Source of the DNA: an archaeon
Lineage (GTDB): Archaea; Nanobdellota; Nanobdellia; Pacearchaeales; DTIR01
Direction of reading: 5' to 3'
NCBI GenBank assembly: GCA_043799715.1
Contig: JAZDNM010000005.1
Coordinates: 4,859-68,858 of the forward strand
DNA length: 64,000 nucleotides
Shown one piece after another: positions 1 through 64,000 of the stretch. A program made the translations under genes and the position numbers. The notes under the pieces were generated by a model. The model did not search any database, had not been told where the DNA came from, and saw nothing but the letters and a program-made list of their open reading frames with translations. The number at the start of each line of letters is the position of its first letter. Position 1 is the first letter of the stretch.

Positions 1-2
1 AT

Positions 3-2198
3 TTGCTTATTCCATTCGGAGATTTCGCAAACAGAAATCATCCTCTTCTGCCGGCTGGCTATGTTGAGGAATACTGGTTTGCAGAACTTGAGGAAAAAAA
101 CAAGGAAGCAGCGGAAAAAATCAACTGCAGAAATGTAAGCCTGGCTGAGGCATTTGAGATAAGCAGAACTTATGGTATTGCGCTTCATCCATCTTACATT
201 TTTTATTGGTCGCAGATTACAAATGAAAATTTTTCTGATTTGCTGAAATTGCTTGAGAAATCAAGGGTTGAAGGGGGAAAAATTATTCTTCCAATGAATG
301 ATTCTGCAAAAAGGGCGCTTGAGATACTTGCTGTCCCTCATTTTTTAAGCATAGAGAATATTATAATTGAGCCGCCGCATGCAGCAAGCCTGCTGTCAAA
401 TCTTGGAATGGAAGATTTGGCTCTAAACAAAGAAAAGATCTCAGTGATGATATCTGAATCATTAAAGCCAGAGCAGAAGGTTCTGGATATAATAAACAAA
501 TTTTCCTCTTTTGTGATAAGGGATAAGGCAGGAACTTTTATAGGCGCAAGAATGGGCAGGCCTGAAAAGGCAAAGTTAAGGGAGTTGACAGGCTCCCCTC
601 ATGTGCTGTTTCCTGTAGGCGAAGCAGGAGGGAGATTAAGGAGTGTGCAGGAGGCGTCTGAAACAAGCGTCAAGGCTGATTTTCCCCTCTACCACTGCGA
701 CAATTGCAATTCAGAAACAATCTCCTTTGTGTGTGAGGTTTGCGGGAAACAAACAAGGAAAGTTTACTACTGCCGCAGCTGTGATCTAAAGCTTAATACT
801 GAATTCTGCCCTACGCACGGAGCAGCAGACGATTTCATGACGAGAAAACTGAACATAAAGCATCATCTGGAATATGCATTGAAAAAACTTAATATCCAGC
901 GCAGTGAACTGCCTGCTTTGATAAAAGGAGTCAGAGGTACATCCTCTGAATCCCATGTTCCTGAGGCAATTGCAAAAGGCGTCCTGAGGGCAATGTTCAA
1001 CCTTAATGTAAACAAGGACGGCACAATAAGGTATGATGCATCTGAAGCCCCTGTAACGCATTTCAAGCCAAAAGAAGCTCATGTCAGCGTCGGCAAGCTG
1101 AGGGAAATCGGGTACACCAAGGACATTTTAGGGAAAGAGTTGGAGAATGAAGAGCAAATTCTTGAAATTAAGCCTCATGATGTACTTCTGCCTTGCGCGC
1201 CAGACAGCCTTGATGAGAAAGCTGATGATGTTTTTATGAGGATATGCAAGTTTATTGACAATCTTCTTGTGAGGATGTATGGGATGAAGCCGTTCTACAA
1301 TATTGTGCACAAGGAGGATTTAGTCGGCAAGCTGACTGTGGGCATTGCTCCGCATAATTGTGCCGGGGTTATATGCCGAATTGCAGGATTCAGCAATACT
1401 CAATCTTTCCTTGCATCGCCTTACATCCATGCTGCAATGAGGAGAGATTGCGATGGGGATGAGGCATCATTAAGTCTGCTGCTTGATGTCCTTTTGAACT
1501 TCTCCCGGGATTATCTGCCTGCCCACAGAGGCGGAACACAGGATGCTCCGTTAGTCCTTAATGCAAGGATAAGACCTGGGGAGGTTGATGATATGATCTT
1601 TGACATTGACATAGCGGATAAAATTCCTATTGAGCTTTATAGGGCAGCTGAAAAGCGGCTTATGCCTAACAGTGTAAAAATGCCCCAGATAAGGGATAAA
1701 ATCGGCAGCGATGAAGCATTCCAGAACTTGCATTATACCCATGAGACTTCTGATATTGCTTCAGGAACAACATGCTCTGCTTACAAAAAACTTGCAACAA
1801 TGCAGGAAAAAGTCCAGAAGCAGATGGAGCTTGTTGAAAAAATCAGGGCTGTTGACACTTCTGATGTCGCGACTCTCATGATACAAAGGCATTTGATAAG
1901 GGACATAAGAGGCAACTTAAGAAAATTCTCAATGCAGCAGTTCAGATGTGTGAAATGCAACGAGAAATACAGGCGCCCTTCCTTGCAGGGAAACTGCACA
2001 AAATGTGGCGGAAGGATAATCTTTACAATCTCTGAAGGCGGCATAATAAAATATCTTGAGCCTGCGCTTCAGCTTGCCAAAAAATACAATGTGCCGGATT
2101 ACGTAAAGCAGTCTCTTGACTTGACACAGAGATATATAGAGAGCATGTTTGGAAAAGAAACAGAAAAGCAGGAAGCACTGCAGAAGTGGTTCGGATAA
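3..2198 (+). CDS. DNA polymerase II (PolD) large subunit DP2, C-terminal part. The gene is cut by the window start.
   Basis: The frame is open from base 3, and the tracker start is TTG rather than a real start. The protein is long, with clustered CxxC zinc-finger motifs (CDNCNSE..CEVCGK, CRSCD, CVKCNE..CTKCGG) and blocks such as GRPEKAK and MRRDCDGDE that are typical of archaeal DP2. Confidence 0.85.
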   Translation: MLIPFGDFANRNHPLLPAGYVEEYWFAELEEKNKEAAEKINCRNVSLAEAFEISRTYGIALHPSYIFYWSQITNENFSDLLKLLEKSRVEGGKIILPMNDSAKRALEILAVPHFLSIENIIIEPPHAASLLSNLGMEDLALNKEKISVMISESLKPEQKVLDIINKFSSFVIRDKAGTFIGARMGRPEKAKLRELTGSPHVLFPVGEAGGRLRSVQEASETSVKADFPLYHCDNCNSETISFVCEVCGKQTRKVYYCRSCDLKLNTEFCPTHGAADDFMTRKLNIKHHLEYALKKLNIQRSELPALIKGVRGTSSESHVPEAIAKGVLRAMFNLNVNKDGTIRYDASEAPVTHFKPKEAHVSVGKLREIGYTKDILGKELENEEQILEIKPHDVLLPCAPDSLDEKADDVFMRICKFIDNLLVRMYGMKPFYNIVHKEDLVGKLTVGIAPHNCAGVICRIAGFSNTQSFLASPYIHAAMRRDCDGDEASLSLLLDVLLNFSRDYLPAHRGGTQDAPLVLNARIRPGEVDDMIFDIDIADKIPIELYRAAEKRLMPNSVKMPQIRDKIGSDEAFQNLHYTHETSDIASGTTCSAYKKLATMQEKVQKQMELVEKIRAVDTSDVATLMIQRHLIRDIRGNLRKFSMQQFRCVKCNEKYRRPSLQGNCTKCGGRIIFTISEGGIIKYLEPALQLAKKYNVPDYVKQSLDLTQRYIESMFGKETEKQEALQKWFG

Positions 2199-2207
2199 TT
2201 TTATTGT

Positions 2208-3404
2208 TTAGAGAAAATACAGGATAACAGGCAGCATGATGCATCCCATCAAGTGCATTTTTCTCACATTCGCCTTTATTGCAAAAATTCCAAGTGAAGT
2301 GGCTGTTACAAGGATAATTATCCCAAGCCAGCCTGAAAAAATAATGCACATAACAAAAAGAAATAGCAGCAGCGCAATTGAAATTTTTGCATAATCAATC
2401 CGATTTATATTTTTCGCAAAAATTTTTGCCGCATGCAACGATATAACCAGGGCTATGCCCCCTGAAACAACTGCAACAGCAAGAAGCAGATACAATTGTT
2501 GCATGCTGACTGACTGGAGAATGTCTGCAGCTGCAATTGCAACACCGCTTCGCGGCTTTCCTATGGCATAAATTGCGACAAAATTTAATCCAGTGACAAG
2601 CGTGCTTATAATCCCCAGAAGAAAAAGAAAGCATTTCTCAGAGGTTTTGCCGCATATTTCAGAGCCAATTACAGCAGCCTGGCTTGCGCCAAGCCCTGGG
2701 AGAAAACTGCATAACCCTGAAGCAATGAGCCCTGCAGATACTGCCTTTGGAATTTCCCCTTTTTCTGTTCTTAATTCCTGCATTTCCTGCTTTGGAATTT
2801 TTGCCTTCTCAGATATGCTTGTTACAATCATGCTTGTCCCAAAAAGCCCGGTCAATAATGGGAATAACGGCTGGTTTAAATTCAAATTTAATGATGCGAA
2901 TCCCAAAACTCCTGAGATAATAAATATGAACAGTGCGAGAATTTTATTTTTCTCATTTACCATAAGATACAGGGATGATACGATAAGAATAACTGCCATA
3001 AACCTCTTTATGAAGTCATACACCAAAGGCATAATGTAAAGGAATAAAGGCGCAGTGAGAATAAGGATTATTAGTCCTGCATAACAGCCGATTAATGCAA
3101 GCCTTGCTGCTGCATATCCTTTTCCTTTCAAAAGCAGATTGTGCCCTGGCATGACAGAGAGGGCTGTCTCAGAGTTTGGCGCTGACAGGAAAATAGAAGG
3201 GATAAAATCAAAAAAAGAGTGTGTTACAGCCATCGCAATGATAAAAGAAGCAATTGCAATCGCGCTGAAATGCTCCAGCAGAATTCCTGCTGATGAGGAG
3301 ATTATCAGCGCGACAAAATTTATATGGATTCCAGGAACAAGGCCTGTGAAAATTCCTGCGATTATCCCAAGCATTAATGCCAGAACAACCAATACAAAAA
3401 TCAT
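2208..3404 (-). CDS. TctA/DUF112-family polytopic membrane protein
   Basis: 398 aa and highly hydrophobic. Repeated G-x-x-PG motifs (GLVPGIH, FLPGLGASQAAVIGS) are characteristic of TctA-like permeases. Its start overlaps the stop of the upstream OB-fold gene (ATGA). Confidence 0.55.
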   Translation of the reverse strand: MIFVLVVLALMLGIIAGIFTGLVPGIHINFVALIISSSAGILLEHFSAIAIASFIIAMAVTHSFFDFIPSIFLSAPNSETALSVMPGHNLLLKGKGYAAARLALIGCYAGLIILILTAPLFLYIMPLVYDFIKRFMAVILIVSSLYLMVNEKNKILALFIFIISGVLGFASLNLNLNQPLFPLLTGLFGTSMIVTSISEKAKIPKQEMQELRTEKGEIPKAVSAGLIASGLCSFLPGLGASQAAVIGSEICGKTSEKCFLFLLGIISTLVTGLNFVAIYAIGKPRSGVAIAAADILQSVSMQQLYLLLAVAVVSGGIALVISLHAAKIFAKNINRIDYAKISIALLLFLFVMCIIFSGWLGIIILVTATSLGIFAIKANVRKMHLMGCIMLPVILYFL

Positions 3405-3739
3405 TTTTCAGAGATTTTCAGGGCTTCTATTTCCAACTGCCCTTTGTATTCTTTTACTCTCCCTAAAATTTCAACATTCTTGCCCAGGAATGTCTGATTT
3501 TTATCAATTCCATAAGCAATGACATCGATGCTGCCTGTTTCATCTTCTGCATTCAGGATTGCCATTCCGCTGTAAAACCTTTCGGATGCAATCTGGCATT
3601 CAATCTTTACATCCTGCCCAAGCATGCTGCTGCCAATGCCTGAAATTTTTGTCAGTTTTGGCTCTATGTTTCCTGAAAGAAAAAATAAAAATGCAGTTCC
3701 TACAAGGGATATGATTAAAGCAATCTTTGTCAGGGACAT
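3401..3739 (-). CDS. Membrane-anchored OB-fold (tRNA_anti-like) protein
   Basis: An N-terminal TM helix is followed by an OB-fold-like segment (VKIECQI..., GSIDVIAYG..., EILGRVKEYKGQLEIE). Confidence 0.45.
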   Translation of the reverse strand: MSLTKIALIISLVGTAFLFFLSGNIEPKLTKISGIGSSMLGQDVKIECQIASERFYSGMAILNAEDETGSIDVIAYGIDKNQTFLGKNVEILGRVKEYKGQLEIEALKISEK

Positions 3740-3751
3740 AATTCAGCTAGA

Positions 3752-4177
3752 TTACTCACCTTTTTTTTTCAATCCAAATTTGACTTCAATTCTCCACAGT
3801 TCAAGAATGCCGAGGGTTATAATTGTGGTTGCTGCAGCAGCAACGTAAAAATGAAGCGCTGTTGCCATGCCTATAGCGGCGGCTATCCATATTGAAGCTG
3901 CTGTTGTAAGCCCATGAACTTCTCCTCTTGCAGCTATCACTGTTCCTGCACCTATAAAACCAGCTGCAACGATTATATTCGCAACAATCCTCGCAGGACT
4001 TGATGCATCAAAGGAAAATCCTTCTATGCTTAGTATTGTTATCAGCGCTGCACCGAGACAGATAAGCATATGCGTTCTTAATCCTGCAAACTGCCTTAAC
4101 CTCTGCCTCTCAAATCCGATAGTCCCCCCAAAAAGTGCAGCAAGAACCAAATCAATAATAACACCCCAAGTTTGCAT
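3752..4177 (-). CDS. MgtC/SapB family membrane protein
   Basis: GGTIGFERQ...AGLRTHMLICLGAAL signature near the N-terminus, with four or five TM helices. Confidence 0.75.
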   Translation of the reverse strand: MQTWGVIIDLVLAALFGGTIGFERQRLRQFAGLRTHMLICLGAALITILSIEGFSFDASSPARIVANIIVAAGFIGAGTVIAARGEVHGLTTAASIWIAAAIGMATALHFYVAAAATTIITLGILELWRIEVKFGLKKKGE

Positions 4178-4226
4178 TTATTGAAATGTATTTTTCTTTT
4201 TTATACTTTTCTGTTGCCTTTATAGA

Positions 4227-4238
4227 AAAGTTTAAGTA
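4227..4238 (+). promoter_or_regulatory. TATA-like box for tyrS (leaderless spacing)
   Basis: AAAGTTTAAGTA is centred about 27 nt upstream of the ATG at 4260. Confidence 0.45.
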
Positions 4239-4259
4239 AGCATCCCTTTTTGGTAAATC

Positions 4260-5276
4260 ATGAATTCAGAAGAAAGGCTGAATTTGGTAAAAAGAAACGC
4301 TGTTGAGATAATCACAGTTGAATCTCTTGAAAATCTTCTTAGGACAAAGAGAAAAATAACTGCATATTACGGCACTGCACCGACAGGCCCAGTCCATATT
4401 GGGCATCTTGCAACTCTGACAAAAATTTTTGATTTTTCAGAAGCAGGAATATTCAACAAGATACTTATAGCAGACTTGCACGCAGCGCTTGATGATTTAA
4501 AGAGCCCATGGAGCGAGATTAACAAGAGGGCGGAATACTACAAAAAATGCATAGAACTTGCATTGCCTTGGCGCAGAAAGCCAAAGGTAATTCTCGGCTC
4601 TGACTTTCAGCTGCGCTATGATTACATGCTTGATGTGCTTAAGCTTTCCTCACTGACAACAGTTTCAAGGGCAAAGCGCGCAGCATCAGAAGTCTGCAGG
4701 ATGAAAGAGCCGAAGGTAAGTGAGATGATATATCCCCTGTTGCAGGCATTGGATGAACAGTATCTTGATGCGGATATCCAGCTTGGGGGCATGGACCAGA
4801 GGCATATAATGGTGTATGCAAGGGAGTATCTGCCTAAAGTGGATTATAATGCACGAGTTGAGATAATCATGCCGCTTATCACTTCATTAAAAGGCCCCGG
4901 AGTAAAAATGTCATCATCACTTCCTGAAACCCATATCAAGGTTTATGATTCAGAGGACAGCATAAAAGAAAAGATAAGGAACGCCTACTGCCCAGCAGGA
5001 ATTGTTAAAGATAATCCCTTGCTTCAGATATGCCAGACAGTTATTTTCCCGCTGAACAAGAGGATAAATGTTGAAAGGGATTCTAAATTTGGGGGGGATA
5101 TCTCATTTGATTCATATCCCGCTCTTGAAAAACAGTTCACAGAAAACAAATTGCATCCTCTTGATTTAAAAAATGCAGTCAGTTCAGATTTAATAAAGAC
5201 TTTCTCAAGGGCAAGGAAATATTTTGAGAAGAATTCTGGAATGCTGGAAAATCTTGGCAGCAATTTCCTGCCATGA
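4260..5276 (+). CDS. tyrS: Tyrosine--tRNA ligase (archaeal type)
   Basis: HIGH-type motif (PVHIGH), KMSSS loop, and a C-terminal block (AYCPAGIVKDNPLLQI...KFGGDISFDSY..LHPLDLKNAV) that closely parallels the remembered M. jannaschii TyrRS sequence. Confidence 0.9.
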   Translation: MNSEERLNLVKRNAVEIITVESLENLLRTKRKITAYYGTAPTGPVHIGHLATLTKIFDFSEAGIFNKILIADLHAALDDLKSPWSEINKRAEYYKKCIELALPWRRKPKVILGSDFQLRYDYMLDVLKLSSLTTVSRAKRAASEVCRMKEPKVSEMIYPLLQALDEQYLDADIQLGGMDQRHIMVYAREYLPKVDYNARVEIIMPLITSLKGPGVKMSSSLPETHIKVYDSEDSIKEKIRNAYCPAGIVKDNPLLQICQTVIFPLNKRINVERDSKFGGDISFDSYPALEKQFTENKLHPLDLKNAVSSDLIKTFSRARKYFEKNSGMLENLGSNFLP

Positions 5277-5286
5277 TTGTTAAAAA

Positions 5287-5721
5287 CTAACCTTTAAACT
5301 GGCTTAAGTCTATTTTTGGGTTATCAACAGGTTTTGATAATTCTTTTCTCCATTTCCCTATCAGGTCAAAAGCATTATTCTCGGCAAATTTCAGCTCATC
5401 CCTGAGATACGCAAGAATCTCATGCTCCTGCTTCTCCCCTGCCTTAAACTTTTTCTCCAATTCCTCTATTGTCATAAGCACTTTTGGCTCCTCTTTCTTT
5501 TTCTGCCACTCTGTTTTCTCCCCGCATTCAGGGCAGTATTTCTCAATGCCTTCGAGCTCCTTTCCGCATTTTTTGCACTGGGGAATTTCTTTTTTTCTTT
5601 CAAGCACAGCCTTGTATCCATACTTGCCGCCTGAAACCAGTTTGGAAAATGCAGAAGCAACAGCTTCAGAATCAAACTGGTCTGTCAAATCCCAGCATCC
5701 GCCACCTGTTTTTTTAGTCAT
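5287..5721 (-). CDS. Zinc-ribbon domain protein, function unknown
   Basis: CKKCGKELEGIEKYCPECGEK zinc ribbon followed by a charged helical tail. Confidence 0.45.
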   Translation of the reverse strand: MTKKTGGGCWDLTDQFDSEAVASAFSKLVSGGKYGYKAVLERKKEIPQCKKCGKELEGIEKYCPECGEKTEWQKKKEEPKVLMTIEELEKKFKAGEKQEHEILAYLRDELKFAENNAFDLIGKWRKELSKPVDNPKIDLSQFKG

Positions 5722-5791
5722 CTTTTTTACAAAGGGGTTATATTTTAAAATCTTTTTATTCTTTTGCCTTTTTTAGAGAGGATTTGATAAG

Positions 5792-5801
5792 CTTTAAAAA
5801 T
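5792..5801 (+). promoter_or_regulatory. TATA-like box for uppS
   Basis: CTTTAAAAAT is centred about 25 nt upstream of the ATG at 5822. Confidence 0.45.
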
Positions 5802-5821
5802 CATGTATAAGTAGTGTTGAA

Positions 5822-6547
5822 ATGGCTGAGGATAGACAGGAAACCAAGATGAAAGTGCCGCGGCATCTAGGGATTATCCCTGACGGAAACAGAAGATGGG
5901 CAAAATCAAGAGGGCTGCCTGCATTCAAAGGGCATGAGGCTGGAGCAAAGATATTTAGGGAGATACTAAGATGGTGCGAGGAACTCAAAATAAGAATGCT
6001 CACAATATACAGCTTATCAACTGACAATCTATTAAGACCTAAAGAAGAAGTTGATTTTTTAATGAAACTTTTTGAGCGAGAGCTTAAGGGATTACTTAAG
6101 GATAAGGAAGTTCATGAAAAGAAGGTTAGGGTGAGGGTAATAGGCAATAAAGAATTGCTTAGCAAAAAGCTTCAGGGGATTATAGAACAGCTGGAAACTG
6201 CAACCAAGGAATATTCGGAGTATTTCTTAAATTTTGCAATGGCATACGGCGGCAGGCAGGAAATACTGCATGCGGCAAAAAAAATTTCCCAGCTTGTAAA
6301 AGATGGAAAATTAAATATTGAGGCAATTGATGAAAGGAAATTCTCTGAAAACTTGTATGCAGAACTGCCAGATGTTGATTTGCTGATAAGAACCTCTGAA
6401 CAAAGGCTGAGTGGATTCCTGCCATGGCAGTCAGTATACTCCGAGATTGTATTCTTGAAGGATAAAATGTTTCCCGAGCTGACAAAAGAGGATTTCGTCA
6501 AGGTGATAAAAGAGTATGGAATCAGGGAGAGACGATTCGGGAAATAA
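5822..6547 (+). CDS. uppS: cis-Prenyltransferase (undecaprenyl / di-trans,poly-cis-polyprenyl diphosphate synthase)
   Basis: HLGIIPDGNRRWA N-terminal motif, IRTSEQRLSGFLPWQ, and an RRFG C-terminus. Confidence 0.9.
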   Translation: MAEDRQETKMKVPRHLGIIPDGNRRWAKSRGLPAFKGHEAGAKIFREILRWCEELKIRMLTIYSLSTDNLLRPKEEVDFLMKLFERELKGLLKDKEVHEKKVRVRVIGNKELLSKKLQGIIEQLETATKEYSEYFLNFAMAYGGRQEILHAAKKISQLVKDGKLNIEAIDERKFSENLYAELPDVDLLIRTSEQRLSGFLPWQSVYSEIVFLKDKMFPELTKEDFVKVIKEYGIRERRFGK

Positions 6548-6551
6548 AAAA

Positions 6552-7751
6552 ATGAAGCCGGAATTTTACAGGACAAAACTAAAGAATGGCATGACAATCC
6601 TTTTTGAAAAAAGAAATCTGCCTATTGTAAGCGTGGCTTTTGCTGTCAGGGCAGGAGGTGTGAATGAAATAGGAGAAGAGAAAGGAATTTCACATTTTAT
6701 AGAGCATATGCTGTATAAAGGCACTCCATCGAGAAATGCGCAGAAAATAGCATCTGAAATTGAAAGGAACGGGGGAATTCTAAACGGATTCACATCAGAA
6801 ACCGCAACTGCATTCTGGTGCAAGCTTCCTTCAAAGCAGGTCAATACTGCCTTGAATGTTTTGAGTGATATGGTAAAAAATCCCTTGTTTGAGAAAAAAG
6901 AGCTTGAAAAAGAAAGGAAAGTAATTTTTGAGGAGATTAAAATGAGAAAGGACAGTCCAAGATTGTATGTCTCTGACCAAATCCCCGGGCATTTGTATGA
7001 GCCTCCTTTAGCTATTCCCCTGATAGGCACTTATGCATCAATGAATTCGCTTGACAGGCAGATGCTTGTTGACAAATTCAAAAGGATATACTGCCCTGAG
7101 AATATGGTATTATGCGTTGTCGGGGATGCTGATTTTGGCAGCATAACTGAATTTGCAGAGCAGAATTTCGGGAATGAGAAAGGAACAATTCCCAAAATTC
7201 CAATAAAGCTGAAAAATGAGGAGATTATAGAAAAAAGGAAAAGCATAGACCAGGCAAATATGGCATTTGCCTGCCATGCGCCTTTGGCGCAGGACAAAAT
7301 GAGCTATGCGGCGGTTGTCCTCAATACGCTTATGGCTGGCGGGATGTCCTCAAGATTATTCTCTGAAATAAGGGAAAAAAGAAATCTCGCTTATGCTGTC
7401 AAAGGGGAAGCGGATATAACAAAAGATTTTGCCTACCATCTTATTTATGTCGGCGCAATGAAAGAGAATGTTGAAAAGATAAAATCTATAATCCTCAATG
7501 AGTTTGACAAGGCAGCATCGGATATCTCCGAAAAAGAGCTTAATGAAGTGAAAAATCAGATAATCGGAAACCACCAGATTTCAATGGAGGATTCATCCGA
7601 GCAGATGGCTTCGCTGCTTTTGTACGAAGTGGATAATAACATAAGTGGATTCTATGATTTTGAAAAAAGAATCTCTGAAGTTAGGCTTGGAGATGTGCAA
7701 AAGCTTGCTAAAATAAAAAAATATACTTTCTTCGCACTTGTGCCTGACTGA
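6552..7751 (+). CDS. M16 (pitrilysin/insulinase-like) zinc peptidase
   Basis: HxxEH zinc motif (HFIEH) plus a downstream E in EIERNGG. The start was moved to ATG 6552, just after the uppS stop, instead of the overlapping 6516. Confidence 0.8.
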   Translation: MKPEFYRTKLKNGMTILFEKRNLPIVSVAFAVRAGGVNEIGEEKGISHFIEHMLYKGTPSRNAQKIASEIERNGGILNGFTSETATAFWCKLPSKQVNTALNVLSDMVKNPLFEKKELEKERKVIFEEIKMRKDSPRLYVSDQIPGHLYEPPLAIPLIGTYASMNSLDRQMLVDKFKRIYCPENMVLCVVGDADFGSITEFAEQNFGNEKGTIPKIPIKLKNEEIIEKRKSIDQANMAFACHAPLAQDKMSYAAVVLNTLMAGGMSSRLFSEIREKRNLAYAVKGEADITKDFAYHLIYVGAMKENVEKIKSIILNEFDKAASDISEKELNEVKNQIIGNHQISMEDSSEQMASLLLYEVDNNISGFYDFEKRISEVRLGDVQKLAKIKKYTFFALVPD

Positions 7752-7757
7752 TTCAAA

Positions 7758-8552
7758 ATGCAGATAATAAAAGTTCCTTTTATAAACGGATTGGGTAAGA
7801 CAAAAGGCTGTGAAAAAGCGCCTGAAGCAATAGTATCTGAACTTTCAGGCATTTACACCAACGAAAAGAACATTGTTTCTGAAATCAGCCGCCATAATGT
7901 AACAAAAATAAACATTAATCAAGAAAATCTCGATGAGTCTGAAAAAATGATTTATAACGAAAGCAGAAAAATATTTGCAAAAAATGATTTCAGCCTGTTT
8001 CTTGGGGGGGACCATTCAATATCCTATCCGCTCTGCAGGGCTTTTTCAGAGAGCTTCGCAAACCCTGGGATTGTAATTTTTGATGCACATGCAGACTGCG
8101 TGCATGATTTTTATCCCCCAACTCATGAGGACTGGCTTAGGACTCTTGTTTCAAAGGGCTTCAAGCCAGGCAATGTAATCCTTGCAGGATTGCGCAATGT
8201 TCACAGCATAGAGAAAGATTTCATATCGGCAAAAAAAATAAGGTGCTTCATGCAAAAAGATATTTTTGGCAATCTGCATGACATCTGCGATGCTATAATG
8301 GAGACAGCAAGAAAATTTGATGCTTTGTACCTCAGCATTGATATTGATGCTGTTGACCCTGCTTTTGCGCCTGCAGTGGCATATCCCGAACCAGCAGGGC
8401 TATCAAGCAGGGAGATTATTTACTTTATTCAGAGATTGAATATGCTGAAAAATCTCAGGGCAGCAGATATCTCAGAGGTTAATCCCCTGAAAGATTTCAA
8501 CAATATTACATCCAAACTTGCTGCGAAGATTACAGCAGAGCTGATAAGGTAG
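7758..8552 (+). CDS. speB: Agmatinase/arginase-family ureohydrolase
   Basis: GGDHSISYP, FDAHAD and SIDIDAVDP manganese-ligand motifs. Confidence 0.8.
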   Translation: MQIIKVPFINGLGKTKGCEKAPEAIVSELSGIYTNEKNIVSEISRHNVTKININQENLDESEKMIYNESRKIFAKNDFSLFLGGDHSISYPLCRAFSESFANPGIVIFDAHADCVHDFYPPTHEDWLRTLVSKGFKPGNVILAGLRNVHSIEKDFISAKKIRCFMQKDIFGNLHDICDAIMETARKFDALYLSIDIDAVDPAFAPAVAYPEPAGLSSREIIYFIQRLNMLKNLRAADISEVNPLKDFNNITSKLAAKITAELIR

Positions 8553-8563
8553 GCACAGAAAAA

Positions 8564-9097
8564 ATGAGATGTTTTGTTGCATTGGAAATATCTGATGAGG
8601 CCAGAGTAGAGCTTGTTAAGATTCAAAAATTTATTGCAGAAGCAGGCATGAAACTCGTCGAACAGCAAAATCTGCATATGACCCTTGCATTTTTAGGGGA
8701 GTTGACAGATGCGCATGCAGGCAGATGCAGGGAACTTCTTAAAAGCATAAAATCAGAAAAATTTTCAGCGCATCTTGGCTCTGCAGGAGTTTTTCCTTCT
8801 GAATATTACATAAGAGTTGCGTGGGTTGGCTTGGAGCCGGAAAAAGAGTTAAGAAAACTTCACAGCAAAATCCACAGCGCATTAAAAGGCACAGTTAATC
8901 TGGAAGACAGATTTGAGCCGCATATAACTTTAGCAAGAATAAAATCCCTGAAAGACAAGAAACAGTTTATTGAGAAATTAAAAAATCTGAACTTCAGAAA
9001 AATTGAATTTGAAGTAAGCAGTTTTTCCCTGAAAAAATCAACCTTAACAAGCAAATGCCATGTTTATGAAGACATTGAAAGGATAGAACTTCATTGA
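8564..9097 (+). CDS. thpR: RNA 2',3'-cyclic phosphodiesterase (2H phosphoesterase, LigT/ThpR)
   Basis: Two HxT/S motifs (HMTLAF and HITLAR) at the expected spacing. Confidence 0.8.
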   Translation: MRCFVALEISDEARVELVKIQKFIAEAGMKLVEQQNLHMTLAFLGELTDAHAGRCRELLKSIKSEKFSAHLGSAGVFPSEYYIRVAWVGLEPEKELRKLHSKIHSALKGTVNLEDRFEPHITLARIKSLKDKKQFIEKLKNLNFRKIEFEVSSFSLKKSTLTSKCHVYEDIERIELH

Positions 9098-9101
9098 TTA
9101 A

Positions 9102-9746
9102 TCAAGAAATATATTTCCTGTCAGCCAGATCTTTTATTACTGATGCTTTTTTGCCAAGTTTTTTGATTTTCTCAAGCTCATGCAATTCTGCGTTTATCAC
9201 TGCATTGATTGTTCCAAATTTTTTTAAAAGCTCTTTTGCAATTGCAGGCCCGATTCCCGGAAACCCTTCCAGAATCATCTGCTGCTGCTCATTGACATTG
9301 ATTGCTTTTCTCTTGAGCTTTACGCTTTTGCCTGATTCTTTCTTGTCGCATCTTTTTGCTATAAGCACAAGGAACCGGGCAGTATCCTTGTAATCTTTTG
9401 TCATCAGAACAGGAATCTTTGATTTGAGGATTATTGACAAAATCATGCCCCTCACTGCATTGGCATGAATGCCGGAATTCGCAGAATCATTGTAAAGCTC
9501 CTGTTCATCAATCCCCTCTATAATAAGAATTCTGTTCTCGCACTGCTTCAGAGAATCTATCTGTCTAAAGAGCCTCCTGTTCAGCATGCTGCTTATGAAA
9601 TCGCTGACTGTTTTCCTTTCTATTGCAATATCATCAATGATATAATCCGCAACATCAAGTGATTTCAGTTCAACCTCTGCATTTTCTCCGATAAGCTCAG
9701 AAATAACAAGGCTGTTCTTCTCGTGCTTGTCTACGATTATCTTCAT
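9102..9746 (-). CDS. Short archaeal XPF/ERCC4-type structure-specific nuclease with a C-terminal (HhH)2 domain
   Basis: ERCC4 motif ADYII..IAIERKTVSDF, and a C-terminal GFPGIGPAIAKELLKKFG helix-hairpin-helix. Confidence 0.8.
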   Translation of the reverse strand: MKIIVDKHEKNSLVISELIGENAEVELKSLDVADYIIDDIAIERKTVSDFISSMLNRRLFRQIDSLKQCENRILIIEGIDEQELYNDSANSGIHANAVRGMILSIILKSKIPVLMTKDYKDTARFLVLIAKRCDKKESGKSVKLKRKAINVNEQQQMILEGFPGIGPAIAKELLKKFGTINAVINAELHELEKIKKLGKKASVIKDLADRKYIS

Positions 9747-9807
9747 TTTTTAGGGATATATGCTTGATTACATAAATCTTTTAAAATGTTTGTTTGCAAG
9801 CATTAGA

Positions 9808-10308
9808 ATGGCTGCTCCTGTTAAAAGACCTTCAAAAGATGAATACTACCTTGGCATTGCGGATAAAATTTCTGAGAGAAGCACTTGCCTAAGAAGGCGC
9901 TTCGGGGCGATAATCATAAAAGATGATTCCCCTGTTTCACAGGGTTATAATGGGGCTCCACGTGGAGTGAAAGACTGCCTGGAAGAAGGCTACTGCTTCA
10001 GAAAAGAAAAGAATATCCCCTCTGGGGAAAGATATGAACTCTGTAGAAGCGTTCATGCTGAAGATAATGCTATTATTAACGCAGCAAGATTGGGGACAAG
10101 TATCCTAAAGGGCACAATGTATATCCACGGCAGGGATGCTGATACTGGAAAATCATTCCCCGGAAAGCCCTGTGAGATGTGCAAAAGGAAGATAATTAAT
10201 TCCGGGCTTGAAAAAATAGTTTTTATTGACGAAAAGAATACAATAGTAAAAATGAGTGTTGAGGAACTGCTTAAAACTACTTTTAAGAACTTTAACACGA
10301 CTGACTGA
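9808..10308 (+). CDS. dCMP (deoxycytidylate) deaminase
   Basis: HAEDNAI and PCEMCKRKI zinc motifs. ATG 9808 is preferred over 9760 because a TTTTAAAA box lies about 26 nt upstream of it. Confidence 0.8.
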   Translation: MAAPVKRPSKDEYYLGIADKISERSTCLRRRFGAIIIKDDSPVSQGYNGAPRGVKDCLEEGYCFRKEKNIPSGERYELCRSVHAEDNAIINAARLGTSILKGTMYIHGRDADTGKSFPGKPCEMCKRKIINSGLEKIVFIDEKNTIVKMSVEELLKTTFKNFNTTD

Positions 10309-10314
10309 ATCAAT

Positions 10315-10740
10315 ATGAAACATCCAATACTCTGGCTTCAAGATAGACCCAAACTCTCATGGACTCTTGCATTTGGATACATGGCCGTTATTTTTGTTCT
10401 GTCATCATTTCCTTACGGCCCCCCTCAGCCCACCTTGCTGAAACCGATTTCAGCAACATTCAAGCATTTCCTTGAATATTCTGTGCTGGGCTTTATCCTT
10501 CTTGCGTGTTTCAGAAGCAGCCCAAAGACAAGGAATAGGGCTTTGTTATTTGCCTTTCTCCTTGCAGCTTTTTACGGGCTTACTGACGAGTTTCATCAGC
10601 TTTTTGTTCCAGGCAGGACAGCAAGCTTTGTGGATATTGCCGCTGACTCCCTTGGGGCTTTTGCCGGAGCTCTGATATCAAAGCCCAGCAAAGGAACAAA
10701 ACCCGCCCACAAAAAGCTTTTTAAACGTTCTCATTTATGA
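10315..10740 (+). CDS. VanZ-like membrane protein
   Basis: Four TM helices and the block TDEFHQLFVPGRTASFVDIAADSLGA, typical of the VanZ family. Confidence 0.7.
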   Translation: MKHPILWLQDRPKLSWTLAFGYMAVIFVLSSFPYGPPQPTLLKPISATFKHFLEYSVLGFILLACFRSSPKTRNRALLFAFLLAAFYGLTDEFHQLFVPGRTASFVDIAADSLGAFAGALISKPSKGTKPAHKKLFKRSHL

Positions 10741-10746
10741 AATAGG

Positions 10747-11097
10747 ATGGTAGGGGGAGAAGCAGGAGCGCAGGATGCAGTCAAGCAGTTGGGCGGCAAT
10801 ATCTCCCTGATAAATTTTGATTTAGACCCGATGCAGGCCGCAGTTGTAAGGAAGGTAGTAGGAAATTACGTAAAAAGGCTCGGGGAAATAGTGGAGTACA
10901 AGGAATTAAAAATAAGGCTGAGGAAGCATGAGCATGGCAAATCAACCCTCAATGAAATTGATGCGAATGCCTATATAATCCATGAAAAGGAAGTAACTTT
11001 AAATGCGAGTGCTTCAGGTTATAATCTTTACTCTGCGCTTGCAGAGGTATTAGAGAAGATTATAGCAGAAGCGATGCATCAAAACAGCAAGAAATAA
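10747..11097 (+). CDS. HPF/RaiA (S30AE, ribosome hibernation factor)-like protein
   Basis: The beta-alpha-beta-beta-beta-alpha pattern aligns by eye with E. coli RaiA (NIS.. / NIT.., LDPMQAAVVRKVVGNYVKRL / ITPAIRQHVADRLAKL, ASASGYNLYSALAEVLEKI / ASGKHEDMYTAINELINKL). Confidence 0.4.
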   Translation: MVGGEAGAQDAVKQLGGNISLINFDLDPMQAAVVRKVVGNYVKRLGEIVEYKELKIRLRKHEHGKSTLNEIDANAYIIHEKEVTLNASASGYNLYSALAEVLEKIIAEAMHQNSKK

Positions 11098-11104
11098 TTG
11101 AAAA

Positions 11105-11362
11105 ATGGCAAAAAATGCGGCAACATCACAGCAAAGCAGGGGCTTAACAACCCACTTCAAAGGGTTAAAGATAGGAGAAACAGTGGCATTAGTTTACCAT
11201 CCAACATTCCCTGTTTTTCTTCCGAAAAGGATAGAGGGGCAAACCGGAGTTATTATCGGGAAAAGGGGCAAGTCCTACATAGTAAAGGTAAAACAGGGAA
11301 GCCAGTACAGGCAGTTTATAGTTGAATCAGCACATTTAAAAAAGATAAAATCATCCAGCTAA
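11105..11362 (+). CDS. rpl21e: 50S ribosomal protein L21e
   Basis: SRG.T..F..GE.V....P...P.R..G.TG.I.GKRG..Y.V pattern, in the conserved L21e-RpoF-DUF655 context. Confidence 0.9.
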   Translation: MAKNAATSQQSRGLTTHFKGLKIGETVALVYHPTFPVFLPKRIEGQTGVIIGKRGKSYIVKVKQGSQYRQFIVESAHLKKIKSSS

Positions 11363-11364
11363 AA

Positions 11365-11673
11365 ATGATAACCCACGTTGAGCCATTGAGCATAGCAGAA
11401 GTCAAGGAACTGATAAAAAAACTGCCTGAGTCAGAAAAAGTAAAAAGATTAGATTCCTATGTAAAGAAATTCTGCAAAGGGAGCATTGGAGATGCATTAA
11501 AGCTGAAGAAGGAGCTTCAGGAGTCATTCCCGGGAATTAGTGCAGAGAATATAGTTAAGATAATGGATATAATGCCCAAGGATGCTGATGATGCAAGGAA
11601 GATACTTTCTGAGTCAGGCGTTGAAGAAAATGAAATCGTAAAAATACTTGAAATTGTCAAGAAATACATTTAA
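11365..11673 (+). CDS. rpoF: DNA-directed RNA polymerase subunit F (Rpo4)
   Basis: About 100 aa and helical (SIAEVKELI..., IVKIMDIMPKD..., EIVKILEIVKKY), sitting directly after rpl21e as in most archaea. Confidence 0.7.
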   Translation: MITHVEPLSIAEVKELIKKLPESEKVKRLDSYVKKFCKGSIGDALKLKKELQESFPGISAENIVKIMDIMPKDADDARKILSESGVEENEIVKILEIVKKYI

Positions 11674-11678
11674 AAAAA

Positions 11679-12215
11679 ATGGAAAAGGAAGAAATTGCAC
11701 TTGTGTTAGACTTTTTGCCTTATGGCTATCCTCTGGAAGGGAAAACAATGCCGGTTGCCCAGGCAATAGGTCTGAAAAATTTCACGCTTTTGCAGCTTGT
11801 GCCTAGAAGGGGCATTGCACTCCAGTTGAAAGAGGAAGTTTACATAGGAGTAGGCAAGCGGGATAAAGTTTATTATATCCTCGGCAGGCTTCCTCCGGAA
11901 AAACTTACCGAGACAGCAAAACTTCAGCTTAGGGAGTTTGTAACAAAAACAGTTGTTGAACAGGAAAAAAGATTCGTTGATTTTTTCAATAATGCGCAAC
12001 CGATAAATACAAGACTGCATCAGTTAGAACTTTTACCGGGTTTTGGCGTGAAGCATACTGAAGCAATAATTTCAGAAAGGGAGAAAAAACCATTCGCAAA
12101 TTTTGAGGACATAAAATCAAGGGTTCACAGCATTCCAGATCCAAGAAAGACAATTGAGAAAAGGATAACCCAGGAACTTGAGACAAAGGAGCGGTATAAC
12201 CTTTTTGCATCTTAA
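11679..12215 (+). CDS. DUF655-family putative RNA-binding protein (OB plus HhH)
   Basis: N-terminal ALVLDFLPYGYP and C-terminal LELLPGFGVKHTEAII HhH. Conserved neighbour of rpoF. Confidence 0.7.
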   Translation: MEKEEIALVLDFLPYGYPLEGKTMPVAQAIGLKNFTLLQLVPRRGIALQLKEEVYIGVGKRDKVYYILGRLPPEKLTETAKLQLREFVTKTVVEQEKRFVDFFNNAQPINTRLHQLELLPGFGVKHTEAIISEREKKPFANFEDIKSRVHSIPDPRKTIEKRITQELETKERYNLFAS

Positions 12216-12217
12216 AA

Positions 12218-12739
12218 ATGAAAGAAAAAATGGAAAAGGCAAAAAAACCAGAGGCAAGAAAGCCCGAAGAGAGACCAAGGATACTGTCAGGCACTATAGT
12301 CAGGATACTCGCGACAGACATCCCGGGCGAAACAACAATCTATCATGGCCTGACAAGGATTAGAGGAGTTTCATGGAGCTTTTCAAATGCAGTATGTTTA
12401 TCCTTGGGAATGGATAAAAAGAAGAAGGTCAGCTCATTAACAGAAAATGAAATAGAGAAGATAGTCTCTTTCATAAAGAAACCTGTTGGCTTGAAGCCAT
12501 TCCTGCTTAACAGGAGAAGAGACATAGACACAGGGGAGGACAAGCATTTAGCGACTTCTGACTTGGATATGCAGAGGGACTTTGACATAAGGAGAATGAA
12601 GCAGATAAGGTCATACAAAGGATGGAGGCATGCATTAGGGCAGCCAGTCAGAGGGCAAAGAACAAGGAGCCATTTCAGAAAAGGAGGAAAGGCAGTTGGT
12701 GTCCAGAGGGCAAAACCTCAGCCCGCAAAAGCAAAATAG
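12218..12739 (+). CDS. rps13: 30S ribosomal protein S13 (uS13)
   Basis: Heads the S13-S4-S11-RpoD operon. Blocks: LTRIRGV...IRSYKGWRHALGQPVRGQRTRS. Confidence 0.9.
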   Translation: MKEKMEKAKKPEARKPEERPRILSGTIVRILATDIPGETTIYHGLTRIRGVSWSFSNAVCLSLGMDKKKKVSSLTENEIEKIVSFIKKPVGLKPFLLNRRRDIDTGEDKHLATSDLDMQRDFDIRRMKQIRSYKGWRHALGQPVRGQRTRSHFRKGGKAVGVQRAKPQPAKAK

Positions 12740-12751
12740 GTATAATCTAAA

Positions 12752-13273
12752 ATGGGAGACCCAAGAAGGCAGCACAAAAGATACGAGAAGCCAAAAAAGA
12801 AATTTGAGGCAGCAAGAATGAAGGAGGAGGACTTGCTTATTCAGAAATATGGCCTGAAAAACAAGAAGGAGATATGGAGATCAGAGTTTAAGATAGACAA
12901 TATAAGAAGGCAGGCAAAAAGTTTAATAAGAAGCCCGCAGCAGGCAGAGAAATTAGTTTTAAAGCTGAAAAATCTTGGGCTGAAAGTCAATGCTGTTGAT
13001 GATATACTTGCCTTAACAAGAGAAAATATTCTTGAGAGAAGGCTGCAGACAGTTCTTGTAAGAAAAGGGCTTGCAAAAACATTCAGAGAGGCAAGACAGC
13101 TTATCACACACAAACACGTGCTTGTGGGCAGCAATATTGTTAATATCCCCTCATTTATTGTGCCTTTGTCTATGGAAGACAAAATAAAAATCTCAAAAAA
13201 ACAGATTAGCAAGAAGAAAGCGCAGGAAACATCAGAGATTGTAACAGAAAATACAGGAGGGGAAAATGAGTGA
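12752..13273 (+). CDS. rps4: 30S ribosomal protein S4 (uS4)
   Basis: MGDPRRQHKRYEKP N-terminus and an S4 RNA-binding domain (RRLQTVLVRKGLAKTFREARQLITHKHV). Confidence 0.9.
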   Translation: MGDPRRQHKRYEKPKKKFEAARMKEEDLLIQKYGLKNKKEIWRSEFKIDNIRRQAKSLIRSPQQAEKLVLKLKNLGLKVNAVDDILALTRENILERRLQTVLVRKGLAKTFREARQLITHKHVLVGSNIVNIPSFIVPLSMEDKIKISKKQISKKKAQETSEIVTENTGGENE

Positions 13274-13661
13274 AGAAGGCAAGAAGTTAGAAGGGATAGG
13301 GATAGCATATATCTACACTACATTTAACAACACAATCATCCACATAACTGATTTGACAGGCAAGACTATCTCAAGAGTTTCAGGGGGCATGTCAACAAAA
13401 CAGGACAGGCTTAAGGCAAATCCAACTGTTGCGATGTTCGCGGCAAAGCGTGTTGCAGAACAGGCAGTTGAGAAAGGCATAAGCAGCGTTTATGTAAGGA
13501 TAAAGGCAAAAGCAAATTCAACAGGGCCTGGCCCTGGAGCGCATTCTGCTGTAAAGAGCCTTGCGAAAAGCGGATTGAGGATAATAAACATTGTTGATAC
13601 AACACCTATGCCTAGAGGCGGACCAAAACCTAAAGGCGGCAAGAGGGGCAGAAGAGTATAA
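13266..13661 (+). CDS. rps11: 30S ribosomal protein S11 (uS11)
   Basis: GIAYIYTTFNNTIIHITD..., PGPGAHSAVKSL..GLRI..I.D.TP.P..G. Confidence 0.9.
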   Translation: MSEEGKKLEGIGIAYIYTTFNNTIIHITDLTGKTISRVSGGMSTKQDRLKANPTVAMFAAKRVAEQAVEKGISSVYVRIKAKANSTGPGPGAHSAVKSLAKSGLRIINIVDTTPMPRGGPKPKGGKRGRRV

Positions 13662-13692
13662 CTTTAAAAAAATAAAATATCAAACTAAGAAA

Positions 13693-14472
13693 ATGGAAAT
13701 CAAGATTATAAACAGCAATAAAGACAAGGCATCTTACATAATCAGTGGAATAGATACTTCAATCGCAAATGCGCTTAGAAGGGCAGTTCAGGAAGTGCAG
13801 ACTCTTGCAGTGGATGAAGTCGAGATTGTAAAAAATGATTCTGCTCTTTTTGATGAGATACTGGCTCACAGGATTGGCCTGATTCCTCTGAAAACAGAAA
13901 AAGGCATTTCATCAAGGGATGAATGCAGCTGCAAAGGAAAAGGCTGCAGCAAATGCACTGTTTCAATGAAACTCAAGGCGCAGGGGCCATGCACAGTTTA
14001 TGCTTCTGATATAAAAGGAAAGGACTTGGTTATACACAAGAAGATGCCTATATTATCGCTGTTAAAAGGACAGGAACTTGAATTAAATGCATACGCAAGG
14101 CTTGGCACAGGTAAGGAGCATTCAAAATTCTGCCCTGCACTTGTTTACTTCCGGCCTTCAGTTCAGATTAACGTTTCAAAGGATTGTGATTTATGCGATG
14201 CATGCGTTGAGGCATGCCCTATTCATATTCTTGCAAATCACGGAAAGGCAATCTCATGTTCAGACATAAACTCCTGCGATTCGTGCGATGCCTGTGTTGA
14301 GGCCTGCAAGAAGAAAGGCAAAGATGCAATCAGCATCAAACAAAGCAAGGAAGATTATATCTTTATTATAGAATCATTTGGGCAGCTTTCAGTCAAGGAA
14401 ATTTTCACAGAGATGTGCAAGGTTATTGAGAGAAACTTGAAAGAAATCGAGAAGAAACTCTCGAAAAGCTGA
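13693..14472 (+). CDS. rpoD: DNA-directed RNA polymerase subunit D (Rpo3) with a cysteine-rich Fe-S-type insertion
   Basis: MEIKII...SIANALRRAV..., then two C-x2-C-x2-C-x3-CP-like clusters (CDLCDACVEACP, CDSCDACVEAC). ATG 13693 was chosen because the 13591 start would overlap rps11 by about 70 nt. Confidence 0.88.
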   Translation: MEIKIINSNKDKASYIISGIDTSIANALRRAVQEVQTLAVDEVEIVKNDSALFDEILAHRIGLIPLKTEKGISSRDECSCKGKGCSKCTVSMKLKAQGPCTVYASDIKGKDLVIHKKMPILSLLKGQELELNAYARLGTGKEHSKFCPALVYFRPSVQINVSKDCDLCDACVEACPIHILANHGKAISCSDINSCDSCDACVEACKKKGKDAISIKQSKEDYIFIIESFGQLSVKEIFTEMCKVIERNLKEIEKKLSKS

Positions 14473-14490
14473 GCCATGGAGGATTTAATT

Positions 14491-14574
14491 GCGGAGGTGC
14501 CGGAGCGGCCAAACGGGCAAGCTTGAGGTGCTTGTGGCTTAGTGCCTGCACAGGTTCGAATCCTGTCCCCCGCA
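14491..14574 (+). tRNA. tRNA-Leu(GAG), with a long variable arm, no intron and no encoded CCA
   Basis: The cloverleaf folds by hand. Anticodon stem CAAGC/GCTTG, loop TTGAGGT (GAG at 14525-14527), T-arm ACAGG-TTCGAAT-CCTGT. The acceptor GCGGAGG/CCCCCGC has one A5-C68 mismatch. Confidence 0.88.
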
Positions 14575-14585
14575 TAAACATAAAA

Positions 14586-14939
14586 ATGATAAAAATAAGC
14601 AAAACAAAAATAGAAAAGAAGTCTTCAAGAAAGACAAACACTGAGTTGAGAAACCTTATTGTCAAATTGAAAAAGAAAGGCAGTCTTGAGGCTGCAAATC
14701 TGCTTGCAAATCCTAGAAGAAAGGCAGTTATAGTTAATATAGGGGATTTGGAAAAACAGACTAAAGAAGGGGAAAAAGTTCTTGTGCCCGGCAAGGTTCT
14801 TGGCAAAGGGGAAATAAAACACAAAATAACTATTGCAGCATTTTCATTTTCCCAAGAGGCAAGGAACAAATTAAAGTCCTCAAAGATAATAGGGCTCATA
14901 GAGATGTCTGAAGACAAAAGTGCAAAGATGATATGCTAA
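14586..14939 (+). CDS. rpl18e: 50S ribosomal protein L18e (eL18)
   Basis: Positioned between rpoD/tRNA and rpl13. MIKISKTKIEKKSSRKTN..L..LI..L. The tracker ORF start at 14523 lies inside the tRNA, so ATG 14586 was used. Confidence 0.85.
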   Translation: MIKISKTKIEKKSSRKTNTELRNLIVKLKKKGSLEAANLLANPRRKAVIVNIGDLEKQTKEGEKVLVPGKVLGKGEIKHKITIAAFSFSQEARNKLKSSKIIGLIEMSEDKSAKMIC

Positions 14940-14946
14940 ACTAAAA

Positions 14947-15381
14947 ATGACAAAAGAAACAAAAACAAGCTTTGAAAAGAACATGCAGTACGTGATAGAC
15001 GCGACAGATGCTGTCACAGGAAGAGTTGCAAGTCTCGCTGCAAAAAAAGCGCTTTCAGGCAGAAAAGTAATAATAGTAAACTCTGAAAAAGCAGTAATAA
15101 TCGGAAGCAAGAGCAGCATATTAAAGAAATATTCAGCAAGAATAGCAAGGGGCCGGGGCAAGCAAGCAGGGCCTTATTTCCATAGAGGCCCGGAAAAGAT
15201 CCTTAGAAGGGCTGTGAGGGGAATGCTGCCATTTGACAGAAAAACAGGCAGGGATGCCCTGAGAAATGTGAAATGCTATATTTCTGTGCCCCCTGAACTG
15301 AAAAATTCAGAGAAAATAGATTTTAAAAATGAGCTTCATGCGGACTATATGACTTTAGGAGAGCTTTCAAAATTACTTTAA
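14947..15381 (+). CDS. rpl13: 50S ribosomal protein L13 (uL13)
   Basis: IDA...V.GR.AS..AK.AL.G..V.IVN.EKAVI.G, and operon position. Confidence 0.9.
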   Translation: MTKETKTSFEKNMQYVIDATDAVTGRVASLAAKKALSGRKVIIVNSEKAVIIGSKSSILKKYSARIARGRGKQAGPYFHRGPEKILRRAVRGMLPFDRKTGRDALRNVKCYISVPPELKNSEKIDFKNELHADYMTLGELSKLL

Positions 15382-15382
15382 G

Positions 15383-15817
15383 ATGGCAAAAAAAAGAATT
15401 CCAGAGTTTGCAAAAGGGAAGATTACTGTTACAGGAAAGAGAAAAACAGCAATTGCCAAGGCAACCATCTGTTCAGGCACTGGCATTGTCAAGATAAACA
15501 AAATTCCTGTGGAAAATCTTGGATTTCTCAGAAAACTGACTGTCAGCGAACCGATAAGAATAGCAGAGGAGACTCTCAAATCAAAACCCTCATTTGATAT
15601 TTTTGTGAATGTTTCAGGAGGAGGGCCAGAATCACAGATAGAAGTTGCAAGGCTTTCCATAGCAAAGGCAATTGTTGCCTTCACAAAGAATGCAGAATTA
15701 AAGAAAGCATTCCTCAGTTATGACAGATCTTTGCTTGTTGCAGACGCGAGAAGAAAGGAGCAGTACAAGCCTAATGACAGCAAGGCAAGGGCAAAGAGGC
15801 AGAAGTCATACAGGTAA
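15383..15817 (+). CDS. rps9: 30S ribosomal protein S9 (uS9)
   Basis: GKRKTAIA.A....G.G...IN, and a C-terminal ...KARAKRQKSYR. Confidence 0.9.
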   Translation: MAKKRIPEFAKGKITVTGKRKTAIAKATICSGTGIVKINKIPVENLGFLRKLTVSEPIRIAEETLKSKPSFDIFVNVSGGGPESQIEVARLSIAKAIVAFTKNAELKKAFLSYDRSLLVADARRKEQYKPNDSKARAKRQKSYR

Positions 15818-15851
15818 TAAGATATTTAAATCAACATAAAATATACAAAAA

Positions 15852-16049
15852 ATGATAATCCCAATAAGATGTTTTTCATGCGGAAAGCCAATCGCCCACT
15901 TGTGGGAGGATTTCAAGAAAAGAGTAGAAGCAGGCGAAGAGGCAAAAAAAGTCCTTGATGAACTAGGCTTGGAAAGATACTGCTGCAGGGCAATTTTCCT
16001 GGGGCATGTTGATTTACTGGATACAGTGAATAAATTCAAGAAATTCTAG
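15852..16049 (+). CDS. rpoN: DNA-directed RNA polymerase subunit N (Rpo10)
   Basis: MIIPIRCFSCGKPI...LGLERYCCR zinc motif, 65 aa. Confidence 0.92.
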   Translation: MIIPIRCFSCGKPIAHLWEDFKKRVEAGEEAKKVLDELGLERYCCRAIFLGHVDLLDTVNKFKKF

Positions 16050-16338
16050 TTTCAGCCTTGTATCTGCTGATTTTTCCGCAATTCAGGCATTGTTTTGCAA
16101 TAAACCCTTTTTTTATGCGGATTTTGCAATTTCCTGAATTAAAAAATGAGTTGCATCCACGGCAGAATTTTTTTCTCGCATCTCTTGACAGCTTTATTTT
16201 GAAATGCATAGCCAGCCTTCTTGCTTTTCTTATATATCCCCTGCTGAGCGAAGCATTGCTTTCATAAATTTCAGCGCCTTTTTGCAGGCATTCCTTGATT
16301 TTGCTTTCAATTTTATTTTTATCATTTTTTTTGCCCAT
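16036..16338 (-). CDS. rnp4: RNase P protein component 4 (Rpp21/Rpr2 family)
   Basis: 100 aa. Basic N-terminal helices are followed by a zinc ribbon (CRGCNS...CLNCGK). Its 3' end overlaps the rpoN 3' end by 14 nt (convergent genes). Confidence 0.75.
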   Translation of the reverse strand: MGKKNDKNKIESKIKECLQKGAEIYESNASLSRGYIRKARRLAMHFKIKLSRDARKKFCRGCNSFFNSGNCKIRIKKGFIAKQCLNCGKISRYKAETRIS

Positions 16339-16381
16339 AAACCTTCAAGGGAATTATAGTTTAAATCTTTATTGACAATAG

Positions 16382-16389
16382 AAAAAAAA
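16382..16389 (-). terminator. Oligo-T tract directly downstream of the 5S rRNA
   Basis: An A8 run on the plus strand gives T8 on the minus strand, immediately after 5S helix I. Confidence 0.5.
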
Positions 16390-16503
16390 GCGAAGACAGC
16401 TTTTAGGATTCCCCTCGTTAGAGAGTACCACCCAATACGCAAGCAGCTTAACTTCTCTGTTCTGACGGGAAGAGGTGTTTCCTGCCTGCTATGGCCGTCT
16501 TCA
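16390..16503 (-). rRNA. rrf: 5S rRNA (orphan, not linked to 16S or 23S in this window)
   Basis: The reverse complement reads GAAGACGGCCATAGCAGGCAGGAAACACCTCTTCCCGTCAGAACAGAGAAGTTAAGCTGCTTGCGTATTGGGTGGTACTCTCTAACGAGGGGAATCCTAAAAGCTGTCTTCGC. The terminal 9-bp helix I (GAAGACGGC/GCTGTCTTC) and the GGCCATAGC, GAAGTTAAGC and GTACT motifs are 5S hallmarks. Confidence 0.85.
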
Positions 16504-16522
16504 TAATTTGCAGAGAAAAGCG

Positions 16523-16532
16523 CTTTTTAAAC
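16523..16532 (-). promoter_or_regulatory. TATA box for the 5S rRNA. It is near-palindromic and could act in both directions.
   Basis: CTTTTTAAAC (GTTTAAAAAG on the minus strand) is centred about 26 nt upstream of the 5S 5' end at about 16502. Confidence 0.5.
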
Positions 16533-16535
16533 TTA

Positions 16536-16672
16536 ACTCCTGCTCAGGCAAAACTTAAATACTTCAGGTTATTCTAAGCATCAGGCAGGAGTAATCAGTG
16601 TTTTCAGCTGATGCTTCGGCATCACCTGTCTTCGGACATTGCTGAGCTGGATTCTTCTGGAATCCACACTGA
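16536..16672 (+). ncRNA. Candidate structured ncRNA of unknown family
   Basis: No credible ORF. Nested helices fold by hand. ACTCCTGC/GCAGGAGT (16536-43/16585-92). TCAGTGT/ACACTGA (16595-601/16666-72) encloses TCAGC/GCTGA, which holds two C(UUCG)G-capped hairpins (TGATGC-TTCG-GCATCA and TGTC-TTCG-GACA), plus the hairpin GGATTC-TTCTG-GAATCC. Confidence 0.45.
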
Positions 16673-16767
16673 CTTTGTCTGCCTTTTCATTCTTGGCATT
16701 CCATCGCTTCTGGAAATATTTATATACGATATTGCCGAATAAAAATATAGGAAAAGGGATTTGTTGC

Positions 16768-16928
16768 GCGGGAGTGCCGGAGCGGCCAAACGGGACAGCC
16801 TCAAGAGAGAGCTCTCTTCTTTCAAAAAGAAGAGACTTCGGAGAGAAGAAATCCTCGGCAAAGAAAAATGAAAATCTCAGAAAGCTGTTGGCTTAGTGCC
16901 TGCATAGGTTCGATTCCTATCTCCCGCA
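16768..16928 (+). tRNA. tRNA-Leu(CAA) with a 77-nt intron at the canonical 37/38 position (intron about 16806-16882)
   Basis: Perfect acceptor stem GCGGGAG/CTCCCGC. Anticodon stem ACAGC/GCTGT split by the intron, loop CTCAAG|A (CAA at 16802-16804). Long variable arm, T-arm ATAGG-TTCGATT-CCTAT. Confidence 0.88.
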
Positions 16929-16938
16929 TAAGCATAAA

Positions 16939-17463
16939 ATGAAAAGAAAAAAACCAGGAATTTCACAAGGCATCAAAATCCGGGCAAGAAGAAGCCTTAA
17001 CAGGCAGATGAGCACCAATGAGGAAACTTATGTAGTTGATACAAGCATTGCAGTAAACCAGTTTATCAGAAGACTTGTCAAGAAAGGCTTAAAGGGGAGG
17101 ATTATAATCCCCAATGCTGTAATGGCTGAACTTGAAAATCTTGCCAACAAGGGAAATGAAGCAGGATTTAAGGGGCTTGAGGAAATTTCAAGTTTGCATC
17201 AGCTTAAGAAACATTTCAAGTTTTCTGTTTATTTTGAAGGGTTGAGGCCAAACGAGCATCAGATCAAATTTGCAAAATCTGGCGAGATTGATGCATTGAT
17301 AAGGGAAATAGCAATCAAGAAGCATGCGACAATCATAACTGCTGATTTGGTTCAGGCTAAAACCTCACAAGCATACGGAATAAAGGTTCTTTTCCTTAAG
17401 TCAAGGCAGCCAGTGCAGCAGAAAAAGAAGGGATTTTCTTTTTTTAAGTTAAGGAAAAAATGA
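16939..17463 (+). CDS. PIN-domain protein (predicted RNase); the N-terminal start is uncertain
   Basis: YVVDTSIAVN... with acidic residues at spacing typical of a PIN domain (D..E..D: VVDTS, MAELENL, IITADLVQA). The alternative start MSTNEE is at 17008. Confidence 0.55.
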   Translation: MKRKKPGISQGIKIRARRSLNRQMSTNEETYVVDTSIAVNQFIRRLVKKGLKGRIIIPNAVMAELENLANKGNEAGFKGLEEISSLHQLKKHFKFSVYFEGLRPNEHQIKFAKSGEIDALIREIAIKKHATIITADLVQAKTSQAYGIKVLFLKSRQPVQQKKKGFSFFKLRKK

Positions 17464-17598
17464 AATCTTTCAAATGGAAAGAGGCAGAGAAAACCCTTAA
17501 ACAATTCAGGGAGATGATTGCATTAGTCAAGAATTACTGCCCTCTCAAATTAAGGATAGAAAAACAGGATTTTCCTTACGATATCCTAAAAATATAGA

Positions 17599-17608
17599 TT
17601 TTTATATC
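17599..17608 (+). promoter_or_regulatory. TATA box placed correctly for the tRNA 5' fragment
   Basis: TTTTTATATC is centred about 27 nt upstream of 17631. Confidence 0.45.
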
Positions 17609-17630
17609 TCTTTTTTGTATTGTTTTTTAT

Positions 17631-17656
17631 GCTCCCCTAGCTCAGCCTGGATAGAG
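17631..17656 (+). tRNA. Orphan tRNA 5' fragment: acceptor 5' strand, D-stem 5' strand, D-loop and 3 nt of the D-stem 3' strand. It is the proposed exon or half 1 of a split tRNA (Cys-like).
   Basis: GCTCCCC-TA-GCTC-AGCCTGGATA-GAG, after which the tRNA pattern stops. No anticodon arm or T-arm follows locally. Confidence 0.55.
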
Positions 17657-17660
17657 AAAA

Positions 17661-17670
17661 ATTTAAATAT
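17661..17670 (+). promoter_or_regulatory. TATA box for the LAGLIDADG gene
   Basis: ATTTAAATAT is centred about 26 nt upstream of the ATG at 17691, immediately after the tRNA fragment. Confidence 0.45.
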
Positions 17671-17690
17671 CCTAATCCGCGCTTCTTCTA

Positions 17691-18692
17691 ATGAGGATAT
17701 TATTATCAAAAGCTTCTAGAATAAGATTATTTGATTATCTAAAACAGGAATATAAGGCAGAAACATTAAGCCAGTTATCCACAAAGTTGGATATTTCTTC
17801 TTCGACATTAGACAAGTGGTTATATAACCCTGAGAGGTATATCCCCCTAAAATTTATACCATCAAATCTCAATTTGGAAATAATTGATGAAAAACCAGAT
17901 AACTGGGGGCAGATTAAAGGAGGGCAAGAAACTTATAAAGTATTAGTCCAAAAATATGGTATCAAGGAGATAAGGAAAAGACAATCCAAGGGGGGGATAA
18001 TCAGCTCATCAAAAAGAGATTTACGAGAAAAAGAAAGTTTCAAATTGGACATATTCCATCCCTTATTTCTAGAATTTTATGGAGCCCTACTCGGTGATGG
18101 ATGGTTAAGTTCCTTATCTTATAATTATAAGACCAAAAGAAGTTATTGGTGGGTGGGGCTGAGCGGCCATTCCGTATTGGACAAAGAATATCTAATGTTC
18201 TTAAAGGGGATAATTAAGAAACTATTCGGCAAAAATGCTCTTGTTAAGTATAAGCGGGATGCTAAGGGAATGGAAATTTTGTTTTGCCACAAACAATTAA
18301 TTCTATTTATGAATAAAGAATTAGAATTCCCTATAGGTAAAAAAATAAATCTGAGAATAAAAAATAGCCTTGCTAATGATTGGAATAAAATTAAGTATAT
18401 CCTAAAGGGAATTTTTGATACCGATGGTTCTTTTTATTTAGATAAAACTCCTTCTGGAAATCCTTACCCTATTATTACAATATCAATGAAATCGCCGTTT
18501 CTCTTGGCTCAGCTAAATAAACAACTTTTAGCTAATAACTTTAAGGTTAGATTTCGAGAATATGAATTAATTTTAAAAGGCAGCATACAAGTTACAAAAT
18601 GGATGAGAGAGATAGGCTCAAACAATCCCAAACATTTTTTAAAGTATCAATCATGGTTGGATCATAATGTCCCTGTGGCGCAACTTGGATAG
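17691..18692 (+). mobile_element. LAGLIDADG homing-endonuclease-like gene (two-motif, monomeric type) with an N-terminal HTH-like extension
   Basis: Motifs LEFYGALLGDGWLS and ILKGIFDTDGSFYLD lie about 100 aa apart. The N-terminal LSQLSTKLDISSSTLDKWL looks like an HTH. The last 8 codons and the stop codon lie inside the downstream tRNA. Confidence 0.8.
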
Positions 18693-18743
18693 CGCGGCAG
18701 CCCCCTAAGCTGTAGGTTGCAGGTTCAAATCCTGCCAGGGACG
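18669..18743 (+). tRNA. tRNA-Arg(CCU), complete and intron-less, with C rather than U at position 33
   Basis: Acceptor GTCCCTG/CAGGGAC, D-stem GCGC/GCGC, anticodon stem GCAGC/GCTGT, loop CCCCTAA (CCT at 18704-18706), T-arm GCAGG-TTCAAAT-CCTGC, discriminator G, then TTTT. Confidence 0.8.
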
Positions 18744-18752
18744 TTTTGATAT

Positions 18753-18800
18753 CTCTTGCTTGCAATGAGAGGGTCGGGGGTTCAAATCCTCCGGGGCGTT
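18753..18800 (+). tRNA. Orphan tRNA 3' fragment: D-stem closing C, anticodon arm, T-arm and acceptor 3' strand. It is the proposed exon or half 2 of the split tRNA, and the best register gives anticodon GCA (Cys).
   Basis: C-T-CTTGC-TTGCAAT-GAGAG-GGTC-GGGGG-TTCAAAT-CCTCC-GGGGCGT-T. The 3' acceptor strand pairs with GCTCCCC at 6 of 7 positions (G1-U72 wobble, U3-C70 mismatch). The U73 discriminator fits Cys. Confidence 0.5.
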
Positions 18801-18872
18801 TAGCAAATTTTTTAAATAGGGATTTATAGGGAACTAAGAGGTGTTCAGCCTCAGACTGCTTCTGAGATAAAA

Positions 18873-19439
18873 ATGTCAAAATTATTTTATGATATAACAC
18901 TGGACGCCATAAGAGCAACATACGGGATGCTCAAGCCATTGAATAAACTGAGCATAAAGGTAGAGGGAAAATTTCCAGAGGAGCCCAGCCTTCTGACTCT
19001 AAATCATTTCCATAAGATAAGATTCTGGTTTTTTGGCTGGCATAACAAATGGGCAGACCACCTTCTTACTGCGTATCTGCCGACAGACAAGATAGTTCAT
19101 TTTGCGGTCCAAGATAGGCAGTACATGAAGCCATTTACAAGATTTATTTTAGAAAGGCTCGAAACATTCCCAGCCAAGAGCGTAAGAAAAGGGATAAAGT
19201 ATGCGAGGAAAGGGGAAATGGTTGCGATATTTCCCCAGGGAGAAGCCCATAAACTTTACGAGAATAAATATTACAAAGGCGCTGCGTTTATGGCGCAGAG
19301 AGGCAACGTTGATATCACCCCCTTGAAAATATCCAGCAAAGGAAATGAATTAATAATAAACATACTGCCAAAAATTGCTTCAAAAGGCAAGACACTTGAG
19401 CAGCTGACACAGGAGATAGAAGAGGTTTATTCTGAATAA
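18873..19439 (+). CDS. Putative lysophospholipid/glycerolipid acyltransferase (PlsC-like), weakly supported
   Basis: LTLNHFHK... and IFPQGEA resemble LPLAT blocks I and III, but the Asp of the canonical HxxxxD motif is not evident. Confidence 0.35.
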   Translation: MSKLFYDITLDAIRATYGMLKPLNKLSIKVEGKFPEEPSLLTLNHFHKIRFWFFGWHNKWADHLLTAYLPTDKIVHFAVQDRQYMKPFTRFILERLETFPAKSVRKGIKYARKGEMVAIFPQGEAHKLYENKYYKGAAFMAQRGNVDITPLKISSKGNELIINILPKIASKGKTLEQLTQEIEEVYSE

Positions 19440-19564
19440 TTAATTTTGCTCGGAGTTACGCTCTGATTATTGATATTCTCGATTTTAGCAGAGCGAAACC
19501 CCTCGAGGTCTCGCATTTGGATTTTTTATATTTATACTCTATTTGAGTAAATCAAAATGCTCGA

Positions 19565-19696
19565 TGGGGCTGCCCAGATTTGAACTGGGGTCGCATGCTT
19601 TTCAGTTTACAAGTTTCTCTTTGCCAAGGATTTCTCTTTTCTAAAGAGAAATGCTTTCCCTAAGCACGAAGGCTAACCAGACTATCCCACAGCCCC
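19565..19696 (-). tRNA. tRNA-Pro with a 58-nt intron at 37/38 (intron about 19600-19657). The anticodon reads AGG in the canonical register.
   Basis: Minus strand: GGGGCTG-TG-GGAT-AGTCTGGTTA-GCCT-T-CGTGC-TTAGGG|intron|A-GCATG-CGAC-CCCAG-TTCAAAT-CTGGG-CAGCCCC-A. G37 and the overall sequence resemble archaeal tRNA-Pro. Confidence 0.8.
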
Positions 19697-19701
19697 GTAA
19701 A

Positions 19702-19871
19702 TGCGCCGGCTGGGACTCGAACCCAGATAATCAGCTATCTTTTGAGGAATTTCTTCCCGAAGCTTCTTTTCCGCGAAAAGCTATGCTTTTCGGGGCATAG
19801 GAAATCTCAGATTTCCTCTGTTAAAGAAGGCTCTTGGAAGGCTGAAGTCTTAGCCATTGGACCACCGGCGC
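19702..19871 (-). tRNA. tRNA-Gly(UCC) with a 98-nt intron at 37/38 (intron about 19737-19834)
   Basis: Minus strand: GCGCCGG-TG-GTCC-AATGGCTA-AGAC-T-TCAGC-CTTCCA|intron|A-GCTGA-TTAT-CTGGG-TTCGAGT-CCCAG-CCGGCGC-A. Only 5 nt separate it from tRNA-Pro. Confidence 0.85.
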
Positions 19872-19961
19872 ATATAAACCCCCAACGGGCTTGATTTAGA
19901 TATCCTCATTCTGGCTTAAAAACTTTTCCGCAAAAACCTAAAGGTTTCATCTGTTAAAAAG

Positions 19962-19971
19962 GTTTTTAAAG
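19962..19971 (+). promoter_or_regulatory. TATA-like box for secF
   Basis: GTTTTTAAAG is centred about 26 nt upstream of the ATG at 19993. Confidence 0.45.
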
Positions 19972-19992
19972 ATTTTCTGTCCTAAGATTACC

Positions 19993-20880
19993 ATGAATAA
20001 TGGCGAGGAAAGCAAGCACACAGGCAGGGGATGGTATGACAAATATTGGAAATTCCTCCTTGCTTTTTCAGTCCTGATGACTTTAGTTGCCCTTGCTTAT
20101 CTTGTTTTTTTCTATATCCAAACAGGGGATATCATGCATAAGGATGTTGCTCTTGGAGGCGGTACAACAATAACTATCTATTCAGGTGAAAATATTGACA
20201 ATATAAAAAATGCATTTCCGAGCGAAACTATAAGGAAATTAAGCGATTTCCAGACAGGCAAACAACTTGCATTCTTCATAGAAACAAGCAAGCAGCCAGA
20301 AGAAATAATGCCTATGCTTGAGTCCTTTCTGGGATATAATCTCACAGAGGAAAATTCAAGCGTTGAATTTACAGGCTCAAGCTTGAGCGAGAGTTTTTAC
20401 AAGGAACTCAGGAATTCTCTGGGGCTTGCATTCCTTCTGATGGCAATAGTTGTCTTTTTCATATTCAGAACTTCAATTCCTGCTCTCGCAGTCTTACAGG
20501 CGGGCTTTACGGACATAGTAGTTCCATTAGCATTTGTCGACTTTATAGGATTCAAGCTGTCAAGCGCAGGAATAGCCGCGTTCCTTATGCTTATTGGTTA
20601 TAGTGTAGATACAGACATCCTGCTAACAAACAGAGTGCTAAGAAAAGGGGATATGCCTTTGAATGAACGGATGAAATCAGCACTGAAAACAGGGCTGACA
20701 ATGACTCTCACATCTCTTGTGGCAGTTTCAATTGCTTATTTTATCGTTAAGGACCTGTCCCCTGTTCTTTCAGAAATATTCTTCATATTAAGCTTAGGTT
20801 TGGTAGTTGATATGATAAGCACATGGTTTGGCAATACTGGAATATTAAAATGGTACTGCATAAAAAAAGGAATAAAATGA
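19993..20880 (+). CDS. secF: Protein-export membrane protein SecF
   Basis: Six TM helices with a periplasmic loop after TM1. GYSVDTDILLTNRV motif. Immediately precedes secD, as in archaea. Confidence 0.8.
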   Translation: MNNGEESKHTGRGWYDKYWKFLLAFSVLMTLVALAYLVFFYIQTGDIMHKDVALGGGTTITIYSGENIDNIKNAFPSETIRKLSDFQTGKQLAFFIETSKQPEEIMPMLESFLGYNLTEENSSVEFTGSSLSESFYKELRNSLGLAFLLMAIVVFFIFRTSIPALAVLQAGFTDIVVPLAFVDFIGFKLSSAGIAAFLMLIGYSVDTDILLTNRVLRKGDMPLNERMKSALKTGLTMTLTSLVAVSIAYFIVKDLSPVLSEIFFILSLGLVVDMISTWFGNTGILKWYCIKKGIK

Positions 20881-20887
20881 TTTTAAA

Positions 20888-22609
20888 ATGGTAAAAATAA
20901 CATTCAGAATCTGGATTTACATTCTTTTCATGATTATTGCGCTTATTGCAATTCATCCTACATTTACCACAGGTGTTGTAATTAAGAGCATAGAGCAAAA
21001 TTCAAGCCTGGCAGCGGCGGGCATCTCAACAGGGGAAATAATCAGAGCAATAAACAGCGTTCCTATCAAGAATATTCAGGATTATTCCGCTGCTGTGTCT
21101 GGAATTGATGTCTCATCTTTTGATTTTTTAGTCCTGACAGACAATGGAATGTTTAATTACAGCAGCAAGACAATAGATTTTGAAATAGAAAATTTAACAA
21201 TAACTTCTGTTTATGGGAATGCCTTGCCAGCTGGATTAAAGATAGGGCTTACAATCAAGAAAATTAATGATTATGAGATTAAAAGCGATTATGATTTTTA
21301 TGTTGCAAAGAATGCCCTTGAGCCAAAGCTGAAAATAAGCATTGAAACGAATAAGCAGTCATATTCTGTATTTATCAATGGACCTCTTGATATCTCCGTG
21401 GGAACTGTGCCAAAAACCCGGATAAAAACAGGATTGGATTTGCAAGGCGGTGCAAGGGGTTTGGTTAAGCCAGAGAGAAAACTTTTTGCCAATGAAATGC
21501 AGGATTTATTGGAAGTTTCAAGATATAGGCTGAATGTTTATGGAATAAGCGATGTTAATGTAAGAACTGCAAGTGACTTGAGCGGCAATACATACATGCT
21601 TGTGGAAGTTGCAGGCGCAACAACAGCAGAGCTCAAGGACTTGATAGGCAAGCAGGGCAAGTTTGAGGCAAAGATTGGAAATGAAACTGTTTTTCTTGGA
21701 GGCAAGGAGGATATAACCTCTGTCTGCAGGAATGATGCAATGTGTGCAGGGATATCTGCGTGCGATGAAGTTCAAGGGGGATATTCATGCAAATTCCAAT
21801 TTGTGATTTATCTGTCTGAAAAAGCTGCGAAAAAGCACGCGGATATTACCTCTTTGCTTTCAGTCAATGCAACCGAAAGCGGGAGCGAGAATTATCTGAG
21901 CAAGAAGCTTGACTTGTATCTTGATGACAAGCTTGTTGACTCCTTGTTTATCAGCGAGGATTTGCAAGGCAAGGTTACAACGCAAATACAGGTTCAAGGC
22001 GGGGGTTCAGGGGCTACTGAAAAAGACGCAGTTCTTGCTGCACAGAAATCAATGCAGAAGCTCCAGACAGTACTGATAACAGGCAGCCTGCCATTTAAAC
22101 TGGAGATAGTAAAGCTTGATTCTATTTCGCCTGCCTTAGGCGATGAGTTCATGAGGGGCATCTTTTTAGCAGCACTGGCAGCAGTAGTTTCTGTATTCCT
22201 TGTATTATACATCAGATACAGAAAGCTGAAAATTTCTTCACTTATCTTCTGCACAGTTGCTTCAGAAATCTTCATGACAATTGGCTTGGCTGCGCTGATA
22301 AGATGGAACCTTGATTTGCCAAGCATTGCCGGAATAATCGCTGCTATTGGCACTGGCGTTGACGACCAGATAGTTATTGTTGACGAGTCAAGAACAAGCA
22401 GCGAGCATGGATGGAAAGAAAGAATAAAGCGGGCTTTCACGATAATCTTCGGAGCTTACTCAACTGTAGTTGCTTCCTTGCTTCCTTTGGGATGGGCTGG
22501 TGCAGGATTATTGAAGGGTTTTGCAATAACAACCCTTTTAGGGATTTCAATAGGTGTTTTTGTTACAAGGCCTGCATTTGCGGATGTGCTGAGCCAGGTT
22601 GAGAAGTAA
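20888..22609 (+). CDS. secD: Protein-export membrane protein SecD (with an N-terminal PDZ-like extension)
   Basis: Large extracytoplasmic domain (LDLQGGARGLV...), then TM helices with GTGVDDQIVIVDE. The early segment GISTGEIIRAINSVPI looks PDZ-like. Confidence 0.8.
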   Translation: MVKITFRIWIYILFMIIALIAIHPTFTTGVVIKSIEQNSSLAAAGISTGEIIRAINSVPIKNIQDYSAAVSGIDVSSFDFLVLTDNGMFNYSSKTIDFEIENLTITSVYGNALPAGLKIGLTIKKINDYEIKSDYDFYVAKNALEPKLKISIETNKQSYSVFINGPLDISVGTVPKTRIKTGLDLQGGARGLVKPERKLFANEMQDLLEVSRYRLNVYGISDVNVRTASDLSGNTYMLVEVAGATTAELKDLIGKQGKFEAKIGNETVFLGGKEDITSVCRNDAMCAGISACDEVQGGYSCKFQFVIYLSEKAAKKHADITSLLSVNATESGSENYLSKKLDLYLDDKLVDSLFISEDLQGKVTTQIQVQGGGSGATEKDAVLAAQKSMQKLQTVLITGSLPFKLEIVKLDSISPALGDEFMRGIFLAALAAVVSVFLVLYIRYRKLKISSLIFCTVASEIFMTIGLAALIRWNLDLPSIAGIIAAIGTGVDDQIVIVDESRTSSEHGWKERIKRAFTIIFGAYSTVVASLLPLGWAGAGLLKGFAITTLLGISIGVFVTRPAFADVLSQVEK

Positions 22610-22705
22610 AATCAAAGCAGTTAATTTTCTGATCAAGGAACACCCTTTCACAATCTTTATAAGCTTTTTTTTCTCAAGGAGTTTTGCTAATAAATAGAAT
22701 AGAAA

Positions 22706-23428
22706 ATGGTAGAATCAATTAGGGAACTCAAAAAAAAGTGCATGGGCACGCGCCCAGAAACTAAGGTTAAATGGCAGAACCATATTGCAATTTATCTGAC
22801 TAAACTCTTTTTGTATACTCCGTTAACCGCAAATCAGATATGCATCCTCTGGATAGCTATAGAAATTGCAGCAATAATCCTGCTTATTAAGGGCACATAT
22901 TTCTATTATGTTCTATCCATGCTTCTGGTCCAGATTTCAGCTATAATAGACACATCAGATGGCCAGGTTGCAAGATATAAGAATAACAAGACTGTTTTAG
23001 GGTACTATACCGATCTTCTGGCTCATAGTTTTTTTGTGCCATTGACTTTTATCTGCCTGGGAATTGGAATAAGCAGGATATCACAAGACTATCTTTACCT
23101 ATTTTTAGGAATTGGAACATCTATCTTGTTCTTGATAAGGGATTCAATAAACAATCCTGTGGTGAATAACGCCAAGAAGCCCGACAAGAAATTAGTGGCT
23201 GGAAAAAAAGTGCAATCTAAAGGTAGCATAATAGCTAAGATTAGGAGGTTATCCGGAGAGTGGCTGGAACTGAGCCTTATGCTAAGCGTGATGTTTTTTG
23301 GGTTGATATTCAATCTGCCAAAACAGACCCTTTGGGTTTATTTTATTGTCATACTCCTCAATCTTATTTATGAAATCAGTTCAACAATCCATTACCTCTT
23401 AAAAAATCACCCTAAACTTATTATCTAA
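22706..23428 (+). CDS. CDP-alcohol phosphatidyltransferase-family membrane protein (variant motif)
   Basis: DTSDGQVAR-x8-G-x3-D-x3-H matches D-x2-DG-x2-AR-x8-G-x3-D-x3-D, except that the last Asp is His. Confidence 0.65.
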   Translation: MVESIRELKKKCMGTRPETKVKWQNHIAIYLTKLFLYTPLTANQICILWIAIEIAAIILLIKGTYFYYVLSMLLVQISAIIDTSDGQVARYKNNKTVLGYYTDLLAHSFFVPLTFICLGIGISRISQDYLYLFLGIGTSILFLIRDSINNPVVNNAKKPDKKLVAGKKVQSKGSIIAKIRRLSGEWLELSLMLSVMFFGLIFNLPKQTLWVYFIVILLNLIYEISSTIHYLLKNHPKLII

Positions 23429-23459
23429 ATGATTAAAAAACAAAGGTTATACTCAACAA

Positions 23460-23894
23460 ATGAAAGATAATAAAATTATTGTTTATACAGCAGGAACCTG
23501 GGACTTGTTCCATATAGGGCATTTAAATCTGATAAGAAAATCCAAGGAATTGGGAGATAGGTTAATTGTTGGTGTAAGCACAGATGAACTGGTTGCATCT
23601 TATAAAAAATATCCTCCAATTGTTCCTTATGAAGATAGGGTAGAGATTATAAAAAGCTGCAGGTATGTGGATGAGGTTGTAAAACAGGAAAAACTGCTGG
23701 AGATTCAGCAAATCAAAGACTTAAATGTAGATATACTCACGATTGCGGACAGCTGGAAAAATGAATATTTGGAAGGATTAGAGTGGGCAAAAAAGAACAT
23801 CAAAGTTGTCTTTTTGCCTTACACCTCAAGAGTTAGTTCCACATATCTTAAACATAAAATAAAAAGAGAATGGCCTCCTGAACCAAAAAAATGA
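23460..23894 (+). CDS. Cytidylyltransferase (TagD / glycerol-3-phosphate or phospho-alcohol cytidylyltransferase-like)
   Basis: GTWDLFHIGHLNLIRKSKELGD..IVGVSTDE (HxGH nucleotidyltransferase motif), 144 aa. Confidence 0.8.
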   Translation: MKDNKIIVYTAGTWDLFHIGHLNLIRKSKELGDRLIVGVSTDELVASYKKYPPIVPYEDRVEIIKSCRYVDEVVKQEKLLEIQQIKDLNVDILTIADSWKNEYLEGLEWAKKNIKVVFLPYTSRVSSTYLKHKIKREWPPEPKK

Positions 23895-24622
23895 ACTCCC
23901 TGCAAAATAAGAATGTTTTAGTGACAGGCTCAAGTTCCGGCATAGGAGAGTCAATAGCAGAAAAATTTGCTGAGCAAAAGGCAAATGTGGGCATCCATTA
24001 CTGCCATAACAAGAAAGGGGCATTTGATCTGGCAAAAAAGCTGGCAAAACTCACCAAAGTCAAGGTATACTGCCAGGATTTAGAATCTGATAAGTTAGAT
24101 TTGGTTCATCAGTTCATCAAAGATTTTGGCAGTATTGACATCTTGATTAATAACGCGGGAATACCTGGCTCAGAATCATTTTTTGACATGTCTTCAAAAG
24201 ATTATGATAAAATCTTCAAAATTAATTCAAGGTCCGCTTTTATTTTGGCTAAGGATGCTTTCCAATACATGAAAAAAAACAAGTTTGGCAGAATCATCAA
24301 TATAAGTTCATTTGCAGTTAAGTATGGGAGGGGGAGAAATGATTCAATACAATATGCTGCAACAAAAGCAACATTGGAGACATTGACTACTGGATTGTCT
24401 ATTCTGGGCGCGGAATATAATATCTTGGTAAACGCAATAAGACCAGGCATAATAATGACTAAACTTCAGAAAAATAGAAAAGATTTGGATAAAAGAATAA
24501 AGCTTATTCCACTCAAAAGAGCAGGTAATGTTGACGATATTTCTGACTTGGTAGTTTACTTGGCTTCTGAAAAAGGGGATTTCATAACCGGGCAGATTAT
24601 TTCAGTTAGCGGCGGGGAATGA
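23891..24622 (+). CDS. Short-chain dehydrogenase/reductase (FabG-like)
   Basis: VTGSSSGIGESIA Rossmann motif, NNAG, and a catalytic YAATKA (YxxxK). Confidence 0.85.
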   Translation: MNSLQNKNVLVTGSSSGIGESIAEKFAEQKANVGIHYCHNKKGAFDLAKKLAKLTKVKVYCQDLESDKLDLVHQFIKDFGSIDILINNAGIPGSESFFDMSSKDYDKIFKINSRSAFILAKDAFQYMKKNKFGRIINISSFAVKYGRGRNDSIQYAATKATLETLTTGLSILGAEYNILVNAIRPGIIMTKLQKNRKDLDKRIKLIPLKRAGNVDDISDLVVYLASEKGDFITGQIISVSGGE

Positions 24623-25191
24623 AGAAGGGAAAGACAATGGCAATTACTGAAAAAGAGATAGAACTTTTTAGGAAAAAAGCACTTGATTTAGGGGCTTCAA
24701 AAGCAATCTTGGTCTCTCCAAGAGAGGATTTAGTATTTGATGACAGGACTGAACTGCTTTGCTTTACCTGCCCGCATCACAATATCAAGCCCTGCTGCCC
24801 GCCATATGCTCCCAAGATAGATTACAAGGAAGCAATCAAAAAATATGAACAAGGGCTGATTGTGATACTCAATTTTGAGTTCAAGGATAAAGAGGAATTT
24901 GATAGGCTTAGAGTAGAATCTACCAACAAACTGCATAAAATCCTGCTGGAGCTGGAAAAACAGGCATTTGAAAGAGGAAATTATTTTGCCACATCCTTTA
25001 TAGGCGGCTCTTGCAAGCTATGCCTTGAAGGATGCACAAAAGAATGCAAGCAGCCGGCTTTGTCGAGGATTCCATTGGAAGCAGCAAGAGTTGATATAGT
25101 CCAAACAGCCAAAAAATGTGGGATTGATATTTCTTTCCCTGTTAAGAAAGAAAAGAGGTTTAGCAGGGTTGGCTTGTTGCTCGTCAGATAA
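24619..25191 (+). CDS. DUF2284-type cysteine-rich predicted metal-binding protein
   Basis: CFTCPHHNIKPCCPPYAP and GGSCKLCLEGC cysteine clusters. Confidence 0.5.
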   Translation: MKKGKTMAITEKEIELFRKKALDLGASKAILVSPREDLVFDDRTELLCFTCPHHNIKPCCPPYAPKIDYKEAIKKYEQGLIVILNFEFKDKEEFDRLRVESTNKLHKILLELEKQAFERGNYFATSFIGGSCKLCLEGCTKECKQPALSRIPLEAARVDIVQTAKKCGIDISFPVKKEKRFSRVGLLLVR

Positions 25192-25212
25192 GCTGATTAA
25201 AATAGAGGTAAA

Positions 25213-26748
25213 ATGAAAAATAGAGAGAATAAGGGTGATGTGTCCAAATATATGAGGAGAATGACTTGGGGGGCTTCTGTTGTTTTTGCCGGAAAATTCT
25301 TGTCAAAACTTTTAGGCTACTTGTATATCTTAATCGCTGCGAGATTGGGTGCAGAGAATTATGGTATGCTTAACATAGGTTTTTCTCTTGTTTCTTTGGT
25401 TGTGATATTCTCTTTTTTGGGTTTGGAAAATGCAGTTCTTAGGTATATCCCTTATTTTGAGGCAAAAAAAGACAAGGCAAGCATTAAGGGAACAGTATTC
25501 TTATGCATCAAAGTGGGATTAATCACAACCATCTTTTTTACACTGATTTCATTGCTCTTCTCAAAACAGATTGCAGTTTTATTCTTCCACAATATTAACC
25601 TGATACCAATAATCCGAATTTTTTCATTCACAATTTTGCCACTTTCATTTATCACTTTTTTTGCGACTGTATTCTCATCATTCCAGAGAGTGGATTATGA
25701 TATCAGTGTGAGAGAAGTTGGCGAGAAACTACTCAGAGGTATTTTAACTTTGGTGCTGGTCTATCTGGGATTTGGGATTATTGGAGCATCTGTTTCCTAT
25801 ATTTTTTCTACTTTTTTTATGTTGTTGGTTTGTGCATATTTAATGCAAAAAAAGGTATTTCCAATATTCAAGACAAATCAGACTACAAAATATCACACTA
25901 AAGAACTATTTTTATACTCTCTGCCTCTTTTGTTGATTGTTCTGCTTAATTCTTCAACATCTTCTATAAGCACATTCTTTTTGGGCTATTTTAGGACACT
26001 TTCAGAAGTAGGAGTATATAATGTAGCATTGCCAACTGCAAGTTTAGTAGTTACCATCCCTTTTGCTATAACCTCCCTATTCGTCCCGATTGTGACTAAG
26101 CTCTTTGCCCGCAAAAAAACAGATTTAATAAAACAGATCTATAAAACCACAAGTAGATGGATTTTTCTCATCAATTTCCCATTATTTTTAATAATGCTTT
26201 TTTTTCCAAGGCAGATACTAACTATCCTATTTGGTCAAAACTATTCAGTGGGAGCAATGGCACTTGCAATACTTTCCATTGGTTATCTTTTGTATTCGTT
26301 GAATTATGTTAATTTTCATATACTCTCTATATTAAAGAAAACAAATCTATACTTTTTTGTAACCCTCCTATTTGCGATCACTAATATTATCCTTAGCTTT
26401 TTGCTTACCCCCCATTATGGAGTTAATGGTGCCGCAATAGCTGTATCTGTCTCTTATATACTAAGTTCTATTTTCTGTTCTTTCTTAACGTACAAACAGG
26501 CAAAACTGCATCCTTTTAATGCTTCTTTCTTTAAACCACTATTCGCCGCTCTCGTGGCTATGGTTGCGGTATATAGCACTGTTAAATTCTTATTGATTAC
26601 ACTTAATTTTTATGGATTTTTAATAGCCCTAATGGGATTTTTAGCAATATACTCTCTCTTTCTTTTGCTGTTTAAATGCTTTGAGAAAGAAGATTTCGAA
26701 ATGATTAATGTCATTTTTCAGAGAATATCCCCCAAGAAAAGAGTTTGA
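25213..26748 (+). CDS. Wzx-like polysaccharide/oligosaccharide flippase (MOP superfamily)
   Basis: 511 aa, about 12-14 TM helices, N-terminal ...FAGKFLSKLLGYLYILIAARLLG..YG pattern. Confidence 0.7.
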   Translation: MKNRENKGDVSKYMRRMTWGASVVFAGKFLSKLLGYLYILIAARLGAENYGMLNIGFSLVSLVVIFSFLGLENAVLRYIPYFEAKKDKASIKGTVFLCIKVGLITTIFFTLISLLFSKQIAVLFFHNINLIPIIRIFSFTILPLSFITFFATVFSSFQRVDYDISVREVGEKLLRGILTLVLVYLGFGIIGASVSYIFSTFFMLLVCAYLMQKKVFPIFKTNQTTKYHTKELFLYSLPLLLIVLLNSSTSSISTFFLGYFRTLSEVGVYNVALPTASLVVTIPFAITSLFVPIVTKLFARKKTDLIKQIYKTTSRWIFLINFPLFLIMLFFPRQILTILFGQNYSVGAMALAILSIGYLLYSLNYVNFHILSILKKTNLYFFVTLLFAITNIILSFLLTPHYGVNGAAIAVSVSYILSSIFCSFLTYKQAKLHPFNASFFKPLFAALVAMVAVYSTVKFLLITLNFYGFLIALMGFLAIYSLFLLLFKCFEKEDFEMINVIFQRISPKKRV

Positions 26749-26755
26749 TTGTTGC

Positions 26756-28219
26756 TTAAATCCCCTTTGCTCTTCTAATAGCATTATTTACCGCTGTTTT
26801 TAAGAATCCCTTTATCCCATTATGCCTTATGTAATCCAGATGCCACTTCTGTTTTTTGATTATCCACTTTAGATATTCCCCCCCATGTTTCTTGAAATAA
26901 GCCCGGTTTACTTTATTTATAACCCATTCCCTTAAATTGAATAGTTCTTCATTACTGAATTTTGTCAGATTTATATTAAATTCGGAATCATGCAATTTAT
27001 CAAGATATTTCTCTTCATTTTTTATTAATCCCCTTTCCTTGGTTTCTTCATACAAAGGAGTGCCGGGATAAGGTGTTACAAAGAACATGCTTGTTAATGA
27101 AATCTCATTTTTTACACAGAAATTAATTGTTTCTTGCAATGTTTCTTTTGTCTCTTCTGGAAATCCAATCATCCAACCCAAAGTTATCTCTATTCCCGAT
27201 AATCTTGTTACTCTTATTGCTTCTTCCATCTGTTCCAGTGTAACTTGTTTATTTGCCAGATTTATCAATTTAGGGCTTCCTGTTTCTATACCATATTGGA
27301 TAGCAACACAACCTGCTTTTTTCATTTCTCTTAGCAATTTAAGGTCATTCATTCCTACCAAATTGGTTCTTCCTGCACATCTCCAGTAGATCTTAAGATT
27401 CCTTTTTGCGAGTTCATTGCAAAAATCCTTGACCCATTGCTTGTACACCATGAACAAATCATCCATAAAATAGATTATATTCACATGATACTTCCTGTTC
27501 AATTCCTCTATCTCATCAACCACATTTTTTACTCCCCTCATGTGATTCTGATGCCCAAAAATATGATAGCAGTATGTGCAGTGATAAGGGCATCCCCTGC
27601 CTGCTGTGACAACCATCCCCTTTCCTTTAACTTCATCAAGCCTTTCAGCGACCATCTTACCAACGTACTTTTCCATAGGGAACAGTTGCCAAGCGGGGAA
27701 AGGAAGATTATCCAAATCACTTATTCTCTCTCTGTTCGGAGTTATTATTATCTCATCCTTATCTCTGAAAGCAATGCCTTTTATATCCTTCAAATTTTTT
27801 TCATGCTCTATTGCGTCAAGCAGTTCTATTATTGTCTCTTCACCTTCACCCCGGACAAGATAATCTATTTCAGAATTCTTCAGCAAAACTTCTGGAATAG
27901 AAGTAGCAACGCTATTGCCCGCGATTATTTTCGAGTTTGGATGATGCTTTTTGATTATTTGGGAGAGCCATTTTACATATCTGTAGGATTCTCCAAGGAT
28001 GGCTCCAGTGAGGAAGATTCCATATTTGCATGTGCGGATATACTCCTCGACTTTAGCAGAATCAATCTTGAACGCATTGATATCCAGAACTTTTATTTTG
28101 TATCCTGCTTTGGATAATACCGCTGCGATATAACCCAGACCCAATGGAAAGAACATTGCTCCTTGTAATGGGGGATTTATCAACAATAACTCTTCTCCTT
28201 GTTCTTTTTTATCATTCAT
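26756..28219 (-). CDS. B12-binding (class B) radical SAM enzyme, paralog 1
   Basis: N-terminal Rossmann-like LLLINPP...GLGYIAAVL..., a GEGE block and GRGCPYHCTYCYH (CxxxCxxC). Confidence 0.85.
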   Translation of the reverse strand: MNDKKEQGEELLLINPPLQGAMFFPLGLGYIAAVLSKAGYKIKVLDINAFKIDSAKVEEYIRTCKYGIFLTGAILGESYRYVKWLSQIIKKHHPNSKIIAGNSVATSIPEVLLKNSEIDYLVRGEGEETIIELLDAIEHEKNLKDIKGIAFRDKDEIIITPNRERISDLDNLPFPAWQLFPMEKYVGKMVAERLDEVKGKGMVVTAGRGCPYHCTYCYHIFGHQNHMRGVKNVVDEIEELNRKYHVNIIYFMDDLFMVYKQWVKDFCNELAKRNLKIYWRCAGRTNLVGMNDLKLLREMKKAGCVAIQYGIETGSPKLINLANKQVTLEQMEEAIRVTRLSGIEITLGWMIGFPEETKETLQETINFCVKNEISLTSMFFVTPYPGTPLYEETKERGLIKNEEKYLDKLHDSEFNINLTKFSNEELFNLREWVINKVNRAYFKKHGGEYLKWIIKKQKWHLDYIRHNGIKGFLKTAVNNAIRRAKGI

Positions 28220-28414
28220 TTTTCAAAGTTCAATTAAAAATCATCTCAACACATACATCTTGATTTCTTTGTTTTTGTAATTCTTTATTAGCCCCCTTAT
28301 GTTCTCATGTGAAAAATTCCATTTTTTAATTTATAATACTTGTGGATTGACTACTCTGCAATGAAATCTAGTTCATAAGCTTTTTAAATCATCCCCCATC
28401 TGTAAGGAAATCTT

Positions 28415-29527
28415 ATGAACCTACAAATGAAAAAATACAGGGCTGCGATAATTGGGCTTGGCAGAATGGGAAGTTTGACTAATTATATCAACCCCCAATT
28501 AAATGAAATATGGACTCATGCTGGTGCGTATAAAAATTGTGACAGGACAGAATTAGTTGCTGCATGTGATATACTTGATGAAAAAATAGAGTTTTTTGAG
28601 AGATTATGGGGCAAAGTAAACTTTTACAAGAATTACAAAGAGATGCTTTCCAAAGAAAAGCTGGATGTAGTAAGCATATGCACTTGGCCAAAAAGGCATC
28701 ATGAGATGGTTTTGGAATCTATAAAATCAGGCGTCAAGGCAATATATTGCGAAAAGCCAATTTCCCTTTGTTTGAATGAGGCAGACGAGATGATCAGAAC
28801 TGCAGAGAAGAATAATTCGATCTTAGGGATAAATTTCCAAAGAAGATGGGATAGCAAGTACATCAAAGTTAGAAAAATGCTGAATTCAGGGGATATTGGA
28901 AAATTGCAGACAATTGTAGGGTATTCTGACACCGCTTTATTGGAGAATTCTATCCATATGATAGATATTCTTAGATACTTTGCAGGGGATGTTGATTCTC
29001 TTTCTGCTGAAATTGATAGGGACTTTATCAGGATTGTTGATGGCAAAGCAGATCCTGGAGCGTGCATTAATTTCAATTTTAAGAATGGCACAAAAGGCTT
29101 TTTGAAAGCAACAGGAAAAAATCGTTTTTATCATGGATTTGAAGTTGATATGCAGGGCACAGAAGGAAGGATAAGGATAACAAATTTTGGCAGGGATTTT
29201 GAGTTGTGGAAATATGCTCCAAGCGAGGAGTACAAGGGATATCTTATGCATAAAAAGATGACATTTCCAAATGTGAAAAAAAATGAAAAAATGGTTGCTG
29301 CAGTAAATAATCTGCTTGATGCAGTTGAAGGGAAGGAGGAATGCATCTGCACAGGACGCGATGGAAAAGCCGCATTGGAAATAATAATCGCAGCACACAA
29401 GTCAGACAAAGAGAAAAGAAATGTTCAATTGCCGTTACCTATGGATGAAAAACTTATTGATGATATAACCTCTTATAGTGGACTGAATTTGTCCGGAGAA
29501 AATAGAAGCGGGGTGGATTTTAAGTAA
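28415..29527 (+). CDS. Gfo/Idh/MocA-family NAD(P)-dependent sugar oxidoreductase
   Basis: AAIIGLGRMG Rossmann motif and IYCEKPISL (EKP motif). Confidence 0.8.
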   Translation: MNLQMKKYRAAIIGLGRMGSLTNYINPQLNEIWTHAGAYKNCDRTELVAACDILDEKIEFFERLWGKVNFYKNYKEMLSKEKLDVVSICTWPKRHHEMVLESIKSGVKAIYCEKPISLCLNEADEMIRTAEKNNSILGINFQRRWDSKYIKVRKMLNSGDIGKLQTIVGYSDTALLENSIHMIDILRYFAGDVDSLSAEIDRDFIRIVDGKADPGACINFNFKNGTKGFLKATGKNRFYHGFEVDMQGTEGRIRITNFGRDFELWKYAPSEEYKGYLMHKKMTFPNVKKNEKMVAAVNNLLDAVEGKEECICTGRDGKAALEIIIAAHKSDKEKRNVQLPLPMDEKLIDDITSYSGLNLSGENRSGVDFK

Positions 29528-29528
29528 A

Positions 29529-30812
29529 ATGGCACTTGAAGAGAAACTTGCAATTTTCGGCGGGAAGCCAGTAAGAAATAGGGAATTCCCCCAATGGCCC
29601 ATTATTGGGCAGGAGGAGATAGATGCTGTAACCAATGTGCTGAAGTCAGGCAGACTTTCTACTTTCGCAGCTTCAAAGCAGTTTTTTCTTGGGGGCATGA
29701 AAATAAAGGAATTTGAGGATAATTTTGCGCAGTATCATTCTGTGAAACATGCAATTGCTGTGAATTCAGCTACTGCCGGTTTGCATTGTGCAATTGCAGC
29801 CTGCGGCATAGGCCCAGGGGATGAAGTGATTACAACACCCTATACTTTTACTGCAACTGCAACTTCCATTTTGCATGCTAATGCAATTCCAGTTTTTGCA
29901 GATGTTAATGAAAAGACATATTGCATCAATCCGAAAGAGATAGAAAAGAAAATAACTCCAAGAACAAAGGCAATAATCCCTGTTCATTTATTTGGAAATG
30001 CTGCAGAGATGGATGCTATAATGGAAATCGCAAAGGAATACAACCTTAGGGTAATAGAGGACTGCGCCCAGTCTCCTGGCACTAAATACAAAAACAAACT
30101 TGTTGGAACAATTGGAGACATGGGAGTATTTTCATTTCAGGAAACAAAGAATATCGCAACAGGGGAAGGGGGCATGATAACTACAAACAATGATGAACTG
30201 GCTTATGGGTGCAGGCTTGTAAGGAATCATGGCGAAGCTGTTGAGGGAACAGCAAGAACTTATTTTTCAAACATTCTCGGGTGGAATTACAGGATGACTG
30301 AGATGGAAGCAGCAGTAGGCATAGAGCAATTGAAAAAACTTGATAGATTGAACAGCGGCAGGAAACAGCTGGGGAATTATCTTACAGGAAGATTAAGTGA
30401 AATTGAAGGAATAACTCCTCCTTTTACTGAATCCTATGTGGATTATATCCCCCATGTTTATGTTATCAGTTTTGACAGCAAAAAAACAGGGATAAACAAA
30501 AAAACATTTATCAAGGCAGTTAATGCAGAGGGCATCCCCATTTCAGGGGGGTATCCTCATCCTCTTTACATGAACCGCCCATTCCAGGAAAAATCAGCCA
30601 GTAAAAATGGCTGCCCATTTAATTGCCATTATTACAATGGCAATGCAGATTACAGTAAAGGCTCATGCCCTGTTGTAGAAGATTTGTGCGAGAATAGGGC
30701 TGTATGGCTGCCCTTTGTCAGGCCTCCTGCAACATTAGAAGATATGGCGGATATCTCTCATGCTGTTGCCAAAGTGATAAAACATAAGGAGGACTTGAGA
30801 GATATAAAATGA
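29529..30812 (+). CDS. DegT/DnrJ/EryC1/StrS-family sugar aminotransferase
   Basis: NSATAGLHCAIAACGIGPGDEVITT, and FSFQETKNIATGEGG (PLP lysine region). Confidence 0.85.
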   Translation: MALEEKLAIFGGKPVRNREFPQWPIIGQEEIDAVTNVLKSGRLSTFAASKQFFLGGMKIKEFEDNFAQYHSVKHAIAVNSATAGLHCAIAACGIGPGDEVITTPYTFTATATSILHANAIPVFADVNEKTYCINPKEIEKKITPRTKAIIPVHLFGNAAEMDAIMEIAKEYNLRVIEDCAQSPGTKYKNKLVGTIGDMGVFSFQETKNIATGEGGMITTNNDELAYGCRLVRNHGEAVEGTARTYFSNILGWNYRMTEMEAAVGIEQLKKLDRLNSGRKQLGNYLTGRLSEIEGITPPFTESYVDYIPHVYVISFDSKKTGINKKTFIKAVNAEGIPISGGYPHPLYMNRPFQEKSASKNGCPFNCHYYNGNADYSKGSCPVVEDLCENRAVWLPFVRPPATLEDMADISHAVAKVIKHKEDLRDIK

Positions 30813-31591
30813 AAAATAAGCTTGAAAGAATGGTTGTGTTAACAGCAAATAGACCAAGGCACCAATACTACGCCCAAACCCTTTATGATTCATTTAATTC
30901 AGTTGCGGGGGTATTTATAGAAGACAAGAAGGTTCAGGAAAAAGTGAGGGATTCTTTAGATGAAACATCGCCTATTGTTAAAAACCATCTTGATGACTTC
31001 AAAGAAAAAGAAAAAGAATTTTTTGGAATCAAATTAGATATCCCTTCGAGTAAATTGCATTATACCGTGAATATAAATCAGGTTGCCAGAGAAATAAAAG
31101 AAATTGAGCCAGACATAATAACTGTTTTTGGTACAACACTAATCAAAGAGCCCCTGATTTCTGCTTGTAGCAAGATTGTCAATCTTCATTTAGGCTTATC
31201 CCCCTATTACAGGGGTAATGGAACAAATCTATTCTGTTTTTACAATAAAGAACTTGAATATATTGGCGCCACAGTGCATTTTCTGGATAAGAAGATTGAC
31301 GGCGGCATGATAATCAGCCAAGTAAGACCGGACATTGATACTGGAAAAGATACAATAAACACTATCAACTGCAAGGCAATTAAAAGGGGGATAGAAGAGG
31401 TAGTGCGAGTGGTAGAAATTTTACAGGATAGGGCTAAAGTACTAAGTCATAAACAGAATTTAAGCATTGGCCGGGTATATAAAAGTGAGGATTTTACAGA
31501 GGAAGTTTGTAAAACTGCTTATGAAAATGTTGAAAAGGGATTGATAGGAAATTATAAGCCAAAGGAGGTTCGGATTTACACGTTAAAATGA
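30809..31591 (+). CDS. Formyltransferase-domain protein (sugar N-formyltransferase-like)
   Basis: IVNLHLGLSPYYRGNGT...GATVHFLDKKIDGGMIISQ matches the H-x-SLLP-x2-RG ... D core of formyl_trans_N. Confidence 0.65.
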   Translation: MKNKLERMVVLTANRPRHQYYAQTLYDSFNSVAGVFIEDKKVQEKVRDSLDETSPIVKNHLDDFKEKEKEFFGIKLDIPSSKLHYTVNINQVAREIKEIEPDIITVFGTTLIKEPLISACSKIVNLHLGLSPYYRGNGTNLFCFYNKELEYIGATVHFLDKKIDGGMIISQVRPDIDTGKDTINTINCKAIKRGIEEVVRVVEILQDRAKVLSHKQNLSIGRVYKSEDFTEEVCKTAYENVEKGLIGNYKPKEVRIYTLK

Positions 31592-32307
31592 AGAAAGGAA
31601 ATATTTTTGGGGTTATCACAGCAAGGGGCGGCTCAAAAGGCGTTCCGAGAAAAAATGTTCGTGATTTGTCAGGAAAACCGCTTATTGCATACACAATTGA
31701 AGAAGCGCTAAAAAGCAATTTGCTGGATAGGGTAGTAGTTTCCACTGATGATGCGGAAATTGCTGAAATCTCGCGAAAATATGGGGCAGAAGTGCCATTT
31801 ATGAGGCCAGCAGAACTTGCAACAGACACAGCACATCATCCGGAAGTGATAGAGCATGCGGTGTCCTGGCTGGAAAGTCATGATAATTATCCTGTTTATG
31901 CAGTTATGACGTTGCAGCCAACATCGCCTTTAAGGACTGCAGAGCATATAGACAAAGGCATTGAAAAGTTTTTGTCAAGCGACTTTGATTCTCTTGTATC
32001 ATTGAAATTTGCATTCCCCCCATATTGGGTTAAAAAGTTGGAAGGGGATTATGCAGTTCCTTTTATTGAGTACAAAAGAGGAATCAATCCCCATAATTTA
32101 GAAAGGCAGCAGCTGCCTTTGGTATATCAGATTGATGGTGCAATATTCATCACAAAGAGAGATTATCTCAAGAAAACAAATTCTTTGATAAGTTTGGATA
32201 ACTGCAGTTATATCCTACTTGATGATGCAAACGCGTCATTAGATATTGATTCAGAGGAGGATTTTAAGATGATTGAAGAGATAATTTCAAAGAAAAAGAC
32301 AAAATGA
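31588..32307 (+). CDS. Acylneuraminate (nonulosonic acid) cytidylyltransferase-like, NeuA/PseF/LegF family
   Basis: GVITARGGSKGVPRKN N-terminal motif, QPTSPLR, and GAIFI. Confidence 0.8.
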   Translation: MKKGNIFGVITARGGSKGVPRKNVRDLSGKPLIAYTIEEALKSNLLDRVVVSTDDAEIAEISRKYGAEVPFMRPAELATDTAHHPEVIEHAVSWLESHDNYPVYAVMTLQPTSPLRTAEHIDKGIEKFLSSDFDSLVSLKFAFPPYWVKKLEGDYAVPFIEYKRGINPHNLERQQLPLVYQIDGAIFITKRDYLKKTNSLISLDNCSYILLDDANASLDIDSEEDFKMIEEIISKKKTK

Positions 32308-33455
32308 CAAAAAGAAAAATCGCAGTGCTTACTGGTGCAAGAGCGGATTATGGAAGAATCAAATCTGTTCTTGATGCAATAAAAAAACATCCAAAATTGG
32401 ATTTATCCCTGATAGTCACAGGCATGCACCTTGTGCCCGAGATGGGCAATAGCTACAAATTGATAGAGCAGGATGGTTTTGATATAGATGCAAAAGTCCC
32501 TATGTATTCCCATGCAGGAGATACCGGAGGGGCTATGGTTAAGGATTATGCAAAATGCACATCAGGGATGGCGGATGCATTGGATAGGATTAAGCCAGAT
32601 ATCTTCCTGATAAGCGTTGACAGGGTTGAAACACTTGCAGGAGCGGTTGCAGGAGCTTTTATGAACCTCCCTCTGGCGCACATCCAGGGCGGGGAAGTAA
32701 CCGGCACAATAGATGAGAATATCAGGCATGCTGTTACTAAATTTAGCCATGTACATTTTCCAGCCAATAAAGATGCTGCGGACAGGATAATAAGCATGGG
32801 GGAAAATCCAAAATATGTCTTTACTGTGGGATGCCCTTATTTTGATATTATCCACAATTTGGATTATACAAGTAAAGAAGAGCTCGTTAAACAGTTTGGG
32901 CTCAATCCAAATAAACCTCTTGCCCTATTTGTGCAGCACCCAGTTACAACAGAAGAAAAGGACTCTGCAAGGCAGTTCTTCAACACATTTGAAGCCCTGA
33001 AAAAATTTGATTTGGAAACAATCCTCCTCTATCCAAATATTGATGCAGGGGGCAAGAGGATAATTGAAGAAATAAAGAAGAGCAATGCAAAACACTATAT
33101 GGTTCTGCCATTTAGGACATATTTAAGCTTGCTAAAAATATCAGATTTTATGATAGGCAACAGCAGCAGCGCAATTAGGGAAGCACCGACATTCAAGCTG
33201 CCTGCGGTGAATATAGGGACAAGACAGCAGGGCAGGCAGAGATCCTCCAATGTAATCAATGTAGGCTATGAAACTGCTGAAATTGTCAAAGGCATTGAGA
33301 AAGTTCTTTACGACAAGGAATTCAGGGAGAATCTTAATACTTGCGAGAATCCCTACGACCCCTTTGCTGATGGCAAGGGCGGGGAGAGAATCGCAAATAT
33401 CCTGGCTGATTTAGATTTAAAGATGCTGCCTATACAAAAGAGGATGACCTACTGA
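32304..33455 (+). CDS. UDP-N-acetylglucosamine 2-epimerase (hydrolysing), NeuC/LegG-like
   Basis: IAVLTGARADYG...DR.E.L......LP.AHI.GGE.TG..D...RHA.TK..H.HF pattern. Confidence 0.75.
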   Translation: MTKRKIAVLTGARADYGRIKSVLDAIKKHPKLDLSLIVTGMHLVPEMGNSYKLIEQDGFDIDAKVPMYSHAGDTGGAMVKDYAKCTSGMADALDRIKPDIFLISVDRVETLAGAVAGAFMNLPLAHIQGGEVTGTIDENIRHAVTKFSHVHFPANKDAADRIISMGENPKYVFTVGCPYFDIIHNLDYTSKEELVKQFGLNPNKPLALFVQHPVTTEEKDSARQFFNTFEALKKFDLETILLYPNIDAGGKRIIEEIKKSNAKHYMVLPFRTYLSLLKISDFMIGNSSSAIREAPTFKLPAVNIGTRQQGRQRSSNVINVGYETAEIVKGIEKVLYDKEFRENLNTCENPYDPFADGKGGERIANILADLDLKMLPIQKRMTY

Positions 33456-33514
33456 AGGATAAACTTAAAACATATTTCATAAGGTATAAATAGGGTTCAA
33501 AATTTTCAACTAAA

Positions 33515-34471
33515 ATGAAAGTATTAATTACAGGAGGTTCTGGGCTTATTGGTTCTGCTCTTGCTGAACGCCTTGTAAAAAAAGGGGTGGATGTTAATGT
33601 CTTGGATAAAAGAAAAAATCTTAATTTGCCTGGAGTAAACCTAATTCAGGGCAGTATCCTAAACAAAGGGGACTTGAAGAGAGCTGTTAAAGATTGTGAT
33701 TATGTATATCATCTCGCTGCAATTGTAGGCGTTAATCTCGCTGATGGCAGAGCTCTTGAATGCCTTGATGTGAATATAATCGGGACAAGGAATGTATGTG
33801 AAGCAAGTTTGCAGGTAGGAGTCAAGAAAATTCTATTTGCGTCTTCTTCAGAGGTGTATGGAGAGCCGGATAAACTGCCTATTTCAGAGGATTTTTTACT
33901 TAAACCGAAATCAGCATATGGATGGAGCAAGGCCGTTGGAGAAGAGTACTGCAAGGCATTCAAGAAGAATGAGGGGTTAGACTACTCTGTTGTGAGATTC
34001 TGTAATGTTTATGGCCCAAACCAAGCTTTAAAGTTTGTGCTGCCTTTGTTCATAAACAATGCATTATCAAATAAATCCTTAGAGATATACGGTTCTGGTG
34101 AACAAATCAGAAGTTTCTGTTATGTGGATGATGCAGCAAGAGGCACAGAGCTGGTCATGATGTCCCCAAAGACGAATTCAGATGTATTTAATATAGGCAA
34201 CCCAAATGAGCCTATAAGCATGAAGGACTTGGCAAAAAAAGTATTAGACCTAGCGGGGATTAAGGGCAATCATGTTTTTGTTCCGCTTGAGAATTATAGG
34301 TCTCCTGCCAGAGAGATACAAAAAAGAATTCCGGACATCAGCAAATCGCATAAAACTGTTGGATTTAAACCCGAAATCAATTTGGATGAGGGTCTCAAAA
34401 GAGTTATAGAATTTAAAAAGAAGGAGAAAGAGACCGGGGAGTTTATAACTCCTACAATAGACCACGATTAA
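33515..34471 (+). CDS. NAD-dependent sugar epimerase/dehydratase (extended SDR)
   Basis: VLITGGSGLIGSAL, SSSEVYG, YGWSKAVGE (YxxxK). A TATA-like GGTATAAATAGG lies about 27 nt upstream. Confidence 0.85.
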   Translation: MKVLITGGSGLIGSALAERLVKKGVDVNVLDKRKNLNLPGVNLIQGSILNKGDLKRAVKDCDYVYHLAAIVGVNLADGRALECLDVNIIGTRNVCEASLQVGVKKILFASSSEVYGEPDKLPISEDFLLKPKSAYGWSKAVGEEYCKAFKKNEGLDYSVVRFCNVYGPNQALKFVLPLFINNALSNKSLEIYGSGEQIRSFCYVDDAARGTELVMMSPKTNSDVFNIGNPNEPISMKDLAKKVLDLAGIKGNHVFVPLENYRSPAREIQKRIPDISKSHKTVGFKPEINLDEGLKRVIEFKKKEKETGEFITPTIDHD

Positions 34472-34487
34472 ACTTATTTTTTCTTTT

Positions 34488-35948
34488 TTATTTGCTTAAA
34501 ATTTTTTTAATACTAGTTAATTTAGCATTTACAAATGCCTTTAATCCCCTGCTTCTTATGTAGTTCCTGTACCATATCATTTTTTTCTGAAGCCAGTTGA
34601 GATATTCAAGTTTATGCTTTTTGAAGTATCCTCTGTGAACTTTAGAGATAACATAATCCCTCATTTTGAATAGTTCTTCATCGCTCCATTTTGTGAGATT
34701 AATTGTGAATTCCGTGGCATTCCCCAATCTGCTTATGTATTCTTCTTCATCTTTGATTAACCCATCCTTCCTTGCCTGTTCATAAAGAGCAGTCCCGGGA
34801 TAAGGCGTTACAAAGAAAATGGTTGTCAGATGCCTATCGTTATCTATACAGAATCTCGCTGTTTCATCAAGAGTTTCTTTTGTTTCTTCAGGAAAGCCCA
34901 TCATAAAACTTGTATTCAGCCGCAATCCCATTTTTCTTGTGAGGGATATCGCCTTCGCAGCTTGTTCTGTTGTCACTCCCTTTTTCATAATATCAAGCAT
35001 TTTTTGGCTTCCGGACTCTATGCCATAATTCAGCAGGATACATCCTGCCTGTTTCATTTTTTTAATTAGTTCCTCATCCACAACATTAACCCTTGCACAG
35101 CAAAGCCAGATAATCCCAAGATTTTCTCTTATCATTGCGTCACAGAAATCAAGCGTCCACTGCTTGTTTCCACAGAAAAGATCGTCAGTAAAGTATACAA
35201 TTTCAATATTATACCTTTTTCTTAAAATCTTGAGTTCTTCAATGACATTTTCAACAGGTCTCCTTGTGGCGTAATGCTCGAATGTTTCATAGCAGTATGT
35301 GCAGTGGTATGGGCATCCCCTGCCCGCTATCACATTGATGCTGTTCTTTTTCATCTCCATTATTGCTTCGACTTCAAATTGATTCTTTATGTACTCTTCC
35401 ATTGCAAATAAGTGCCAAGCTGGAAAAGGAAGAATGCCAATATCCTTTATTCTACACTCCTTTGGGGTTTTGATAATTTTGCCATCCTCCTTGAAACAGA
35501 TGCTATTTACTTCAGATAAATCCTTGTTCTTTTCTAATGCTTCCAGGAGATTTATTATTGCTATTTCTCCTTCCCCTATCACAGCGATATCTGCTTTAAG
35601 TTTTTCAATGCATAGTTCTGGGATTGAGCTTCCAATGCCCCCCCCAATAATCACTTTTGTTTTTGGGTCAATTTCCCTGATTATCGCTATAAGCCACTTC
35701 ACATAATTATAACAGGTTATCAGGCAGCCTATGCCCAGAATATTAAAGCCTTTATTCCAGATTAATTCTCTAAGTTTGTTCTTTACAGTTTCTTTGTCAT
35801 ATCTATAACCATTTATATCAAGAACATTAACGTCATAATTATGCTCAAGGAGAGTTGCGGCTATATACCCCAAACCGGAAGGGAACATTGCAGGCGGGGC
35901 TGTCTCCCTTATAGGGGGATTTATCAGCAAAATCTTTTGTTTGTCCAT
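34488..35948 (-). CDS. B12-binding (class B) radical SAM enzyme, paralog 2 (closest to paralog 1)
   Basis: ILLINPP...GLGYIAATL, GEGE, and GRGCPYHCTYCYE. It shares long identical blocks with paralog 1 (LPFPAW, FFVTPYPGT.LYE, INLTK.S.EELF). Confidence 0.85.
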   Translation of the reverse strand: MDKQKILLINPPIRETAPPAMFPSGLGYIAATLLEHNYDVNVLDINGYRYDKETVKNKLRELIWNKGFNILGIGCLITCYNYVKWLIAIIREIDPKTKVIIGGGIGSSIPELCIEKLKADIAVIGEGEIAIINLLEALEKNKDLSEVNSICFKEDGKIIKTPKECRIKDIGILPFPAWHLFAMEEYIKNQFEVEAIMEMKKNSINVIAGRGCPYHCTYCYETFEHYATRRPVENVIEELKILRKRYNIEIVYFTDDLFCGNKQWTLDFCDAMIRENLGIIWLCCARVNVVDEELIKKMKQAGCILLNYGIESGSQKMLDIMKKGVTTEQAAKAISLTRKMGLRLNTSFMMGFPEETKETLDETARFCIDNDRHLTTIFFVTPYPGTALYEQARKDGLIKDEEEYISRLGNATEFTINLTKWSDEELFKMRDYVISKVHRGYFKKHKLEYLNWLQKKMIWYRNYIRSRGLKAFVNAKLTSIKKILSK

Positions 35949-36030
35949 TTGATTATACTCTTAAAAGGATATTTATATTCGGAAAATTGAGAAAGGTTTA
36001 AAAAGCTTGTTAAAAACGGTTACTATACTT

Positions 36031-36918
36031 ATGGAAAACATCTCTGTGGTTTACCATTACATAAGGGATAATCAAAGGATGCATGCCCTTACTCCAAAAC
36101 AATTTGAAAGCCAAATTTCCTTTTTCTCGAGGGATTATAAATTGATTACGCTCACAGAACTATTAAACAAAGATAATTCTGAGAAGACATGCACAATAAC
36201 TTTTGATGATGGCTTAAAAGATTCATATAATGTTATTCCAGTACTAAATAAATTTTCGGCAAAAGCAGTCTTCTTTTTGCCATGCAGCATTCTTTCAGGT
36301 TCAAAGAAAGTTCTTGCAGTCCAGAAAAGGCACTATTTGCTTGCAGAAATAGGGGTAGAGAAGTTTACTGAAGAATTCAATAAGATTTCTGATGAATCCC
36401 ATAAGATTAAGCCGGACAAAAGGATACAGGAATTATGGAATAAGAATAGGGCTCTTTCAATCTATGATGATGTCCTTACGGCAAACTTAAAATATACCCT
36501 GGATTATGGAACTCCTGATAAAATAGAATCTTTCTTGGGCAAAGTATTCAACAAATTTTTTGATGAAGAGAAGGAATTTGATAAGATGTACATGAACAAA
36601 AAAGAGATTAAACTGCTTGAGAAACAAGGGATGGACATGGGAATTCATGGGCTTAATCATAAATGGCTTGGAAAATTGACTCCTAAAGAGCAGTTTGCAG
36701 AACTCAGCAAATCAGTCGAGTTATTCGATGATTTTTTTGGTTACAAGCCAAAGTATATTTCTTATCCTCATGGGGACTACAATCTCTCCACTTTGCGAAT
36801 CCTTAAGGAATTGGGATTCAAGGCAGGATATACAATCAAGGAGCATGATAACACCAATTTAGACAATCCCCTGGAATTAGGCAGATATGACTGTGCGAGA
36901 TACTTAAAAGAAAAATAA
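36031..36918 (+). CDS. Polysaccharide deacetylase (NodB/CE4 family)
   Basis: ITFDDGLKDSY and GIHGLNHKWL motifs. ATG 36031 lies about 31 nt downstream of GGTTTAAAAAGC. The tracker start at 36007 is TTG. Confidence 0.7.
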   Translation: MENISVVYHYIRDNQRMHALTPKQFESQISFFSRDYKLITLTELLNKDNSEKTCTITFDDGLKDSYNVIPVLNKFSAKAVFFLPCSILSGSKKVLAVQKRHYLLAEIGVEKFTEEFNKISDESHKIKPDKRIQELWNKNRALSIYDDVLTANLKYTLDYGTPDKIESFLGKVFNKFFDEEKEFDKMYMNKKEIKLLEKQGMDMGIHGLNHKWLGKLTPKEQFAELSKSVELFDDFFGYKPKYISYPHGDYNLSTLRILKELGFKAGYTIKEHDNTNLDNPLELGRYDCARYLKEK

Positions 36919-38859
36919 TTATCTTTGTTCTTTAATCATCTTGTATATTAATTCTGCAACCCTTGCACTTGCTTTGCCGTCGGTTTTATAGAAATAGTCT
37001 TCAATAAATCTCTTTCTGCCTTCTTCAAATTTCTTATTCATCTTCCCTCTAAATAGAGTCTTGAGAGCATTCTTAAAATCTTTATCTTGATAGACCCCCA
37101 TGCAAGCCCCTGATTTTACGTAAGCTACCTGTTCCGGAAATTTAATTAAATTGACACTTATAACTGGCTTTCTTAGAAGAATTGCGTCATATATACATGT
37201 GGATTCTAACGTAACCATAACATCTGATAAATCTATAAGTTCGTCAATATCAAACTCTTTTTTAGTTATAACAACATTTTTGGGGTTATATTTCTCAACT
37301 ATTTTCTTAGGCATTTCTTCCTCTTCTCTCGGATGGAGTTTTATTATCAGTTGCATATCCTTGCGGTTCTTGATGGTGTTCACTACTAATTCTATCAATC
37401 TTTTTCTTGTATTTTCCCCCCATATGCCTTCAAATGCCTGTGAAACAAGCAGAACTGTTTTCTTGTTTCCGTCTAATCCTAACTTTTCAAGTAATTCCTC
37501 TTTTCTTTTTGTAGATATTTTTTTAATAGAGATAGAATCATGCAAAGAACTTCCCGTAACAATAAGTCTGCTGTCCGCTATACCCCATCTTCCCATGTAC
37601 TCCTTATCGGCAGGACCCCATAATGCTATTTTATCGCAGGTCAATGGAATGAAAAATCTTCCAGAATCATCTACTTGCAGCCCCTGCTGAACCATAAGCG
37701 TGGGAATTGATTTTGATTTTGCAGCCATTACTGCAGATCTTGTAGGAGTTATAAAATCGCAGATAGTTGCTACTAAATTTATGTTTAATTTATCCATAAG
37801 CACTTTTGATGTTTCTATATAGTGCATAATCCATTTGAATTTTATGCAAAAATAGAACTCCAAGTCTTTTTTTATCACTTCTTCTAAATTTTCTCCCTTG
37901 TAACTTAACAACTTGCAAAATTCCTTATCTTTTTCAAGGCGTTTCCATAAGCCAACTACTTCCCTATTTTTTTCGTTTATGTCTTTTTTCATGTTTTGAT
38001 TTAGAAAATCCCCGAAAGAAACATAATTCAATCCCTGATTCTTCAGTTCATCCTGCATATTTGTTTTGGTAGTTACCATTACAACATTATTATCCCTTGA
38101 TTTCAGGAGCTCTTTTACAACGTTTTCTATCCTGCTGTAATACAATTTGTCAAACCCCAGAATTAGTATATTATTTCTTTTGCATTTTATTTTGCTTAAA
38201 TTTCCTGTTTTGACAAACTCTCTCCTTATCATTCCGGGCATTTTATAGAACCTCGCTGCAAAAGAATATCCTTTTATCAAATTCCTTATAACCTCCGCAG
38301 CATAATCCCCAAATTTGTTAGAATAGGAATTTATCACAATGCCCCTTTTTTTTGCAATAGATTCACAACATCTCCCTGTTACACTTCTTCTGCTGTTTAG
38401 GAGTATGGTACCAGGTTTTTCTATTTCTACTATCCTTTTTAATACAATTGTCTCATATAACACTGTAATAAGCCAAAAAGAAAATTCCTCTTCCAAAGCA
38501 TACCATAAGTCAATCCCCTTGTAATTTAAAATTTTTTTTATATTGTCAAATTTGGACCATTTAGTAATCAACTCTTTGCATTCAAGATATCTCTTGTCTT
38601 GTTCATAATGTCTTGCATAATCCCCAAAAGCCTTAGATTTAATACCCCTCTTCTCGAGTTCAACTTGGTTTGGATAGTCCGATACAATTAGCAGATTTCT
38701 ATTTTTGTATTTGTTTATAACCTTTAATATACAAAAATTAAAAATAAAATTCCAATAGAATGCATTCAGCCTTTTGAATATCCCAAAATCAGGCAGTAAC
38801 GGCTCTTTTCTTATAAAAAGGATTATTTTTTCTTCCTTCTTGCTTACGTTGGATAGCAT
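36919..38859 (-). CDS. Large GT-B-fold transferase-like protein (C-terminal domain resembles TagF/KpsS-type polyol-phosphate or capsule transferases)
   Basis: C-terminal LIIKLHPREEE...DIDELIDLSDVMVTLESTCIYDAILLRKPVI resembles the nucleotide-sugar-binding half of GT-B enzymes. The N-terminal two thirds are unassigned. Confidence 0.35.
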   Translation of the reverse strand: MLSNVSKKEEKIILFIRKEPLLPDFGIFKRLNAFYWNFIFNFCILKVINKYKNRNLLIVSDYPNQVELEKRGIKSKAFGDYARHYEQDKRYLECKELITKWSKFDNIKKILNYKGIDLWYALEEEFSFWLITVLYETIVLKRIVEIEKPGTILLNSRRSVTGRCCESIAKKRGIVINSYSNKFGDYAAEVIRNLIKGYSFAARFYKMPGMIRREFVKTGNLSKIKCKRNNILILGFDKLYYSRIENVVKELLKSRDNNVVMVTTKTNMQDELKNQGLNYVSFGDFLNQNMKKDINEKNREVVGLWKRLEKDKEFCKLLSYKGENLEEVIKKDLEFYFCIKFKWIMHYIETSKVLMDKLNINLVATICDFITPTRSAVMAAKSKSIPTLMVQQGLQVDDSGRFFIPLTCDKIALWGPADKEYMGRWGIADSRLIVTGSSLHDSISIKKISTKRKEELLEKLGLDGNKKTVLLVSQAFEGIWGENTRKRLIELVVNTIKNRKDMQLIIKLHPREEEEMPKKIVEKYNPKNVVITKKEFDIDELIDLSDVMVTLESTCIYDAILLRKPVISVNLIKFPEQVAYVKSGACMGVYQDKDFKNALKTLFRGKMNKKFEEGRKRFIEDYFYKTDGKASARVAELIYKMIKEQR

Positions 38860-38902
38860 ATATTAATATTAAAAATATTCTTTTAAAGCTTATGAATGCG
38901 AG

Positions 38903-40291
38903 TTAACTCCTGCAGATTTTGTAATCTCCTTCCTCATAGAAAACCCTGAAATTTTCTGATTCAAAAATGCTTTCGCCTTGGCACTGGATGTTTGTATCAA
39001 GGACATTTCTTTTCAAGTTGAATATAACGGGCTGCCCTAGATAATAAGCTAAAGCAGAGCTTGTAAACTCGTCATTCGTTATGAATGTGCCTGTTGCATT
39101 CTGCTGCTTTAATACAGCATTTACGTCCAGAATCTGGCTGTCAATTTGATGCATATGCCCTGCTATTCCAAAAGCAGAGATAGTTGAAACTGCGCAGAAC
39201 AAGATAACAACTCCATAGCAAATCTGCCTTGCTCTAATGCTCTTTATGCTTTCAATAAACTTTGCTGTGAAAATGAAAAGGAAAATCCATAAGGGAAAGG
39301 TGTATCTTCCGGCATCCCCGCTTAATAGAAGCAGAAAAGTCCAGTAAATAAACGTAAATGCAAGTAACGGCAGCATAAGCAAAATATGCTCTTTATACTT
39401 CCTGCTATATTTAAACAAGGCAAGGATTATCATAAGAGAAAGTCCTGCTGTTAAGATAAGTGCCCCAAGATAATAAATACTGTAGATAAAAGCAAGGCTT
39501 CCAGAGAATGAAACTTTTGTTTGCAGGGGGATCTCCCAGAAATAATGGTATGCAAGAATAAATGAAGCAAAATATTCTTTTAAGCTATGCAATGAAGCCG
39601 GATTAAGGGTAACGCCTATGAACGCCCTCCCAGTTGTCAGATAGTTTTTAATTGGCCAGAACAAGGTAAGTAAAGCGCCTGTTGCTATAAAAAGAAGAGA
39701 TTTAATCTTTATTTTCCATTCTGCCTTTTTTCCAAGTATGTAAAGCCCGAAACCCATTGTGAGTATATATCCTGTTTGTTTTGCCAAAATCATCAGGCAT
39801 GTCAGGGAGATTAAGGCAAAAATCCATTTGCCTTTGGGCTTTTCTATATATTCCTCCAAACTTAAGAATAATGCCAGAACAAAAAAGGCAATAATCATCT
39901 CCTGCATTATTGTAACGCTAAGCAACAAAGTCCAAGTTGAAAAAAGAAATAAGGAAAGGGCAATAATCTGCTCTTTTTTATTAAGCTTGAATCTTCTGAA
40001 TGTCGCGGGCAGCAGAAAAAGAATGGCAATAAAAAAGATTAATGAAGTAGATTTCCAGGCAATCCAGAGCAGGTTGCCCTTGAGAAATAGCATCCAGAAT
40101 GCCTCTAGTATTATGAGCAGGGGAAAATCATAAAAATTAAAATTCCAGTGCAGGATTTTCTCTGCATTTGGAAGATATCTTATTACAGGATCCGCGAACA
40201 TGCTTATTGGCGCAATAAATAGCAAGGTAAGGCGGATAATTACCGCCAGGGCTATAACAGAGATAACCGCCCCTTTGTAATCTAACTTCAT
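38903..40291 (-). CDS. Polytopic membrane protein, GT-C-like (ArnT/PMT_2-type) glycosyltransferase candidate
   Basis: 462 aa, about 11-12 TM helices followed by a soluble C-terminal domain. Confidence 0.4.
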   Translation of the reverse strand: MKLDYKGAVISVIALAVIIRLTLLFIAPISMFADPVIRYLPNAEKILHWNFNFYDFPLLIILEAFWMLFLKGNLLWIAWKSTSLIFFIAILFLLPATFRRFKLNKKEQIIALSLFLFSTWTLLLSVTIMQEMIIAFFVLALFLSLEEYIEKPKGKWIFALISLTCLMILAKQTGYILTMGFGLYILGKKAEWKIKIKSLLFIATGALLTLFWPIKNYLTTGRAFIGVTLNPASLHSLKEYFASFILAYHYFWEIPLQTKVSFSGSLAFIYSIYYLGALILTAGLSLMIILALFKYSRKYKEHILLMLPLLAFTFIYWTFLLLLSGDAGRYTFPLWIFLFIFTAKFIESIKSIRARQICYGVVILFCAVSTISAFGIAGHMHQIDSQILDVNAVLKQQNATGTFITNDEFTSSALAYYLGQPVIFNLKRNVLDTNIQCQGESIFESENFRVFYEEGDYKICRS

Positions 40292-40360
40292 ATTTCCAAT
40301 CAGGATTAGTGATTTATTAATATTACTAAAATTTATATATCAAAAATATTTTATGGGAGC

Positions 40361-40990
40361 ATGGCAAGCCATCTTGTAATGGAGAAAGAGCATATGAATA
40401 AGCTTTACAATTCAAAGAATTTTCTTGTCAGATTTTTCCATAACCAAAGGCTGAATTCTATTCTCCACTTTATTCCTGAAAAACAAGCAAACTTGAAGGT
40501 GCTTGATGCTGGCTGCGGTGAAGGGCACTTGCTTGAGGCAATTTATCAAAAAAATCCAAAGCTTAAGCTTTATGGTGTCGATGTGACAAAAATTGCCTTG
40601 TCTTCAACAAAAAAGAGATTAAAAGGAAAAGCAAAGATTTCAATGCAGGACATTACAAAATTAAAGTTTCCCAAGGGATATTTTGATATTATAATCTGTT
40701 CAGATGCCTTAGAGCATATTTTTGACTATAACCAAGCAGTTTCCAATCTGAAAAATGCGGCAAAAAACAAGGGGATTATCATAGTGAGCTATCCCAATGA
40801 GTTAAATCTGATAATTTCGAGATTTCTAATGGGCATAACTCCAGCAAAAGCGCAGGATCATGTAAACTCTTTCTCTCCAGTAAAAATGAAAAAAGAATTT
40901 AACCTGCCTGTTGCAGAGCAGTTTAATCTTCCGGTAAATCTTCCTTTTATTTTTTCGCTTGAAGCGGTTCAGGCATTTACAAAGAAATAA
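40361..40990 (+). CDS. Class I SAM-dependent methyltransferase
   Basis: VLDAGCGEGHLL motif I and IICSDALEHI. ATTTATATAT is centred about 26 nt upstream. Confidence 0.8.
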   Translation: MASHLVMEKEHMNKLYNSKNFLVRFFHNQRLNSILHFIPEKQANLKVLDAGCGEGHLLEAIYQKNPKLKLYGVDVTKIALSSTKKRLKGKAKISMQDITKLKFPKGYFDIIICSDALEHIFDYNQAVSNLKNAAKNKGIIIVSYPNELNLIISRFLMGITPAKAQDHVNSFSPVKMKKEFNLPVAEQFNLPVNLPFIFSLEAVQAFTKK

Positions 40991-42472
40991 TCACTTTTTT
41001 GGCTTGCTGATAAATCCTAGCAGGAATCTAAGCCCTTTAAGATATCTTATTATATCTTCAAGAGAATTAATCTTCCTTATTCTTGATAGGATATACTCCG
41101 GTCTTATATAAAATTCCCGCATAGCTTTTTTTTCAATCTCCCTAATTTGCTCTGCATTCTTGTATCCTTTAGGGATAAAAACAGGCTCCCAGATATTAAA
41201 TTTTGAAAAATCCTCTGTCAGTGTGCCGTAATCCTTTGCATTTTCATACAACGCTGTTGCCGGGTAGGGTGTTGTAATGCAGAACTGTGCATAATCTGGA
41301 TTCAATTTCTTGGCAAATTCAATTGTTTTTCTTGCCAGTTCAGGCGTTTCTCCAGGAAGCGCAATCATAAAACTTGCCCGAACTTCAATGCCTATCTTTT
41401 TGCATAGTTGATTTGCCTCTGCAATCTGCTTGAGGGTTATACCCTTGTTTATATTATCAAGCAGCTCCTGAACTCCGGACTCAAATCCAAAGAAGATGTT
41501 CCAGCATCCTGCCTTCTTCATTTTTTTCAGCAAGGGTTCATCAACAGAGTCAACCCTTGCATAGCATGTCCAAGTGATATCAACTTTGTTTTTAATCAGC
41601 AAGTCACAGAATTTATTCATCCATTCCCTATTTGTGGTCATCATGTCATCCCAGAAAGATATCTCTTTAGCGCCATATTTCTTCATTGAGTAAACAATTT
41701 CTTCAACAACTTTTTCAGGGCTTCTTGCTCTTATTTTTCTTCCAAAAACCTTGTTGTTTGAGCAGAAAGAGCAGTTGTAAGGGCAGCCCCTTATTGCAAC
41801 CATATGAACCACAGGCTTTCTTTTATACTGATTTGGCAGAGGGAGATATCTTTTCATAGGCAGCAGCTCCCTTGCAGGATAAGGCAGTTCATCAAGATTC
41901 TTTATCAGTTCTCTCGCCTTATTTACAGTTATGCCTTTCTCATCTCTGAATGCGATTCCATTTATTTCTTTTAGTTTCTCGCTTGAAAGTAATTTTTTAG
42001 GATTATAGTTAAATGATTTGTAGAGCTCTAAAATTTCAATTGAAGTGATTTCTCCCTCTCCAAGCACTGCAATGTCAAAATCTGATTCTTCAACAACTTT
42101 TTCAGGCATTATAGTCACATGATGCCCCCCAATAATCAAAAGTATGTCTGGAAACTCCTTTTTTATCTCATTTGCAAGGGATTTAGCCCGATGATAATTA
42201 GGAGTCATTGCAGTAATTCCCACTGCTTTAGGTTTTCTTTCTTTTATGATATGAAGAATATCTTTGGAGGAGTAATTCATAACTACTGAATCTATTATCA
42301 TAATCTTGAAACCCTTTTCTTTGAGCACTGCTGCAATCATAGCTAATCCAAGAGGCGGCAAATTCCCCCCAACATCCCCCACATCCCTTGCATACCTCTC
42401 ATTTACAGAAATAGGCGGATACACAAGCAGGATATCTATTTCTCCATTAATTCCATTTATTTTCTCTGCCAT
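40991..42472 (-). CDS. B12-binding (class B) radical SAM enzyme, paralog 3
   Basis: ILLVYPP..., LGEGE, and IRGCPYNCSFCSN. Its start lies 1 nt after the stop of paralog 4. Confidence 0.85.
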   Translation of the reverse strand: MAEKINGINGEIDILLVYPPISVNERYARDVGDVGGNLPPLGLAMIAAVLKEKGFKIMIIDSVVMNYSSKDILHIIKERKPKAVGITAMTPNYHRAKSLANEIKKEFPDILLIIGGHHVTIMPEKVVEESDFDIAVLGEGEITSIEILELYKSFNYNPKKLLSSEKLKEINGIAFRDEKGITVNKARELIKNLDELPYPARELLPMKRYLPLPNQYKRKPVVHMVAIRGCPYNCSFCSNNKVFGRKIRARSPEKVVEEIVYSMKKYGAKEISFWDDMMTTNREWMNKFCDLLIKNKVDITWTCYARVDSVDEPLLKKMKKAGCWNIFFGFESGVQELLDNINKGITLKQIAEANQLCKKIGIEVRASFMIALPGETPELARKTIEFAKKLNPDYAQFCITTPYPATALYENAKDYGTLTEDFSKFNIWEPVFIPKGYKNAEQIREIEKKAMREFYIRPEYILSRIRKINSLEDIIRYLKGLRFLLGFISKPKK

Positions 42473-42473
42473 T

Positions 42474-43973
42474 TTATTTTTTTGTGAGATAGCTGATTAT
42501 ATTCAGCGTATTTTTTGGATTTTTCAGTAGGCTGCTGTATCTTAAGAGCAGCTTTGGCTTTAAGATGAACTGATAAATTTGCAGAAGCATAACTTTCTGG
42601 TAGAACCTGTTTCTTTCTGATTTTAGGTAATCAACATTAAAATTTTCAGTTTCTATGACCAAACTGTCTTTGCTGCCAAATTCAGAGGGATTATGCCCCT
42701 TAACTAGATAGTTCTTTTCTTTGCTCCTCCTGTAAATTTCCGTTCCTATCAAGGGCATTGCAATTGTGATAACCGAATCCGCGTAATACCTCTTTTTTAG
42801 CATATAAGCAAAATCAAGCGTATTTTTTATGTTGCTTTTTGTTTCTTCAGGGAATCCTATTATAAAAAAACCGGTTAAGGGGATGTTAAGCATCTTGCAG
42901 GAATCTGCAATCTCAACAACTTTCTTTAAATCTAAATTTTTGCCGACAAATCTATTTAGAAAATCCTGGTCGCCTGATTCAACACCCACTTTAAGCGAAC
43001 TGCATCCAGCCCGTTTCATTTTCTTAAGGATTTCATAATTCACCCTGTCAGCCCTTATGCCATTTGGCGTGTCCCATGTAATTCCAACATTCTCTTTGTT
43101 CATCCAGTCCAGTATCTTTTCAAGCCTTTGCGTGTCAAGAACAAGGTTATCATCCTCAAAACTAATATGGCTTACTGCAAAATTGCTGATAAGGTATTCA
43201 ATATGCTTAATCACATACTCTGCTGAATGTGCCCTCCATTTTCTGCCCATATGGGAGTGGATTGAACAGAAAGAGCAGTTGTAAGGGCATCCTCTCGAAG
43301 TTATCACTGATACTCTTTTCCCTTTTATGATTCCTGCGCTTACCCTGCCAAGATTTCTGCTTATCCTGAAATAGTTATTCATGTTTATCAGATGATAAGC
43401 TGGGAAAGGGATGCTATCCAGTTCAGCAATCTCTTTTTTTTGGTTTATTATGTATTCTCCATTTTTTCTGTATGCGAGATTATTTATCCCTGAGAAATCT
43501 TTGTTATTTTCAAGGCTATTGACAAGTTCATCAAAGGCATATTCTCCTTCCCCCATCATAACAAAATCTATACTTTTCTCATTAAGGAAATCTAGTGGCT
43601 TGCAGGAAGCATGCGGGCCGCCAACAACAGTGATTATTTTTTCATTGACTTTTTTTGCTATTTTTGAGACAATTACCGCATTTTCAAACTGTGAGCTGAA
43701 ATGGTTTGAAATGCCGACAATATCCGGCTGCTGTTTTCTTATTTCTTCTTCTATTCTCTTCCAGGATGCGCCAATCAATATTCTTTTGCCAAAATATTCC
43801 TGTGTCTGGACGCTTTTGTTGAATGTTATAGAATCAAATATGCTGACATTTTTGCCGCTTTTTTCCAATACCGCACCGATATACATAAGCCCCAATGGCA
43901 GTCCTATAACTGTAAGGCTGCCCTTTTCAGAGGTTTCAGGGGGGTTTATCAGCAGGACTTTCATAGATGCCAT
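42474..43973 (-). CDS. B12-binding (class B) radical SAM enzyme, paralog 4
   Basis: VLLINPP..., MGEGE, and SRGCPYNCSFCSI. Confidence 0.85.
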   Translation of the reverse strand: MASMKVLLINPPETSEKGSLTVIGLPLGLMYIGAVLEKSGKNVSIFDSITFNKSVQTQEYFGKRILIGASWKRIEEEIRKQQPDIVGISNHFSSQFENAVIVSKIAKKVNEKIITVVGGPHASCKPLDFLNEKSIDFVMMGEGEYAFDELVNSLENNKDFSGINNLAYRKNGEYIINQKKEIAELDSIPFPAYHLINMNNYFRISRNLGRVSAGIIKGKRVSVITSRGCPYNCSFCSIHSHMGRKWRAHSAEYVIKHIEYLISNFAVSHISFEDDNLVLDTQRLEKILDWMNKENVGITWDTPNGIRADRVNYEILKKMKRAGCSSLKVGVESGDQDFLNRFVGKNLDLKKVVEIADSCKMLNIPLTGFFIIGFPEETKSNIKNTLDFAYMLKKRYYADSVITIAMPLIGTEIYRRSKEKNYLVKGHNPSEFGSKDSLVIETENFNVDYLKSERNRFYQKVMLLQIYQFILKPKLLLRYSSLLKNPKNTLNIISYLTKK

Positions 43974-44090
43974 TTTTGTTAGTTCTTTAAAGTAGGAACA
44001 AAATTTGATTTATTAACATTTCGTTTCCTATCAAAGCAATTTGACAAAGTGACAAAAAGGTTTAAATTGCTTGTGGAAATTATATCCCCT

Positions 44091-44810
44091 ATGAAGAAAA
44101 AAGGGAATAGCTTATCAGTAATAATCCCTGCATACAACGAAGAAAAAAGAATTTCAAGAACTATAAATCTGATTCTTTCTTATCTCCAGCATAGAAACTA
44201 TTCATTAGAAATTATTGTTGTTAATGATGGCTCAACAGATAATACTCTGCAGGCTGTCAGGAAGATTAAAGGAAAAGCAATAAAAATAATCACTTACAGC
44301 AAAAATCAAGGCAAGGGATACGCTGTTAGGAAAGGCATGCTTGCCGCGAAGAATAATCTGGCTTTGCTCTGCGATGCTGATTTAAGCACGCCGATTGAAG
44401 AGCTCGGCAATTTTATGAAATTTGTAAAAAATAATGATATCATTGTAGGTTCAAGGGTTCTGCCTGGACATAAAATCGTCAGAAAGCAGCCATTTTTTAG
44501 GGTAATGCTGGGCAGGCTTTTTATTGGCATTATAAAAATAGTTTTAGGTACAGATATTCAGGACACACAATGCGGATTTAAGCTCTTTAAGAACTGCAAA
44601 TCTCTATTCAAGAAACAAAAAATAAGGGGATTTGCATTTGATGTCGAAATATTGGCTTTAGCCAAGAAGCAGGGCATGAGTATACTGGAACTGCCGATTG
44701 TATGGAAAAATGCCGCTGGAAGCAAGGTAAATCCTCTGGGAGATTCACTGAGAATGTTCAAGGACATCTTTAGAATAAGAGAAAATTTTATTAACAGAGC
44801 ATATAAATAA
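44091..44810 (+). CDS. GT2 glycosyltransferase (dolichyl-phosphate hexose synthase-like)
   Basis: LSVIIPAYNEE, VVNDGSTD, CDADLS (DxD), QCGFKLF. ATG 44091 lies about 27 nt after AGGTTTAAATTGC. The tracker start at 44049 is GTG. Confidence 0.8.
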   Translation: MKKKGNSLSVIIPAYNEEKRISRTINLILSYLQHRNYSLEIIVVNDGSTDNTLQAVRKIKGKAIKIITYSKNQGKGYAVRKGMLAAKNNLALLCDADLSTPIEELGNFMKFVKNNDIIVGSRVLPGHKIVRKQPFFRVMLGRLFIGIIKIVLGTDIQDTQCGFKLFKNCKSLFKKQKIRGFAFDVEILALAKKQGMSILELPIVWKNAAGSKVNPLGDSLRMFKDIFRIRENFINRAYK

Positions 44811-44828
44811 TTTTTAAATCTCTGCCTC

Positions 44829-46346
44829 ATGCTGTCAAAGTCAAAAATGAAAAATAAAATCCTACTGCTTAATCCTAACTGGAGACATTTGGAAAAAGTG
44901 GGTAGGATGAGCAAGATAACCAGCGGCATTCCGCTTGAGCTGCTTTATATTGCCGGTAGCCTTAAAAAATTAAATTTGGAGTTTAAGATTATTGACTTAT
45001 GGGGCTCTGATAAAAATCTGCAGGATTTCAAGCCAGAAATTTCTGATGCATCAATAATAGTCATAAATACCGCTCCTTCTTATCTCTACTGGCGTGATGG
45101 GACAATAGACTGTGAGCTGCCTAGAAAGATTGTCCAAGAAGTAAGGGCAATGAACCCCCAAATAAAGATAATAGTAATAGGCCCTCATGGCACGGTACTG
45201 CCAGAAAGCATAGCCTCAAAGGATATTGATTACCTTATTAGAGGAGAGCCAGACTTGATAGCAGCAAAATTGATTGAAAAAATAATAAAAAACAAGATAG
45301 GAGAATTAAAAGGTGTTTGTGAATGGCAAGGCAAGAAATTTCACGTGAGCAAGGATTATGCAACAGTTAATAATCTTGATGAAGTGGATGCGCCCTATGA
45401 AATTCTAGACATTAAAAATTATTCAATCCCGGAGTACCCAAAAAAAGACAGGAAAAAAATCACAACCTACTATGAGGCAAGCAGGGGCTGCCCATTTGAC
45501 TGCATTTTCTGCTTCAGGGAGGGATTCAGGGGAAAATTGAGATTTAAAAGCCTAAAAAAAATTTCTGCGGACTTGGGGAAATTGAAGAAGCTGGGAGTGG
45601 GATATATTTACTTTATTGATGAATGTTTTGGCTTTGACATACCCTGGTTCAGAAAGCTTCTTGGAATTTTGAAGAAATATCGGATAGAATGGGGATGCCA
45701 GACCAGGCCGCATTTATGGAACAAGAAAAGAATAATCGAAGCTGCAAAGAATGGATGTGTCCTGATGGAGATGGGCATAGAATCCGCGAACAAGAGGGTG
45801 CTTAATGCATTAAACAAGGAATCAACTGATTTAAGCGTAGTAAAGGAGAATGTTAATACCATGCTTTCATTTGGCATAACTCCGGGTTTGAGTTTTATAG
45901 TGGGCTCGCCTTATGAAACAAAAGAAACAATAAAAGAGATAAAAGATTTCCTGCTCCAATTTCCGGCAGACAAGGTGCTCATCGGCTGCCATATTATGCT
46001 GCCATACCCCAAAACAAAATTGTGGAATCTTGGATTAAAAGAGGGCATCCCCTTGCATTCCTGGCCTGATGTGAGAAGATATGCAGGAGTGATTCATAAT
46101 GATTTTAAAGAGCCAAAAGAGGTTAATCTGGAGATTAAAAGGCTTTTAAGTTATTTAAGAGTCAAAAAAGCAGCGAGCAGGATGCGTGCAGCCTTAAAAG
46201 AAAGGGCATTGGCAAATTTCATGAAAAATTTTATAATCCTCGTCGGCAGCAAAGTTATCATAGCACTCCCCAGAATAACGCCTTTATTTGAAAAAACAAT
46301 GAATTTGTTCAAATCTGGAAAATTTGCGACTAATGATTACCTGTAA
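44829..46346 (+). CDS. B12-binding (class B) radical SAM enzyme, paralog 5 (divergent)
   Basis: ILLLNPNW..., RGEPD in place of GEGE, and SRGCPFDCIFCFR. An alternative start is at 44847. Confidence 0.8.
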   Translation: MLSKSKMKNKILLLNPNWRHLEKVGRMSKITSGIPLELLYIAGSLKKLNLEFKIIDLWGSDKNLQDFKPEISDASIIVINTAPSYLYWRDGTIDCELPRKIVQEVRAMNPQIKIIVIGPHGTVLPESIASKDIDYLIRGEPDLIAAKLIEKIIKNKIGELKGVCEWQGKKFHVSKDYATVNNLDEVDAPYEILDIKNYSIPEYPKKDRKKITTYYEASRGCPFDCIFCFREGFRGKLRFKSLKKISADLGKLKKLGVGYIYFIDECFGFDIPWFRKLLGILKKYRIEWGCQTRPHLWNKKRIIEAAKNGCVLMEMGIESANKRVLNALNKESTDLSVVKENVNTMLSFGITPGLSFIVGSPYETKETIKEIKDFLLQFPADKVLIGCHIMLPYPKTKLWNLGLKEGIPLHSWPDVRRYAGVIHNDFKEPKEVNLEIKRLLSYLRVKKAASRMRAALKERALANFMKNFIILVGSKVIIALPRITPLFEKTMNLFKSGKFATNDYL

Positions 46347-46347
46347 G

Positions 46348-47241
46348 ATGAAAAGAAGAATATTTGTCACTGGCGCGACTGGATTCATTGGAAAGCACCT
46401 TGTTAATGAATTAATATCCCAAAAAATGAATGTTGTCTGCCTTATACGGAAAAAAGAGCAGGCCAGTATCTTCAGGAAATCCGAAAGCCTGAAATTTCTA
46501 ATAGGAGAGATTAAAGATACAGAAAGAATAAGCAAGCAATTAAGGCAGGGGGATATAGTGGTTCATCTGGCAAATATTTCTGATGGACTGAATTATGAAG
46601 ATTTCTATAAGGTAAATGTTAAAGGCACTAAAAATCTGGTTTTGCTTTGTGAAAAAATCAAAATCAAAAAGTTTATTTTCCTCAGCTCAACAGTTGTTTT
46701 GGGTAATTTTAACAGCCCCTATACCGAGACCAAAAGGCTTGCAGAGGATATTGTAAAGAAATCCTCGCTTAATTATGTGATTTTAAGGCCGGATATGGTG
46801 TATGGAATAAATAGCAAGAGGCACATTCTTGACCTTGTAGAGGAAATCAAAAATAAAAAAGTAAAAATTGTCTTTGGCTACCAGCATGTCCGTATCAGGC
46901 CGGTTTACATAGGAGATGTGGCGAGAGCAATAATCAACTCAATCAAGGCAGAAAAAATTACAAGGGAAGTATACAATATAATCTCTGAACAAATTTCCTA
47001 TGGGGAACTTTTTAAGCTCATAAAAAAGAGAACAGGGAGCAGATGCCTGATGATTTTTGTGCCAAGATTTTTTGCCCTATTTTTGGCAAGGACATACACG
47101 ATTTTAAATAAAAATTCCACTCTTTATGACTGGATAAAAGGAAATGAAGATAAACCATATGATTTATCCGAATCAACGAGAGATTTGGGCATTTCTCCCA
47201 TCCCAATCTCAAAAGGGCTGGATATTCTGCTGAAATCCTGA
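46348..47241 (+). CDS. NAD-dependent epimerase/dehydratase
   Basis: IFVTGATGFIGKHL and YTETKRLAE (YxxxK). ATG 46348 begins 2 nt after the upstream stop. Confidence 0.8.
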   Translation: MKRRIFVTGATGFIGKHLVNELISQKMNVVCLIRKKEQASIFRKSESLKFLIGEIKDTERISKQLRQGDIVVHLANISDGLNYEDFYKVNVKGTKNLVLLCEKIKIKKFIFLSSTVVLGNFNSPYTETKRLAEDIVKKSSLNYVILRPDMVYGINSKRHILDLVEEIKNKKVKIVFGYQHVRIRPVYIGDVARAIINSIKAEKITREVYNIISEQISYGELFKLIKKRTGSRCLMIFVPRFFALFLARTYTILNKNSTLYDWIKGNEDKPYDLSESTRDLGISPIPISKGLDILLKS

Positions 47242-47247
47242 TTGAGG

Positions 47248-48726
47248 TTATTGGCTGCGAAGAAAATTTATCCTCTTTATCAGTTCATTAAATCCTTCTC
47301 TTTGGTAGTAGGCATGCGCCTTTTGTATTACCCTTAAATTTATTTTTATATTCTGCATTATCCCCCTTGGCAGCCAATAAAAAAATTCGGAGTAAAGGTT
47401 GTACTTTCTCGCCTCTGAAAATATCTGGGGCAGTTTGGTAAGCTTAAGTTTGCTGTCTATTGTTTCAAACAAGCACATATAGTGCGCCTTTATTCTATCT
47501 TCTTTTGTGAAGTCTGGAGTTTCCACCACAGGTTCATTTGCCCTGAAATCTCCTTCTGCAAGGGATGTGTGCCCTATCTCATTATAGAGAGTACCATTCT
47601 TTTCAAACCACTCACGAATTGGCGTGCTTTTGTAGGGCATTACTATATTCCAATATATTGAGTCGGGCTTTAATTTTTGAGCAAATTTTATTGAGGCCTT
47701 TATTCTTTTTAGATTATCTCCAGGTAGGCCAATAATAAAACCCAAGCTAAGCAGCATCTTATATTTGTTGACAAGCTTCGCGGCTTTCTCAATTTGTTCG
47801 AGGGTCTCCCCCTTGTTGACTTGCTTGAACACTTCAGGATGCGCATGTTCCACACCCAATCCAACAGCATTGCAGTTTGCTTTTTTAAGAGAGACAAGCA
47901 GCTCTTCATTCACATCATCCGCCCTTATATTGGTTATATCCAGCCTTAACTTTATCTTTTCTGCATAGAGCTTTAGAAATCTGTAAAATCTTTCTTTGTC
48001 TACAAGCGGATTGTCATCCTGTACGAGAATATGGAGATTTGGAGCAATTGTTTGCATTGCGTGTTCTATTTCTCTAATGCAGCTTTCAGGCTTCCTCGGG
48101 CGCCATAATTTGCCGGATACAGAAACAACAGGGCAGAAACTGCATCGATAAGGGCAGCCTCTTGAAGTCATTATAGAATATGCCCGAATATACTCCCATT
48201 TGTAAAAAACCCTATATTCCGGGAAAGGCACATCTTCGGGGTTGACTATCTCTGTTGTTCTTATTATTACCGCCTTATCCTCTTTTTTTGCATTTTCAAC
48301 AGCATCAATAACAGTCAGTTCAGCCTCGCCTATAACAATGTAATCCACTCTTTTGTCCTCCTGCATTTCATCAGGATAAAGGGTGGGATGGGGTCCGCCA
48401 ACAATTATCGGAATTTCTTTATTAAAATTGTTGATTTCTTCAAGAATCAACTCTGCTTCCCCTGTATTGGCGGTATATATTGAAACACCTATCACATCTG
48501 GTTTAAACTTATCAATGAAAGAAGTTATATGCGGGGCGCGGGGTATCAGATTATAATCCACAACAAGAATGTCATGCCCCCTTTTTTTGAGTATTGAGGC
48601 AAGGATAGCTATGCCCATGTGCGGAACTCTGGATGTTGCAGTACTCCTTTGCGGATTCACAAATAAAACCTTTTTTTCTTTTTTTTCTGCAACTTTTATT
48701 ATGTTTCTCAGATGTTCAGATTGCAT
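47248..48726 (-). CDS. B12-binding (class B) radical SAM enzyme, paralog 6
   Basis: VLFVNPQ..., IGEAE, and SRGCPYRCSFCPV. Confidence 0.85.
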   Translation of the reverse strand: MQSEHLRNIIKVAEKKEKKVLFVNPQRSTATSRVPHMGIAILASILKKRGHDILVVDYNLIPRAPHITSFIDKFKPDVIGVSIYTANTGEAELILEEINNFNKEIPIIVGGPHPTLYPDEMQEDKRVDYIVIGEAELTVIDAVENAKKEDKAVIIRTTEIVNPEDVPFPEYRVFYKWEYIRAYSIMTSRGCPYRCSFCPVVSVSGKLWRPRKPESCIREIEHAMQTIAPNLHILVQDDNPLVDKERFYRFLKLYAEKIKLRLDITNIRADDVNEELLVSLKKANCNAVGLGVEHAHPEVFKQVNKGETLEQIEKAAKLVNKYKMLLSLGFIIGLPGDNLKRIKASIKFAQKLKPDSIYWNIVMPYKSTPIREWFEKNGTLYNEIGHTSLAEGDFRANEPVVETPDFTKEDRIKAHYMCLFETIDSKLKLTKLPQIFSEARKYNLYSEFFYWLPRGIMQNIKINLRVIQKAHAYYQREGFNELIKRINFLRSQ

Positions 48727-48848
48727 TTTGAATAAGAGCTTTATTCTAAACTTTTGTTCCCCCCTTATAAAAAGCCAGAAAAATCGTTTAAATTACTTAT
48801 GGAATTGCTGTAAATAATGTTTTTATACTTGCAAGCCGCTAAGCTTCT

Positions 48849-49979
48849 ATGAAAATATGCCTCTATGATTGGTGTTTGCACGCAATCGGCGGAGGGCAGA
48901 AATTCAACTGCAAAATAGCAGAGCATCTTTCAAAGAGCAATGATGTGGATATCCTAAGCATGTTTCCAGCAGACAAGAAGAAGCTGGAAGAGATGTATTC
49001 TGTTGATTTTTCAAACATAACATTCAGGCATCTTTATGAAAAGGCTTTTCTTAATCCCGCCTTGCTTGTTCTTCTAAGTTCTAGAAGGGTGGAGAGTATT
49101 GCAAGGGAATATGACCTCTTTTTTAATGCTGACGCGATATCTTCTGTAAAACCTGCCGCAAAATTCAATATAATGTACTGCCATTTTTTCGGTTTGAAGT
49201 GGCCAAAACAGGCAAAATCATTTCAGGAATTCCTGAAATCATGCGCGGGATGGATTTTGAAATCCTTGTTTAGAAATTATGCAAGAAGCTATGATGCGAT
49301 TTACTGCAATTCAAATTATACAAAGATCTGGCTGAAAAAGAAATGGAATGCTGATGCTGATGTTATTTACCCCCCAATAGATATCCCCAAAAAAATCAAT
49401 CCTGCAAAGAAAAATATAATCTTAAGTACAGGCAGATTAACTCCTGACAAGAATTATAACTTTGTGATTGAATGCTTCAAGGCAGTATATGATTCAGGCA
49501 TTAAAAATTATGAATGTTGGATTCTTGGCAGCGAGCCTTCAGCTAAATATCTTGAAGAGCTCAGGGAGTTAGCCCAGGGATATCCTGTGAAGATTGTAAC
49601 AAATCCAAGCAATAAGGAGCTTAGTGCGGCATATGCAAAATCAAAAATCTTTATTCAGGCAAAAGGACTTGGAGTAAATGAGCAAAAGTATCCTGCATTG
49701 CTTGAGCATTTTGGCATGACTCCTGTTGAAGCAATGGCTTTCGGCTCTGTCCCTGTTCTTCTTGATAAAGGGGGATACAAGGAATCTGTTGAAAACGGCA
49801 AAAGTGGATTTCTGTTCAGCACAAAAGATGAGGCAATACAAAAGATAAAACTGCTTATTGAAGATGAAAAGCTTAGGTCAAAAATGAGCAGGAATGCAAT
49901 GCAGCGAGCAAAAAATTTCAGCCTTGAAAGAATGCAGAAAGAGATTGACAAGATGATGAAAAAAGTCAGAATTGATTGA
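48849..49979 (+). CDS. GT4-family (Glycos_transf_1) glycosyltransferase
   Basis: EHFGMTPVEAMAFGSVPV (E-x7-E region) and GRL.P.KN. Confidence 0.8.
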   Translation: MKICLYDWCLHAIGGGQKFNCKIAEHLSKSNDVDILSMFPADKKKLEEMYSVDFSNITFRHLYEKAFLNPALLVLLSSRRVESIAREYDLFFNADAISSVKPAAKFNIMYCHFFGLKWPKQAKSFQEFLKSCAGWILKSLFRNYARSYDAIYCNSNYTKIWLKKKWNADADVIYPPIDIPKKINPAKKNIILSTGRLTPDKNYNFVIECFKAVYDSGIKNYECWILGSEPSAKYLEELRELAQGYPVKIVTNPSNKELSAAYAKSKIFIQAKGLGVNEQKYPALLEHFGMTPVEAMAFGSVPVLLDKGGYKESVENGKSGFLFSTKDEAIQKIKLLIEDEKLRSKMSRNAMQRAKNFSLERMQKEIDKMMKKVRID

Positions 49980-49980
49980 A

Positions 49981-50613
49981 TTATTCTCTCTTGTCCTTGG
50001 CTGAAACAGGCCTGCCCTTAATTCTGTCCCAAAGCCATCTTGCTGCAGGCACATTCCTTATTGCTTTCCTGCCGAGAAGATAAAGAATATTGCCATTTAC
50101 TTCTCTCATCACAATTCTGCCGCCCCATTTCTCCTTAAAAGTATTTATCCCTTGCATATGCCCTCTTGGCTTTAATTGATAGCCCCCCAAATCAACATAT
50201 CTCATTTTTCTATTCAGGGCATACAGAATGCAGTTCCAGTAAAGAAAATCATTAACTCTCATTTCCTGATATTCCATTGAAGAGGCAAACGCAACAAAAT
50301 TTATCCCCCCTTTCCGAATCTCAATCAGTCCGCCGCCAATTACTTTCTTATCCTTTTTTGCAACAAACAACTTGTAATCTTTATGCTGCATTAATTTTCC
50401 TATTGGTTCAGGGTTGACTCCTCCATCTTTCCAGACACTGCTATAAATTCTGTGATATTCCTGAAATTCCTGCTCGTCAGCTTCCTTGAAAATCAAGCCA
50501 GAATCTTTCGCCTTGCTTATATTCTTTCTTCTGCTCCTGTCTGCCTGTTTAAGCAAGTCCTCTGCATTCCTGCCTTCCAAATCAATTATTATTGTTGCCT
50601 GAACATCCTTCAT
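49981..50613 (-). CDS. FemAB-like / GNAT-fold acyl- or aminoacyl-transferase domain protein (single domain)
   Basis: RRKNISKAKDSGL..., LFVAKKDKKVIGGGLI..., FASSMEYQEMRVNDFLYWNCILYALNRKMRYVDLGG resembles the C-terminal half of FemAB-family enzymes. Confidence 0.4.
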   Translation of the reverse strand: MKDVQATIIIDLEGRNAEDLLKQADRSRRKNISKAKDSGLIFKEADEQEFQEYHRIYSSVWKDGGVNPEPIGKLMQHKDYKLFVAKKDKKVIGGGLIEIRKGGINFVAFASSMEYQEMRVNDFLYWNCILYALNRKMRYVDLGGYQLKPRGHMQGINTFKEKWGGRIVMREVNGNILYLLGRKAIRNVPAARWLWDRIKGRPVSAKDKRE

Positions 50614-50614
50614 T

Positions 50615-51325
50615 TTATAACTGGGAAAGGTTCTTTATTTTTATAATCCCCTTTTTCTCCATTTCCTTCAATTTGCTGATTAATACCTGAAAATTTTTCA
50701 TTTTTTTGTTGCTGAAATCATGCGTGGTTATGCAGTAAACAGCATTTTTGCCTGAGTTCTGGACTATTTCATTTAAAATTTCCATTACTTTAAAATCCCT
50801 TTCGCCATCAAACCAGTTGCTTGTGTAGACACATTTAATTCCATACTTGATTATAGGTTTGCTGATTTGGCTTTCATGTTTGTCATTTTTTCCCCTGTAA
50901 ACAGCAATTTTGTATTTCTCTTTTCTCAATGCCCTGAAAATTCTTCCTGGCTCTTTGGCATCTTCTATCATCCACATTGGCGCAGAAAAGCTTTTTGCCC
51001 CAGAAATATTCTTTATCTCTCGATGCATTTCAGAATCAGAAATTAATGTTAATGGCTTGTGGTTTAATGTGTGATAACCAAAATCAATAAATCTTGGGGC
51101 ATTATGCTTGGGCTTGAACAAGCTGCCAACAAGCATGAATGAGCATGGAAATTTCTTTTTAATTGTGAGCTTGTAAATTTTTTCAAAGCCATTCTTGTCA
51201 TATCTTATACCCTTGATTAAATTGTTAATTTTTCCCTTGAATTTTTGCCATAAATTCCATGAAGGATTGCCCTGCCTGAATGAGATAAAGCCTTCAACAT
51301 CAACGACAACACAGACATCAAGCAT
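50615..51325 (-). CDS. Putative polysaccharide deacetylase-like (CE4-like) protein
   Basis: N-terminal VVVDVEGF and FGYHTLNH (HxxxH-like NodB motif). Its stop lies 1 nt before the start of the FemAB-like gene. Confidence 0.35.
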   Translation of the reverse strand: MLDVCVVVDVEGFISFRQGNPSWNLWQKFKGKINNLIKGIRYDKNGFEKIYKLTIKKKFPCSFMLVGSLFKPKHNAPRFIDFGYHTLNHKPLTLISDSEMHREIKNISGAKSFSAPMWMIEDAKEPGRIFRALRKEKYKIAVYRGKNDKHESQISKPIIKYGIKCVYTSNWFDGERDFKVMEILNEIVQNSGKNAVYCITTHDFSNKKMKNFQVLISKLKEMEKKGIIKIKNLSQL

Positions 51326-51376
51326 TTTAGCTGATTGTTTCTTAAACTTTATAAAGCTTTACGAACTATTTTGCAT

Positions 51377-52891
51377 ATGGCTGAGAAAAAAGTCAATTCA
51401 GAAGCAAAATGGTTTTATCCTGCGATAATCCTCCTTTCATTGTTCTTTCTGTTCAAGCTTGTAAACCAGTCGCAGATTATATGGCAATTCCCTCTGGACC
51501 AGAATAATGATATCTCGGTGCATCTCGGGCAGCTGCATTTTCTTAAGCAATATGGCTTTCATCAGAATGTTCCGAACTGGTATAATGGCTATAGCCTTTT
51601 TTTGAATTATCCAATTTTATGGTATTTTTTAACGCTGCCCCTTTATATTGTCCTGAAAAATATTCTCTTGGCAACATTCATTTCACATATACTCCTCTAT
51701 GTTTTAGGATTGCTGTTCTTTATCCTTATTGGAAAAATACTAAAAATTTCATTTTATAAAATATTTTTCTTCTATCTTGCATTTTATGCAAATCCTGTTG
51801 CTGTGGGCAATTTCATAAAACTTGGAAGAATGACTGAGCTGACAGGCATGACATTGTTTATCGCTTTTTTTGCTCTGCTGCTTTATCTTAAGGACAAGCC
51901 AATAAAGCCGAGATGGATTGCTGCTCTGGCAGTGATTTTTGCAGGGATACTCCTTGCCCATCCCTCATGGATAATCCTCTCTGCGATAATAATTCCCCCA
52001 TTCTTCCTGCTGAAATACAAAAAAGACAAGATAAAATTTGTATTGGCAATGTCTGCATCGCTTTTGCTTGCATCCTTCTGGCTTTTTCCTTTTATCTTCA
52101 CTGCAAATGCCTCTTCTCTTGAGTCTTTTTACGGCACTGCAAGGCTTTTTGACTTCAAGAATTTCCTTTATGATAATATTGTGTCGTTTGTCCTGCCTAT
52201 TTCAATGTGGCTGACGGCATTTTTCTATTTTAGGAATGTAAAAATCACAGAAGACTGGCGATTTAAAAAAGAACTGATCTTCTATTCAGGCATCATTATT
52301 GCAAGCGTATTATATATCAGCAGACTCATTTTCTACATTCCAATACTTAACCGCCCGTATCCTGACTCTTACAACATGTTCTTCATATTCTTCACTTTTT
52401 TGTTTCTGATAAGAACCCCATTTAATGCATATGGAAAACTGGCCAAGCTGCTTAAACTGTCCTTGCTGCTTTTGCCCATAATATTCATCCTAGCTTCAGT
52501 TATTACAGTCCCTAATTTCAGGGGAAATAATCCTGTTGACAATGAAATAAAATCCCTGCTGTCAAATCTTGAAATCAATGATAAATTCCTTATTGAGAAT
52601 GTCCCTTATCCAACTTCTTCGCTTGCATTTTATTCTTATGCAGCTATTTATTACAATCTTTCAACTCCCTCTGGCTGGGTAATTCAGGGAGCAGATTCAA
52701 AGTATTTTGATTTGCTTTATGCTGTCAGGGAAGATTTAAGAACAAAAAACTGCCAAAATCTGCTAAACAATTTGCATTCCCTTAATGCAACAAAACTTAT
52801 TGTCTCAAATGCACTTCAAATGGATATGCCTAACTGTTCCCTGAAAATACTGGCTCAGGAGAGGGATATCTCCTTGTTTTCCATCCCTTAG
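51377..52891 (+). CDS. Large polytopic membrane protein (possible glycan polymerase or GT-C-type transferase)
   Basis: About 13 TM helices plus a soluble C-terminal domain. ATG 51377 lies about 26 nt after ACTTTATAAAGC. Confidence 0.35.
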   Translation: MAEKKVNSEAKWFYPAIILLSLFFLFKLVNQSQIIWQFPLDQNNDISVHLGQLHFLKQYGFHQNVPNWYNGYSLFLNYPILWYFLTLPLYIVLKNILLATFISHILLYVLGLLFFILIGKILKISFYKIFFFYLAFYANPVAVGNFIKLGRMTELTGMTLFIAFFALLLYLKDKPIKPRWIAALAVIFAGILLAHPSWIILSAIIIPPFFLLKYKKDKIKFVLAMSASLLLASFWLFPFIFTANASSLESFYGTARLFDFKNFLYDNIVSFVLPISMWLTAFFYFRNVKITEDWRFKKELIFYSGIIIASVLYISRLIFYIPILNRPYPDSYNMFFIFFTFLFLIRTPFNAYGKLAKLLKLSLLLLPIIFILASVITVPNFRGNNPVDNEIKSLLSNLEINDKFLIENVPYPTSSLAFYSYAAIYYNLSTPSGWVIQGADSKYFDLLYAVREDLRTKNCQNLLNNLHSLNATKLIVSNALQMDMPNCSLKILAQERDISLFSIP

Positions 52892-53622
52892 AAACCTAAT
52901 TTCATCTTTAATGCCAAGATTACTGGCTGGATGTAAGATACAAACTCCCTTTTGTAATTAAGCGTTGATTTTTTGTAACTCTTGTCATAATGTATCGGGA
53001 TTTCCTTTATTTTGTAGCCCAAGACAAGCGCTTTTAATGGCACTTCAGCATGTATGCCAAATCCTTTGCTTTCAATTTTAATCTTATCAAGCATTTTTTT
53101 TGAATACAGCTTGTAGCCGCTTGTAAAATCTCTTAAATGCCAATTGAACAGAAATTTCAGGAGCAGATTGAAAGAGCCTGTTGCAATCCATCTTGAAAAT
53201 GGCATTTCAGCGCTTCCGCCTTTGATAAACCTTGAACCGATTATTATATCTGCATCTTCTCTGTGCTTGAAGAACAGGGGGATATATTTAGGGTTGTGGG
53301 AATCGCAGTCCATATACAGCACATAATTCCCTCTTGCATTCCTGAATCCATCTCTTATTGAGTTTCCAACACCACCTTTTTCACTTCCAACTTTTCCTTT
53401 CCGGTGTATTACCCTGATTCTTCTGTCTTTTTCTGAAATTTTGTCAACTATCTTTCCTGTGCTGTCTGTTGAATGGTCATCCATAAAAACAATTTCTGCG
53501 TTTATCCTGCTTTTTTTTAATATCCCTAGAACTTTAATTAAAAGCGGCTCTACAACTTTCTCTTCATTCAACGCAGAAATAATGACTGACAATTCTGGTT
53601 TGCCCGATTCTCCCTTCTTCAT
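52888..53622 (-). CDS. GT2 glycosyltransferase (polyprenyl-phosphate hexose synthase-like)
   Basis: LSVIISALNEE, FMDDHSTD, MDCDSHNP. 244 aa. Confidence 0.75.
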   Translation of the reverse strand: MKKGESGKPELSVIISALNEEKVVEPLLIKVLGILKKSRINAEIVFMDDHSTDSTGKIVDKISEKDRRIRVIHRKGKVGSEKGGVGNSIRDGFRNARGNYVLYMDCDSHNPKYIPLFFKHREDADIIIGSRFIKGGSAEMPFSRWIATGSFNLLLKFLFNWHLRDFTSGYKLYSKKMLDKIKIESKGFGIHAEVPLKALVLGYKIKEIPIHYDKSYKKSTLNYKREFVSYIQPVILALKMKLGF

Positions 53623-53687
53623 TCAATGGAGATGCCTTTTTTATTTATAAAAGTTACCAAAAATCAGAATTAAAATTGGAGAATAAT

Positions 53688-54731
53688 TTATTTCCGGTAT
53701 CTTAGCCCGGTGTTCTCAAGAATTTCCCTATTGGATTCAATCCATCTAATAAGCTTTTCAACCCCTTCCTCTCTGGAAATCTGGGGTTTCCACTGGAATT
53801 CTTTGTTCAATTTGCTTATGTTAGTTACATACACCTTTTGGTCTCCAATCCTCCAATCGCTGAAACTGCAATCTATCTTTCTGTTGAAGCGCTTTTCAAG
53901 CAGGTCTACTAATTCAAGGATTGAAAGTGAGTTTGTTTCCCCCCCGCCGAGATTATATATCTTATTTTTGCCTTTGGGATTGTGGTACGCTGCTTTCCTG
54001 TAGATATCACATAGGTCGCTTACATACAGAATATCCCTTACCTGCTTGCCGTCTCCATATATTGTTATCGGCTTGCCAAGCAGGGCTGAAGCACTTAAAT
54101 ATGCAACCCATCCTTGGTCCTCGCAGCCCATTTGATGCGGGCCATAAATCGCGGACATCCTGAAAACAGTTGTATTAATATCAAAGGTTCTCCCATAATC
54201 CCTGATGTATTGGTCTGCTGCACCCTTGGAACATCCGTAAGGCCCATGGAAATCAAGATTTTGGTTTTCATTGATGCCCTCAGTGTCTCTATAGCAGTAT
54301 CTCTTATTTTCCTCTATAACCTTTATGTCGCTCATCTCGCCATAAACCTTATTTGTTGAACTAAATACAACATATGCTTCTGGATTATTTTTTCTGACTG
54401 CCTCAAGAACATTGACTGTTCCTAGGACATTTATGTCAAAATCTTCCTTGGGATTATCAACAGAGGTAGTCATTGCAACCTGTGCAGCAAGATGATACAC
54501 GCCTTCCACATCCTTAACTGCATTATTCACTGCATTCGCATCCCTGACATCTGCTTTAAGAAAAGTGAATTTGTCTTTGTATTCTGCCTTGAGCCATTCA
54601 ATATTCTTTTCTGTTCCGGCTCTGCTGAGATTATCCAATATCACTGCATGCTTCTCTTCATTAATCACTCTTTCTGCAAGATTTATTCCAATAAATCCTG
54701 CCCCACCGGTAATAAGGACTTTCTCAATCAT
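53688..54731 (-). CDS. NAD-dependent sugar epimerase (CDP-paratose 2-epimerase / UDP-hexose 4-epimerase-like)
   Basis: VLITGGAGFIGINLA, SSTNKVYG, YGCSKGAADQY. Confidence 0.8.
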   Translation of the reverse strand: MIEKVLITGGAGFIGINLAERVINEEKHAVILDNLSRAGTEKNIEWLKAEYKDKFTFLKADVRDANAVNNAVKDVEGVYHLAAQVAMTTSVDNPKEDFDINVLGTVNVLEAVRKNNPEAYVVFSSTNKVYGEMSDIKVIEENKRYCYRDTEGINENQNLDFHGPYGCSKGAADQYIRDYGRTFDINTTVFRMSAIYGPHQMGCEDQGWVAYLSASALLGKPITIYGDGKQVRDILYVSDLCDIYRKAAYHNPKGKNKIYNLGGGETNSLSILELVDLLEKRFNRKIDCSFSDWRIGDQKVYVTNISKLNKEFQWKPQISREEGVEKLIRWIESNREILENTGLRYRK

Positions 54732-54778
54732 AACTCTGACTGGAGATAACAGCTTTAAAAATCTAATGATAAATTATT

Positions 54779-55915
54779 CTATTGCTTTCGGTTGTCCAAA
54801 TTTTCTAATGTTTTGAGATAAACAGACTTCATTATGCTAAAACGATATTTCTGCGCTTTCTCCTTTCCTTTTTTGCCTATCCTTGAAGCAAGTTTTTCAT
54901 TCTTGAAAAGTTCATTTACCTTTTGAATTAGTTCATCTTTATTGCCCTGTTTGTAAATGCAGAACTTGTCAGGAACAATTTCAGGGATGCCTCCAGCATC
55001 TGTCGCGATTACCGGCTTGCCTTGCGCCATTGCCTCCAGAACAGTTGTACCGAGAGATTCGCGTATGCTGCTGCAGATGTAGATGTTACAGGCAGTGTAT
55101 GCATCCCTTTTTTGCTCAGAATTCATAAATCCTGCCCAGATTATTCTCTTTTCAACATTCAATTCTTTTGCAAGCTTCATGCATTTTTTTGTGTAGCCAG
55201 TTTCTTCTCCGCCAATCACAAGTGTTGCATTTAGCTGCGGCATAATGCTGATGATTTCCTCAAAATTCTTTATAGGCACCTGCCTGCCGAGAGAGAAAAG
55301 CATTTTTCCTTTAATGCCATGCTTTTTCCTGAATTTTACCGAATTCCCCATGACAAAACTCCTGTTAGGCAGGGAATTAGGAAGTATGACTACTTTTTTT
55401 GCCCCAAGCTTTTCCAGCCATTCTGCTTCTTGTTTTGTCTCGGCGAAACAGCATGCAGAATGGGAAATAACATACTTGCCGATTGTGGAATCAATCAGCC
55501 CTGCTGCAATTTTTATCAATGGATTTTTTCTTGGATGCATTGGATAGAAAGGCGAAAGAAGGAATTTTGCTCTGCCTCTCCTCAGGAATGCAATAAACAT
55601 ATGCGGATGCCTGTATCCCCCGCAGCAGTGAATAATCTCTGTATCTTTGCCAAATTTTGGGAACCACAGCTTTGTAAACCAGGTTATGCTTGCAAAAACT
55701 GGAAATCTTTTTATTGGAATGCCCTTGTAATTGTCAGTTTTCCTTGCAATTTTTCTGCCGTCAGGCCATATATTAGGAGTCAGCACTTCAAAATTCCTTT
55801 TTGCCTCTTTGAGCATTCTTGCGATGTTATAGGGATAATCTTCAACATCCCCTGAAACCGGCCAGAAGAATGTTGCCAGCACTGCAATCTTTGGTTTCCT
55901 GTTTTTTGCCTGCAT
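54779..55915 (-). CDS. GT4-family glycosyltransferase
   Basis: ESLGTTVLEAMAQGKPVIATDAGG, and a GT-B architecture. Confidence 0.8.
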   Translation of the reverse strand: MQAKNRKPKIAVLATFFWPVSGDVEDYPYNIARMLKEAKRNFEVLTPNIWPDGRKIARKTDNYKGIPIKRFPVFASITWFTKLWFPKFGKDTEIIHCCGGYRHPHMFIAFLRRGRAKFLLSPFYPMHPRKNPLIKIAAGLIDSTIGKYVISHSACCFAETKQEAEWLEKLGAKKVVILPNSLPNRSFVMGNSVKFRKKHGIKGKMLFSLGRQVPIKNFEEIISIMPQLNATLVIGGEETGYTKKCMKLAKELNVEKRIIWAGFMNSEQKRDAYTACNIYICSSIRESLGTTVLEAMAQGKPVIATDAGGIPEIVPDKFCIYKQGNKDELIQKVNELFKNEKLASRIGKKGKEKAQKYRFSIMKSVYLKTLENLDNRKQ

Positions 55916-55935
55916 GCTGATTGGAAGTTCACAGG

Positions 55936-55945
55936 ATTTATAAAT
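55936..55945. promoter_or_regulatory. Perfectly palindromic TATA box shared by divergent genes
   Basis: ATTTATAAAT is its own reverse complement. It is centred about 26 nt from the minus-strand start (55915) and about 32 nt from the plus-strand start (55973). Confidence 0.45.
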
Positions 55946-55972
55946 ATTTTATTGCTCAGCTAAAAAAAGAAA

Positions 55973-56956
55973 ATGAAGATGCTTATAACGGGTGGTGCGG
56001 GATTCATAGGGCACCATTTTGTCAATCATTTGCTGCTTAATACAGATTATAATATGGTTATTCTCGATAAATTAAACTATGCCTCAAGCGGTTTTGACAG
56101 GTTAAGGGACATAAACTGCTTTGATGAGAAGAGGGTTATGACCCTTGCAACTGATTTTTCAAAGCCATTGCCGCAGGGGATAGAGAAAGAAATTGGAAGC
56201 TTGGATTATATTATCCATTTTGGGGCTGAAACGCATGTTGACAGATCAATTGAAGACCCAGAGCCGTTTGTAATGTCTAATGTTTTGGGAACAATGCATA
56301 TCCTCAATTTTGCAAAAAAACAGCAAAATTTGGAGAAAATGGTTTATTTCTCAACTGATGAAGTTTTTGGGCCTGCACCAGAAAATAATTTTTTTGAGGA
56401 ATGGGACAGGTATAATTCAAGCAATCCTTATGCTGCAACCAAGGCTGGGGGCGAGGAACTTTGCCTTGCTTATGCTAATACCTACAAACTGCCTATTTTT
56501 ATCACCCATACTATGAATGTTTTTGGTGAAAGGCAGCATCCTGAAAAATTTATCCCAATGACAATCAAGAAGGTTTTGCTTGGTGAAAAGGTTTTGATTC
56601 ATTCTGATGCCACTAAGACAAAATCCGGCTCCAGAATGTGGATACATGCACGAAATGTGTCCTCTGCCATAATGTTCCTGCTTGATAAAGGAAAAACCAG
56701 AGACAAGTATAATATTGTTGGTGAGAAAGAGGTTAGCAACTTGGAATTGGCCCGATTCATAGCCAAAATTGTAGGAAAGCCCTTGGACTATGAAATGGTG
56801 GATTTTCATTCAAGCCGTCCAGGGCATGACCTTCGCTATGCCTTGTCTGGAGAAAAAATGGAAAAGATGGGATGGAAGCTGCCAATGGACTTTGAGGGCA
56901 GCTTGGCTAAAACAATCAAATGGACATTAAAGAACAAGCGTTGGATAGGCTTATAA
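55973..56956 (+). CDS. rfbB: dTDP-glucose 4,6-dehydratase-like NDP-sugar dehydratase
   Basis: MLITGGAGFIGHHF, STDEVFG, YAATKAGGEEL, HTMNVFGERQHPEKFIP. Confidence 0.8.
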   Translation: MKMLITGGAGFIGHHFVNHLLLNTDYNMVILDKLNYASSGFDRLRDINCFDEKRVMTLATDFSKPLPQGIEKEIGSLDYIIHFGAETHVDRSIEDPEPFVMSNVLGTMHILNFAKKQQNLEKMVYFSTDEVFGPAPENNFFEEWDRYNSSNPYAATKAGGEELCLAYANTYKLPIFITHTMNVFGERQHPEKFIPMTIKKVLLGEKVLIHSDATKTKSGSRMWIHARNVSSAIMFLLDKGKTRDKYNIVGEKEVSNLELARFIAKIVGKPLDYEMVDFHSSRPGHDLRYALSGEKMEKMGWKLPMDFEGSLAKTIKWTLKNKRWIGL

Positions 56957-56971
56957 ATACCAAGCAACAGA

Positions 56972-57964
56972 TTAGTACCAAATTTTTTTTGTTCTATCAA
57001 ATCTCTTGCTTAAGATTTCAGGCAATTTGATTAGTGTGAATAAATGCGCCCACAATGAAATTGCAAGTTTGACTGGAAAATCCCAGTTAAATGCAAGATT
57101 GCCAATGCCTAATTTCATGTTTTCATCTCTCTTGCTGACAAAAATGAATGCAAGAGAGGCAATTTCAAAAGGAATAAGCCATGAAACAGGGAAATTCAGC
57201 AATGCAAGCCTTAATCTTGTCCTTTCAAAAACAAAAAAAGTGTACGCCCTGACTCTTCTTCTGATTGACATTGAAGTGTAATGCACTATTGTTGATTGGG
57301 GATAATAGAAAATTTTGTATCCTGCTTTCTTTGCCCTGAAGCAGAAATCAACTTCCTCCCTGAAATATGGAGAAAAAGCTTCATCAAGCAATCCTATCCT
57401 GTTTATTACTTCTCTCTTGATGAGGAATGCAGCTCCTGTTACATAATCAACTTCCCTTGTTTTATCATACTGTCTTTTGTCTGTTTCCCTGTTGCCATAA
57501 TGCCCCATGCCGTAAGGCTTAATCCACCCGCCTGCATGCTGTATTCTGTTGTCTGGATAAATAAGCTTGCATCCAATGATGCCTGCACTTTCATTCTGCT
57601 CTGCAAATTCAACCATCTTTTTTATTGCATTGCTCCTGACTTCAGTATCATCATTCAGAAGAAATAGATAATCTGGCTTGAATTTTTTCAGCGCATATCG
57701 GATGCCTATGTTGTTGCCTTTTGCAAACCCATAATTTTCCTTGTTTCTTATTGTTTCAACATTGAATTTTTTCCTTATCCTTTTTGCCTCATTTTGCTTT
57801 GAAGCATTATCCACTACAATAACCTTGAGATTTTTGTAATCTTTCTGCTCTTTCTTTAAGGATAAAAGGCATCGGTCTATCTCTGGATAGTTCCATGTTG
57901 TTATTATCACTGCAATTGAAGGCTGCTTTGCTTGTTTCATTTTATTGCTCAATAAACTGCTCAT
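56972..57964 (-). CDS. GT2 glycosyltransferase (rhamnosyltransferase-like) with a C-terminal TM region
   Basis: IAVIITTWNY, VVDNAS, LLNDD (DxD), and GAAFLIKRE. Confidence 0.8.
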   Translation of the reverse strand: MSSLLSNKMKQAKQPSIAVIITTWNYPEIDRCLLSLKKEQKDYKNLKVIVVDNASKQNEAKRIRKKFNVETIRNKENYGFAKGNNIGIRYALKKFKPDYLFLLNDDTEVRSNAIKKMVEFAEQNESAGIIGCKLIYPDNRIQHAGGWIKPYGMGHYGNRETDKRQYDKTREVDYVTGAAFLIKREVINRIGLLDEAFSPYFREEVDFCFRAKKAGYKIFYYPQSTIVHYTSMSIRRRVRAYTFFVFERTRLRLALLNFPVSWLIPFEIASLAFIFVSKRDENMKLGIGNLAFNWDFPVKLAISLWAHLFTLIKLPEILSKRFDRTKKIWY

Positions 57965-59762
57965 GCCACAGCTTGAAATTTAACATTGCCCATAATTGCA
58001 GGGAATAATTATGCCTTTTCTGCCCCTCTATTATTTTTTTAATGTAATCCTTGTCAAAATAATCCAGAGCAGCGCTCTCTGTGAGAAGCTCTTCTTCAAG
58101 GAAGCCTTTTAATTCCCTCCTGAACCACAGCCCAATCGGCACAGGAAACCCTTTTTTCTTCTGCCAGATTATCTCTTTCGGAAGGATAGTTTCCATTGCT
58201 TTTTTTAATATGTATTTACCTGTTCCATTATTCAGCTTAATTGAGGAAGGCATCTTTGCAGCGAGTTCAATTAAATTATAATCCAAGAAAGGCGTTCTCG
58301 CTTCTATTGATGCAGCCATGCCCATTTTATCCTGTTTTACAAGAAGCTCCTGTAAGTATGTCCTGAAATCAAGATACAGCAGCCTGCTGACAAAATCTGC
58401 CTGTTTTTCCTTGAATATCTGTTCAACTTTTTCCCTTAAAGGATGCTTTTCCTCTATATTCCTCAGCAATTCTTTTCTTTCAGAAGTTATCGCATTTACG
58501 CCTGTTGCATAATCAAAATTAAATCCGTTGAAAAGCATGTCCAGATTTTTTCTGTACCTTACATCCTGAAAAATTGCAGAAGAGATCTTAAATGAGCTGT
58601 TTTTCAGGAATTTTGGAATGAATCCTATTCTGCTGTTTGCTTTGGAAAGCCGGTCAATAAGTGAATATCTGTTGTAACCTGCAAAAATCTCGTCAGAGCC
58701 CTCCCCAGTAAGTACAACTGTTGCTTTGCCTCTGCTTAATTTTGAGACAAAATACAAGGGGATTGCTGATGGCCATGGCAATGGCGCATCATAGTGCCAT
58801 ATCATCTCTTTGATATTATCTGCGAATTCATTTGCCGAGACAAATACTTCATTATGCTCTGTATTAAAATATTTTGCAGTCAGTTCAGCGCTTTTTCTTT
58901 CCTCTGCATCTCCTGAACAAACATAAAAAGTTTTTACATTTTCTGAAATTTTTTTCATATGCGCAACAATGCATGCGGAATCTATGCCCCCTGATATGAA
59001 TGCGCCTATAGGCACGTCGCTTATCATTCTTTTCTGCACGCTTTGCGCTATCTGGCTTCTCAACTCTGAAATCCATTCGCTTTCTGATTTTTGCTCTGCC
59101 TTATACTCAATATCCCACCATTTTTTTACAGACAGCTTGTTTTTCTTTAGAGTAAAATAATGCGCAGGAGGAACTGTCTTTATGCCTTCAAAAAGGGTTT
59201 CATCCCCAACAAGAATCCCATAATTAAAAAAATCATAAAGTATATCTCTGTTCAATTTTTTCTTGATATCAAACTCAAGAATAGCCTTTATTTCAGATGC
59301 AAAAATAAAATTTTCCCTGTCGAGATAGTAATACAGGGGCTTTACTCCTGCCCTGTCCCTTGCAATAAAAAGCTCTTTCTTTTTTGTATCCCATATTGCA
59401 AATGCAAACATCCCGTTGAATTTTTGCAGGCATTCCTCATGCCATTCTTCGTATGCATGAAGTATCACTTCAGTATCGCTTTTGCTCTTGAACTCATGCT
59501 TTTTCTCAAGCTCTTTTCTCAGCTCCTGAAAATTGTAAATCTCGCCGTTAAAAACAATCCACAAACTCTTGTCCTCGTTGCACATCGGCTGCTTTGCGTT
59601 CTCGCTCAAGTCAATTACTGCAAGCCTCCTATGCCCGAGGGCAATATCACTGTCAAAGAAATAATCAGAGCCGTCAGGACCCCTATGATGCATTTTTTCA
59701 GTTGCTTTCTTGACTTTTTCCCTGTCAATATTCCTGCTGTAAACTCCAATTATGCCGCACAT
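57942..59762 (-). CDS. Asparagine synthase (glutamine-hydrolysing) family amidotransferase, probably glycan-modifying
   Basis: N-terminal MCGIIG (Ntn Cys2) and the PP-loop FISGGIDSA. It sits inside a glycan cluster and overlaps both neighbouring genes. Confidence 0.8.
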   Translation of the reverse strand: MCGIIGVYSRNIDREKVKKATEKMHHRGPDGSDYFFDSDIALGHRRLAVIDLSENAKQPMCNEDKSLWIVFNGEIYNFQELRKELEKKHEFKSKSDTEVILHAYEEWHEECLQKFNGMFAFAIWDTKKKELFIARDRAGVKPLYYYLDRENFIFASEIKAILEFDIKKKLNRDILYDFFNYGILVGDETLFEGIKTVPPAHYFTLKKNKLSVKKWWDIEYKAEQKSESEWISELRSQIAQSVQKRMISDVPIGAFISGGIDSACIVAHMKKISENVKTFYVCSGDAEERKSAELTAKYFNTEHNEVFVSANEFADNIKEMIWHYDAPLPWPSAIPLYFVSKLSRGKATVVLTGEGSDEIFAGYNRYSLIDRLSKANSRIGFIPKFLKNSSFKISSAIFQDVRYRKNLDMLFNGFNFDYATGVNAITSERKELLRNIEEKHPLREKVEQIFKEKQADFVSRLLYLDFRTYLQELLVKQDKMGMAASIEARTPFLDYNLIELAAKMPSSIKLNNGTGKYILKKAMETILPKEIIWQKKKGFPVPIGLWFRRELKGFLEEELLTESAALDYFDKDYIKKIIEGQKRHNYSLQLWAMLNFKLWHEQFIEQ

Positions 59763-60205
59763 TTTTTCAGAAACTCCCTTATCTTTTCAGCAATTTTGCA
59801 TTCTGGCGGGGTATATTTTCTAAATTGAAATGCCTTTGCTTTCCTGATTGTTTCTTCCAATTCCCCAGGATTTTTGCACCATATCAAATAATTATCCTTT
59901 GAAAGTGCTTTGAGAATCTCTTCCTGATGCACATCAGTCCTGTTTGGGTTGGCTAGACTAATTATTTTCTTGCCCATCTCAAGTAGTTCATAAGTTGTAC
60001 CTGCTCCTCCATGAGAGATTATCAGGCGGGCTTTCCTGTAATAAGGCATTAAACTTGGCTTGAATCTAAAATATTCCGCGTTTTTTGGGATATAATCCCC
60101 TTTTCCTATTTGTGAAATTATCTTCTCATTTATGTTTGCAGCGGTCATGTCTATTTTTTTTATCAGTTCATCAAATTTTCCTGTACCCACAGTCACAAAT
60201 ATCAT
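59750..60205 (-). CDS. Alg13-like glycosyltransferase subunit (Glyco_tran_28_C; PssE/Cps14G type)
   Basis: MIFVTVGTGKFDELI and SHGGAGTTYELL. Confidence 0.75.
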   Translation of the reverse strand: MIFVTVGTGKFDELIKKIDMTAANINEKIISQIGKGDYIPKNAEYFRFKPSLMPYYRKARLIISHGGAGTTYELLEMGKKIISLANPNRTDVHQEEILKALSKDNYLIWCKNPGELEETIRKAKAFQFRKYTPPECKIAEKIREFLKKCAA

Positions 60206-60208
60206 CTT

Positions 60209-60703
60209 CTAACCCAACCTCCCAGCATAAACTGCTTTAGGATAATTCTTTAATTCATTCTTCCATTGCACAAAAAATAAATCTGCAAAAGAATATGTAA
60301 GCCTGCCAGCGAGTGATTTTATATACACTCTGCTCCACGACTCCAAGAATATGACTTTTTTTCTGAAGAGAAATTTTCCCAGCCATGCTGTATGCAGGGA
60401 AATAGCCGGGCCCGCAGCAATTATGCATTCAGCATTGCTTCTGAACAGCATAATCAGGGTTTGTATTGCAGAAGGAACAAACTTAAGAATTACTTTGGCA
60501 AGATTCCTGTCTTCCATATTTCTTGGGTTGTAAATCCTGAAAACCCTGCCTTTGATTTCAATCTTCTTTTCTGATAAAGAGTCATCAGAGGCAAGGACAT
60601 ATTCATAATCAAAGGATTTCCCAAGCTGTTTTACAAGTTTGAGCAGCTGCTTTGTGTGCCCCCCGCCGCCAAGTATAATCATCAGGGTTTTCTTTTTGTT
60701 CAT
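60209..60703 (-). CDS. Alg14-like glycosyltransferase membrane-anchor subunit (PssD/Cps14F type)
   Basis: MIILGGGGHTKQLLKL, and a position directly upstream of the Alg13-like gene. Confidence 0.7.
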   Translation of the reverse strand: MNKKKTLMIILGGGGHTKQLLKLVKQLGKSFDYEYVLASDDSLSEKKIEIKGRVFRIYNPRNMEDRNLAKVILKFVPSAIQTLIMLFRSNAECIIAAGPAISLHTAWLGKFLFRKKVIFLESWSRVYIKSLAGRLTYSFADLFFVQWKNELKNYPKAVYAGRLG

Positions 60704-60785
60704 AAATCAGATATTTCAAATCTTTTTAAATAGCTTATGATTCCCAATTCATAAACTTTAAAAGTTGTTTTTGGTTTTGCTTGTG

Positions 60786-61820
60786 ATGAATACAGCGGAA
60801 AAAGCATCATATTTCCTGAAGTATGCAGCTTTGAAGCCGGTCAGGCTTTGGAATCTTTTTCTAATTAAATTTTCAAGGATATTGCGGCTGCCGGTAGTTT
60901 TAGGCATGCCCTTGACTTTAATGATGGAACCGACAAATTTCTGCAATCTCAAATGCCCGCTTTGCCCTACAGGGGCAGGGCTGCTCGGGAGAAAGAAAGC
61001 CCTGTTGGGATTCGTTGCATTTAAGAGGATATTTGACCAGTTTGCGCCGTATATCCTGCACTTAAGATTGTGGAATTGGGGGGAGCCTTTGCTTAATCCA
61101 GAGATATACAAAATGATTGCTTATGCCAAAAAGCATGATGTTTTTGTCAATACAAGCACAAATAGCTTCTTTCTTACAAAAGAAAATGCAAGAAAATTGG
61201 TTGAAAGCGGCTTGGACGAGCTGATTATAAGCTTGGATGGTGCAAGCGAGGAAACTTATAAAAAATACAGGAAAAATGGCCATTTCTCAAAGGTGGTTGA
61301 AGCAATAAAAACGCTTGTTCTTGAAAAAAGGAAATTAAGAAGCAAAACACCCAAGATTAAAGTGCAATTCATAATTATGCGCCATAATGAGCATGAGATT
61401 GAAAAAGCGGTAAAACTTGCAGGGGAGATAGGGGCAGACAGCATTTTCTTTAAGACAGTGGGGATGATGGATGTTTCTATTTATGAGCCTCTCAAGAAAT
61501 ACCTGCCAAAAAACAGAGAATTCAGCAGATACAAGAATAGAAGGAATCCGGATAAGGCAAGAAACTTCTGTGATTACCTGTGGGACGAGACAACAATAAA
61601 TGTTGATGGCAGTGTTGTTCCATGCTGCCGGGATTCGCATAACAGCTATTCGTTCGGCAATGTTCTTAATGAGCCATTCAAAAAAATATGGAACAACAAA
61701 AAATATGTTGAATTCAGAAAAAAGATTTTAAAAAACAAGAAGGATATTGATTTATGCAGATATTGCCAGGGGGGCAAGAAAGAATTAAAAATAGGTGAAA
61801 TTTCTTTTAAGGCATCCTAA
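60786..61820 (+). CDS. Radical SAM enzyme with a C-terminal SPASM-like cysteine-rich domain
   Basis: EPTNFCNLKCPLCPTG (CxxxCxxC) and the C-terminal clusters NFCDYLW..., VPCCRD, DLCRYCQGG. ATG 60786 lies about 26 nt after AACTTTAAAAG. Confidence 0.8.
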   Translation: MNTAEKASYFLKYAALKPVRLWNLFLIKFSRILRLPVVLGMPLTLMMEPTNFCNLKCPLCPTGAGLLGRKKALLGFVAFKRIFDQFAPYILHLRLWNWGEPLLNPEIYKMIAYAKKHDVFVNTSTNSFFLTKENARKLVESGLDELIISLDGASEETYKKYRKNGHFSKVVEAIKTLVLEKRKLRSKTPKIKVQFIIMRHNEHEIEKAVKLAGEIGADSIFFKTVGMMDVSIYEPLKKYLPKNREFSRYKNRRNPDKARNFCDYLWDETTINVDGSVVPCCRDSHNSYSFGNVLNEPFKKIWNNKKYVEFRKKILKNKKDIDLCRYCQGGKKELKIGEISFKAS

Positions 61821-61821
61821 T

Positions 61822-63429
61822 ATGGAAAAAGAAGCAGAGAGCAGGCTTAGTTCAAGAAAAAGTGCAATTATCGGAAAGATTGCCGCATGGTTTAGCAGTC
61901 CCTATAACAGAGTTTTTATCGCAATATTAGCAGTTGCAATTGCAATAAGATTGTTTTATTTTTTCATGTTCAAAAGCCAGCCATTATGGTTTGATGAGGC
62001 AGAGTACATGTCCAAGTCAAAGGAGATAGCATTTAACTTCAACTGGCACGCTAACTGGAGCCCGAGAAAGCCAATATTGCTTGCGTGGCTTTTTGTGCCT
62101 CTTCTAAAAATTGGATTTAACGAAGCAGCATTAAGGTTCATCCTTGTACTGTTCTCGATTGCAGCTGTATGGCTCGCATATCTTGTTGCAAAAGAATTTT
62201 TTAACAGAAAGATTGCGCTGATTTCATCTTTTATAATGGCTGTTTACTGGGTTAACATGTTCTTTTCAGTAAGGTTCCTTGTTGATATGCCTGCAACAAC
62301 ATTGTTTCTTGCAGCCCTGTATTTTTTTGCAAAGGGATACATAAAAAAGGAGAAGAAGGAATACCTTATTTTCTTCGGGGCTTTTTTAGCCTTAGGCTTC
62401 CTGATGAGAGTCAGTTATGGTATTTTTCTCCTGCCTTTTGCGCTTTACATTTTTATGGAGGAAAAATTTGCATTATTCAAAAACAAGCAGCTGTGGATTG
62501 GCGTGTTGATTGCTTTTATAGTAATGCTGCCTTTTTTTATATGGCTTTTCAATGCATATCCCCAGGACCCTCTTGGGCAGTTTATCGGGCTGAAGTACGG
62601 AAGATTTTCAATAGGGCAGGAGCACGGCTCAATGGGCTTTCCGGGAATAATCGAATATCTCAAGGATTTCCCTAATCAGCTAAAATCTGCATACTTTATC
62701 CTATTTTTATTTGGGCTTGCTCTTGTCCTTCTTGACTTATTTCTTGAGTTTGACCTTATTTTCAAAAAAGGGTATAATGATGCAAGACTTAAATTTTTCA
62801 TTTTGCTGTGGCTTGTGATAGCGGTTGTTTCATTCGGATTGACAAGGAGCTATGTTGAGCAGCGAGACTCTATGGTTTATGCTGTGTTTATGTTTTCAAT
62901 CATCGGCGTGGCATTAATGCAGATACAGGGCTTCATTGCAAAGTATTCAAAAATTCTGGGCATAGCAGTAGTAATGGCCCTGCTTGCTTATGGCGCTTAT
63001 TCCCAGATTATTTATGGATACGAAATGACAAAAGACAAGTCAACATCTTATCAGCCGGTAAGGGATGCTGGATTGTGGATTAAGCAGAATTCAAACAAGG
63101 TGGATGGCGTGACTTCAAAATCCCTGCCGCAGATGGAATATTATTCCGAGAGGGAGAATTATGACATCTTCACTAAAACAGAAGAGGAATTCATAGGCAA
63201 TGCCACAATGAGAAAAACAAGATTTTTTGTTCCGTCAACATTCGAGCCGTACTGGCTTGTGCCTGAATGGAGCTATACATGGGGGCAAAAACATCCTGAA
63301 CTTGCTAATCCTGTTTGGTGGTGGATTGATAATCCTGAAAAACCAACACAGTTTATTGTTGTCTACGAGCTGAACCTGCCTGCAATGGAGAAGGAATGGA
63401 AGAGAATCAGCAGCAATCAATCAGCCTGA
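61822..63429 (+). CDS. GT-C-fold membrane glycosyltransferase (ArnT/PMT_2, GT39/GT83-like)
   Basis: About 12 TM helices, a first-loop acidic motif (LWFDEAEY) and a soluble C-terminal domain. It starts 2 nt after the radical SAM stop. Confidence 0.6.
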   Translation: MEKEAESRLSSRKSAIIGKIAAWFSSPYNRVFIAILAVAIAIRLFYFFMFKSQPLWFDEAEYMSKSKEIAFNFNWHANWSPRKPILLAWLFVPLLKIGFNEAALRFILVLFSIAAVWLAYLVAKEFFNRKIALISSFIMAVYWVNMFFSVRFLVDMPATTLFLAALYFFAKGYIKKEKKEYLIFFGAFLALGFLMRVSYGIFLLPFALYIFMEEKFALFKNKQLWIGVLIAFIVMLPFFIWLFNAYPQDPLGQFIGLKYGRFSIGQEHGSMGFPGIIEYLKDFPNQLKSAYFILFLFGLALVLLDLFLEFDLIFKKGYNDARLKFFILLWLVIAVVSFGLTRSYVEQRDSMVYAVFMFSIIGVALMQIQGFIAKYSKILGIAVVMALLAYGAYSQIIYGYEMTKDKSTSYQPVRDAGLWIKQNSNKVDGVTSKSLPQMEYYSERENYDIFTKTEEEFIGNATMRKTRFFVPSTFEPYWLVPEWSYTWGQKHPELANPVWWWIDNPEKPTQFIVVYELNLPAMEKEWKRISSNQSA

Positions 63430-63444
63430 TAACTGCTGCAAGCT

Positions 63445-64000
63445 TTATTTTTTTCTTGCAATAACCATGTACTGGCATGCGCACTGCATTACTAATCTAT
63501 TTTTTGTCAATGCAAGAGGCAGCAGCTGCCCGGAGAATTCTTCAAGAATCTCATATCCAGAATTTTCAAGCAGTTTCCTGAATTCTTTTATTGAAGGTCG
63601 GTAGATATGCGTTTTTTCCTTGATAAGCCAGTCCCATACAACCTTGTACTCAAGCGCGGAAATTAAATTGTTGATGGTTGGCAGATGAATGACAACAATG
63701 CTGTTTTTTCCAAGATTTTTTCCTATTCTTTTCAGGACTTTTCCGGGATTTTTCATATGTTCTATGATATTCCACAGGAAAATAACATCAAATTTTTTCT
63801 TAAAAGGAATATCTTTTTTTTCAATATCACATACCTTCACTTTTGCGCTGGGCACTGCTTCCTTTGCTTTCTTCAGGATATAAGATGAAATGTCCAAGCC
63901 GAATACCTTGAATTTTTTGGAAAAATATGATAGGATATTGCCATTGCCGCATCCTATATCAAGCAGTCTTCCTTTTTTTGCGTAATTTTCAATAATTTTG
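63445..64000 (-). CDS. Class I SAM-dependent methyltransferase. The N-terminus lies beyond the window end.
   Basis: The minus-strand frame stays open to base 64000 and encodes LLDIGCGNGN (motif I) upstream of the tracker's TTG start. Confidence 0.75.
   Translation of the reverse strand, partial: KIIENYAKKGRLLDIGCGNGNILSYFSKKFKVFGLDISSYILKKAKEAVPSAKVKVCDIEKKDIPFKKKFDVIFLWNIIEHMKNPGKVLKRIGKNLGKNSIVVIHLPTINNLISALEYKVVWDWLIKEKTHIYRPSIKEFRKLLENSGYEILEEFSGQLLPLALTKNRLVMQCACQYMVIARKK

Follow-up and report, generated by a model that had tools for sequence, protein, structure and literature searches.

Within the window, meaning the whole 64,000-nt stretch of DNA that was analysed, a tRNA 5′ piece (17631–17656) reading GCTCCCC TA GCTC AGCCTGGATA GAG is separated from a tRNA 3′ piece by a 1.1-kb insert (Table 1). 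The insert, here called the cassette, holds in order a BRE/TATA promoter, a gene for a 333-aa LAGLIDADG protein, a complete copy of tRNA-Arg(CCU) (hereafter the nested tRNA) and a T-run. An earlier first-pass annotation had listed a TATA box, a 333-aa two-motif LAGLIDADG ORF, an intact tRNA-Arg(CCU) and TTTT between the two pieces, and all are present in the sequence. The native TATA box lies 21–30 nt 5′ of the 5′ remnant. The final 24 nt of the ORF, with its stop codon TAG, overlap the nested tRNA, and merely 33 nt 5′ of the ORF and 7 nt 3′ of the nested tRNA fall outside these two genes.

Table 1. Features of the interrupted tRNA-Arg(CCU) locus, by position in the window.
Feature	Position	Strand	Evidence
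Native TATA box TTTTTATATC, archaeal type, serving the pre-insertion tRNA-Arg(CCU) gene	17601..17610	+	Sequence reading; alignment with the L065 and L067 TATA
5′ remnant, native tRNA-Arg(CCU) positions 1–25 (acceptor 5′ strand and D-arm; C25>A)	17631..17657	+	Colinear with L067, L069 and L065
Inserted cassette, 1,093 nt	17658..18750	+	Missing from empty-site alleles of L065, L067 and L069
Cassette left end, BRE-like purine-rich run and TATA box AAAATTTAAATA	17658..17669	+	14/14 identical to L001
LAGLIDADG homing-endonuclease gene, 333 aa	17691..18692	+	ORF, Pfam, homologues, AlphaFold2, Foldseek
TATA-like TTTTTTAAAGTAT within the ORF, centre ~28 nt 5′ of the nested tRNA	18635..18647	+	Sequence reading; same words in L001, L002 and L007
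Nested, intact, cassette-borne tRNA-Arg(CCU)	18669..18743	+	Rfam tRNA 62.1 bits; ARAGORN
Cassette right end, TTTT (18744–18747; archaeal terminator-like) and GAT	18744..18750	+	Sequence reading
3′ remnant, native tRNA-Arg(CCU) positions 26–73	18751..18800	+	Colinear with L067, L069 and L065, on into downstream intergenic DNA

The left end of the cassette contains the TATA-like word TTTAAATA (17662–17669) and is the putative promoter of the endonuclease gene. The TATA-to-ATG distance is exactly 29 nt in 26 of 42 loci, and 30–32 nt in several others, a spacing that predicts an endonuclease mRNA with little or no leader. The ORF stop codon is found within the tRNA in 31 of 42 loci. An internal promoter for the nested tRNA, for which the TATA-like sequence inside the ORF is the candidate, is speculative. 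In relatives, too, the nested tRNA gives way to a T-run or a short spacer.

Sequence searches with the encoded protein gave almost nothing from the PDB (a sole, weak match to I-DmoI, E 0.17) or NCBIfam (no family), so a fold search was required. The Pfam match to LAGLIDADG_3 was also weak (E 9e-4; 19.9 bits, under the gathering score of 22.5 bits). The AlphaFold2 model of the 333-aa protein (pLDDT 91) gave 131 PDB matches by Foldseek at E ≤ 1e-3, and among the matches listed all were LAGLIDADG enzymes or maturases, the best being I-Tsp061I (E 1e-9, TM 0.74). A helical N-terminal domain of ~120 aa precedes a two-motif core, which in the model adopts the pseudo-dimeric alpha-beta-beta-alpha-beta-beta-alpha fold of single-chain LAGLIDADG proteins. 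The motifs (YGALLGDGW and GIFDTDGSF) are two LAGLIDADG motifs with the conserved acidic residue expected of a family member, and an alignment of 27 homologues shows no variation at G135-D136-G137 or D243-T244-D245-G246. DPANN archaea encode over 200 such homologues, each ~330 aa long. The protein is presumably an active endonuclease, with the tRNA-Arg(CCU) gene as its putative target.

Cassette-free relatives and decay of the native gene

Three relatives (L065, L067 and L069) carry a single, uninterrupted tRNA-Arg(CCU) gene at the syntenic site, with Rfam scores of 46–61 bits. An upstream PIN-domain gene is common to these three and the window (72–78% aa identity), a downstream acyltransferase-like gene to the window, L065 and L069, and SecF is also present in L069. 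No homologue of the window endonuclease was found at the three loci by tblastn. The cassette shows presence/absence polymorphism at one precise site, which is empty in L065, L067 and L069 and occupied in the window and its sister genome L001, with flanking genes alike. The position of the left junction is identical across ~40 loci.

Window positions 17598–17656 and 18751–18875 are colinear with the empty-site alleles, promoter and downstream DNA included, a match well beyond chance. In the identity matrix the window remnants reach 81% with native orthologues and 53% with the nested tRNA. Both pieces thus derive from a single native tRNA-Arg(CCU) gene. The first-pass annotation had assigned them to a single gene, interrupted at positions 25/26, and had named relatives lacking the insert as a check; the empty-site alleles bear out both the assignment and the position. 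A reading in which the nested tRNA is native and the pieces are a decayed tandem duplicate is ruled out, since it fits neither the identity matrix nor the alleles with an empty site.

The gene is tRNA-Arg(CCU), not tRNA-Cys as annotated at first, because its intact orthologues are tRNA-Arg(CCU). By alignment, the 5′ remnant extends to 17657 (A for C25) and the 3′ remnant starts from A26 at 18751, not at 18753. The C at 18753, once taken for the missing D-stem closing base, is anticodon-stem position 28 by orthology.

Relative to the orthologues, the 3′ remnant carries the changes A31>T, A70>C, C72>T and G73>T, and its anticodon loop has gone from CTCCTAA to TGCTTGCAA (9 nt, 18757–18765). The CCU anticodon is gone from the window remnants, and pairs 10:25, 31:39 and 3:70, intact in the orthologues, are broken. 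Judged by this alignment, the traits that had suggested tRNA-Cys are decay products: the GCA triplet of the supposed loop TTGCAAT stems from the decay of the anticodon loop, U73 arose by G73>T, and the pairing of the acceptor at 6 of 7 positions reflects A70>C and C72>T. The variable loop of the 3′ remnant is GGGTC, 5 nt and not the 4 nt given before. In L001 the loop is CTTATGA, and there is one further acceptor mismatch.

Neither piece was called in place when the locus was searched with ARAGORN and Rfam (E up to 10). In-silico joins of the halves (144 per locus) were scored by ARAGORN, which called Ala(UGC) in 54 window constructs and Cys(GCA) in 12, depending on the junction. The L001 join was called Ile or His and joins from other loci took on arbitrary identities; the tool is too permissive for calls on joins to carry evidential weight. 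In the ARAGORN check proposed for the locus and the joined sequence, the pieces went uncalled in place and the joins were accepted as Ala or Cys by a permissive tool. Of the three options that the annotation had left open, a disrupted pseudogene is supported for the native halves, while cis-splicing and trans-joining are not supported in the window.

The host of the window is a DPANN archaeon of the Pacearchaeota/Woesearchaeota group, and its native tRNA-Arg(CCU) gene is split exactly between nucleotides 25 and 26 by what is very likely a mobile cassette. The nested tRNA is identical to that of L001 at 75 of 75 positions and 76–88% identical to the nested tRNAs of other cassettes, compared with 63–68% to native orthologues, and by these identities it is foreign to the native gene. 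It is presumed to be a functional replacement. Its intact cloverleaf (62 bits) and the decay of the remnants suggest that only the nested copy is expressed and functional.

Very probably, the cassette spreads by means of its homing endonuclease, ruining the tRNA gene that it targets while bringing a substitute for it. The endonuclease would cut tRNA-Arg(CCU) genes that lack the cassette, close to where D-stem and anticodon stem meet, and break repair would then copy the cassette into the cut gene. The insertion would destroy the native tRNA-Arg(CCU), and AGG decoding would be kept in the cell because the cassette supplies a replacement tRNA. The sequence around the insertion point (marked by a slash) is GATAGCGC/GGCAGCC in the nested tRNA and GATAGAGC/ATCTCAC in the target, and on account of this difference the nested tRNA would presumably be left uncut. 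RNA splicing would be unnecessary, with the native halves (17631–17657 and 18751–18800) staying behind as remnants. Immunity of the nested tRNA, co-transcription followed by processing, and homing as the means of spread are all inferred.

Recurrence and probable mobility across DPANN genomes

The same design (5′ remnant, TATA, ORF and tRNA-Arg(CCU), with or without a 3′ remnant) is found in ~40 DPANN genomes. Across 10 loci the acceptor strands of the 5′ and 3′ remnants covary, with pairing in 95.7% of cells and five of the seven pairs changed on both sides, a result matched by none of 500 shuffles. One ancient insertion followed by decay would not give this covariation, which suggests instead that native genes, differing from lineage to lineage, were invaded again and again.

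Between the window and L001, flanking proteins are 63–89% identical and the endonuclease 80%, which rules out recent horizontal transfer between the two. They share the insertion by descent, so there is no direct sign of recent transfer into the window lineage. The nucleotide identity of the immediate window/L001 flanks is, on its own, a misleading sign of transfer. The endonuclease gene is a mosaic between the two genomes, with third-codon-position identity rising from 0.52 to 0.92 between neighbouring blocks, and recombination has therefore occurred within the cassette.

Sister cassettes are also found on tRNA-Arg(GCG), tRNA-Leu(CAA) and other tRNAs, so the wider protein family may comprise natural enzymes that each recognise a different conserved stretch of a tRNA gene. 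On tRNA-Leu(CAA), L065 carries a homologue of the endonuclease (hhalign probability 98.7%), while tRNA-Leu(CAA) of the window has none. The ORF is intact in most of ~44 loci and gene order is often syntenic (tRNA-Leu, cassette, tRNA-Gly), features that could fit ongoing homing but equally a long period of vertical inheritance, or domestication. Carriage by a virus or plasmid was considered and rejected, as IMG/VR contigs gave just 25–28% partial matches.

The 5′ remnant and its upstream TATA are kept far more often than the 3′ remnant, and a TATA-like element lies ~32 nt upstream of the 5′ piece in most endonuclease-bearing (HE+) loci. When the window is compared with L001, 24 of 26 positions of the 5′ remnant and 26 of 26 of the T-arm are identical, against ~70% in adjacent intergenic DNA, a hint that gene conversion or a constraint of some kind is at work. 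Many of the loci that have lost the 3′ remnant would allow the 5′ remnant to pair with the 3′ strand of the nested tRNA itself, and this pairing suggests a second mode of insertion at such loci.

Splicing, domestication and other readings

A brute-force search of 10 loci, spanning ±10 nt around the 5′ junction and 42 positions for the 3′ one, found no bulge-helix-bulge yielding a cloverleaf; it assumed a particular cleavage geometry, with which relaxed variants may be missed. The best window candidates were without an outer intron helix, and their product was without a D-stem. No motif at the junctions was conserved among the loci searched. No Rfam intron family was detected at the gathering score or at E ≤ 10, and a group I ribozyme would lack space because 33 nt and 7 nt alone fall outside the ORF and tRNA; group I introns described so far from archaea all interrupt rRNA genes. 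The hallmarks of split tRNAs were also not seen: no extended complementarity was found between leader and trailer, and the 3′ piece lacks a separate promoter, its start being just 7 nt from the end of the nested tRNA. The LAGLIDADG gene is the sole ORF of the insert, which has no integrase or recombinase gene, and no att-type direct repeats flank it beyond generic T-arm similarity. A 24-nt similarity (79%) of the native promoter (17599–17622) to the right junction (18744–18767) is weaker in L001 and was taken as chance.

That the two pieces are still a working gene, with the 1.1-kb insert acting as a giant archaeal intron or with the halves joined in trans (as Cys, Ala or Arg), is highly improbable. 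The native promoter is retained 5′ of the 5′ piece, acceptor strands covary across loci, ARAGORN accepts the in-silico joins, and the L3-loop splicing endonucleases of DPANN archaea have been linked to many disrupted tRNA genes (PMC5829648). At one locus (L019) the exonic parts are all intact, with a second intron of ~170 nt in the T-loop. The window remnants, however, have a 9-nt loop, a lost CCU and three broken pairs, and the 'anticodon' of L001 differs even though its nested tRNA is identical. The G3:U70 pair for Ala is absent, and U73 has replaced the G73 that orthologues carry. The search found no bulge-helix-bulge yielding a cloverleaf in any of the 10 loci, eight of the 10 two-piece loci miss essential segments, and ~30 loci have no 3′ piece at all; a leader helix is impossible in the window because of the 7-nt gap between nested tRNA and 3′ piece. 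It is improbable that in some carriers, the best candidate being L019, the interrupted tRNA-Arg(CCU) is still expressed through relaxed-specificity DPANN splicing machinery, by removal of the ~1.1-kb insert or by joining of the halves. If true, this would be by far the largest tRNA intron known, with a homing-endonuclease gene and a nested tRNA inside it, and the loci would be living intermediates toward split tRNA genes.

Two further readings accept much of the same evidence and are each unlikely. In one, the insertion took place as proposed and the remnants are not inert, serving cassette transcription or regulation through the native promoter, acting as homology arms by which the cassette stays capable of homing, or providing a tRNA-like processing scaffold. 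The retention of the 5′ remnant and upstream TATA in nearly all carrier loci, but not of the 3′ remnant, would fit such a role, as would the direct contact of the 5′ remnant with the cassette BRE/TATA and the window/L001 conservation of the 5′ remnant and T-arm block over adjoining intergenic DNA. Yet a recombination tract spanning 18291–18800 would account for the high identity of the 3′ block, acceptor pairing is eroding in the window and further in L001, the 5′ remnant decays progressively in more distant loci, and homing arms would be renewed at each invasion without need of host selection. In the other reading, the endonuclease has been domesticated, for example as a factor acting on the tRNA-Arg(CCU) locus or transcript, and is inherited vertically with that locus, the remnants dating from one or a few ancient events. 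Cassette-free alleles in close relatives with the same gene order speak against this, as do homologous cassettes on other tRNAs with reciprocal presence and absence, the cassette mosaic between close relatives, and the lineage-specific, mutually compensated acceptor stems, which require several independent insertions into functional native genes. In its favour are the mostly intact ORFs with invariant catalytic residues, the tRNA-Leu upstream and tRNA-Gly downstream at many loci, the insertion that the window and L001 have from a common ancestor, and the absence of close relatives on viral contigs. The preferred reading is that of a mobile homing-endonuclease cassette that destroys a tRNA gene and brings a replacement.

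Significance and comparison with known systems

Full-text literature searches returned no description of this arrangement for tRNA genes or archaea, and the cassette design in tRNA genes is apparently new to the literature. A homing endonuclease could spread in stable-RNA genes without an intron by killing its target and supplying a spare that is presumably resistant to cutting. Such cassettes explain a class of tRNA gene fragments in DPANN archaea by which annotation, and tallies of 'missing' tRNAs, can be misled. The loci are snapshots of a tRNA gene breaking in two, with the promoter left on the 5′ half, and bear on the origin of archaeal split and multi-intron tRNA genes.

In phage T4, SegB is encoded by a free-standing endonuclease gene among the phage tRNA genes, and promotes the inheritance of itself and of the linked tRNAs. 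The window cassette resembles this 'intronless homing' in that an endonuclease gene is embedded in a tRNA gene region, but SegB is a phage GIY-YIG enzyme encoded between genes; it splits no tRNA gene and leaves no halves. A passage in PMC13096335 mentions SegB and tRNA together.

Split and tri-split tRNAs (Nanoarchaeum equitans, Caldivirga maquilingensis) and multi-intron tRNAs are similar in having separate halves and a promoter on the 5′ half, and in DPANN archaea, to which the host belongs, the splicing enzymes are relaxed in their specificity (PMC5829648). In true split tRNAs, a leader and a trailer complementary to each other build the splicing motif, and anticodon and cloverleaf are conserved, whereas the window shows neither trait. 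The locus is possibly a starting point for split tRNA genes, not a member of the group.

At the tRNA-Thr locus of Caldiarchaeum, a mobile element separates a 5′ tRNA fragment from a complete tRNA of matching identity 1–2 kb downstream (PMC3293823), and fragments of this kind mislead tRNA annotation (PMC9897764). The window shares with the integrated elements of Caldiarchaeum and Thermococcaceae the order of 5′ fragment, mobile element and complete tRNA of the same identity. Those elements carry recombinases or integrases and att-type duplications, whereas the window has only the LAGLIDADG gene and no att-like repeat, and its complete tRNA came from elsewhere, not from regeneration of the native gene.

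The endonucleases of archaeal rRNA introns (I-Tsp061I, I-DmoI) are alike in fold, in their archaeal host and in residing in a stable-RNA gene. Their genes lie in bulge-helix-bulge introns removed by the tRNA-splicing endonuclease, and no such motif was found in the window locus. The interrupted gene of the window is instead dead, with function coming from a second copy, and the window protein has the additional N-terminal domain.

In fungal mitochondria, mobile ORFs (mORFs) are free-standing LAGLIDADG or GIY-YIG ORFs found in a host gene without an intron or intein (PMC3630166). A foreign copy of the displaced gene part keeps the host gene working, and the native part stays adjacent as an unexpressed or decaying duplicate, which is nearer to the gene of relatives than is the inserted copy (PMC3630166). 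Examples are in atp6 of Allomyces macrogynus and in atp6, atp9, cox2 and nad3 of Glomus, and the likeness to the window lies in an endonuclease ORF combined with a foreign replacement part. The window shows the same relations: the ORF was inserted with a foreign copy, the native part is kept as a duplicate, and the native remnants are nearer to the gene of relatives than is the nested tRNA. The host gene, however, is a tRNA on an archaeal chromosome and not a protein gene, and the element has an archaeal BRE/TATA promoter. The replacement lies 3′ of the ORF and contains its stop codon and, unlike in fungal mORFs, both 5′ and 3′ native remnants are present because a whole replacement gene is carried. 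The strategy of killing and replacing the target is thus one already documented for protein genes of fungal mitochondria.

Cassette-free alleles and the interrupted tRNA-Arg(CCU) gene

Examination of nt 17400–19000 showed that every element listed in the first-pass annotation is present, and the observation itself is real (Table). Neither tRNA remnant was called in place by ARAGORN, nor by Rfam even at E ≤ 10. The open reading frame overlaps the nested tRNA by 24 nt, its stop codon being the D-loop TAG, and att-like repeats are absent from both sides of the insert.

Table. Features of the interrupted locus and neighbouring RNA genes (window positions).
Feature	Position	Strand	Details
Lone 5S rRNA gene	16391–16502	-	Rfam 68.8 bits
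tRNA-Leu(CAA), 77-nt anticodon-loop intron	16768–16928	+	ARAGORN with introns only; not called by default ARAGORN or by Rfam at gathering score
TATA-like TTTTTATATC	17601–17610		Read from sequence
tRNA 5′ piece, 26 nt	17631–17656		Acceptor strand GCTCCCC, TA, D-arm GCTC-AGCCTGGATA-GAG
AAAATTTAAATA	Immediately 3′ of the 5′ piece		Read from sequence
ORF, 333 aa	17691–18692		
Intact (nested) tRNA-Arg(CCU)	18669–18743		ARAGORN; Rfam tRNA 62.1 bits
TTTT	18744–18747		
tRNA 3′ piece	End 18800		T-arm GGGGG-TTCAAAT-CCTCC, acceptor 3′ strand
Hairpin-like CAGCCTCAGACTGCTTCTGAG	~18846–18868		Arms CTCAGA / TCTGAG
Doubtful 'tRNA-Phe(AAA)', 58-nt intron	19565–19696	-	ARAGORN with introns
tRNA-Gly(UCC), 98-nt intron	19701–19872	-	ARAGORN with introns

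Empty sites were sought via homologues of the PIN-domain gene just upstream, and the contigs of four homologues were examined. In three related genomes (L065, L067 and L069) the PIN gene is 72–78% identical, with a gap of some 240 nt after it; in L065 and L069 the gene beyond this gap is homologous to the acyltransferase-like gene of the window, with SecF next in L069. A single uninterrupted tRNA-Arg(CCU) occupies the gap in all three; it is called by ARAGORN and scores 61.3, 51.0 and 46.4 bits with Rfam. The L067 gene reads GCTCCTC TA GCTC AGTTTGGATA GAGC A CCTCA CTCCTAA TGAGG GGGTC GGGGG TTCAAAT CCTCC GGGGAGC G; in L069 and L065 the stem is TCTCA/TGAGA, and the anticodon loop contains an ordinary intron (14 or 52 nt).

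Alignment with MAFFT showed window nt 17598–17656 plus 18751–18875 to be colinear with the empty alleles, from the upstream TATA box as far as into the downstream promoter region. Once joined, the remnants show 81% identity to L067 and L069 but only 53% to the window's nested tRNA, which itself reaches 76–88% identity with nested tRNAs from other cassettes. It follows from the alignment and these identities that a 1,093 nt cassette (17658–18750) interrupts the native gene precisely at the boundary of positions 25/26, and that the nested tRNA is foreign. The empty sites are the decisive evidence.

The block of RNA polymerase subunit N, 5S, tRNA-Leu, PIN gene and tRNA-Arg is common to the window, L065, L067, L069 and the sister genome L001, which carries the insertion. 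The hairpin just upstream of the acyltransferase-like gene is kept in the same four genomes despite diverged intergenic DNA around it, and may be a 5′ UTR or regulatory element. Further downstream, the tRNA-Gly(UCC) is syntenic with a minus-strand tRNA-Gly of L069, and the adjoining 'tRNA-Phe(AAA)' call may represent a further tRNA that is disrupted or misread.

Decay of the native halves and the splicing alternative

The two pieces had been described as a tRNA-Cys(GCA) split in the D-arm. Their borders required correction: the 5′ remnant in fact extends to 17657, with A replacing C25 (GAGC precedes AAAATTT in relatives L007, L019 and L062), the first base of the 3′ remnant is A26 (18751), and the C at 18753, taken for the missing D-stem base, is really position 28. 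Relative to the intact orthologues, the window shows C25>A, A31>T, A70>C, C72>T and G73>T, and has a 9-nt loop, TGCTTGCAA, where they have CTCCTAA. The apparent GCA anticodon, U73 discriminator and imperfect acceptor helix are thus products of decay, and the tRNA-Cys identity is rejected, the orthologues at the empty sites being tRNA-Arg(CCU). When joined in silico, the window remnants were called by ARAGORN as Ala(UGC) or Cys(GCA), and those of L001 as Ile or His. The insertion is common to the window and L001 by descent; their nested tRNAs are identical at 75/75 positions, amino acid identity is 89% for PIN, 63% for the acyltransferase and 80% for the endonuclease, and the L001 remnant has the loop CTTATGA and one acceptor mismatch more than the window.

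The first-pass annotation had also left cis-splicing and trans-joining open, either of which would make the locus a working tRNA gene. A brute-force search for bulge-helix-bulge motifs at both junctions of 10 loci, using the canonical geometry of the published motif, which unusual relaxed forms may escape, revealed no conserved motif and none whose removal would yield a cloverleaf. No Rfam intron family matched, the insert leaves no room for a ribozyme, and the spacer between nested tRNA and 3′ remnant is only 7 nt. The group I introns reported to date from archaea are restricted to rRNA (PMC6125680). A split or intron-containing functional tRNA is therefore not supported for this window.

The endonuclease and recurrence of the design

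The ORF product matches Pfam LAGLIDADG_3 weakly (E 9e-4, under the gathering score). The database searched contains over 200 homologues with a length of about 330 aa, which belong to Pacearchaeota, Woesearchaeota or Nanoarchaeota where the source names an organism. In an alignment of 27 homologues, G135-D136-G137 and D243-T244-D245-G246 are invariant; these are the acidic residues that close the two LAGLIDADG motifs. From this alignment an AlphaFold2 model was built (mean pLDDT 91), and when it was searched against the PDB with Foldseek, all the matches listed were LAGLIDADG enzymes or maturases, the top match being the archaeal, intron-encoded I-Tsp061I (E 1e-9, target-normalised TM 0.74); a sequence-only search found I-DmoI alone (E 0.17). 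Residues ~1–120 form an additional helical domain outside the coverage of the structural matches.

A scan using one genome per species gave 61 loci encoding relatives, and about 40 share the order tRNA 5′ piece (ending ...GGATAGAG(C) or ...GGG), TATA box, ORF, tRNA-Arg(CCU). The TATA box starts exactly 29 nt 5′ of the ATG in 26/42 loci, a spacing that predicts a leaderless or nearly leaderless mRNA. At 31 of 42 loci the ORF lacks its own stop codon; the reading frame enters the tRNA by 10–49 nt (80 nt at one locus) and ends at a TAG or TAA supplied by conserved tRNA sequence, i.e., GTAG (positions 7–10), GGATAG (D-loop) or CCTAA (anticodon loop).

A 3′ piece was detected in only about 12 loci, and both strands of its anticodon stem are retained only in L019, the window and L001. 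In five others (L007, L022, L029, L004 and L018) it starts at or near ...TCCTAA, immediately past the nested tRNA, while L015 retains just its T-arm and acceptor, the L062 piece is decayed, and L002 and L014 have no more than traces. The surviving anticodon loops read CCU, so the interrupted gene was itself a tRNA-Arg(CCU).

Three loci (L007, L014 and L019) have a second insertion within the T-loop of the 3′ remnant, downstream of the nested tRNA (~50 nt in L007, ~170 nt in L019); beyond it the rest of the T-stem and the acceptor strand follow, matching the 5′ remnant at 7/7 positions. In L014 only the distal part is kept. At L010 (~1880–2030) the endonuclease is followed by a decayed nested tRNA (anticodon loop CTTCTTAA, acceptor mismatched) and directly afterwards by an intact native-type tRNA-Arg(CCU), the reverse outcome of redundancy, which a simple insertion model does not explain.

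Evidence for repeated invasion, proposed mobility and known systems

Across the 10 loci with both remnants, the 5′ and 3′ acceptor strands pair in 95.7% of cells, and the observed pairing values were reached by 0/500 shuffles. Two-sided changes occur in 5/7 acceptor pairs; for example, 3:70 is U-A, G-C, A-U or C-G. A single ancient insertion followed by decay would not give such compensated differences, but insertion into different, then-functional native genes would. Cassette-free alleles in close relatives, a recombined cassette and homologues on other tRNAs point the same way. Compared with L001, the window's endonuclease gene is mosaic, third-codon identity rising from 0.52 (17976–18290) to 0.92 (18291–18668), a jump indicating that the cassette has recombined; the high-identity tract runs on through the nested tRNA and stops near the end of the 3′ remnant.

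Distant homologues (24–39% identical) also adjoin tRNA genes, and are placed likewise on tRNA-Arg(GCG) (L045, L046, L050 and L055) and other tRNAs. L065, empty at tRNA-Arg(CCU), has a 255-aa LAGLIDADG gene (2248–3015) overlapping tRNA-Leu(CAA) (3006–3089) by 10 nt. Its product is homologous to the core of the window enzyme, without the N-terminal domain (hhalign probability 98.7%), and a tRNA-Leu 5′ piece, GCGAGGGCGCCGAATGGC, and TATA box lie upstream of the gene (region 2108–3089). The locus thus repeats the design on a different tRNA. The window's own tRNA-Leu(CAA), syntenic with those of L069 and L070, is cassette-free; its L065 counterpart holds the sister cassette.

The four tRNA-Arg(GCG) homologues overlap that tRNA, with a 5′ piece in L050 and a 3′ T-arm/acceptor remnant in L050 and L055. 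Those of L047, L048, L051 and L053 terminate within an opposite-strand tRNA, and in L063 a second LAGLIDADG gene (1234–2163), directly downstream of the Arg cassette, adjoins another tRNA.

The cassette is most likely a homing-endonuclease element that needs no intron; its activity, target, immunity and co-transcription are what we infer. tRNA-Arg(CCU) genes that lack the cassette would be cleaved by the enzyme close to where the D-stem meets the anticodon stem, and promoter, ORF and spare tRNA would be copied in as the break is repaired. The spare tRNA, differing from the target around the insertion point, would escape cutting and maintain AGG decoding, leaving the native halves free to decay, as in the window. 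This model does not explain why the 5′ remnant and its promoter survive far more often than the 3′ remnant, nor the absence of native positions 26–32 in several loci. Where the 3′ remnant is missing, the 5′ remnant could at many loci pair with the 3′ strand of the nested tRNA itself, which suggests a second mode, where the element brings tRNA positions 1–25 only.

Full-text searches turned up no account of LAGLIDADG cassettes within archaeal tRNA genes, which is not proof of novelty. DPANN genomes have many disrupted tRNA genes and incompletely predicted tRNA sets (PMC5829648), and the tRNA fragments that integrating elements leave behind are known to trouble annotation (PMC9897764). The feature is a selfish element akin to known endonuclease elements and widespread in DPANN archaea. 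In one archaeon, a mobile element separates a 5′ tRNA fragment from a full tRNA downstream (PMC3293823), but that element has a recombinase, whereas the window insert has a LAGLIDADG endonuclease. The closest documented analogue is the endonuclease "mobile ORF" of fungal mitochondria, which enters atp6, atp9, cox2 or nad3 together with a foreign gene end, the native end being left duplicated (PMC3630166).

Follow-up and report, generated by a model that had tools for sequence, protein, structure and literature searches.

What do six class-B-type radical SAM enzymes do within a single surface-glycan gene cluster? The question is raised by the window studied here (the whole stretch of 64,000 nucleotides that was analysed), in which six such ORFs, R1 to R6, were found exactly where a preliminary description had placed them (Table 1). 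The presence of six B12-type radical enzymes among surface-sugar genes points to an undescribed chemical tailoring of surface sugars. As the explanation of the whole, we give somewhat better than even chances to all six serving a cell-surface glycan pathway as tailoring enzymes, in an archaeon probably of a DPANN lineage. The preliminary description knew of no archaeal glycan pathway requiring six such enzymes, and our literature search likewise found no paper describing this arrangement or a pathway of this kind.

Table 1. Genes of the cluster, with their positions in the window, strands and main supporting matches.
Feature	Position	Strand	Evidence
Wzx/MATE-type polysaccharide flippase, 14 predicted TM	25213..26748	+	Pfam Polysacc_synt 73 bits, MatE, MurJ
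R1, class-B-type radical SAM, 487 aa	26756..28219	-	PF04055 72.8 bits, PF02310 56.2 bits
GFO/IDH/MocA NAD-dependent sugar oxidoreductase	28415..29527	+	Pfam; divergent from R1
DegT-family sugar aminotransferase (PseC/LegC-like)	29529..30812	+	PF01041 366 bits
Formyltransferase-like N-acyl transferase	30809..31591	+	PF00551 46 bits
CMP-sugar (nonulosonate-type) cytidylyltransferase	31588..32307	+	PF02348 86 bits
NeuC/NnaA hydrolysing UDP-GlcNAc 2-epimerase, nonulosonic acid pathway	32304..33455	+	TIGR03568 424 bits (cutoff 236 exceeded)
SDR sugar 4,6-dehydratase/epimerase (LegB-like)	33515..34471	+	PF01370 203 bits
R2, class-B-type radical SAM, 486 aa	34488..35948	-	PF04055 90 bits, PF02310 47.5 bits
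Polysaccharide deacetylase (CE4)	36007..36918	+	PF01522 80.5 bits; divergent from R2
Capsule/nonulosonate-transferase-like glycosyltransferase, 646 aa	36919..38859	-	Pfam, weak: Epimerase_2, Glyphos_transf, polysialyltransferase, Capsule_synth
M462, GT-C-fold glycosyltransferase relative (DUF8201-like)	38903..40291	-	9 predicted TM
MT209, class I SAM methyltransferase	40361..40990	+	Methyltransf_31/23/11
R3, class-B radical SAM, 493 aa	40991..42472	-	PF02310 94 bits, PF04055 85 bits
R4, class-B radical SAM, 499 aa	42474..43973	-	PF04055 82 bits, PF02310 73 bits
GT2a, small GT2, polyprenyl-phosphate sugar synthase-like	44049..44810	+	PF00535 95 bits
R5, class-B-like radical SAM, 505 aa	44829..46346	+	PF04055 72 bits, PF02310 26.4 bits
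SDR (3-beta-HSD/epimerase-type) oxidoreductase	46324..47241	+	PF01073, PF01370, 107 bits each
R6, class-B radical SAM, 492 aa	47248..48726	-	PF04055 82 bits, PF02310 79 bits
GT4 glycosyltransferase	48849..49979	+	PF00534 103 bits
FemAB-like acyl/aminoacyl transferase	49981-50613	-	FemAB, Acetyltransf_6, both weak
236-aa protein	50615-51325	-	pair with FemAB-like gene
M518, membrane protein, 8 predicted TM	51335..52891	+	
GT2b, small GT2, polyprenyl-phosphate sugar synthase-like	52888..53622	-	PF00535 81 bits
SDR dehydratase/epimerase	53688-54731	-	Pfam, NCBIfam
GT4	54779-55915	-	Pfam, NCBIfam
dTDP-glucose 4,6-dehydratase-like	55973-56956	+	Pfam, NCBIfam
GT2c	56972-57964	-	Pfam, NCBIfam
Asparagine synthase-like amidotransferase (AsnB)	57942-59762	-	Pfam
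Alg13-like	59750-60205	-	Pfam
Alg14-like	60209-60703	-	Pfam
Seventh radical SAM enzyme (radical SAM + SPASM)	60765..61820	+	PF04055 71 bits, PF13186 64 bits
GT-C glycosyltransferase (PMT_2/ArnT-like), 9 TM	61795..63429	+	PMT_2 76.8 bits

The class B layout (B12-binding domain plus radical SAM domain) was confirmed by Pfam domains, motifs and AlphaFold models. PF04055 was detected in all six ORFs (72-90 bits), and PF02310 exceeded its gathering score of 32.1 bits in five of them (47.5-94 bits), so the B12-binding domain claimed for every ORF stood above threshold except in R5 (26.4 bits). The expected CxxxCxxC cluster was present throughout, within an invariant RGCP-x-x-C-x-x-C, and the GE(G/A/P)(E/D) block was also found in all six. 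The N-terminal motif, proposed as (I/L)LL(I/V/L)NP(P/N/Q), proved looser than claimed (ILLVYPP in R3, VLFVNPQ in R6). A GGxH motif is carried by R3, R4 and R6 and is missing from R1 and R2, with GNSV at this position in R1. Most close relatives of R5 likewise have no recorded PF02310. In the AF2 model of R5 (pLDDT 89) the N-terminal domain is Rossmann-like, and the model resembles structures of class B type, with AprD4 as the top fold match; despite its weak B12-like domain, R5 models as the same two-domain fold. AprD4, which itself does not bind cobalamin, is also among the best fold or sequence matches of the cluster enzymes. Cobalamin use by R1-R6 is a prediction, because the B12 domain of R5 is sub-threshold and the closest solved relatives include AprD4. 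Cofactor biosynthesis is generally reduced in DPANN and CPR organisms.

R1, R3 and R5 have homologues that are 62-85% identical to them, and the syntenic contig L003 carries orthologues of R3, R4, R5 and R6 (778-995 bits). On these sequence grounds, R1-R6 are genuine genes and not chance ORFs. R1 and R2 share about 46% identity, and every other pair shares 23-35%, so the six represent old, distinct subfamilies and not recent duplicates. Thus, the term "paralogous" fits only loosely, and the six do not make up one paralog set. None of the six reached an NCBIfam equivalog cutoff, and the margins were wide (best scores 119-239 bits against cutoffs of 360-750). The top matches were BchE for R1 and R6 (228 and 119 bits vs 481), the Sden_1168 P-methyltransferase for R4 (222 vs 575) and TIGR04295 for R5 (148 vs 400). 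By these cutoffs, none of the characterised families, including BchE, HpnJ, PhpK, AprD4 and MgmA, claims R1-R6, and the grouping with a family of known non-glycan function that the preliminary description had considered was not found.

The setting in a surface-glycan cluster, and not among cofactor or lipid genes, was borne out by the neighbours in the window. All of the gene types named earlier (GT2, GT4, GT-C, epimerases, a deacetylase and methyltransferases) were present. The transferases comprise three GT2 and two GT4 enzymes, a GT-C (61795-63429) and a GT-C relative (38903-40291), and the cluster additionally contains a Wzx flippase, NeuC, a CMP-sugar synthetase, Alg13/14-like genes, AsnB and several SDRs. 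The linkage to glycosylation genes is real, and it is conserved in distant genomes. Loci with three or more class-B enzymes in an array are common (21 of 52). The arrangement also occurs in other ultra-small archaea and bacteria, and Patescibacteria, Margulisbacteria and others share it; its description as an archaeal glycan pathway is therefore too narrow. At least two types of gene context are represented: R1 and R2 belong to a nonulosonic-acid precursor module, and R3-R6 to GT2/GT-C/GT4 modules.

R1 and R2 flank an operon of nonulosonic-acid-type precursor genes on both sides. Several of its products had sub-threshold NCBIfam matches: the GFO oxidoreductase (top matches IolG-like and archaeal UDP-GlcNAc 3-dehydrogenase), the aminotransferase (PseC 267 bits, LegC 229 bits), the cytidylyltransferase (PseF, 163 bits vs 206) and the LegB-like SDR (LegB, 161 bits). 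The N-acyl transferase had no NCBIfam match. The module is incomplete in the window because NeuB is absent there. In a DPANN relative and in Margulisbacteria, loci of the NeuB/CTP_transf_3/DegT/GFO type contain relatives of R1 and R2; within NeuB-containing loci, those closest to R2 are in L093 (65% identity), L092 (53%) and L094 (46%). The Wzx flippase gene is convergent with R1, and pairing of such a radical SAM gene with Wzx recurs in L092, and with a GFO gene in L094 and L096. Homologues of the 646-aa glycosyltransferase (BFO_1060-family GT 103 bits, TIGR04396 66 bits, both sub-threshold) adjoin CTP_transf_3/NeuB in L003, L092 and L093. We propose that R1 and R2 act within this module, whose other products are the GFO oxidoreductase, the aminotransferase, the acyltransferase, the CMP-transferase, NeuC and the dehydratase, and that they modify the soluble activated sugar or its precursor.

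R4 lies upstream of R3 in the same operon with a one-base gap, and the pair is kept in L001 and L003. The AF2 model of R3 (pLDDT 92.5) best matched MgmA, TsrM and AprD4 in the PDB. Homologues 56-83% identical to R3 were found in Nanoarchaeota, Woesearchaeota, Altiarchaeota, Methanobacterium and Patescibacteria and form one cluster at 50% identity, which indicates a tight orthogroup crossing the archaeal-bacterial divide. Its members are nearly always beside a dolichol-phosphate-mannose-synthase (DPMS)/ArnC-like GT2 and a PMT/ArnT-like GT-C. In eight loci counted as independent (L001, L003, L004, L006, L009, L010, L011 and L086), R3 has a small GT2 gene and the gene of a 9-12-TM protein within 1-4 genes; in L007 the GT2 is several genes distant, and in L088 no GT2 was seen on the available sequence. 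MT209-like genes adjoin R3 orthologues in L001, L006 and L011. R3 is fused to a flippase-like PF03706 membrane domain in P0010 and P0013 and to a methyltransferase in P0033, and PF03706 adjoins a class-B enzyme in L088.

The profile of the GT2s adjacent to radical SAM genes aligned along the full length with DPMS (5mlz, 137 bits) and ArnC and along most of it with GtrB, whereas only the nucleotide-binding half of other GT2s was matched. The best NCBIfam matches were all weak, both for GT2a (PgfS, AglJ, Dol-P-hexose transferase, ArnC and PpgS) and for GT2b (AglJ, PgfS and Dol-P-hexose transferase). The membrane partners in R3-orthogroup loci are PMT/PMT_2 GT-C enzymes. The GT-C of the window is a member of profile A5; this profile matches ArnT (5ezm, E=1e-17) and Pmt2 (E=8e-9) and shows an invariant DE motif, D67-E68 of loop 1. 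M462 had a weak PMT_2 match (E=0.019) and no match in a direct PDB sequence search, and its family profile aligned with the GT-C profile over 326 columns (hhalign 97.6%, E=3e-12). No dedicated small flippase was found beside the GT2/rSAM/GT-C sets within the window.

GT2a, R5 and the SDR that overlaps the end of R5 form an operon kept in L003. This SDR had only weak NCBIfam matches (reductases, LegB, HpnA). R5 has a C-terminal hydrophobic helix kept in its close family, and its relatives lie inside GT4/Wzx/Bac_transf operons. The R6 orthologue in L003 (942 bits) adjoins a GT4 gene.

The substrate class and the stage of action may be inferred from these results. The best reading is that several members act on polyprenyl-phosphate-linked sugars. 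R3, R4, R5, R6 and the SPASM enzyme would work at the cytoplasmic membrane face: the DPMS/ArnC-like GT2 would put a monosaccharide onto dolichyl or polyprenyl phosphate, and the radical SAM enzyme would then change an unactivated carbon of the lipid-linked sugar, sometimes assisted by a class I methyltransferase or SDR reductase. The modified sugar would be flipped and transferred outside by the GT-C, or alternatively built by GT4 enzymes into a Wzx-flipped oligosaccharide. Similarly, auxiliary epimerases in three-component systems tailor lipid-linked sugars before GT-C transfer (PMC11127046), and lipid-linked sugars are the substrates of HpnI/HpnK/HpnJ and Cds (PMC13459092). The enzymes could instead act on nucleotide sugars throughout, as gene adjacency fixes neither the order of steps nor the substrate. 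Where the B12 domain is strong, cobalamin-dependent C-methylation is the most likely chemistry; known class-B sugar C-methylases include GenK, GenD1, Fms7 and MoeK5 (PMC12931638). For R5 with the SDR that overlaps it, deoxygenation by dehydration and reduction, as in AprD4/AprD3, would be an equally good guess. C-methylation is one possible chemistry among others, such as dehydration; non-methylating class-B members are not distinguishable from methylases by sequence (2026 review, PMC12931638).

The FemAB-like gene and its 236-aa partner are kept as a pair beside GT4 in L001, and the FemAB-like gene alone is visible beside GT4 in L003, at the contig end. M518 had no match in Pfam or NCBIfam searches. 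The seventh radical SAM enzyme, described earlier as of SPASM type at 60786, was found with both domains; an ATG lies at 60786, and the gene overlaps the following GT-C gene. Its top NCBIfam match was the tungsten-cofactor oxidoreductase radical SAM maturase (TIGR04317, 147 bits vs 380), and SPASM radical SAM enzymes recur in the related glycan loci L001, L092 and L095.

The six ORFs listed in the preliminary description were all recovered exactly where it had placed them, and each contains a radical SAM domain (PF04055). This domain scored 71-90 bits in the six ORFs and the SPASM-type ORF, against a Pfam gathering score of 29.5. The class B layout ascribed to all six, checked with the PF02310 and PF04055 models, held for the radical SAM domain in six of six and for the B12-binding domain in five. 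R1, R2, R3, R4, and R6 matched PF02310 with 47.5-94 bits (gathering score 32.1), with the strongest N-terminal matches in R3, R4, and R6 (73-94 bits), whereas R5 scored 26.4 bits, under the threshold, and a recorded PF02310 match is missing from most of its close homologs. In a six-way alignment C-x3-C-x2-C was invariant within an RGCP-x2-C-x2-C cluster, and an acidic GE(G/A/P)(E/D) block was also present. The cysteine cluster and the acidic block had therefore been read correctly, while the N-terminal motif is looser than first written. R1 and R2 are about 46% identical and every other pair 23-35%, so that the word "paralogous", applied earlier to the whole set, suits R1 and R2 as close relatives but describes the remaining pairs poorly. 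Identities of mostly 23-35% imply six old subfamilies without recent expansion, and rule out a recent tandem duplication. A seventh enzyme, of SPASM type, had been proposed at 60786, and the ORF found there does combine a radical SAM core with a C-terminal PF13186 domain (64 bits; gathering score 21.5). It reached no NCBIfam equivalog cutoff.

Features of the window, with the best NCBIfam matches of the six class B-type radical SAM enzymes
Feature	Position (strand)	Description	Best NCBIfam match, bits (cutoff)
Cis-prenyltransferase	5822-6547 (+)	Undecaprenyl/dolichyl diphosphate synthase family, 247 bits; 20 kb upstream
5S rRNA gene	16391-16502 (-)	69 bits
LAGLIDADG-like ORF	17691-18692 (+)	Weak domain match, E=9e-4, below gathering score
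tRNA-Arg(CCT)	18668-18744 (+)
Four genes directly 5' of Wzx	22706-25191 (+)	CDP-alcohol phosphatidyltransferase (22706-23428), TagD-like cytidylyltransferase (23460-23894, FHIGH motif), SDR, DUF2284 metal-binding protein
Wzx	25213	Wzx/MATE-like flippase
R1	26756-28219 (-)	Radical SAM	BchE, 228 (481)
Precursor operon	28415-34471	GFO/IDH/MocA oxidoreductase (GFO), PseC/LegC-like aminotransferase, formyltransferase-like, PseF-like CMP-transferase, NeuC, LegB-like dehydratase
R2	34488-35948 (-)	Radical SAM	BchE, 184 (481)
M462	38903-40291 (-)	9-TM membrane protein
MT209	40361-40990 (+)	Methyltransferase
R3	40991-42472 (-)	Radical SAM	HpnJ, 239.5 (577.6); second, BchE, 238.6 (481)
R4	42474-43973 (-)	Radical SAM	Sden_1168 P-methyltransferase, 222 (575)
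GT2a	44049-44810 (+)	Small GT2
R5	44829-46346 (+)	Radical SAM	TIGR04295 ("rhizo-twelve system" B12/radical SAM protein), 148 (400), N-terminal two thirds only
R6	47248-48726 (-)	Radical SAM	BchE, 119 (481)
FemAB-like pair	49981-51325 (-)	FemAB-like protein and a ~240-aa protein of unknown function
M518	51335-52891 (+)	518 aa, 8-TM; overlaps the GT2b stop
GT2b	52888-53622 (-)	Small GT2
SPASM ORF	60765-61820	Radical SAM + SPASM, ATG at 60786
GT-C	61795-63429	PMT_2, 77 bits

Relation to the characterized class B families was approximated by NCBIfam model scores. None of the six proteins reached the cutoff of any characterized NCBIfam family, and their best matches were partial. They scored 101-239 bits against the BchE equivalog (TIGR02026; cutoff 481), 40-118 bits, over the radical SAM half only, against the AprD4 diol-dehydratase (NF033070; 500), and 60-138 bits against MgmA/QCMT (TIGR04014; 360). 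With the HpnJ model (TIGR03471), the proteins other than R3 gave 103-176 bits. The P-methyltransferase cutoffs (PhpK, TIGR04479, 600; Sden_1168, NF038361, 575) were not reached either, the score of R4 against Sden_1168 being the best. The name BchE carried by many database homologs was rejected, as scores were less than half the cutoff and no chlorophyll context was found; these names are annotations transferred by similarity. An exact-sequence look-up of R1 found no record, and a metagenome scan with R1 peptide patterns returned only two irrelevant matches of 21-22%, single-sequence patterns being too specific.

The closest solved structures by sequence, all weak, were AprD4, 9CCB, OxsB, TsrM, TokK, and CysS, with AprD4 the top match for R1-R5 over the radical SAM half only. 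PDB 9CCB, the methyl-coenzyme M reductase glutamine C-methyltransferase MgmA/QCMT, has the class I B12-radical SAM architecture and is, among solved structures that bind cobalamin, the closest one; R1-R4 match its sequence over both domains, and R5 and R6 over the radical SAM half only. However, identity to MgmA is 23%, and this enzyme modifies a protein of methanogens and comes from an unrelated genomic context. AlphaFold models of R3 (pLDDT 92.5) and R5 (pLDDT 89.1) both have the two-domain class B architecture. The top Foldseek matches of the R3 model were MgmA (best, E=2e-26), TsrM, and AprD4, and the model aligns over both domains with MgmA, TsrM, OxsB, TokK, and CysS. The R5 model has an N-terminal beta-alpha-beta domain, and its top matches were AprD4 (best; TM 0.64-0.73), which does not bind cobalamin, CysS, and TsrM. 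The fold search did not separate cobalamin binders from AprD4. AprD4 and ArsL share the class B similarity network, yet neither binds cobalamin (PMC12931638), and the class B fold alone is thus no proof of binding. R1-R4 and R6 have the class B architecture and R5 a class B-like one, and the use of cobalamin by the six is a prediction from sequence.

As the preliminary description had claimed, the six genes lie among glycan genes, which include three GT2, two GT4, and one GT-C glycosyltransferases, several sugar epimerase/dehydratase/oxidoreductase family (SDR) genes, a CE4 deacetylase, and two methyltransferases. Sugar-related genes fill nearly all of 25.2 to 63.9 kb, where a 646-aa capsule/nonulosonate-transferase-like protein, Alg13/14-like proteins, and an AsnB-like protein are encoded in addition to the Wzx flippase. 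In the precursor operon, NeuC scored above its cutoff (424 bits vs. 236) and the PseF-like CMP-transferase below its own (163 bits vs. 206). No NeuB synthase was detected by tblastn in the whole 64-kb window; the related loci L003, L092, L093, and L094 all contain it. The Wzx/MATE-like gene is the only flippase-type gene of the window, and no GtrA-like small membrane ORF was found within 26-64 kb. The four genes directly upstream of Wzx may form a module for CDP-alcohol or phospho-alcohol decoration.

Peptides or proteins were considered as substrates, either with the enzymes as RiPP maturases (PoyB/C, ApyD, TIGR03975-like) or with S-layer or pilin acceptors being modified before glycosylation. 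SPASM enzymes are often peptide maturases, and R1-R4 have partial NCBIfam matches to ApyD (153-185 bits) and TIGR03975 (95-105 bits). However, these scores are far below cutoff, protease, transporter, and leader-recognition genes are absent, and sugar enzymes neighbor the radical SAM genes in every related locus. In the interval from 26 to 64 kb, all ORFs of 50 aa or more are annotated and intergenic gaps do not exceed 195 nt. A precursor peptide gene of that size would not fit, and the RiPP maturase reading was rejected. Peptide or protein modification as a whole seems very unlikely.

Nanoarchaeota and Woesearchaeota MAGs supply the nearest homologs of the six genes, which makes a DPANN lineage probable for the host. 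Homologs of R3 that are 56-83% identical were found in Nanoarchaeota, Woesearchaeota, Altiarchaeota (L007, L009), a Methanobacterium MAG (L086), Patescibacteria (L004, L010), and a deltaproteobacterium. They form one cluster at 50% identity, and the next relative is 47% identical. This orthogroup indicates strong constraint together with horizontal transfer among groundwater ultra-small organisms. The survey of related genomes proposed earlier bore out the link to glycosylation genes, since the R3 ortholog lies one to four genes from a small GT2 and a protein of about 470-570 aa with 9-12 TM segments in independent loci (L001, L003, L004/5/8, L006, L009, L010, L011, and L086). Often these loci encode a class I methyltransferase as well. 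A profile of nine small GT2s adjacent to radical SAM genes, GT2a and GT2b of the window included, matched the dolichol-phosphate-mannose synthase (DPMS) of Pyrococcus (5mlz) at full length (137 bits, E=7e-39), ArnC at full length (100-105 bits), and GtrB over most of the profile (103 bits); other GT2s match only in the N-terminal nucleotide-binding half. The membrane partners in L009, L010, L011, L004, and L086 match PMT/PMT_2 (GT-C), and their profile matches ArnT (E=1e-17) and Pmt2, with an invariant Asp-Glu in loop 1. The counterpart in the window has the order M462 - methyltransferase - R3 - R4 - GT2a. Profile-profile comparison of the M462 family with the GT-C profile gave 97.6% probability, and its GT-C kinship comes from this comparison only, the family profile having no match among PDB sequences. 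M518 is another membrane protein of the window. It had no Pfam or NCBIfam match and no clear relation to the GT-C profile in profile comparison, and it could be a polymerase, a ligase, or a divergent GT-C.

These neighborhoods suggest that the six are sugar-tailoring enzymes of a surface-glycan pathway. R3-R6 and the SPASM enzyme, whose gene overlaps the downstream GT-C gene, would modify sugars already linked to lipid, after a DPMS-like synthase and before transfer by GT-C or GT4 enzymes, whereas R1 and R2 would act on a nonulosonate or amino-sugar precursor. ArnD, which carries out a deformylation, and DprE1/E2 are precedents for tailoring at the lipid-linked stage. So is the auxiliary epimerase of three-component pentofuranose systems (PMC11127046), and HpnI/HpnK/HpnJ and Cds act on lipid-linked sugars as well (PMC13459092). 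The arrangement is similar to the three-component systems GtrA/GtrB/Gtr*, ArnC/ArnD/ArnT, and polyprenyl-phosphoribose synthase/MATE/GT136 with its auxiliary epimerase, in that a DPMS/ArnC/GtrB-like GT2 and a PMT/ArnT-like GT-C flank a tailoring gene. We know of no three-component system in which a radical SAM enzyme is the tailoring step. Unlike in those systems, no dedicated flippase is evident beside each set in the window, while in relatives the flippase-like membrane domain PF03706 (LPG_synthase_TM) is fused to R3-type proteins (P0010, P0013) or encoded next to another class B gene (L088). A further R3-type protein is fused to a methyltransferase (P0033).

The PF03706 fusions also bear on lipids as the substrate. 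Methylation, cyclization, or cross-linking of isoprenoid chains, as in HpnP/HpnR, GrsA/B, Gmm, and Tes, would then affect host-derived membrane lipids or the dolichol/polyprenol carrier, and the nearby glycosyltransferases would merely use the modified lipid. Tailoring of hopanoid and tetraether lipids is well known for class B enzymes (PMC13459092), R5 has a C-terminal hydrophobic helix that is kept across its family, and a cis-prenyltransferase and a CDP-alcohol phosphatidyltransferase are encoded in the window. However, no lipid-biosynthesis genes lie among the six, and scores against the HpnR, HpnJ, and ladderane-lipid models fall far short of the cutoffs. Relatives of R1 and R2 lie in operons for soluble nucleotide sugars (NeuB/DegT/CMP-transferase) and those of R5 between cytoplasmic GT4 genes. 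Gene context argues against membership in the GrsA/B, Cds, Gmm, or Tes groups, and we regard lipid modification as unlikely. The cis-prenyltransferase also fits synthesis of the organism's own polyprenyl carrier.

The assignment of R1 and R2 to sugar precursors is based on the nonulosonate loci in which members of their family occur. This family is looser than that of R3, with identities of 62% and then 50-40%. The syntenic DPANN relative L092, which shares the SecDF-LAGLIDADG-Wzx frame of the window, has the order transferase-like - CTP_transf_3 - NeuB - epimerase - SPASM - HAD - MTase - SPASM - MTase - R2-like - Wzx. In L093 an R2 ortholog (65%) lies beside a NeuB-cupin gene and CTP_transf_3, and the order in L094 (Margulisbacteria) is DegT - R2-like - GFO - CTP_transf_3 - ... 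- NeuB. The R5 family is a small one of about 22 proteins with identities of at least 36%. GT2a, R5, and an SDR gene form an operon with overlapping genes in the window and in L003, and in distant genomes R5 relatives are found within GT4/GT2/Wzx/Bac_transf operons and once directly 5' of a GFO oxidoreductase gene. The R4-R3 and R6-GT4 pairings are kept in the closest relatives, L001 and L003, and SPASM-type radical SAM genes recur in related loci.

Such recurrence is relevant to whether the genes are together by accident, as in a variable genomic island that gathers unrelated accessory genes. Gene flux is especially high at surface-glycan loci, the six genes are divided between the two strands, and different phyla supply their closest relatives. 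However, the combinations of R3 with GT2 and GT-C, R4 with R3, GT2a with R5 and SDR, R6 with GT4, and R1/R2 with nonulosonate genes recur in independent lineages. Several of them consist of overlapping or nearly abutting genes of one operon, and R3 is joined to partner domains by gene fusion. A co-location without functional meaning is therefore highly improbable.

The FemAB-like pair is also kept beside the GT4a ortholog in L001 (3133-4492), and L003 has the FemAB-like gene only, at the contig end (1-747). The pair might add a branch of aminoacyl or peptide type to the glycan.

With regard to the chemistry of the proposed sugar tailoring, C-methylation is the commonest reaction of class B enzymes. 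MoeK5 works on a lipid-linked glycan. It belongs with GenK, GenD1/GntE, and Fms7 to the class B sugar C-methyltransferases (PMC12931638). Compared by description, GenK, GenD1, Fms7, and MoeK5 have, like the enzymes here, an N-terminal B12-type Rossmann domain and a radical SAM TIM barrel with CxxxCxxC, and they act on unactivated sugar carbons. They belong to actinomycete secondary metabolism, whereas the present genes are found in a primary surface-glycan locus of a DPANN-type archaeon and in CPR bacteria, beside DPMS-like GT2 and GT-C genes.

Some or all of the enzymes might have the same role in the pathway without methylating, through dehydration/deoxygenation, epimerization, keto-sugar oxidation, or ring contraction, some of them without cobalamin. 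The 5'-deoxyadenosyl radical would be used, and an AprD4-like dehydration would be completed by neighboring SDR or GFO reductases. AprD4 and AprD3 are a radical SAM 1,2-diol dehydratase and an NADPH reductase responsible for C3' deoxygenation of an aminoglycoside sugar. Their logic is mirrored by the overlap and translational coupling of R5 with its SDR gene, and by the GFO genes that adjoin R1 and the R-like genes of L094 and L096. The rank of AprD4 as top PDB sequence match of R1-R5 and top fold match of R5 points the same way, as does the B12-binding domain of R5 and its family, sub-threshold in the one and unrecorded in most of the other. Non-methylating members, moreover, cannot be told from methylases by sequence (PMC12931638). 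On the other hand, the AprD4 and HpnJ scores are far under cutoff, the AprD4 matches cover the radical SAM half only, and R3, R4, and R6 match PF02310 strongly, whereas AprD4 does not bind cobalamin. C-methyltransferases occur in every characterized class B group (PMC12931638).

Ring contraction has its model in HpnI/HpnK/HpnJ and Cds, where a GT2 first attaches a sugar to a lipid and a radical SAM enzyme later rearranges the lipid-linked sugar, with a possible deacetylase step in between (PMC13459092). Similarly, a CE4 deacetylase lies beside R2, and HpnJ is the best or near-best NCBIfam match for R3 and R2. In contrast to the HpnJ and Cds systems, no hopanoid or tetraether genes are present here, and ring contraction would be incompatible with onward GT-C transfer, as the glycosyl-phosphate needed by the GT-C would be lost. 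It seems less likely for R3 if the product must still serve a GT-C as glycosyl donor. Taken together, a non-methylating role appears rather doubtful for the set, although for R5 with its SDR, and perhaps for the pairs of radical SAM and GFO genes, an AprD4/AprD3-type dehydration-reduction and C-methylation are equally plausible.

How widespread such clusters are was assessed in 52 loci from many phyla, each at least 12 kb long and encoding R3-like proteins. At least two class B genes were present in 34 of the 52 loci, at least three in 21, and at least four in 13, and a glycosyltransferase was detectable with the glycosyltransferases of the window in at least 24 (a lower bound). Loci of Anaerolineae/Chloroflexota (L040, L045-L080) contain conserved arrays of the form R-R-SPASM-R-R, preceded in L045 and L057 by Alg14-Alg13-like genes, and these arrays represent a second, bacterial type of radical SAM-rich, putative glycan or glycolipid locus. 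The superfamily is very large, as 15,862 clusters at 50% identity match R3 with E<=1e-30. Among its members are polyproteins of 1,700-2,600 aa in which two to five class B modules follow one another in tandem (P0367, P0401, P0411, P0410, P0489), and the CxxxCxxC motifs of P0367 are about 510 residues apart (23, 551, 1062, 1581, 2086). These natural fusions suggest that such enzymes work in series. Six class B genes in one cluster are the high end of a general, uncharacterized pattern.

On this basis we tentatively propose a broader reading, in which radical SAM tailoring of polyprenyl-phosphate monosaccharides is an unrecognized class of step in prokaryotic glycan assembly. A DPMS/ArnC-like GT2 would put a sugar onto the lipid carrier, a class B or SPASM radical SAM enzyme would C-alkylate, deoxygenate, or rewire an unactivated sugar carbon, and a GT-C would install the unusual sugar at the cell surface. 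The module might have spread horizontally among DPANN archaea and CPR bacteria, which are ultra-small episymbionts, as well as Altiarchaeota and some methanogens. Six or seven stacked enzymes could then produce heavily modified, possibly multiply C-methylated glycans that depend on scavenged cobalamin.

In the open-access literature searched we found nothing on B12-type radical SAM enzymes in DPANN or CPR glycan clusters, nor on their pairing with GT-C/polyprenyl-phosphate systems or nonulosonic acid loci. A known enzyme superfamily and a known glycan-assembly logic are thus joined in an undescribed combination. The genomes of DPANN and CPR organisms are tiny, and these organisms rely on host contact. 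That six or seven Fe-S, possibly B12, enzymes are spent on surface glycans suggests that these glycans matter for attachment, for evasion of host or phage, or for both, and such an investment implies dependence on external cobalamin. More than 100 class B sequence groups have been counted, and the largest are unexplored (PMC12931638), which places class B radical SAM proteins among the largest unexplored enzyme groups. Several uncharacterized subfamilies now gain defined partner genes and concrete substrate candidates, namely polyprenyl-phosphate sugars and nonulosonate precursors. If the proposal is true, three-component glycosylation would have a new kind of tailoring step, and C-methyl or deoxy sugars not yet sought would be predicted. 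The R3 orthogroup, at least 56% identical across two domains, also marks gene flow among these organisms.

Outside the sugar genes, the window codes for PolD DP2, RpoD with Fe-S motifs, S13, a DUF655 protein, a 5S rRNA, and two tRNAs, which identifies the host as an archaeon. The 5S rRNA gene stands alone, and no 16S or 23S gene adjoins it within the window. The LAGLIDADG-like ORF runs about 25 nt into the tRNA-Arg(CCT) gene, and the syntenic locus L092 has a LAGLIDADG_3 ORF in the same position, next to SecD/SecF.
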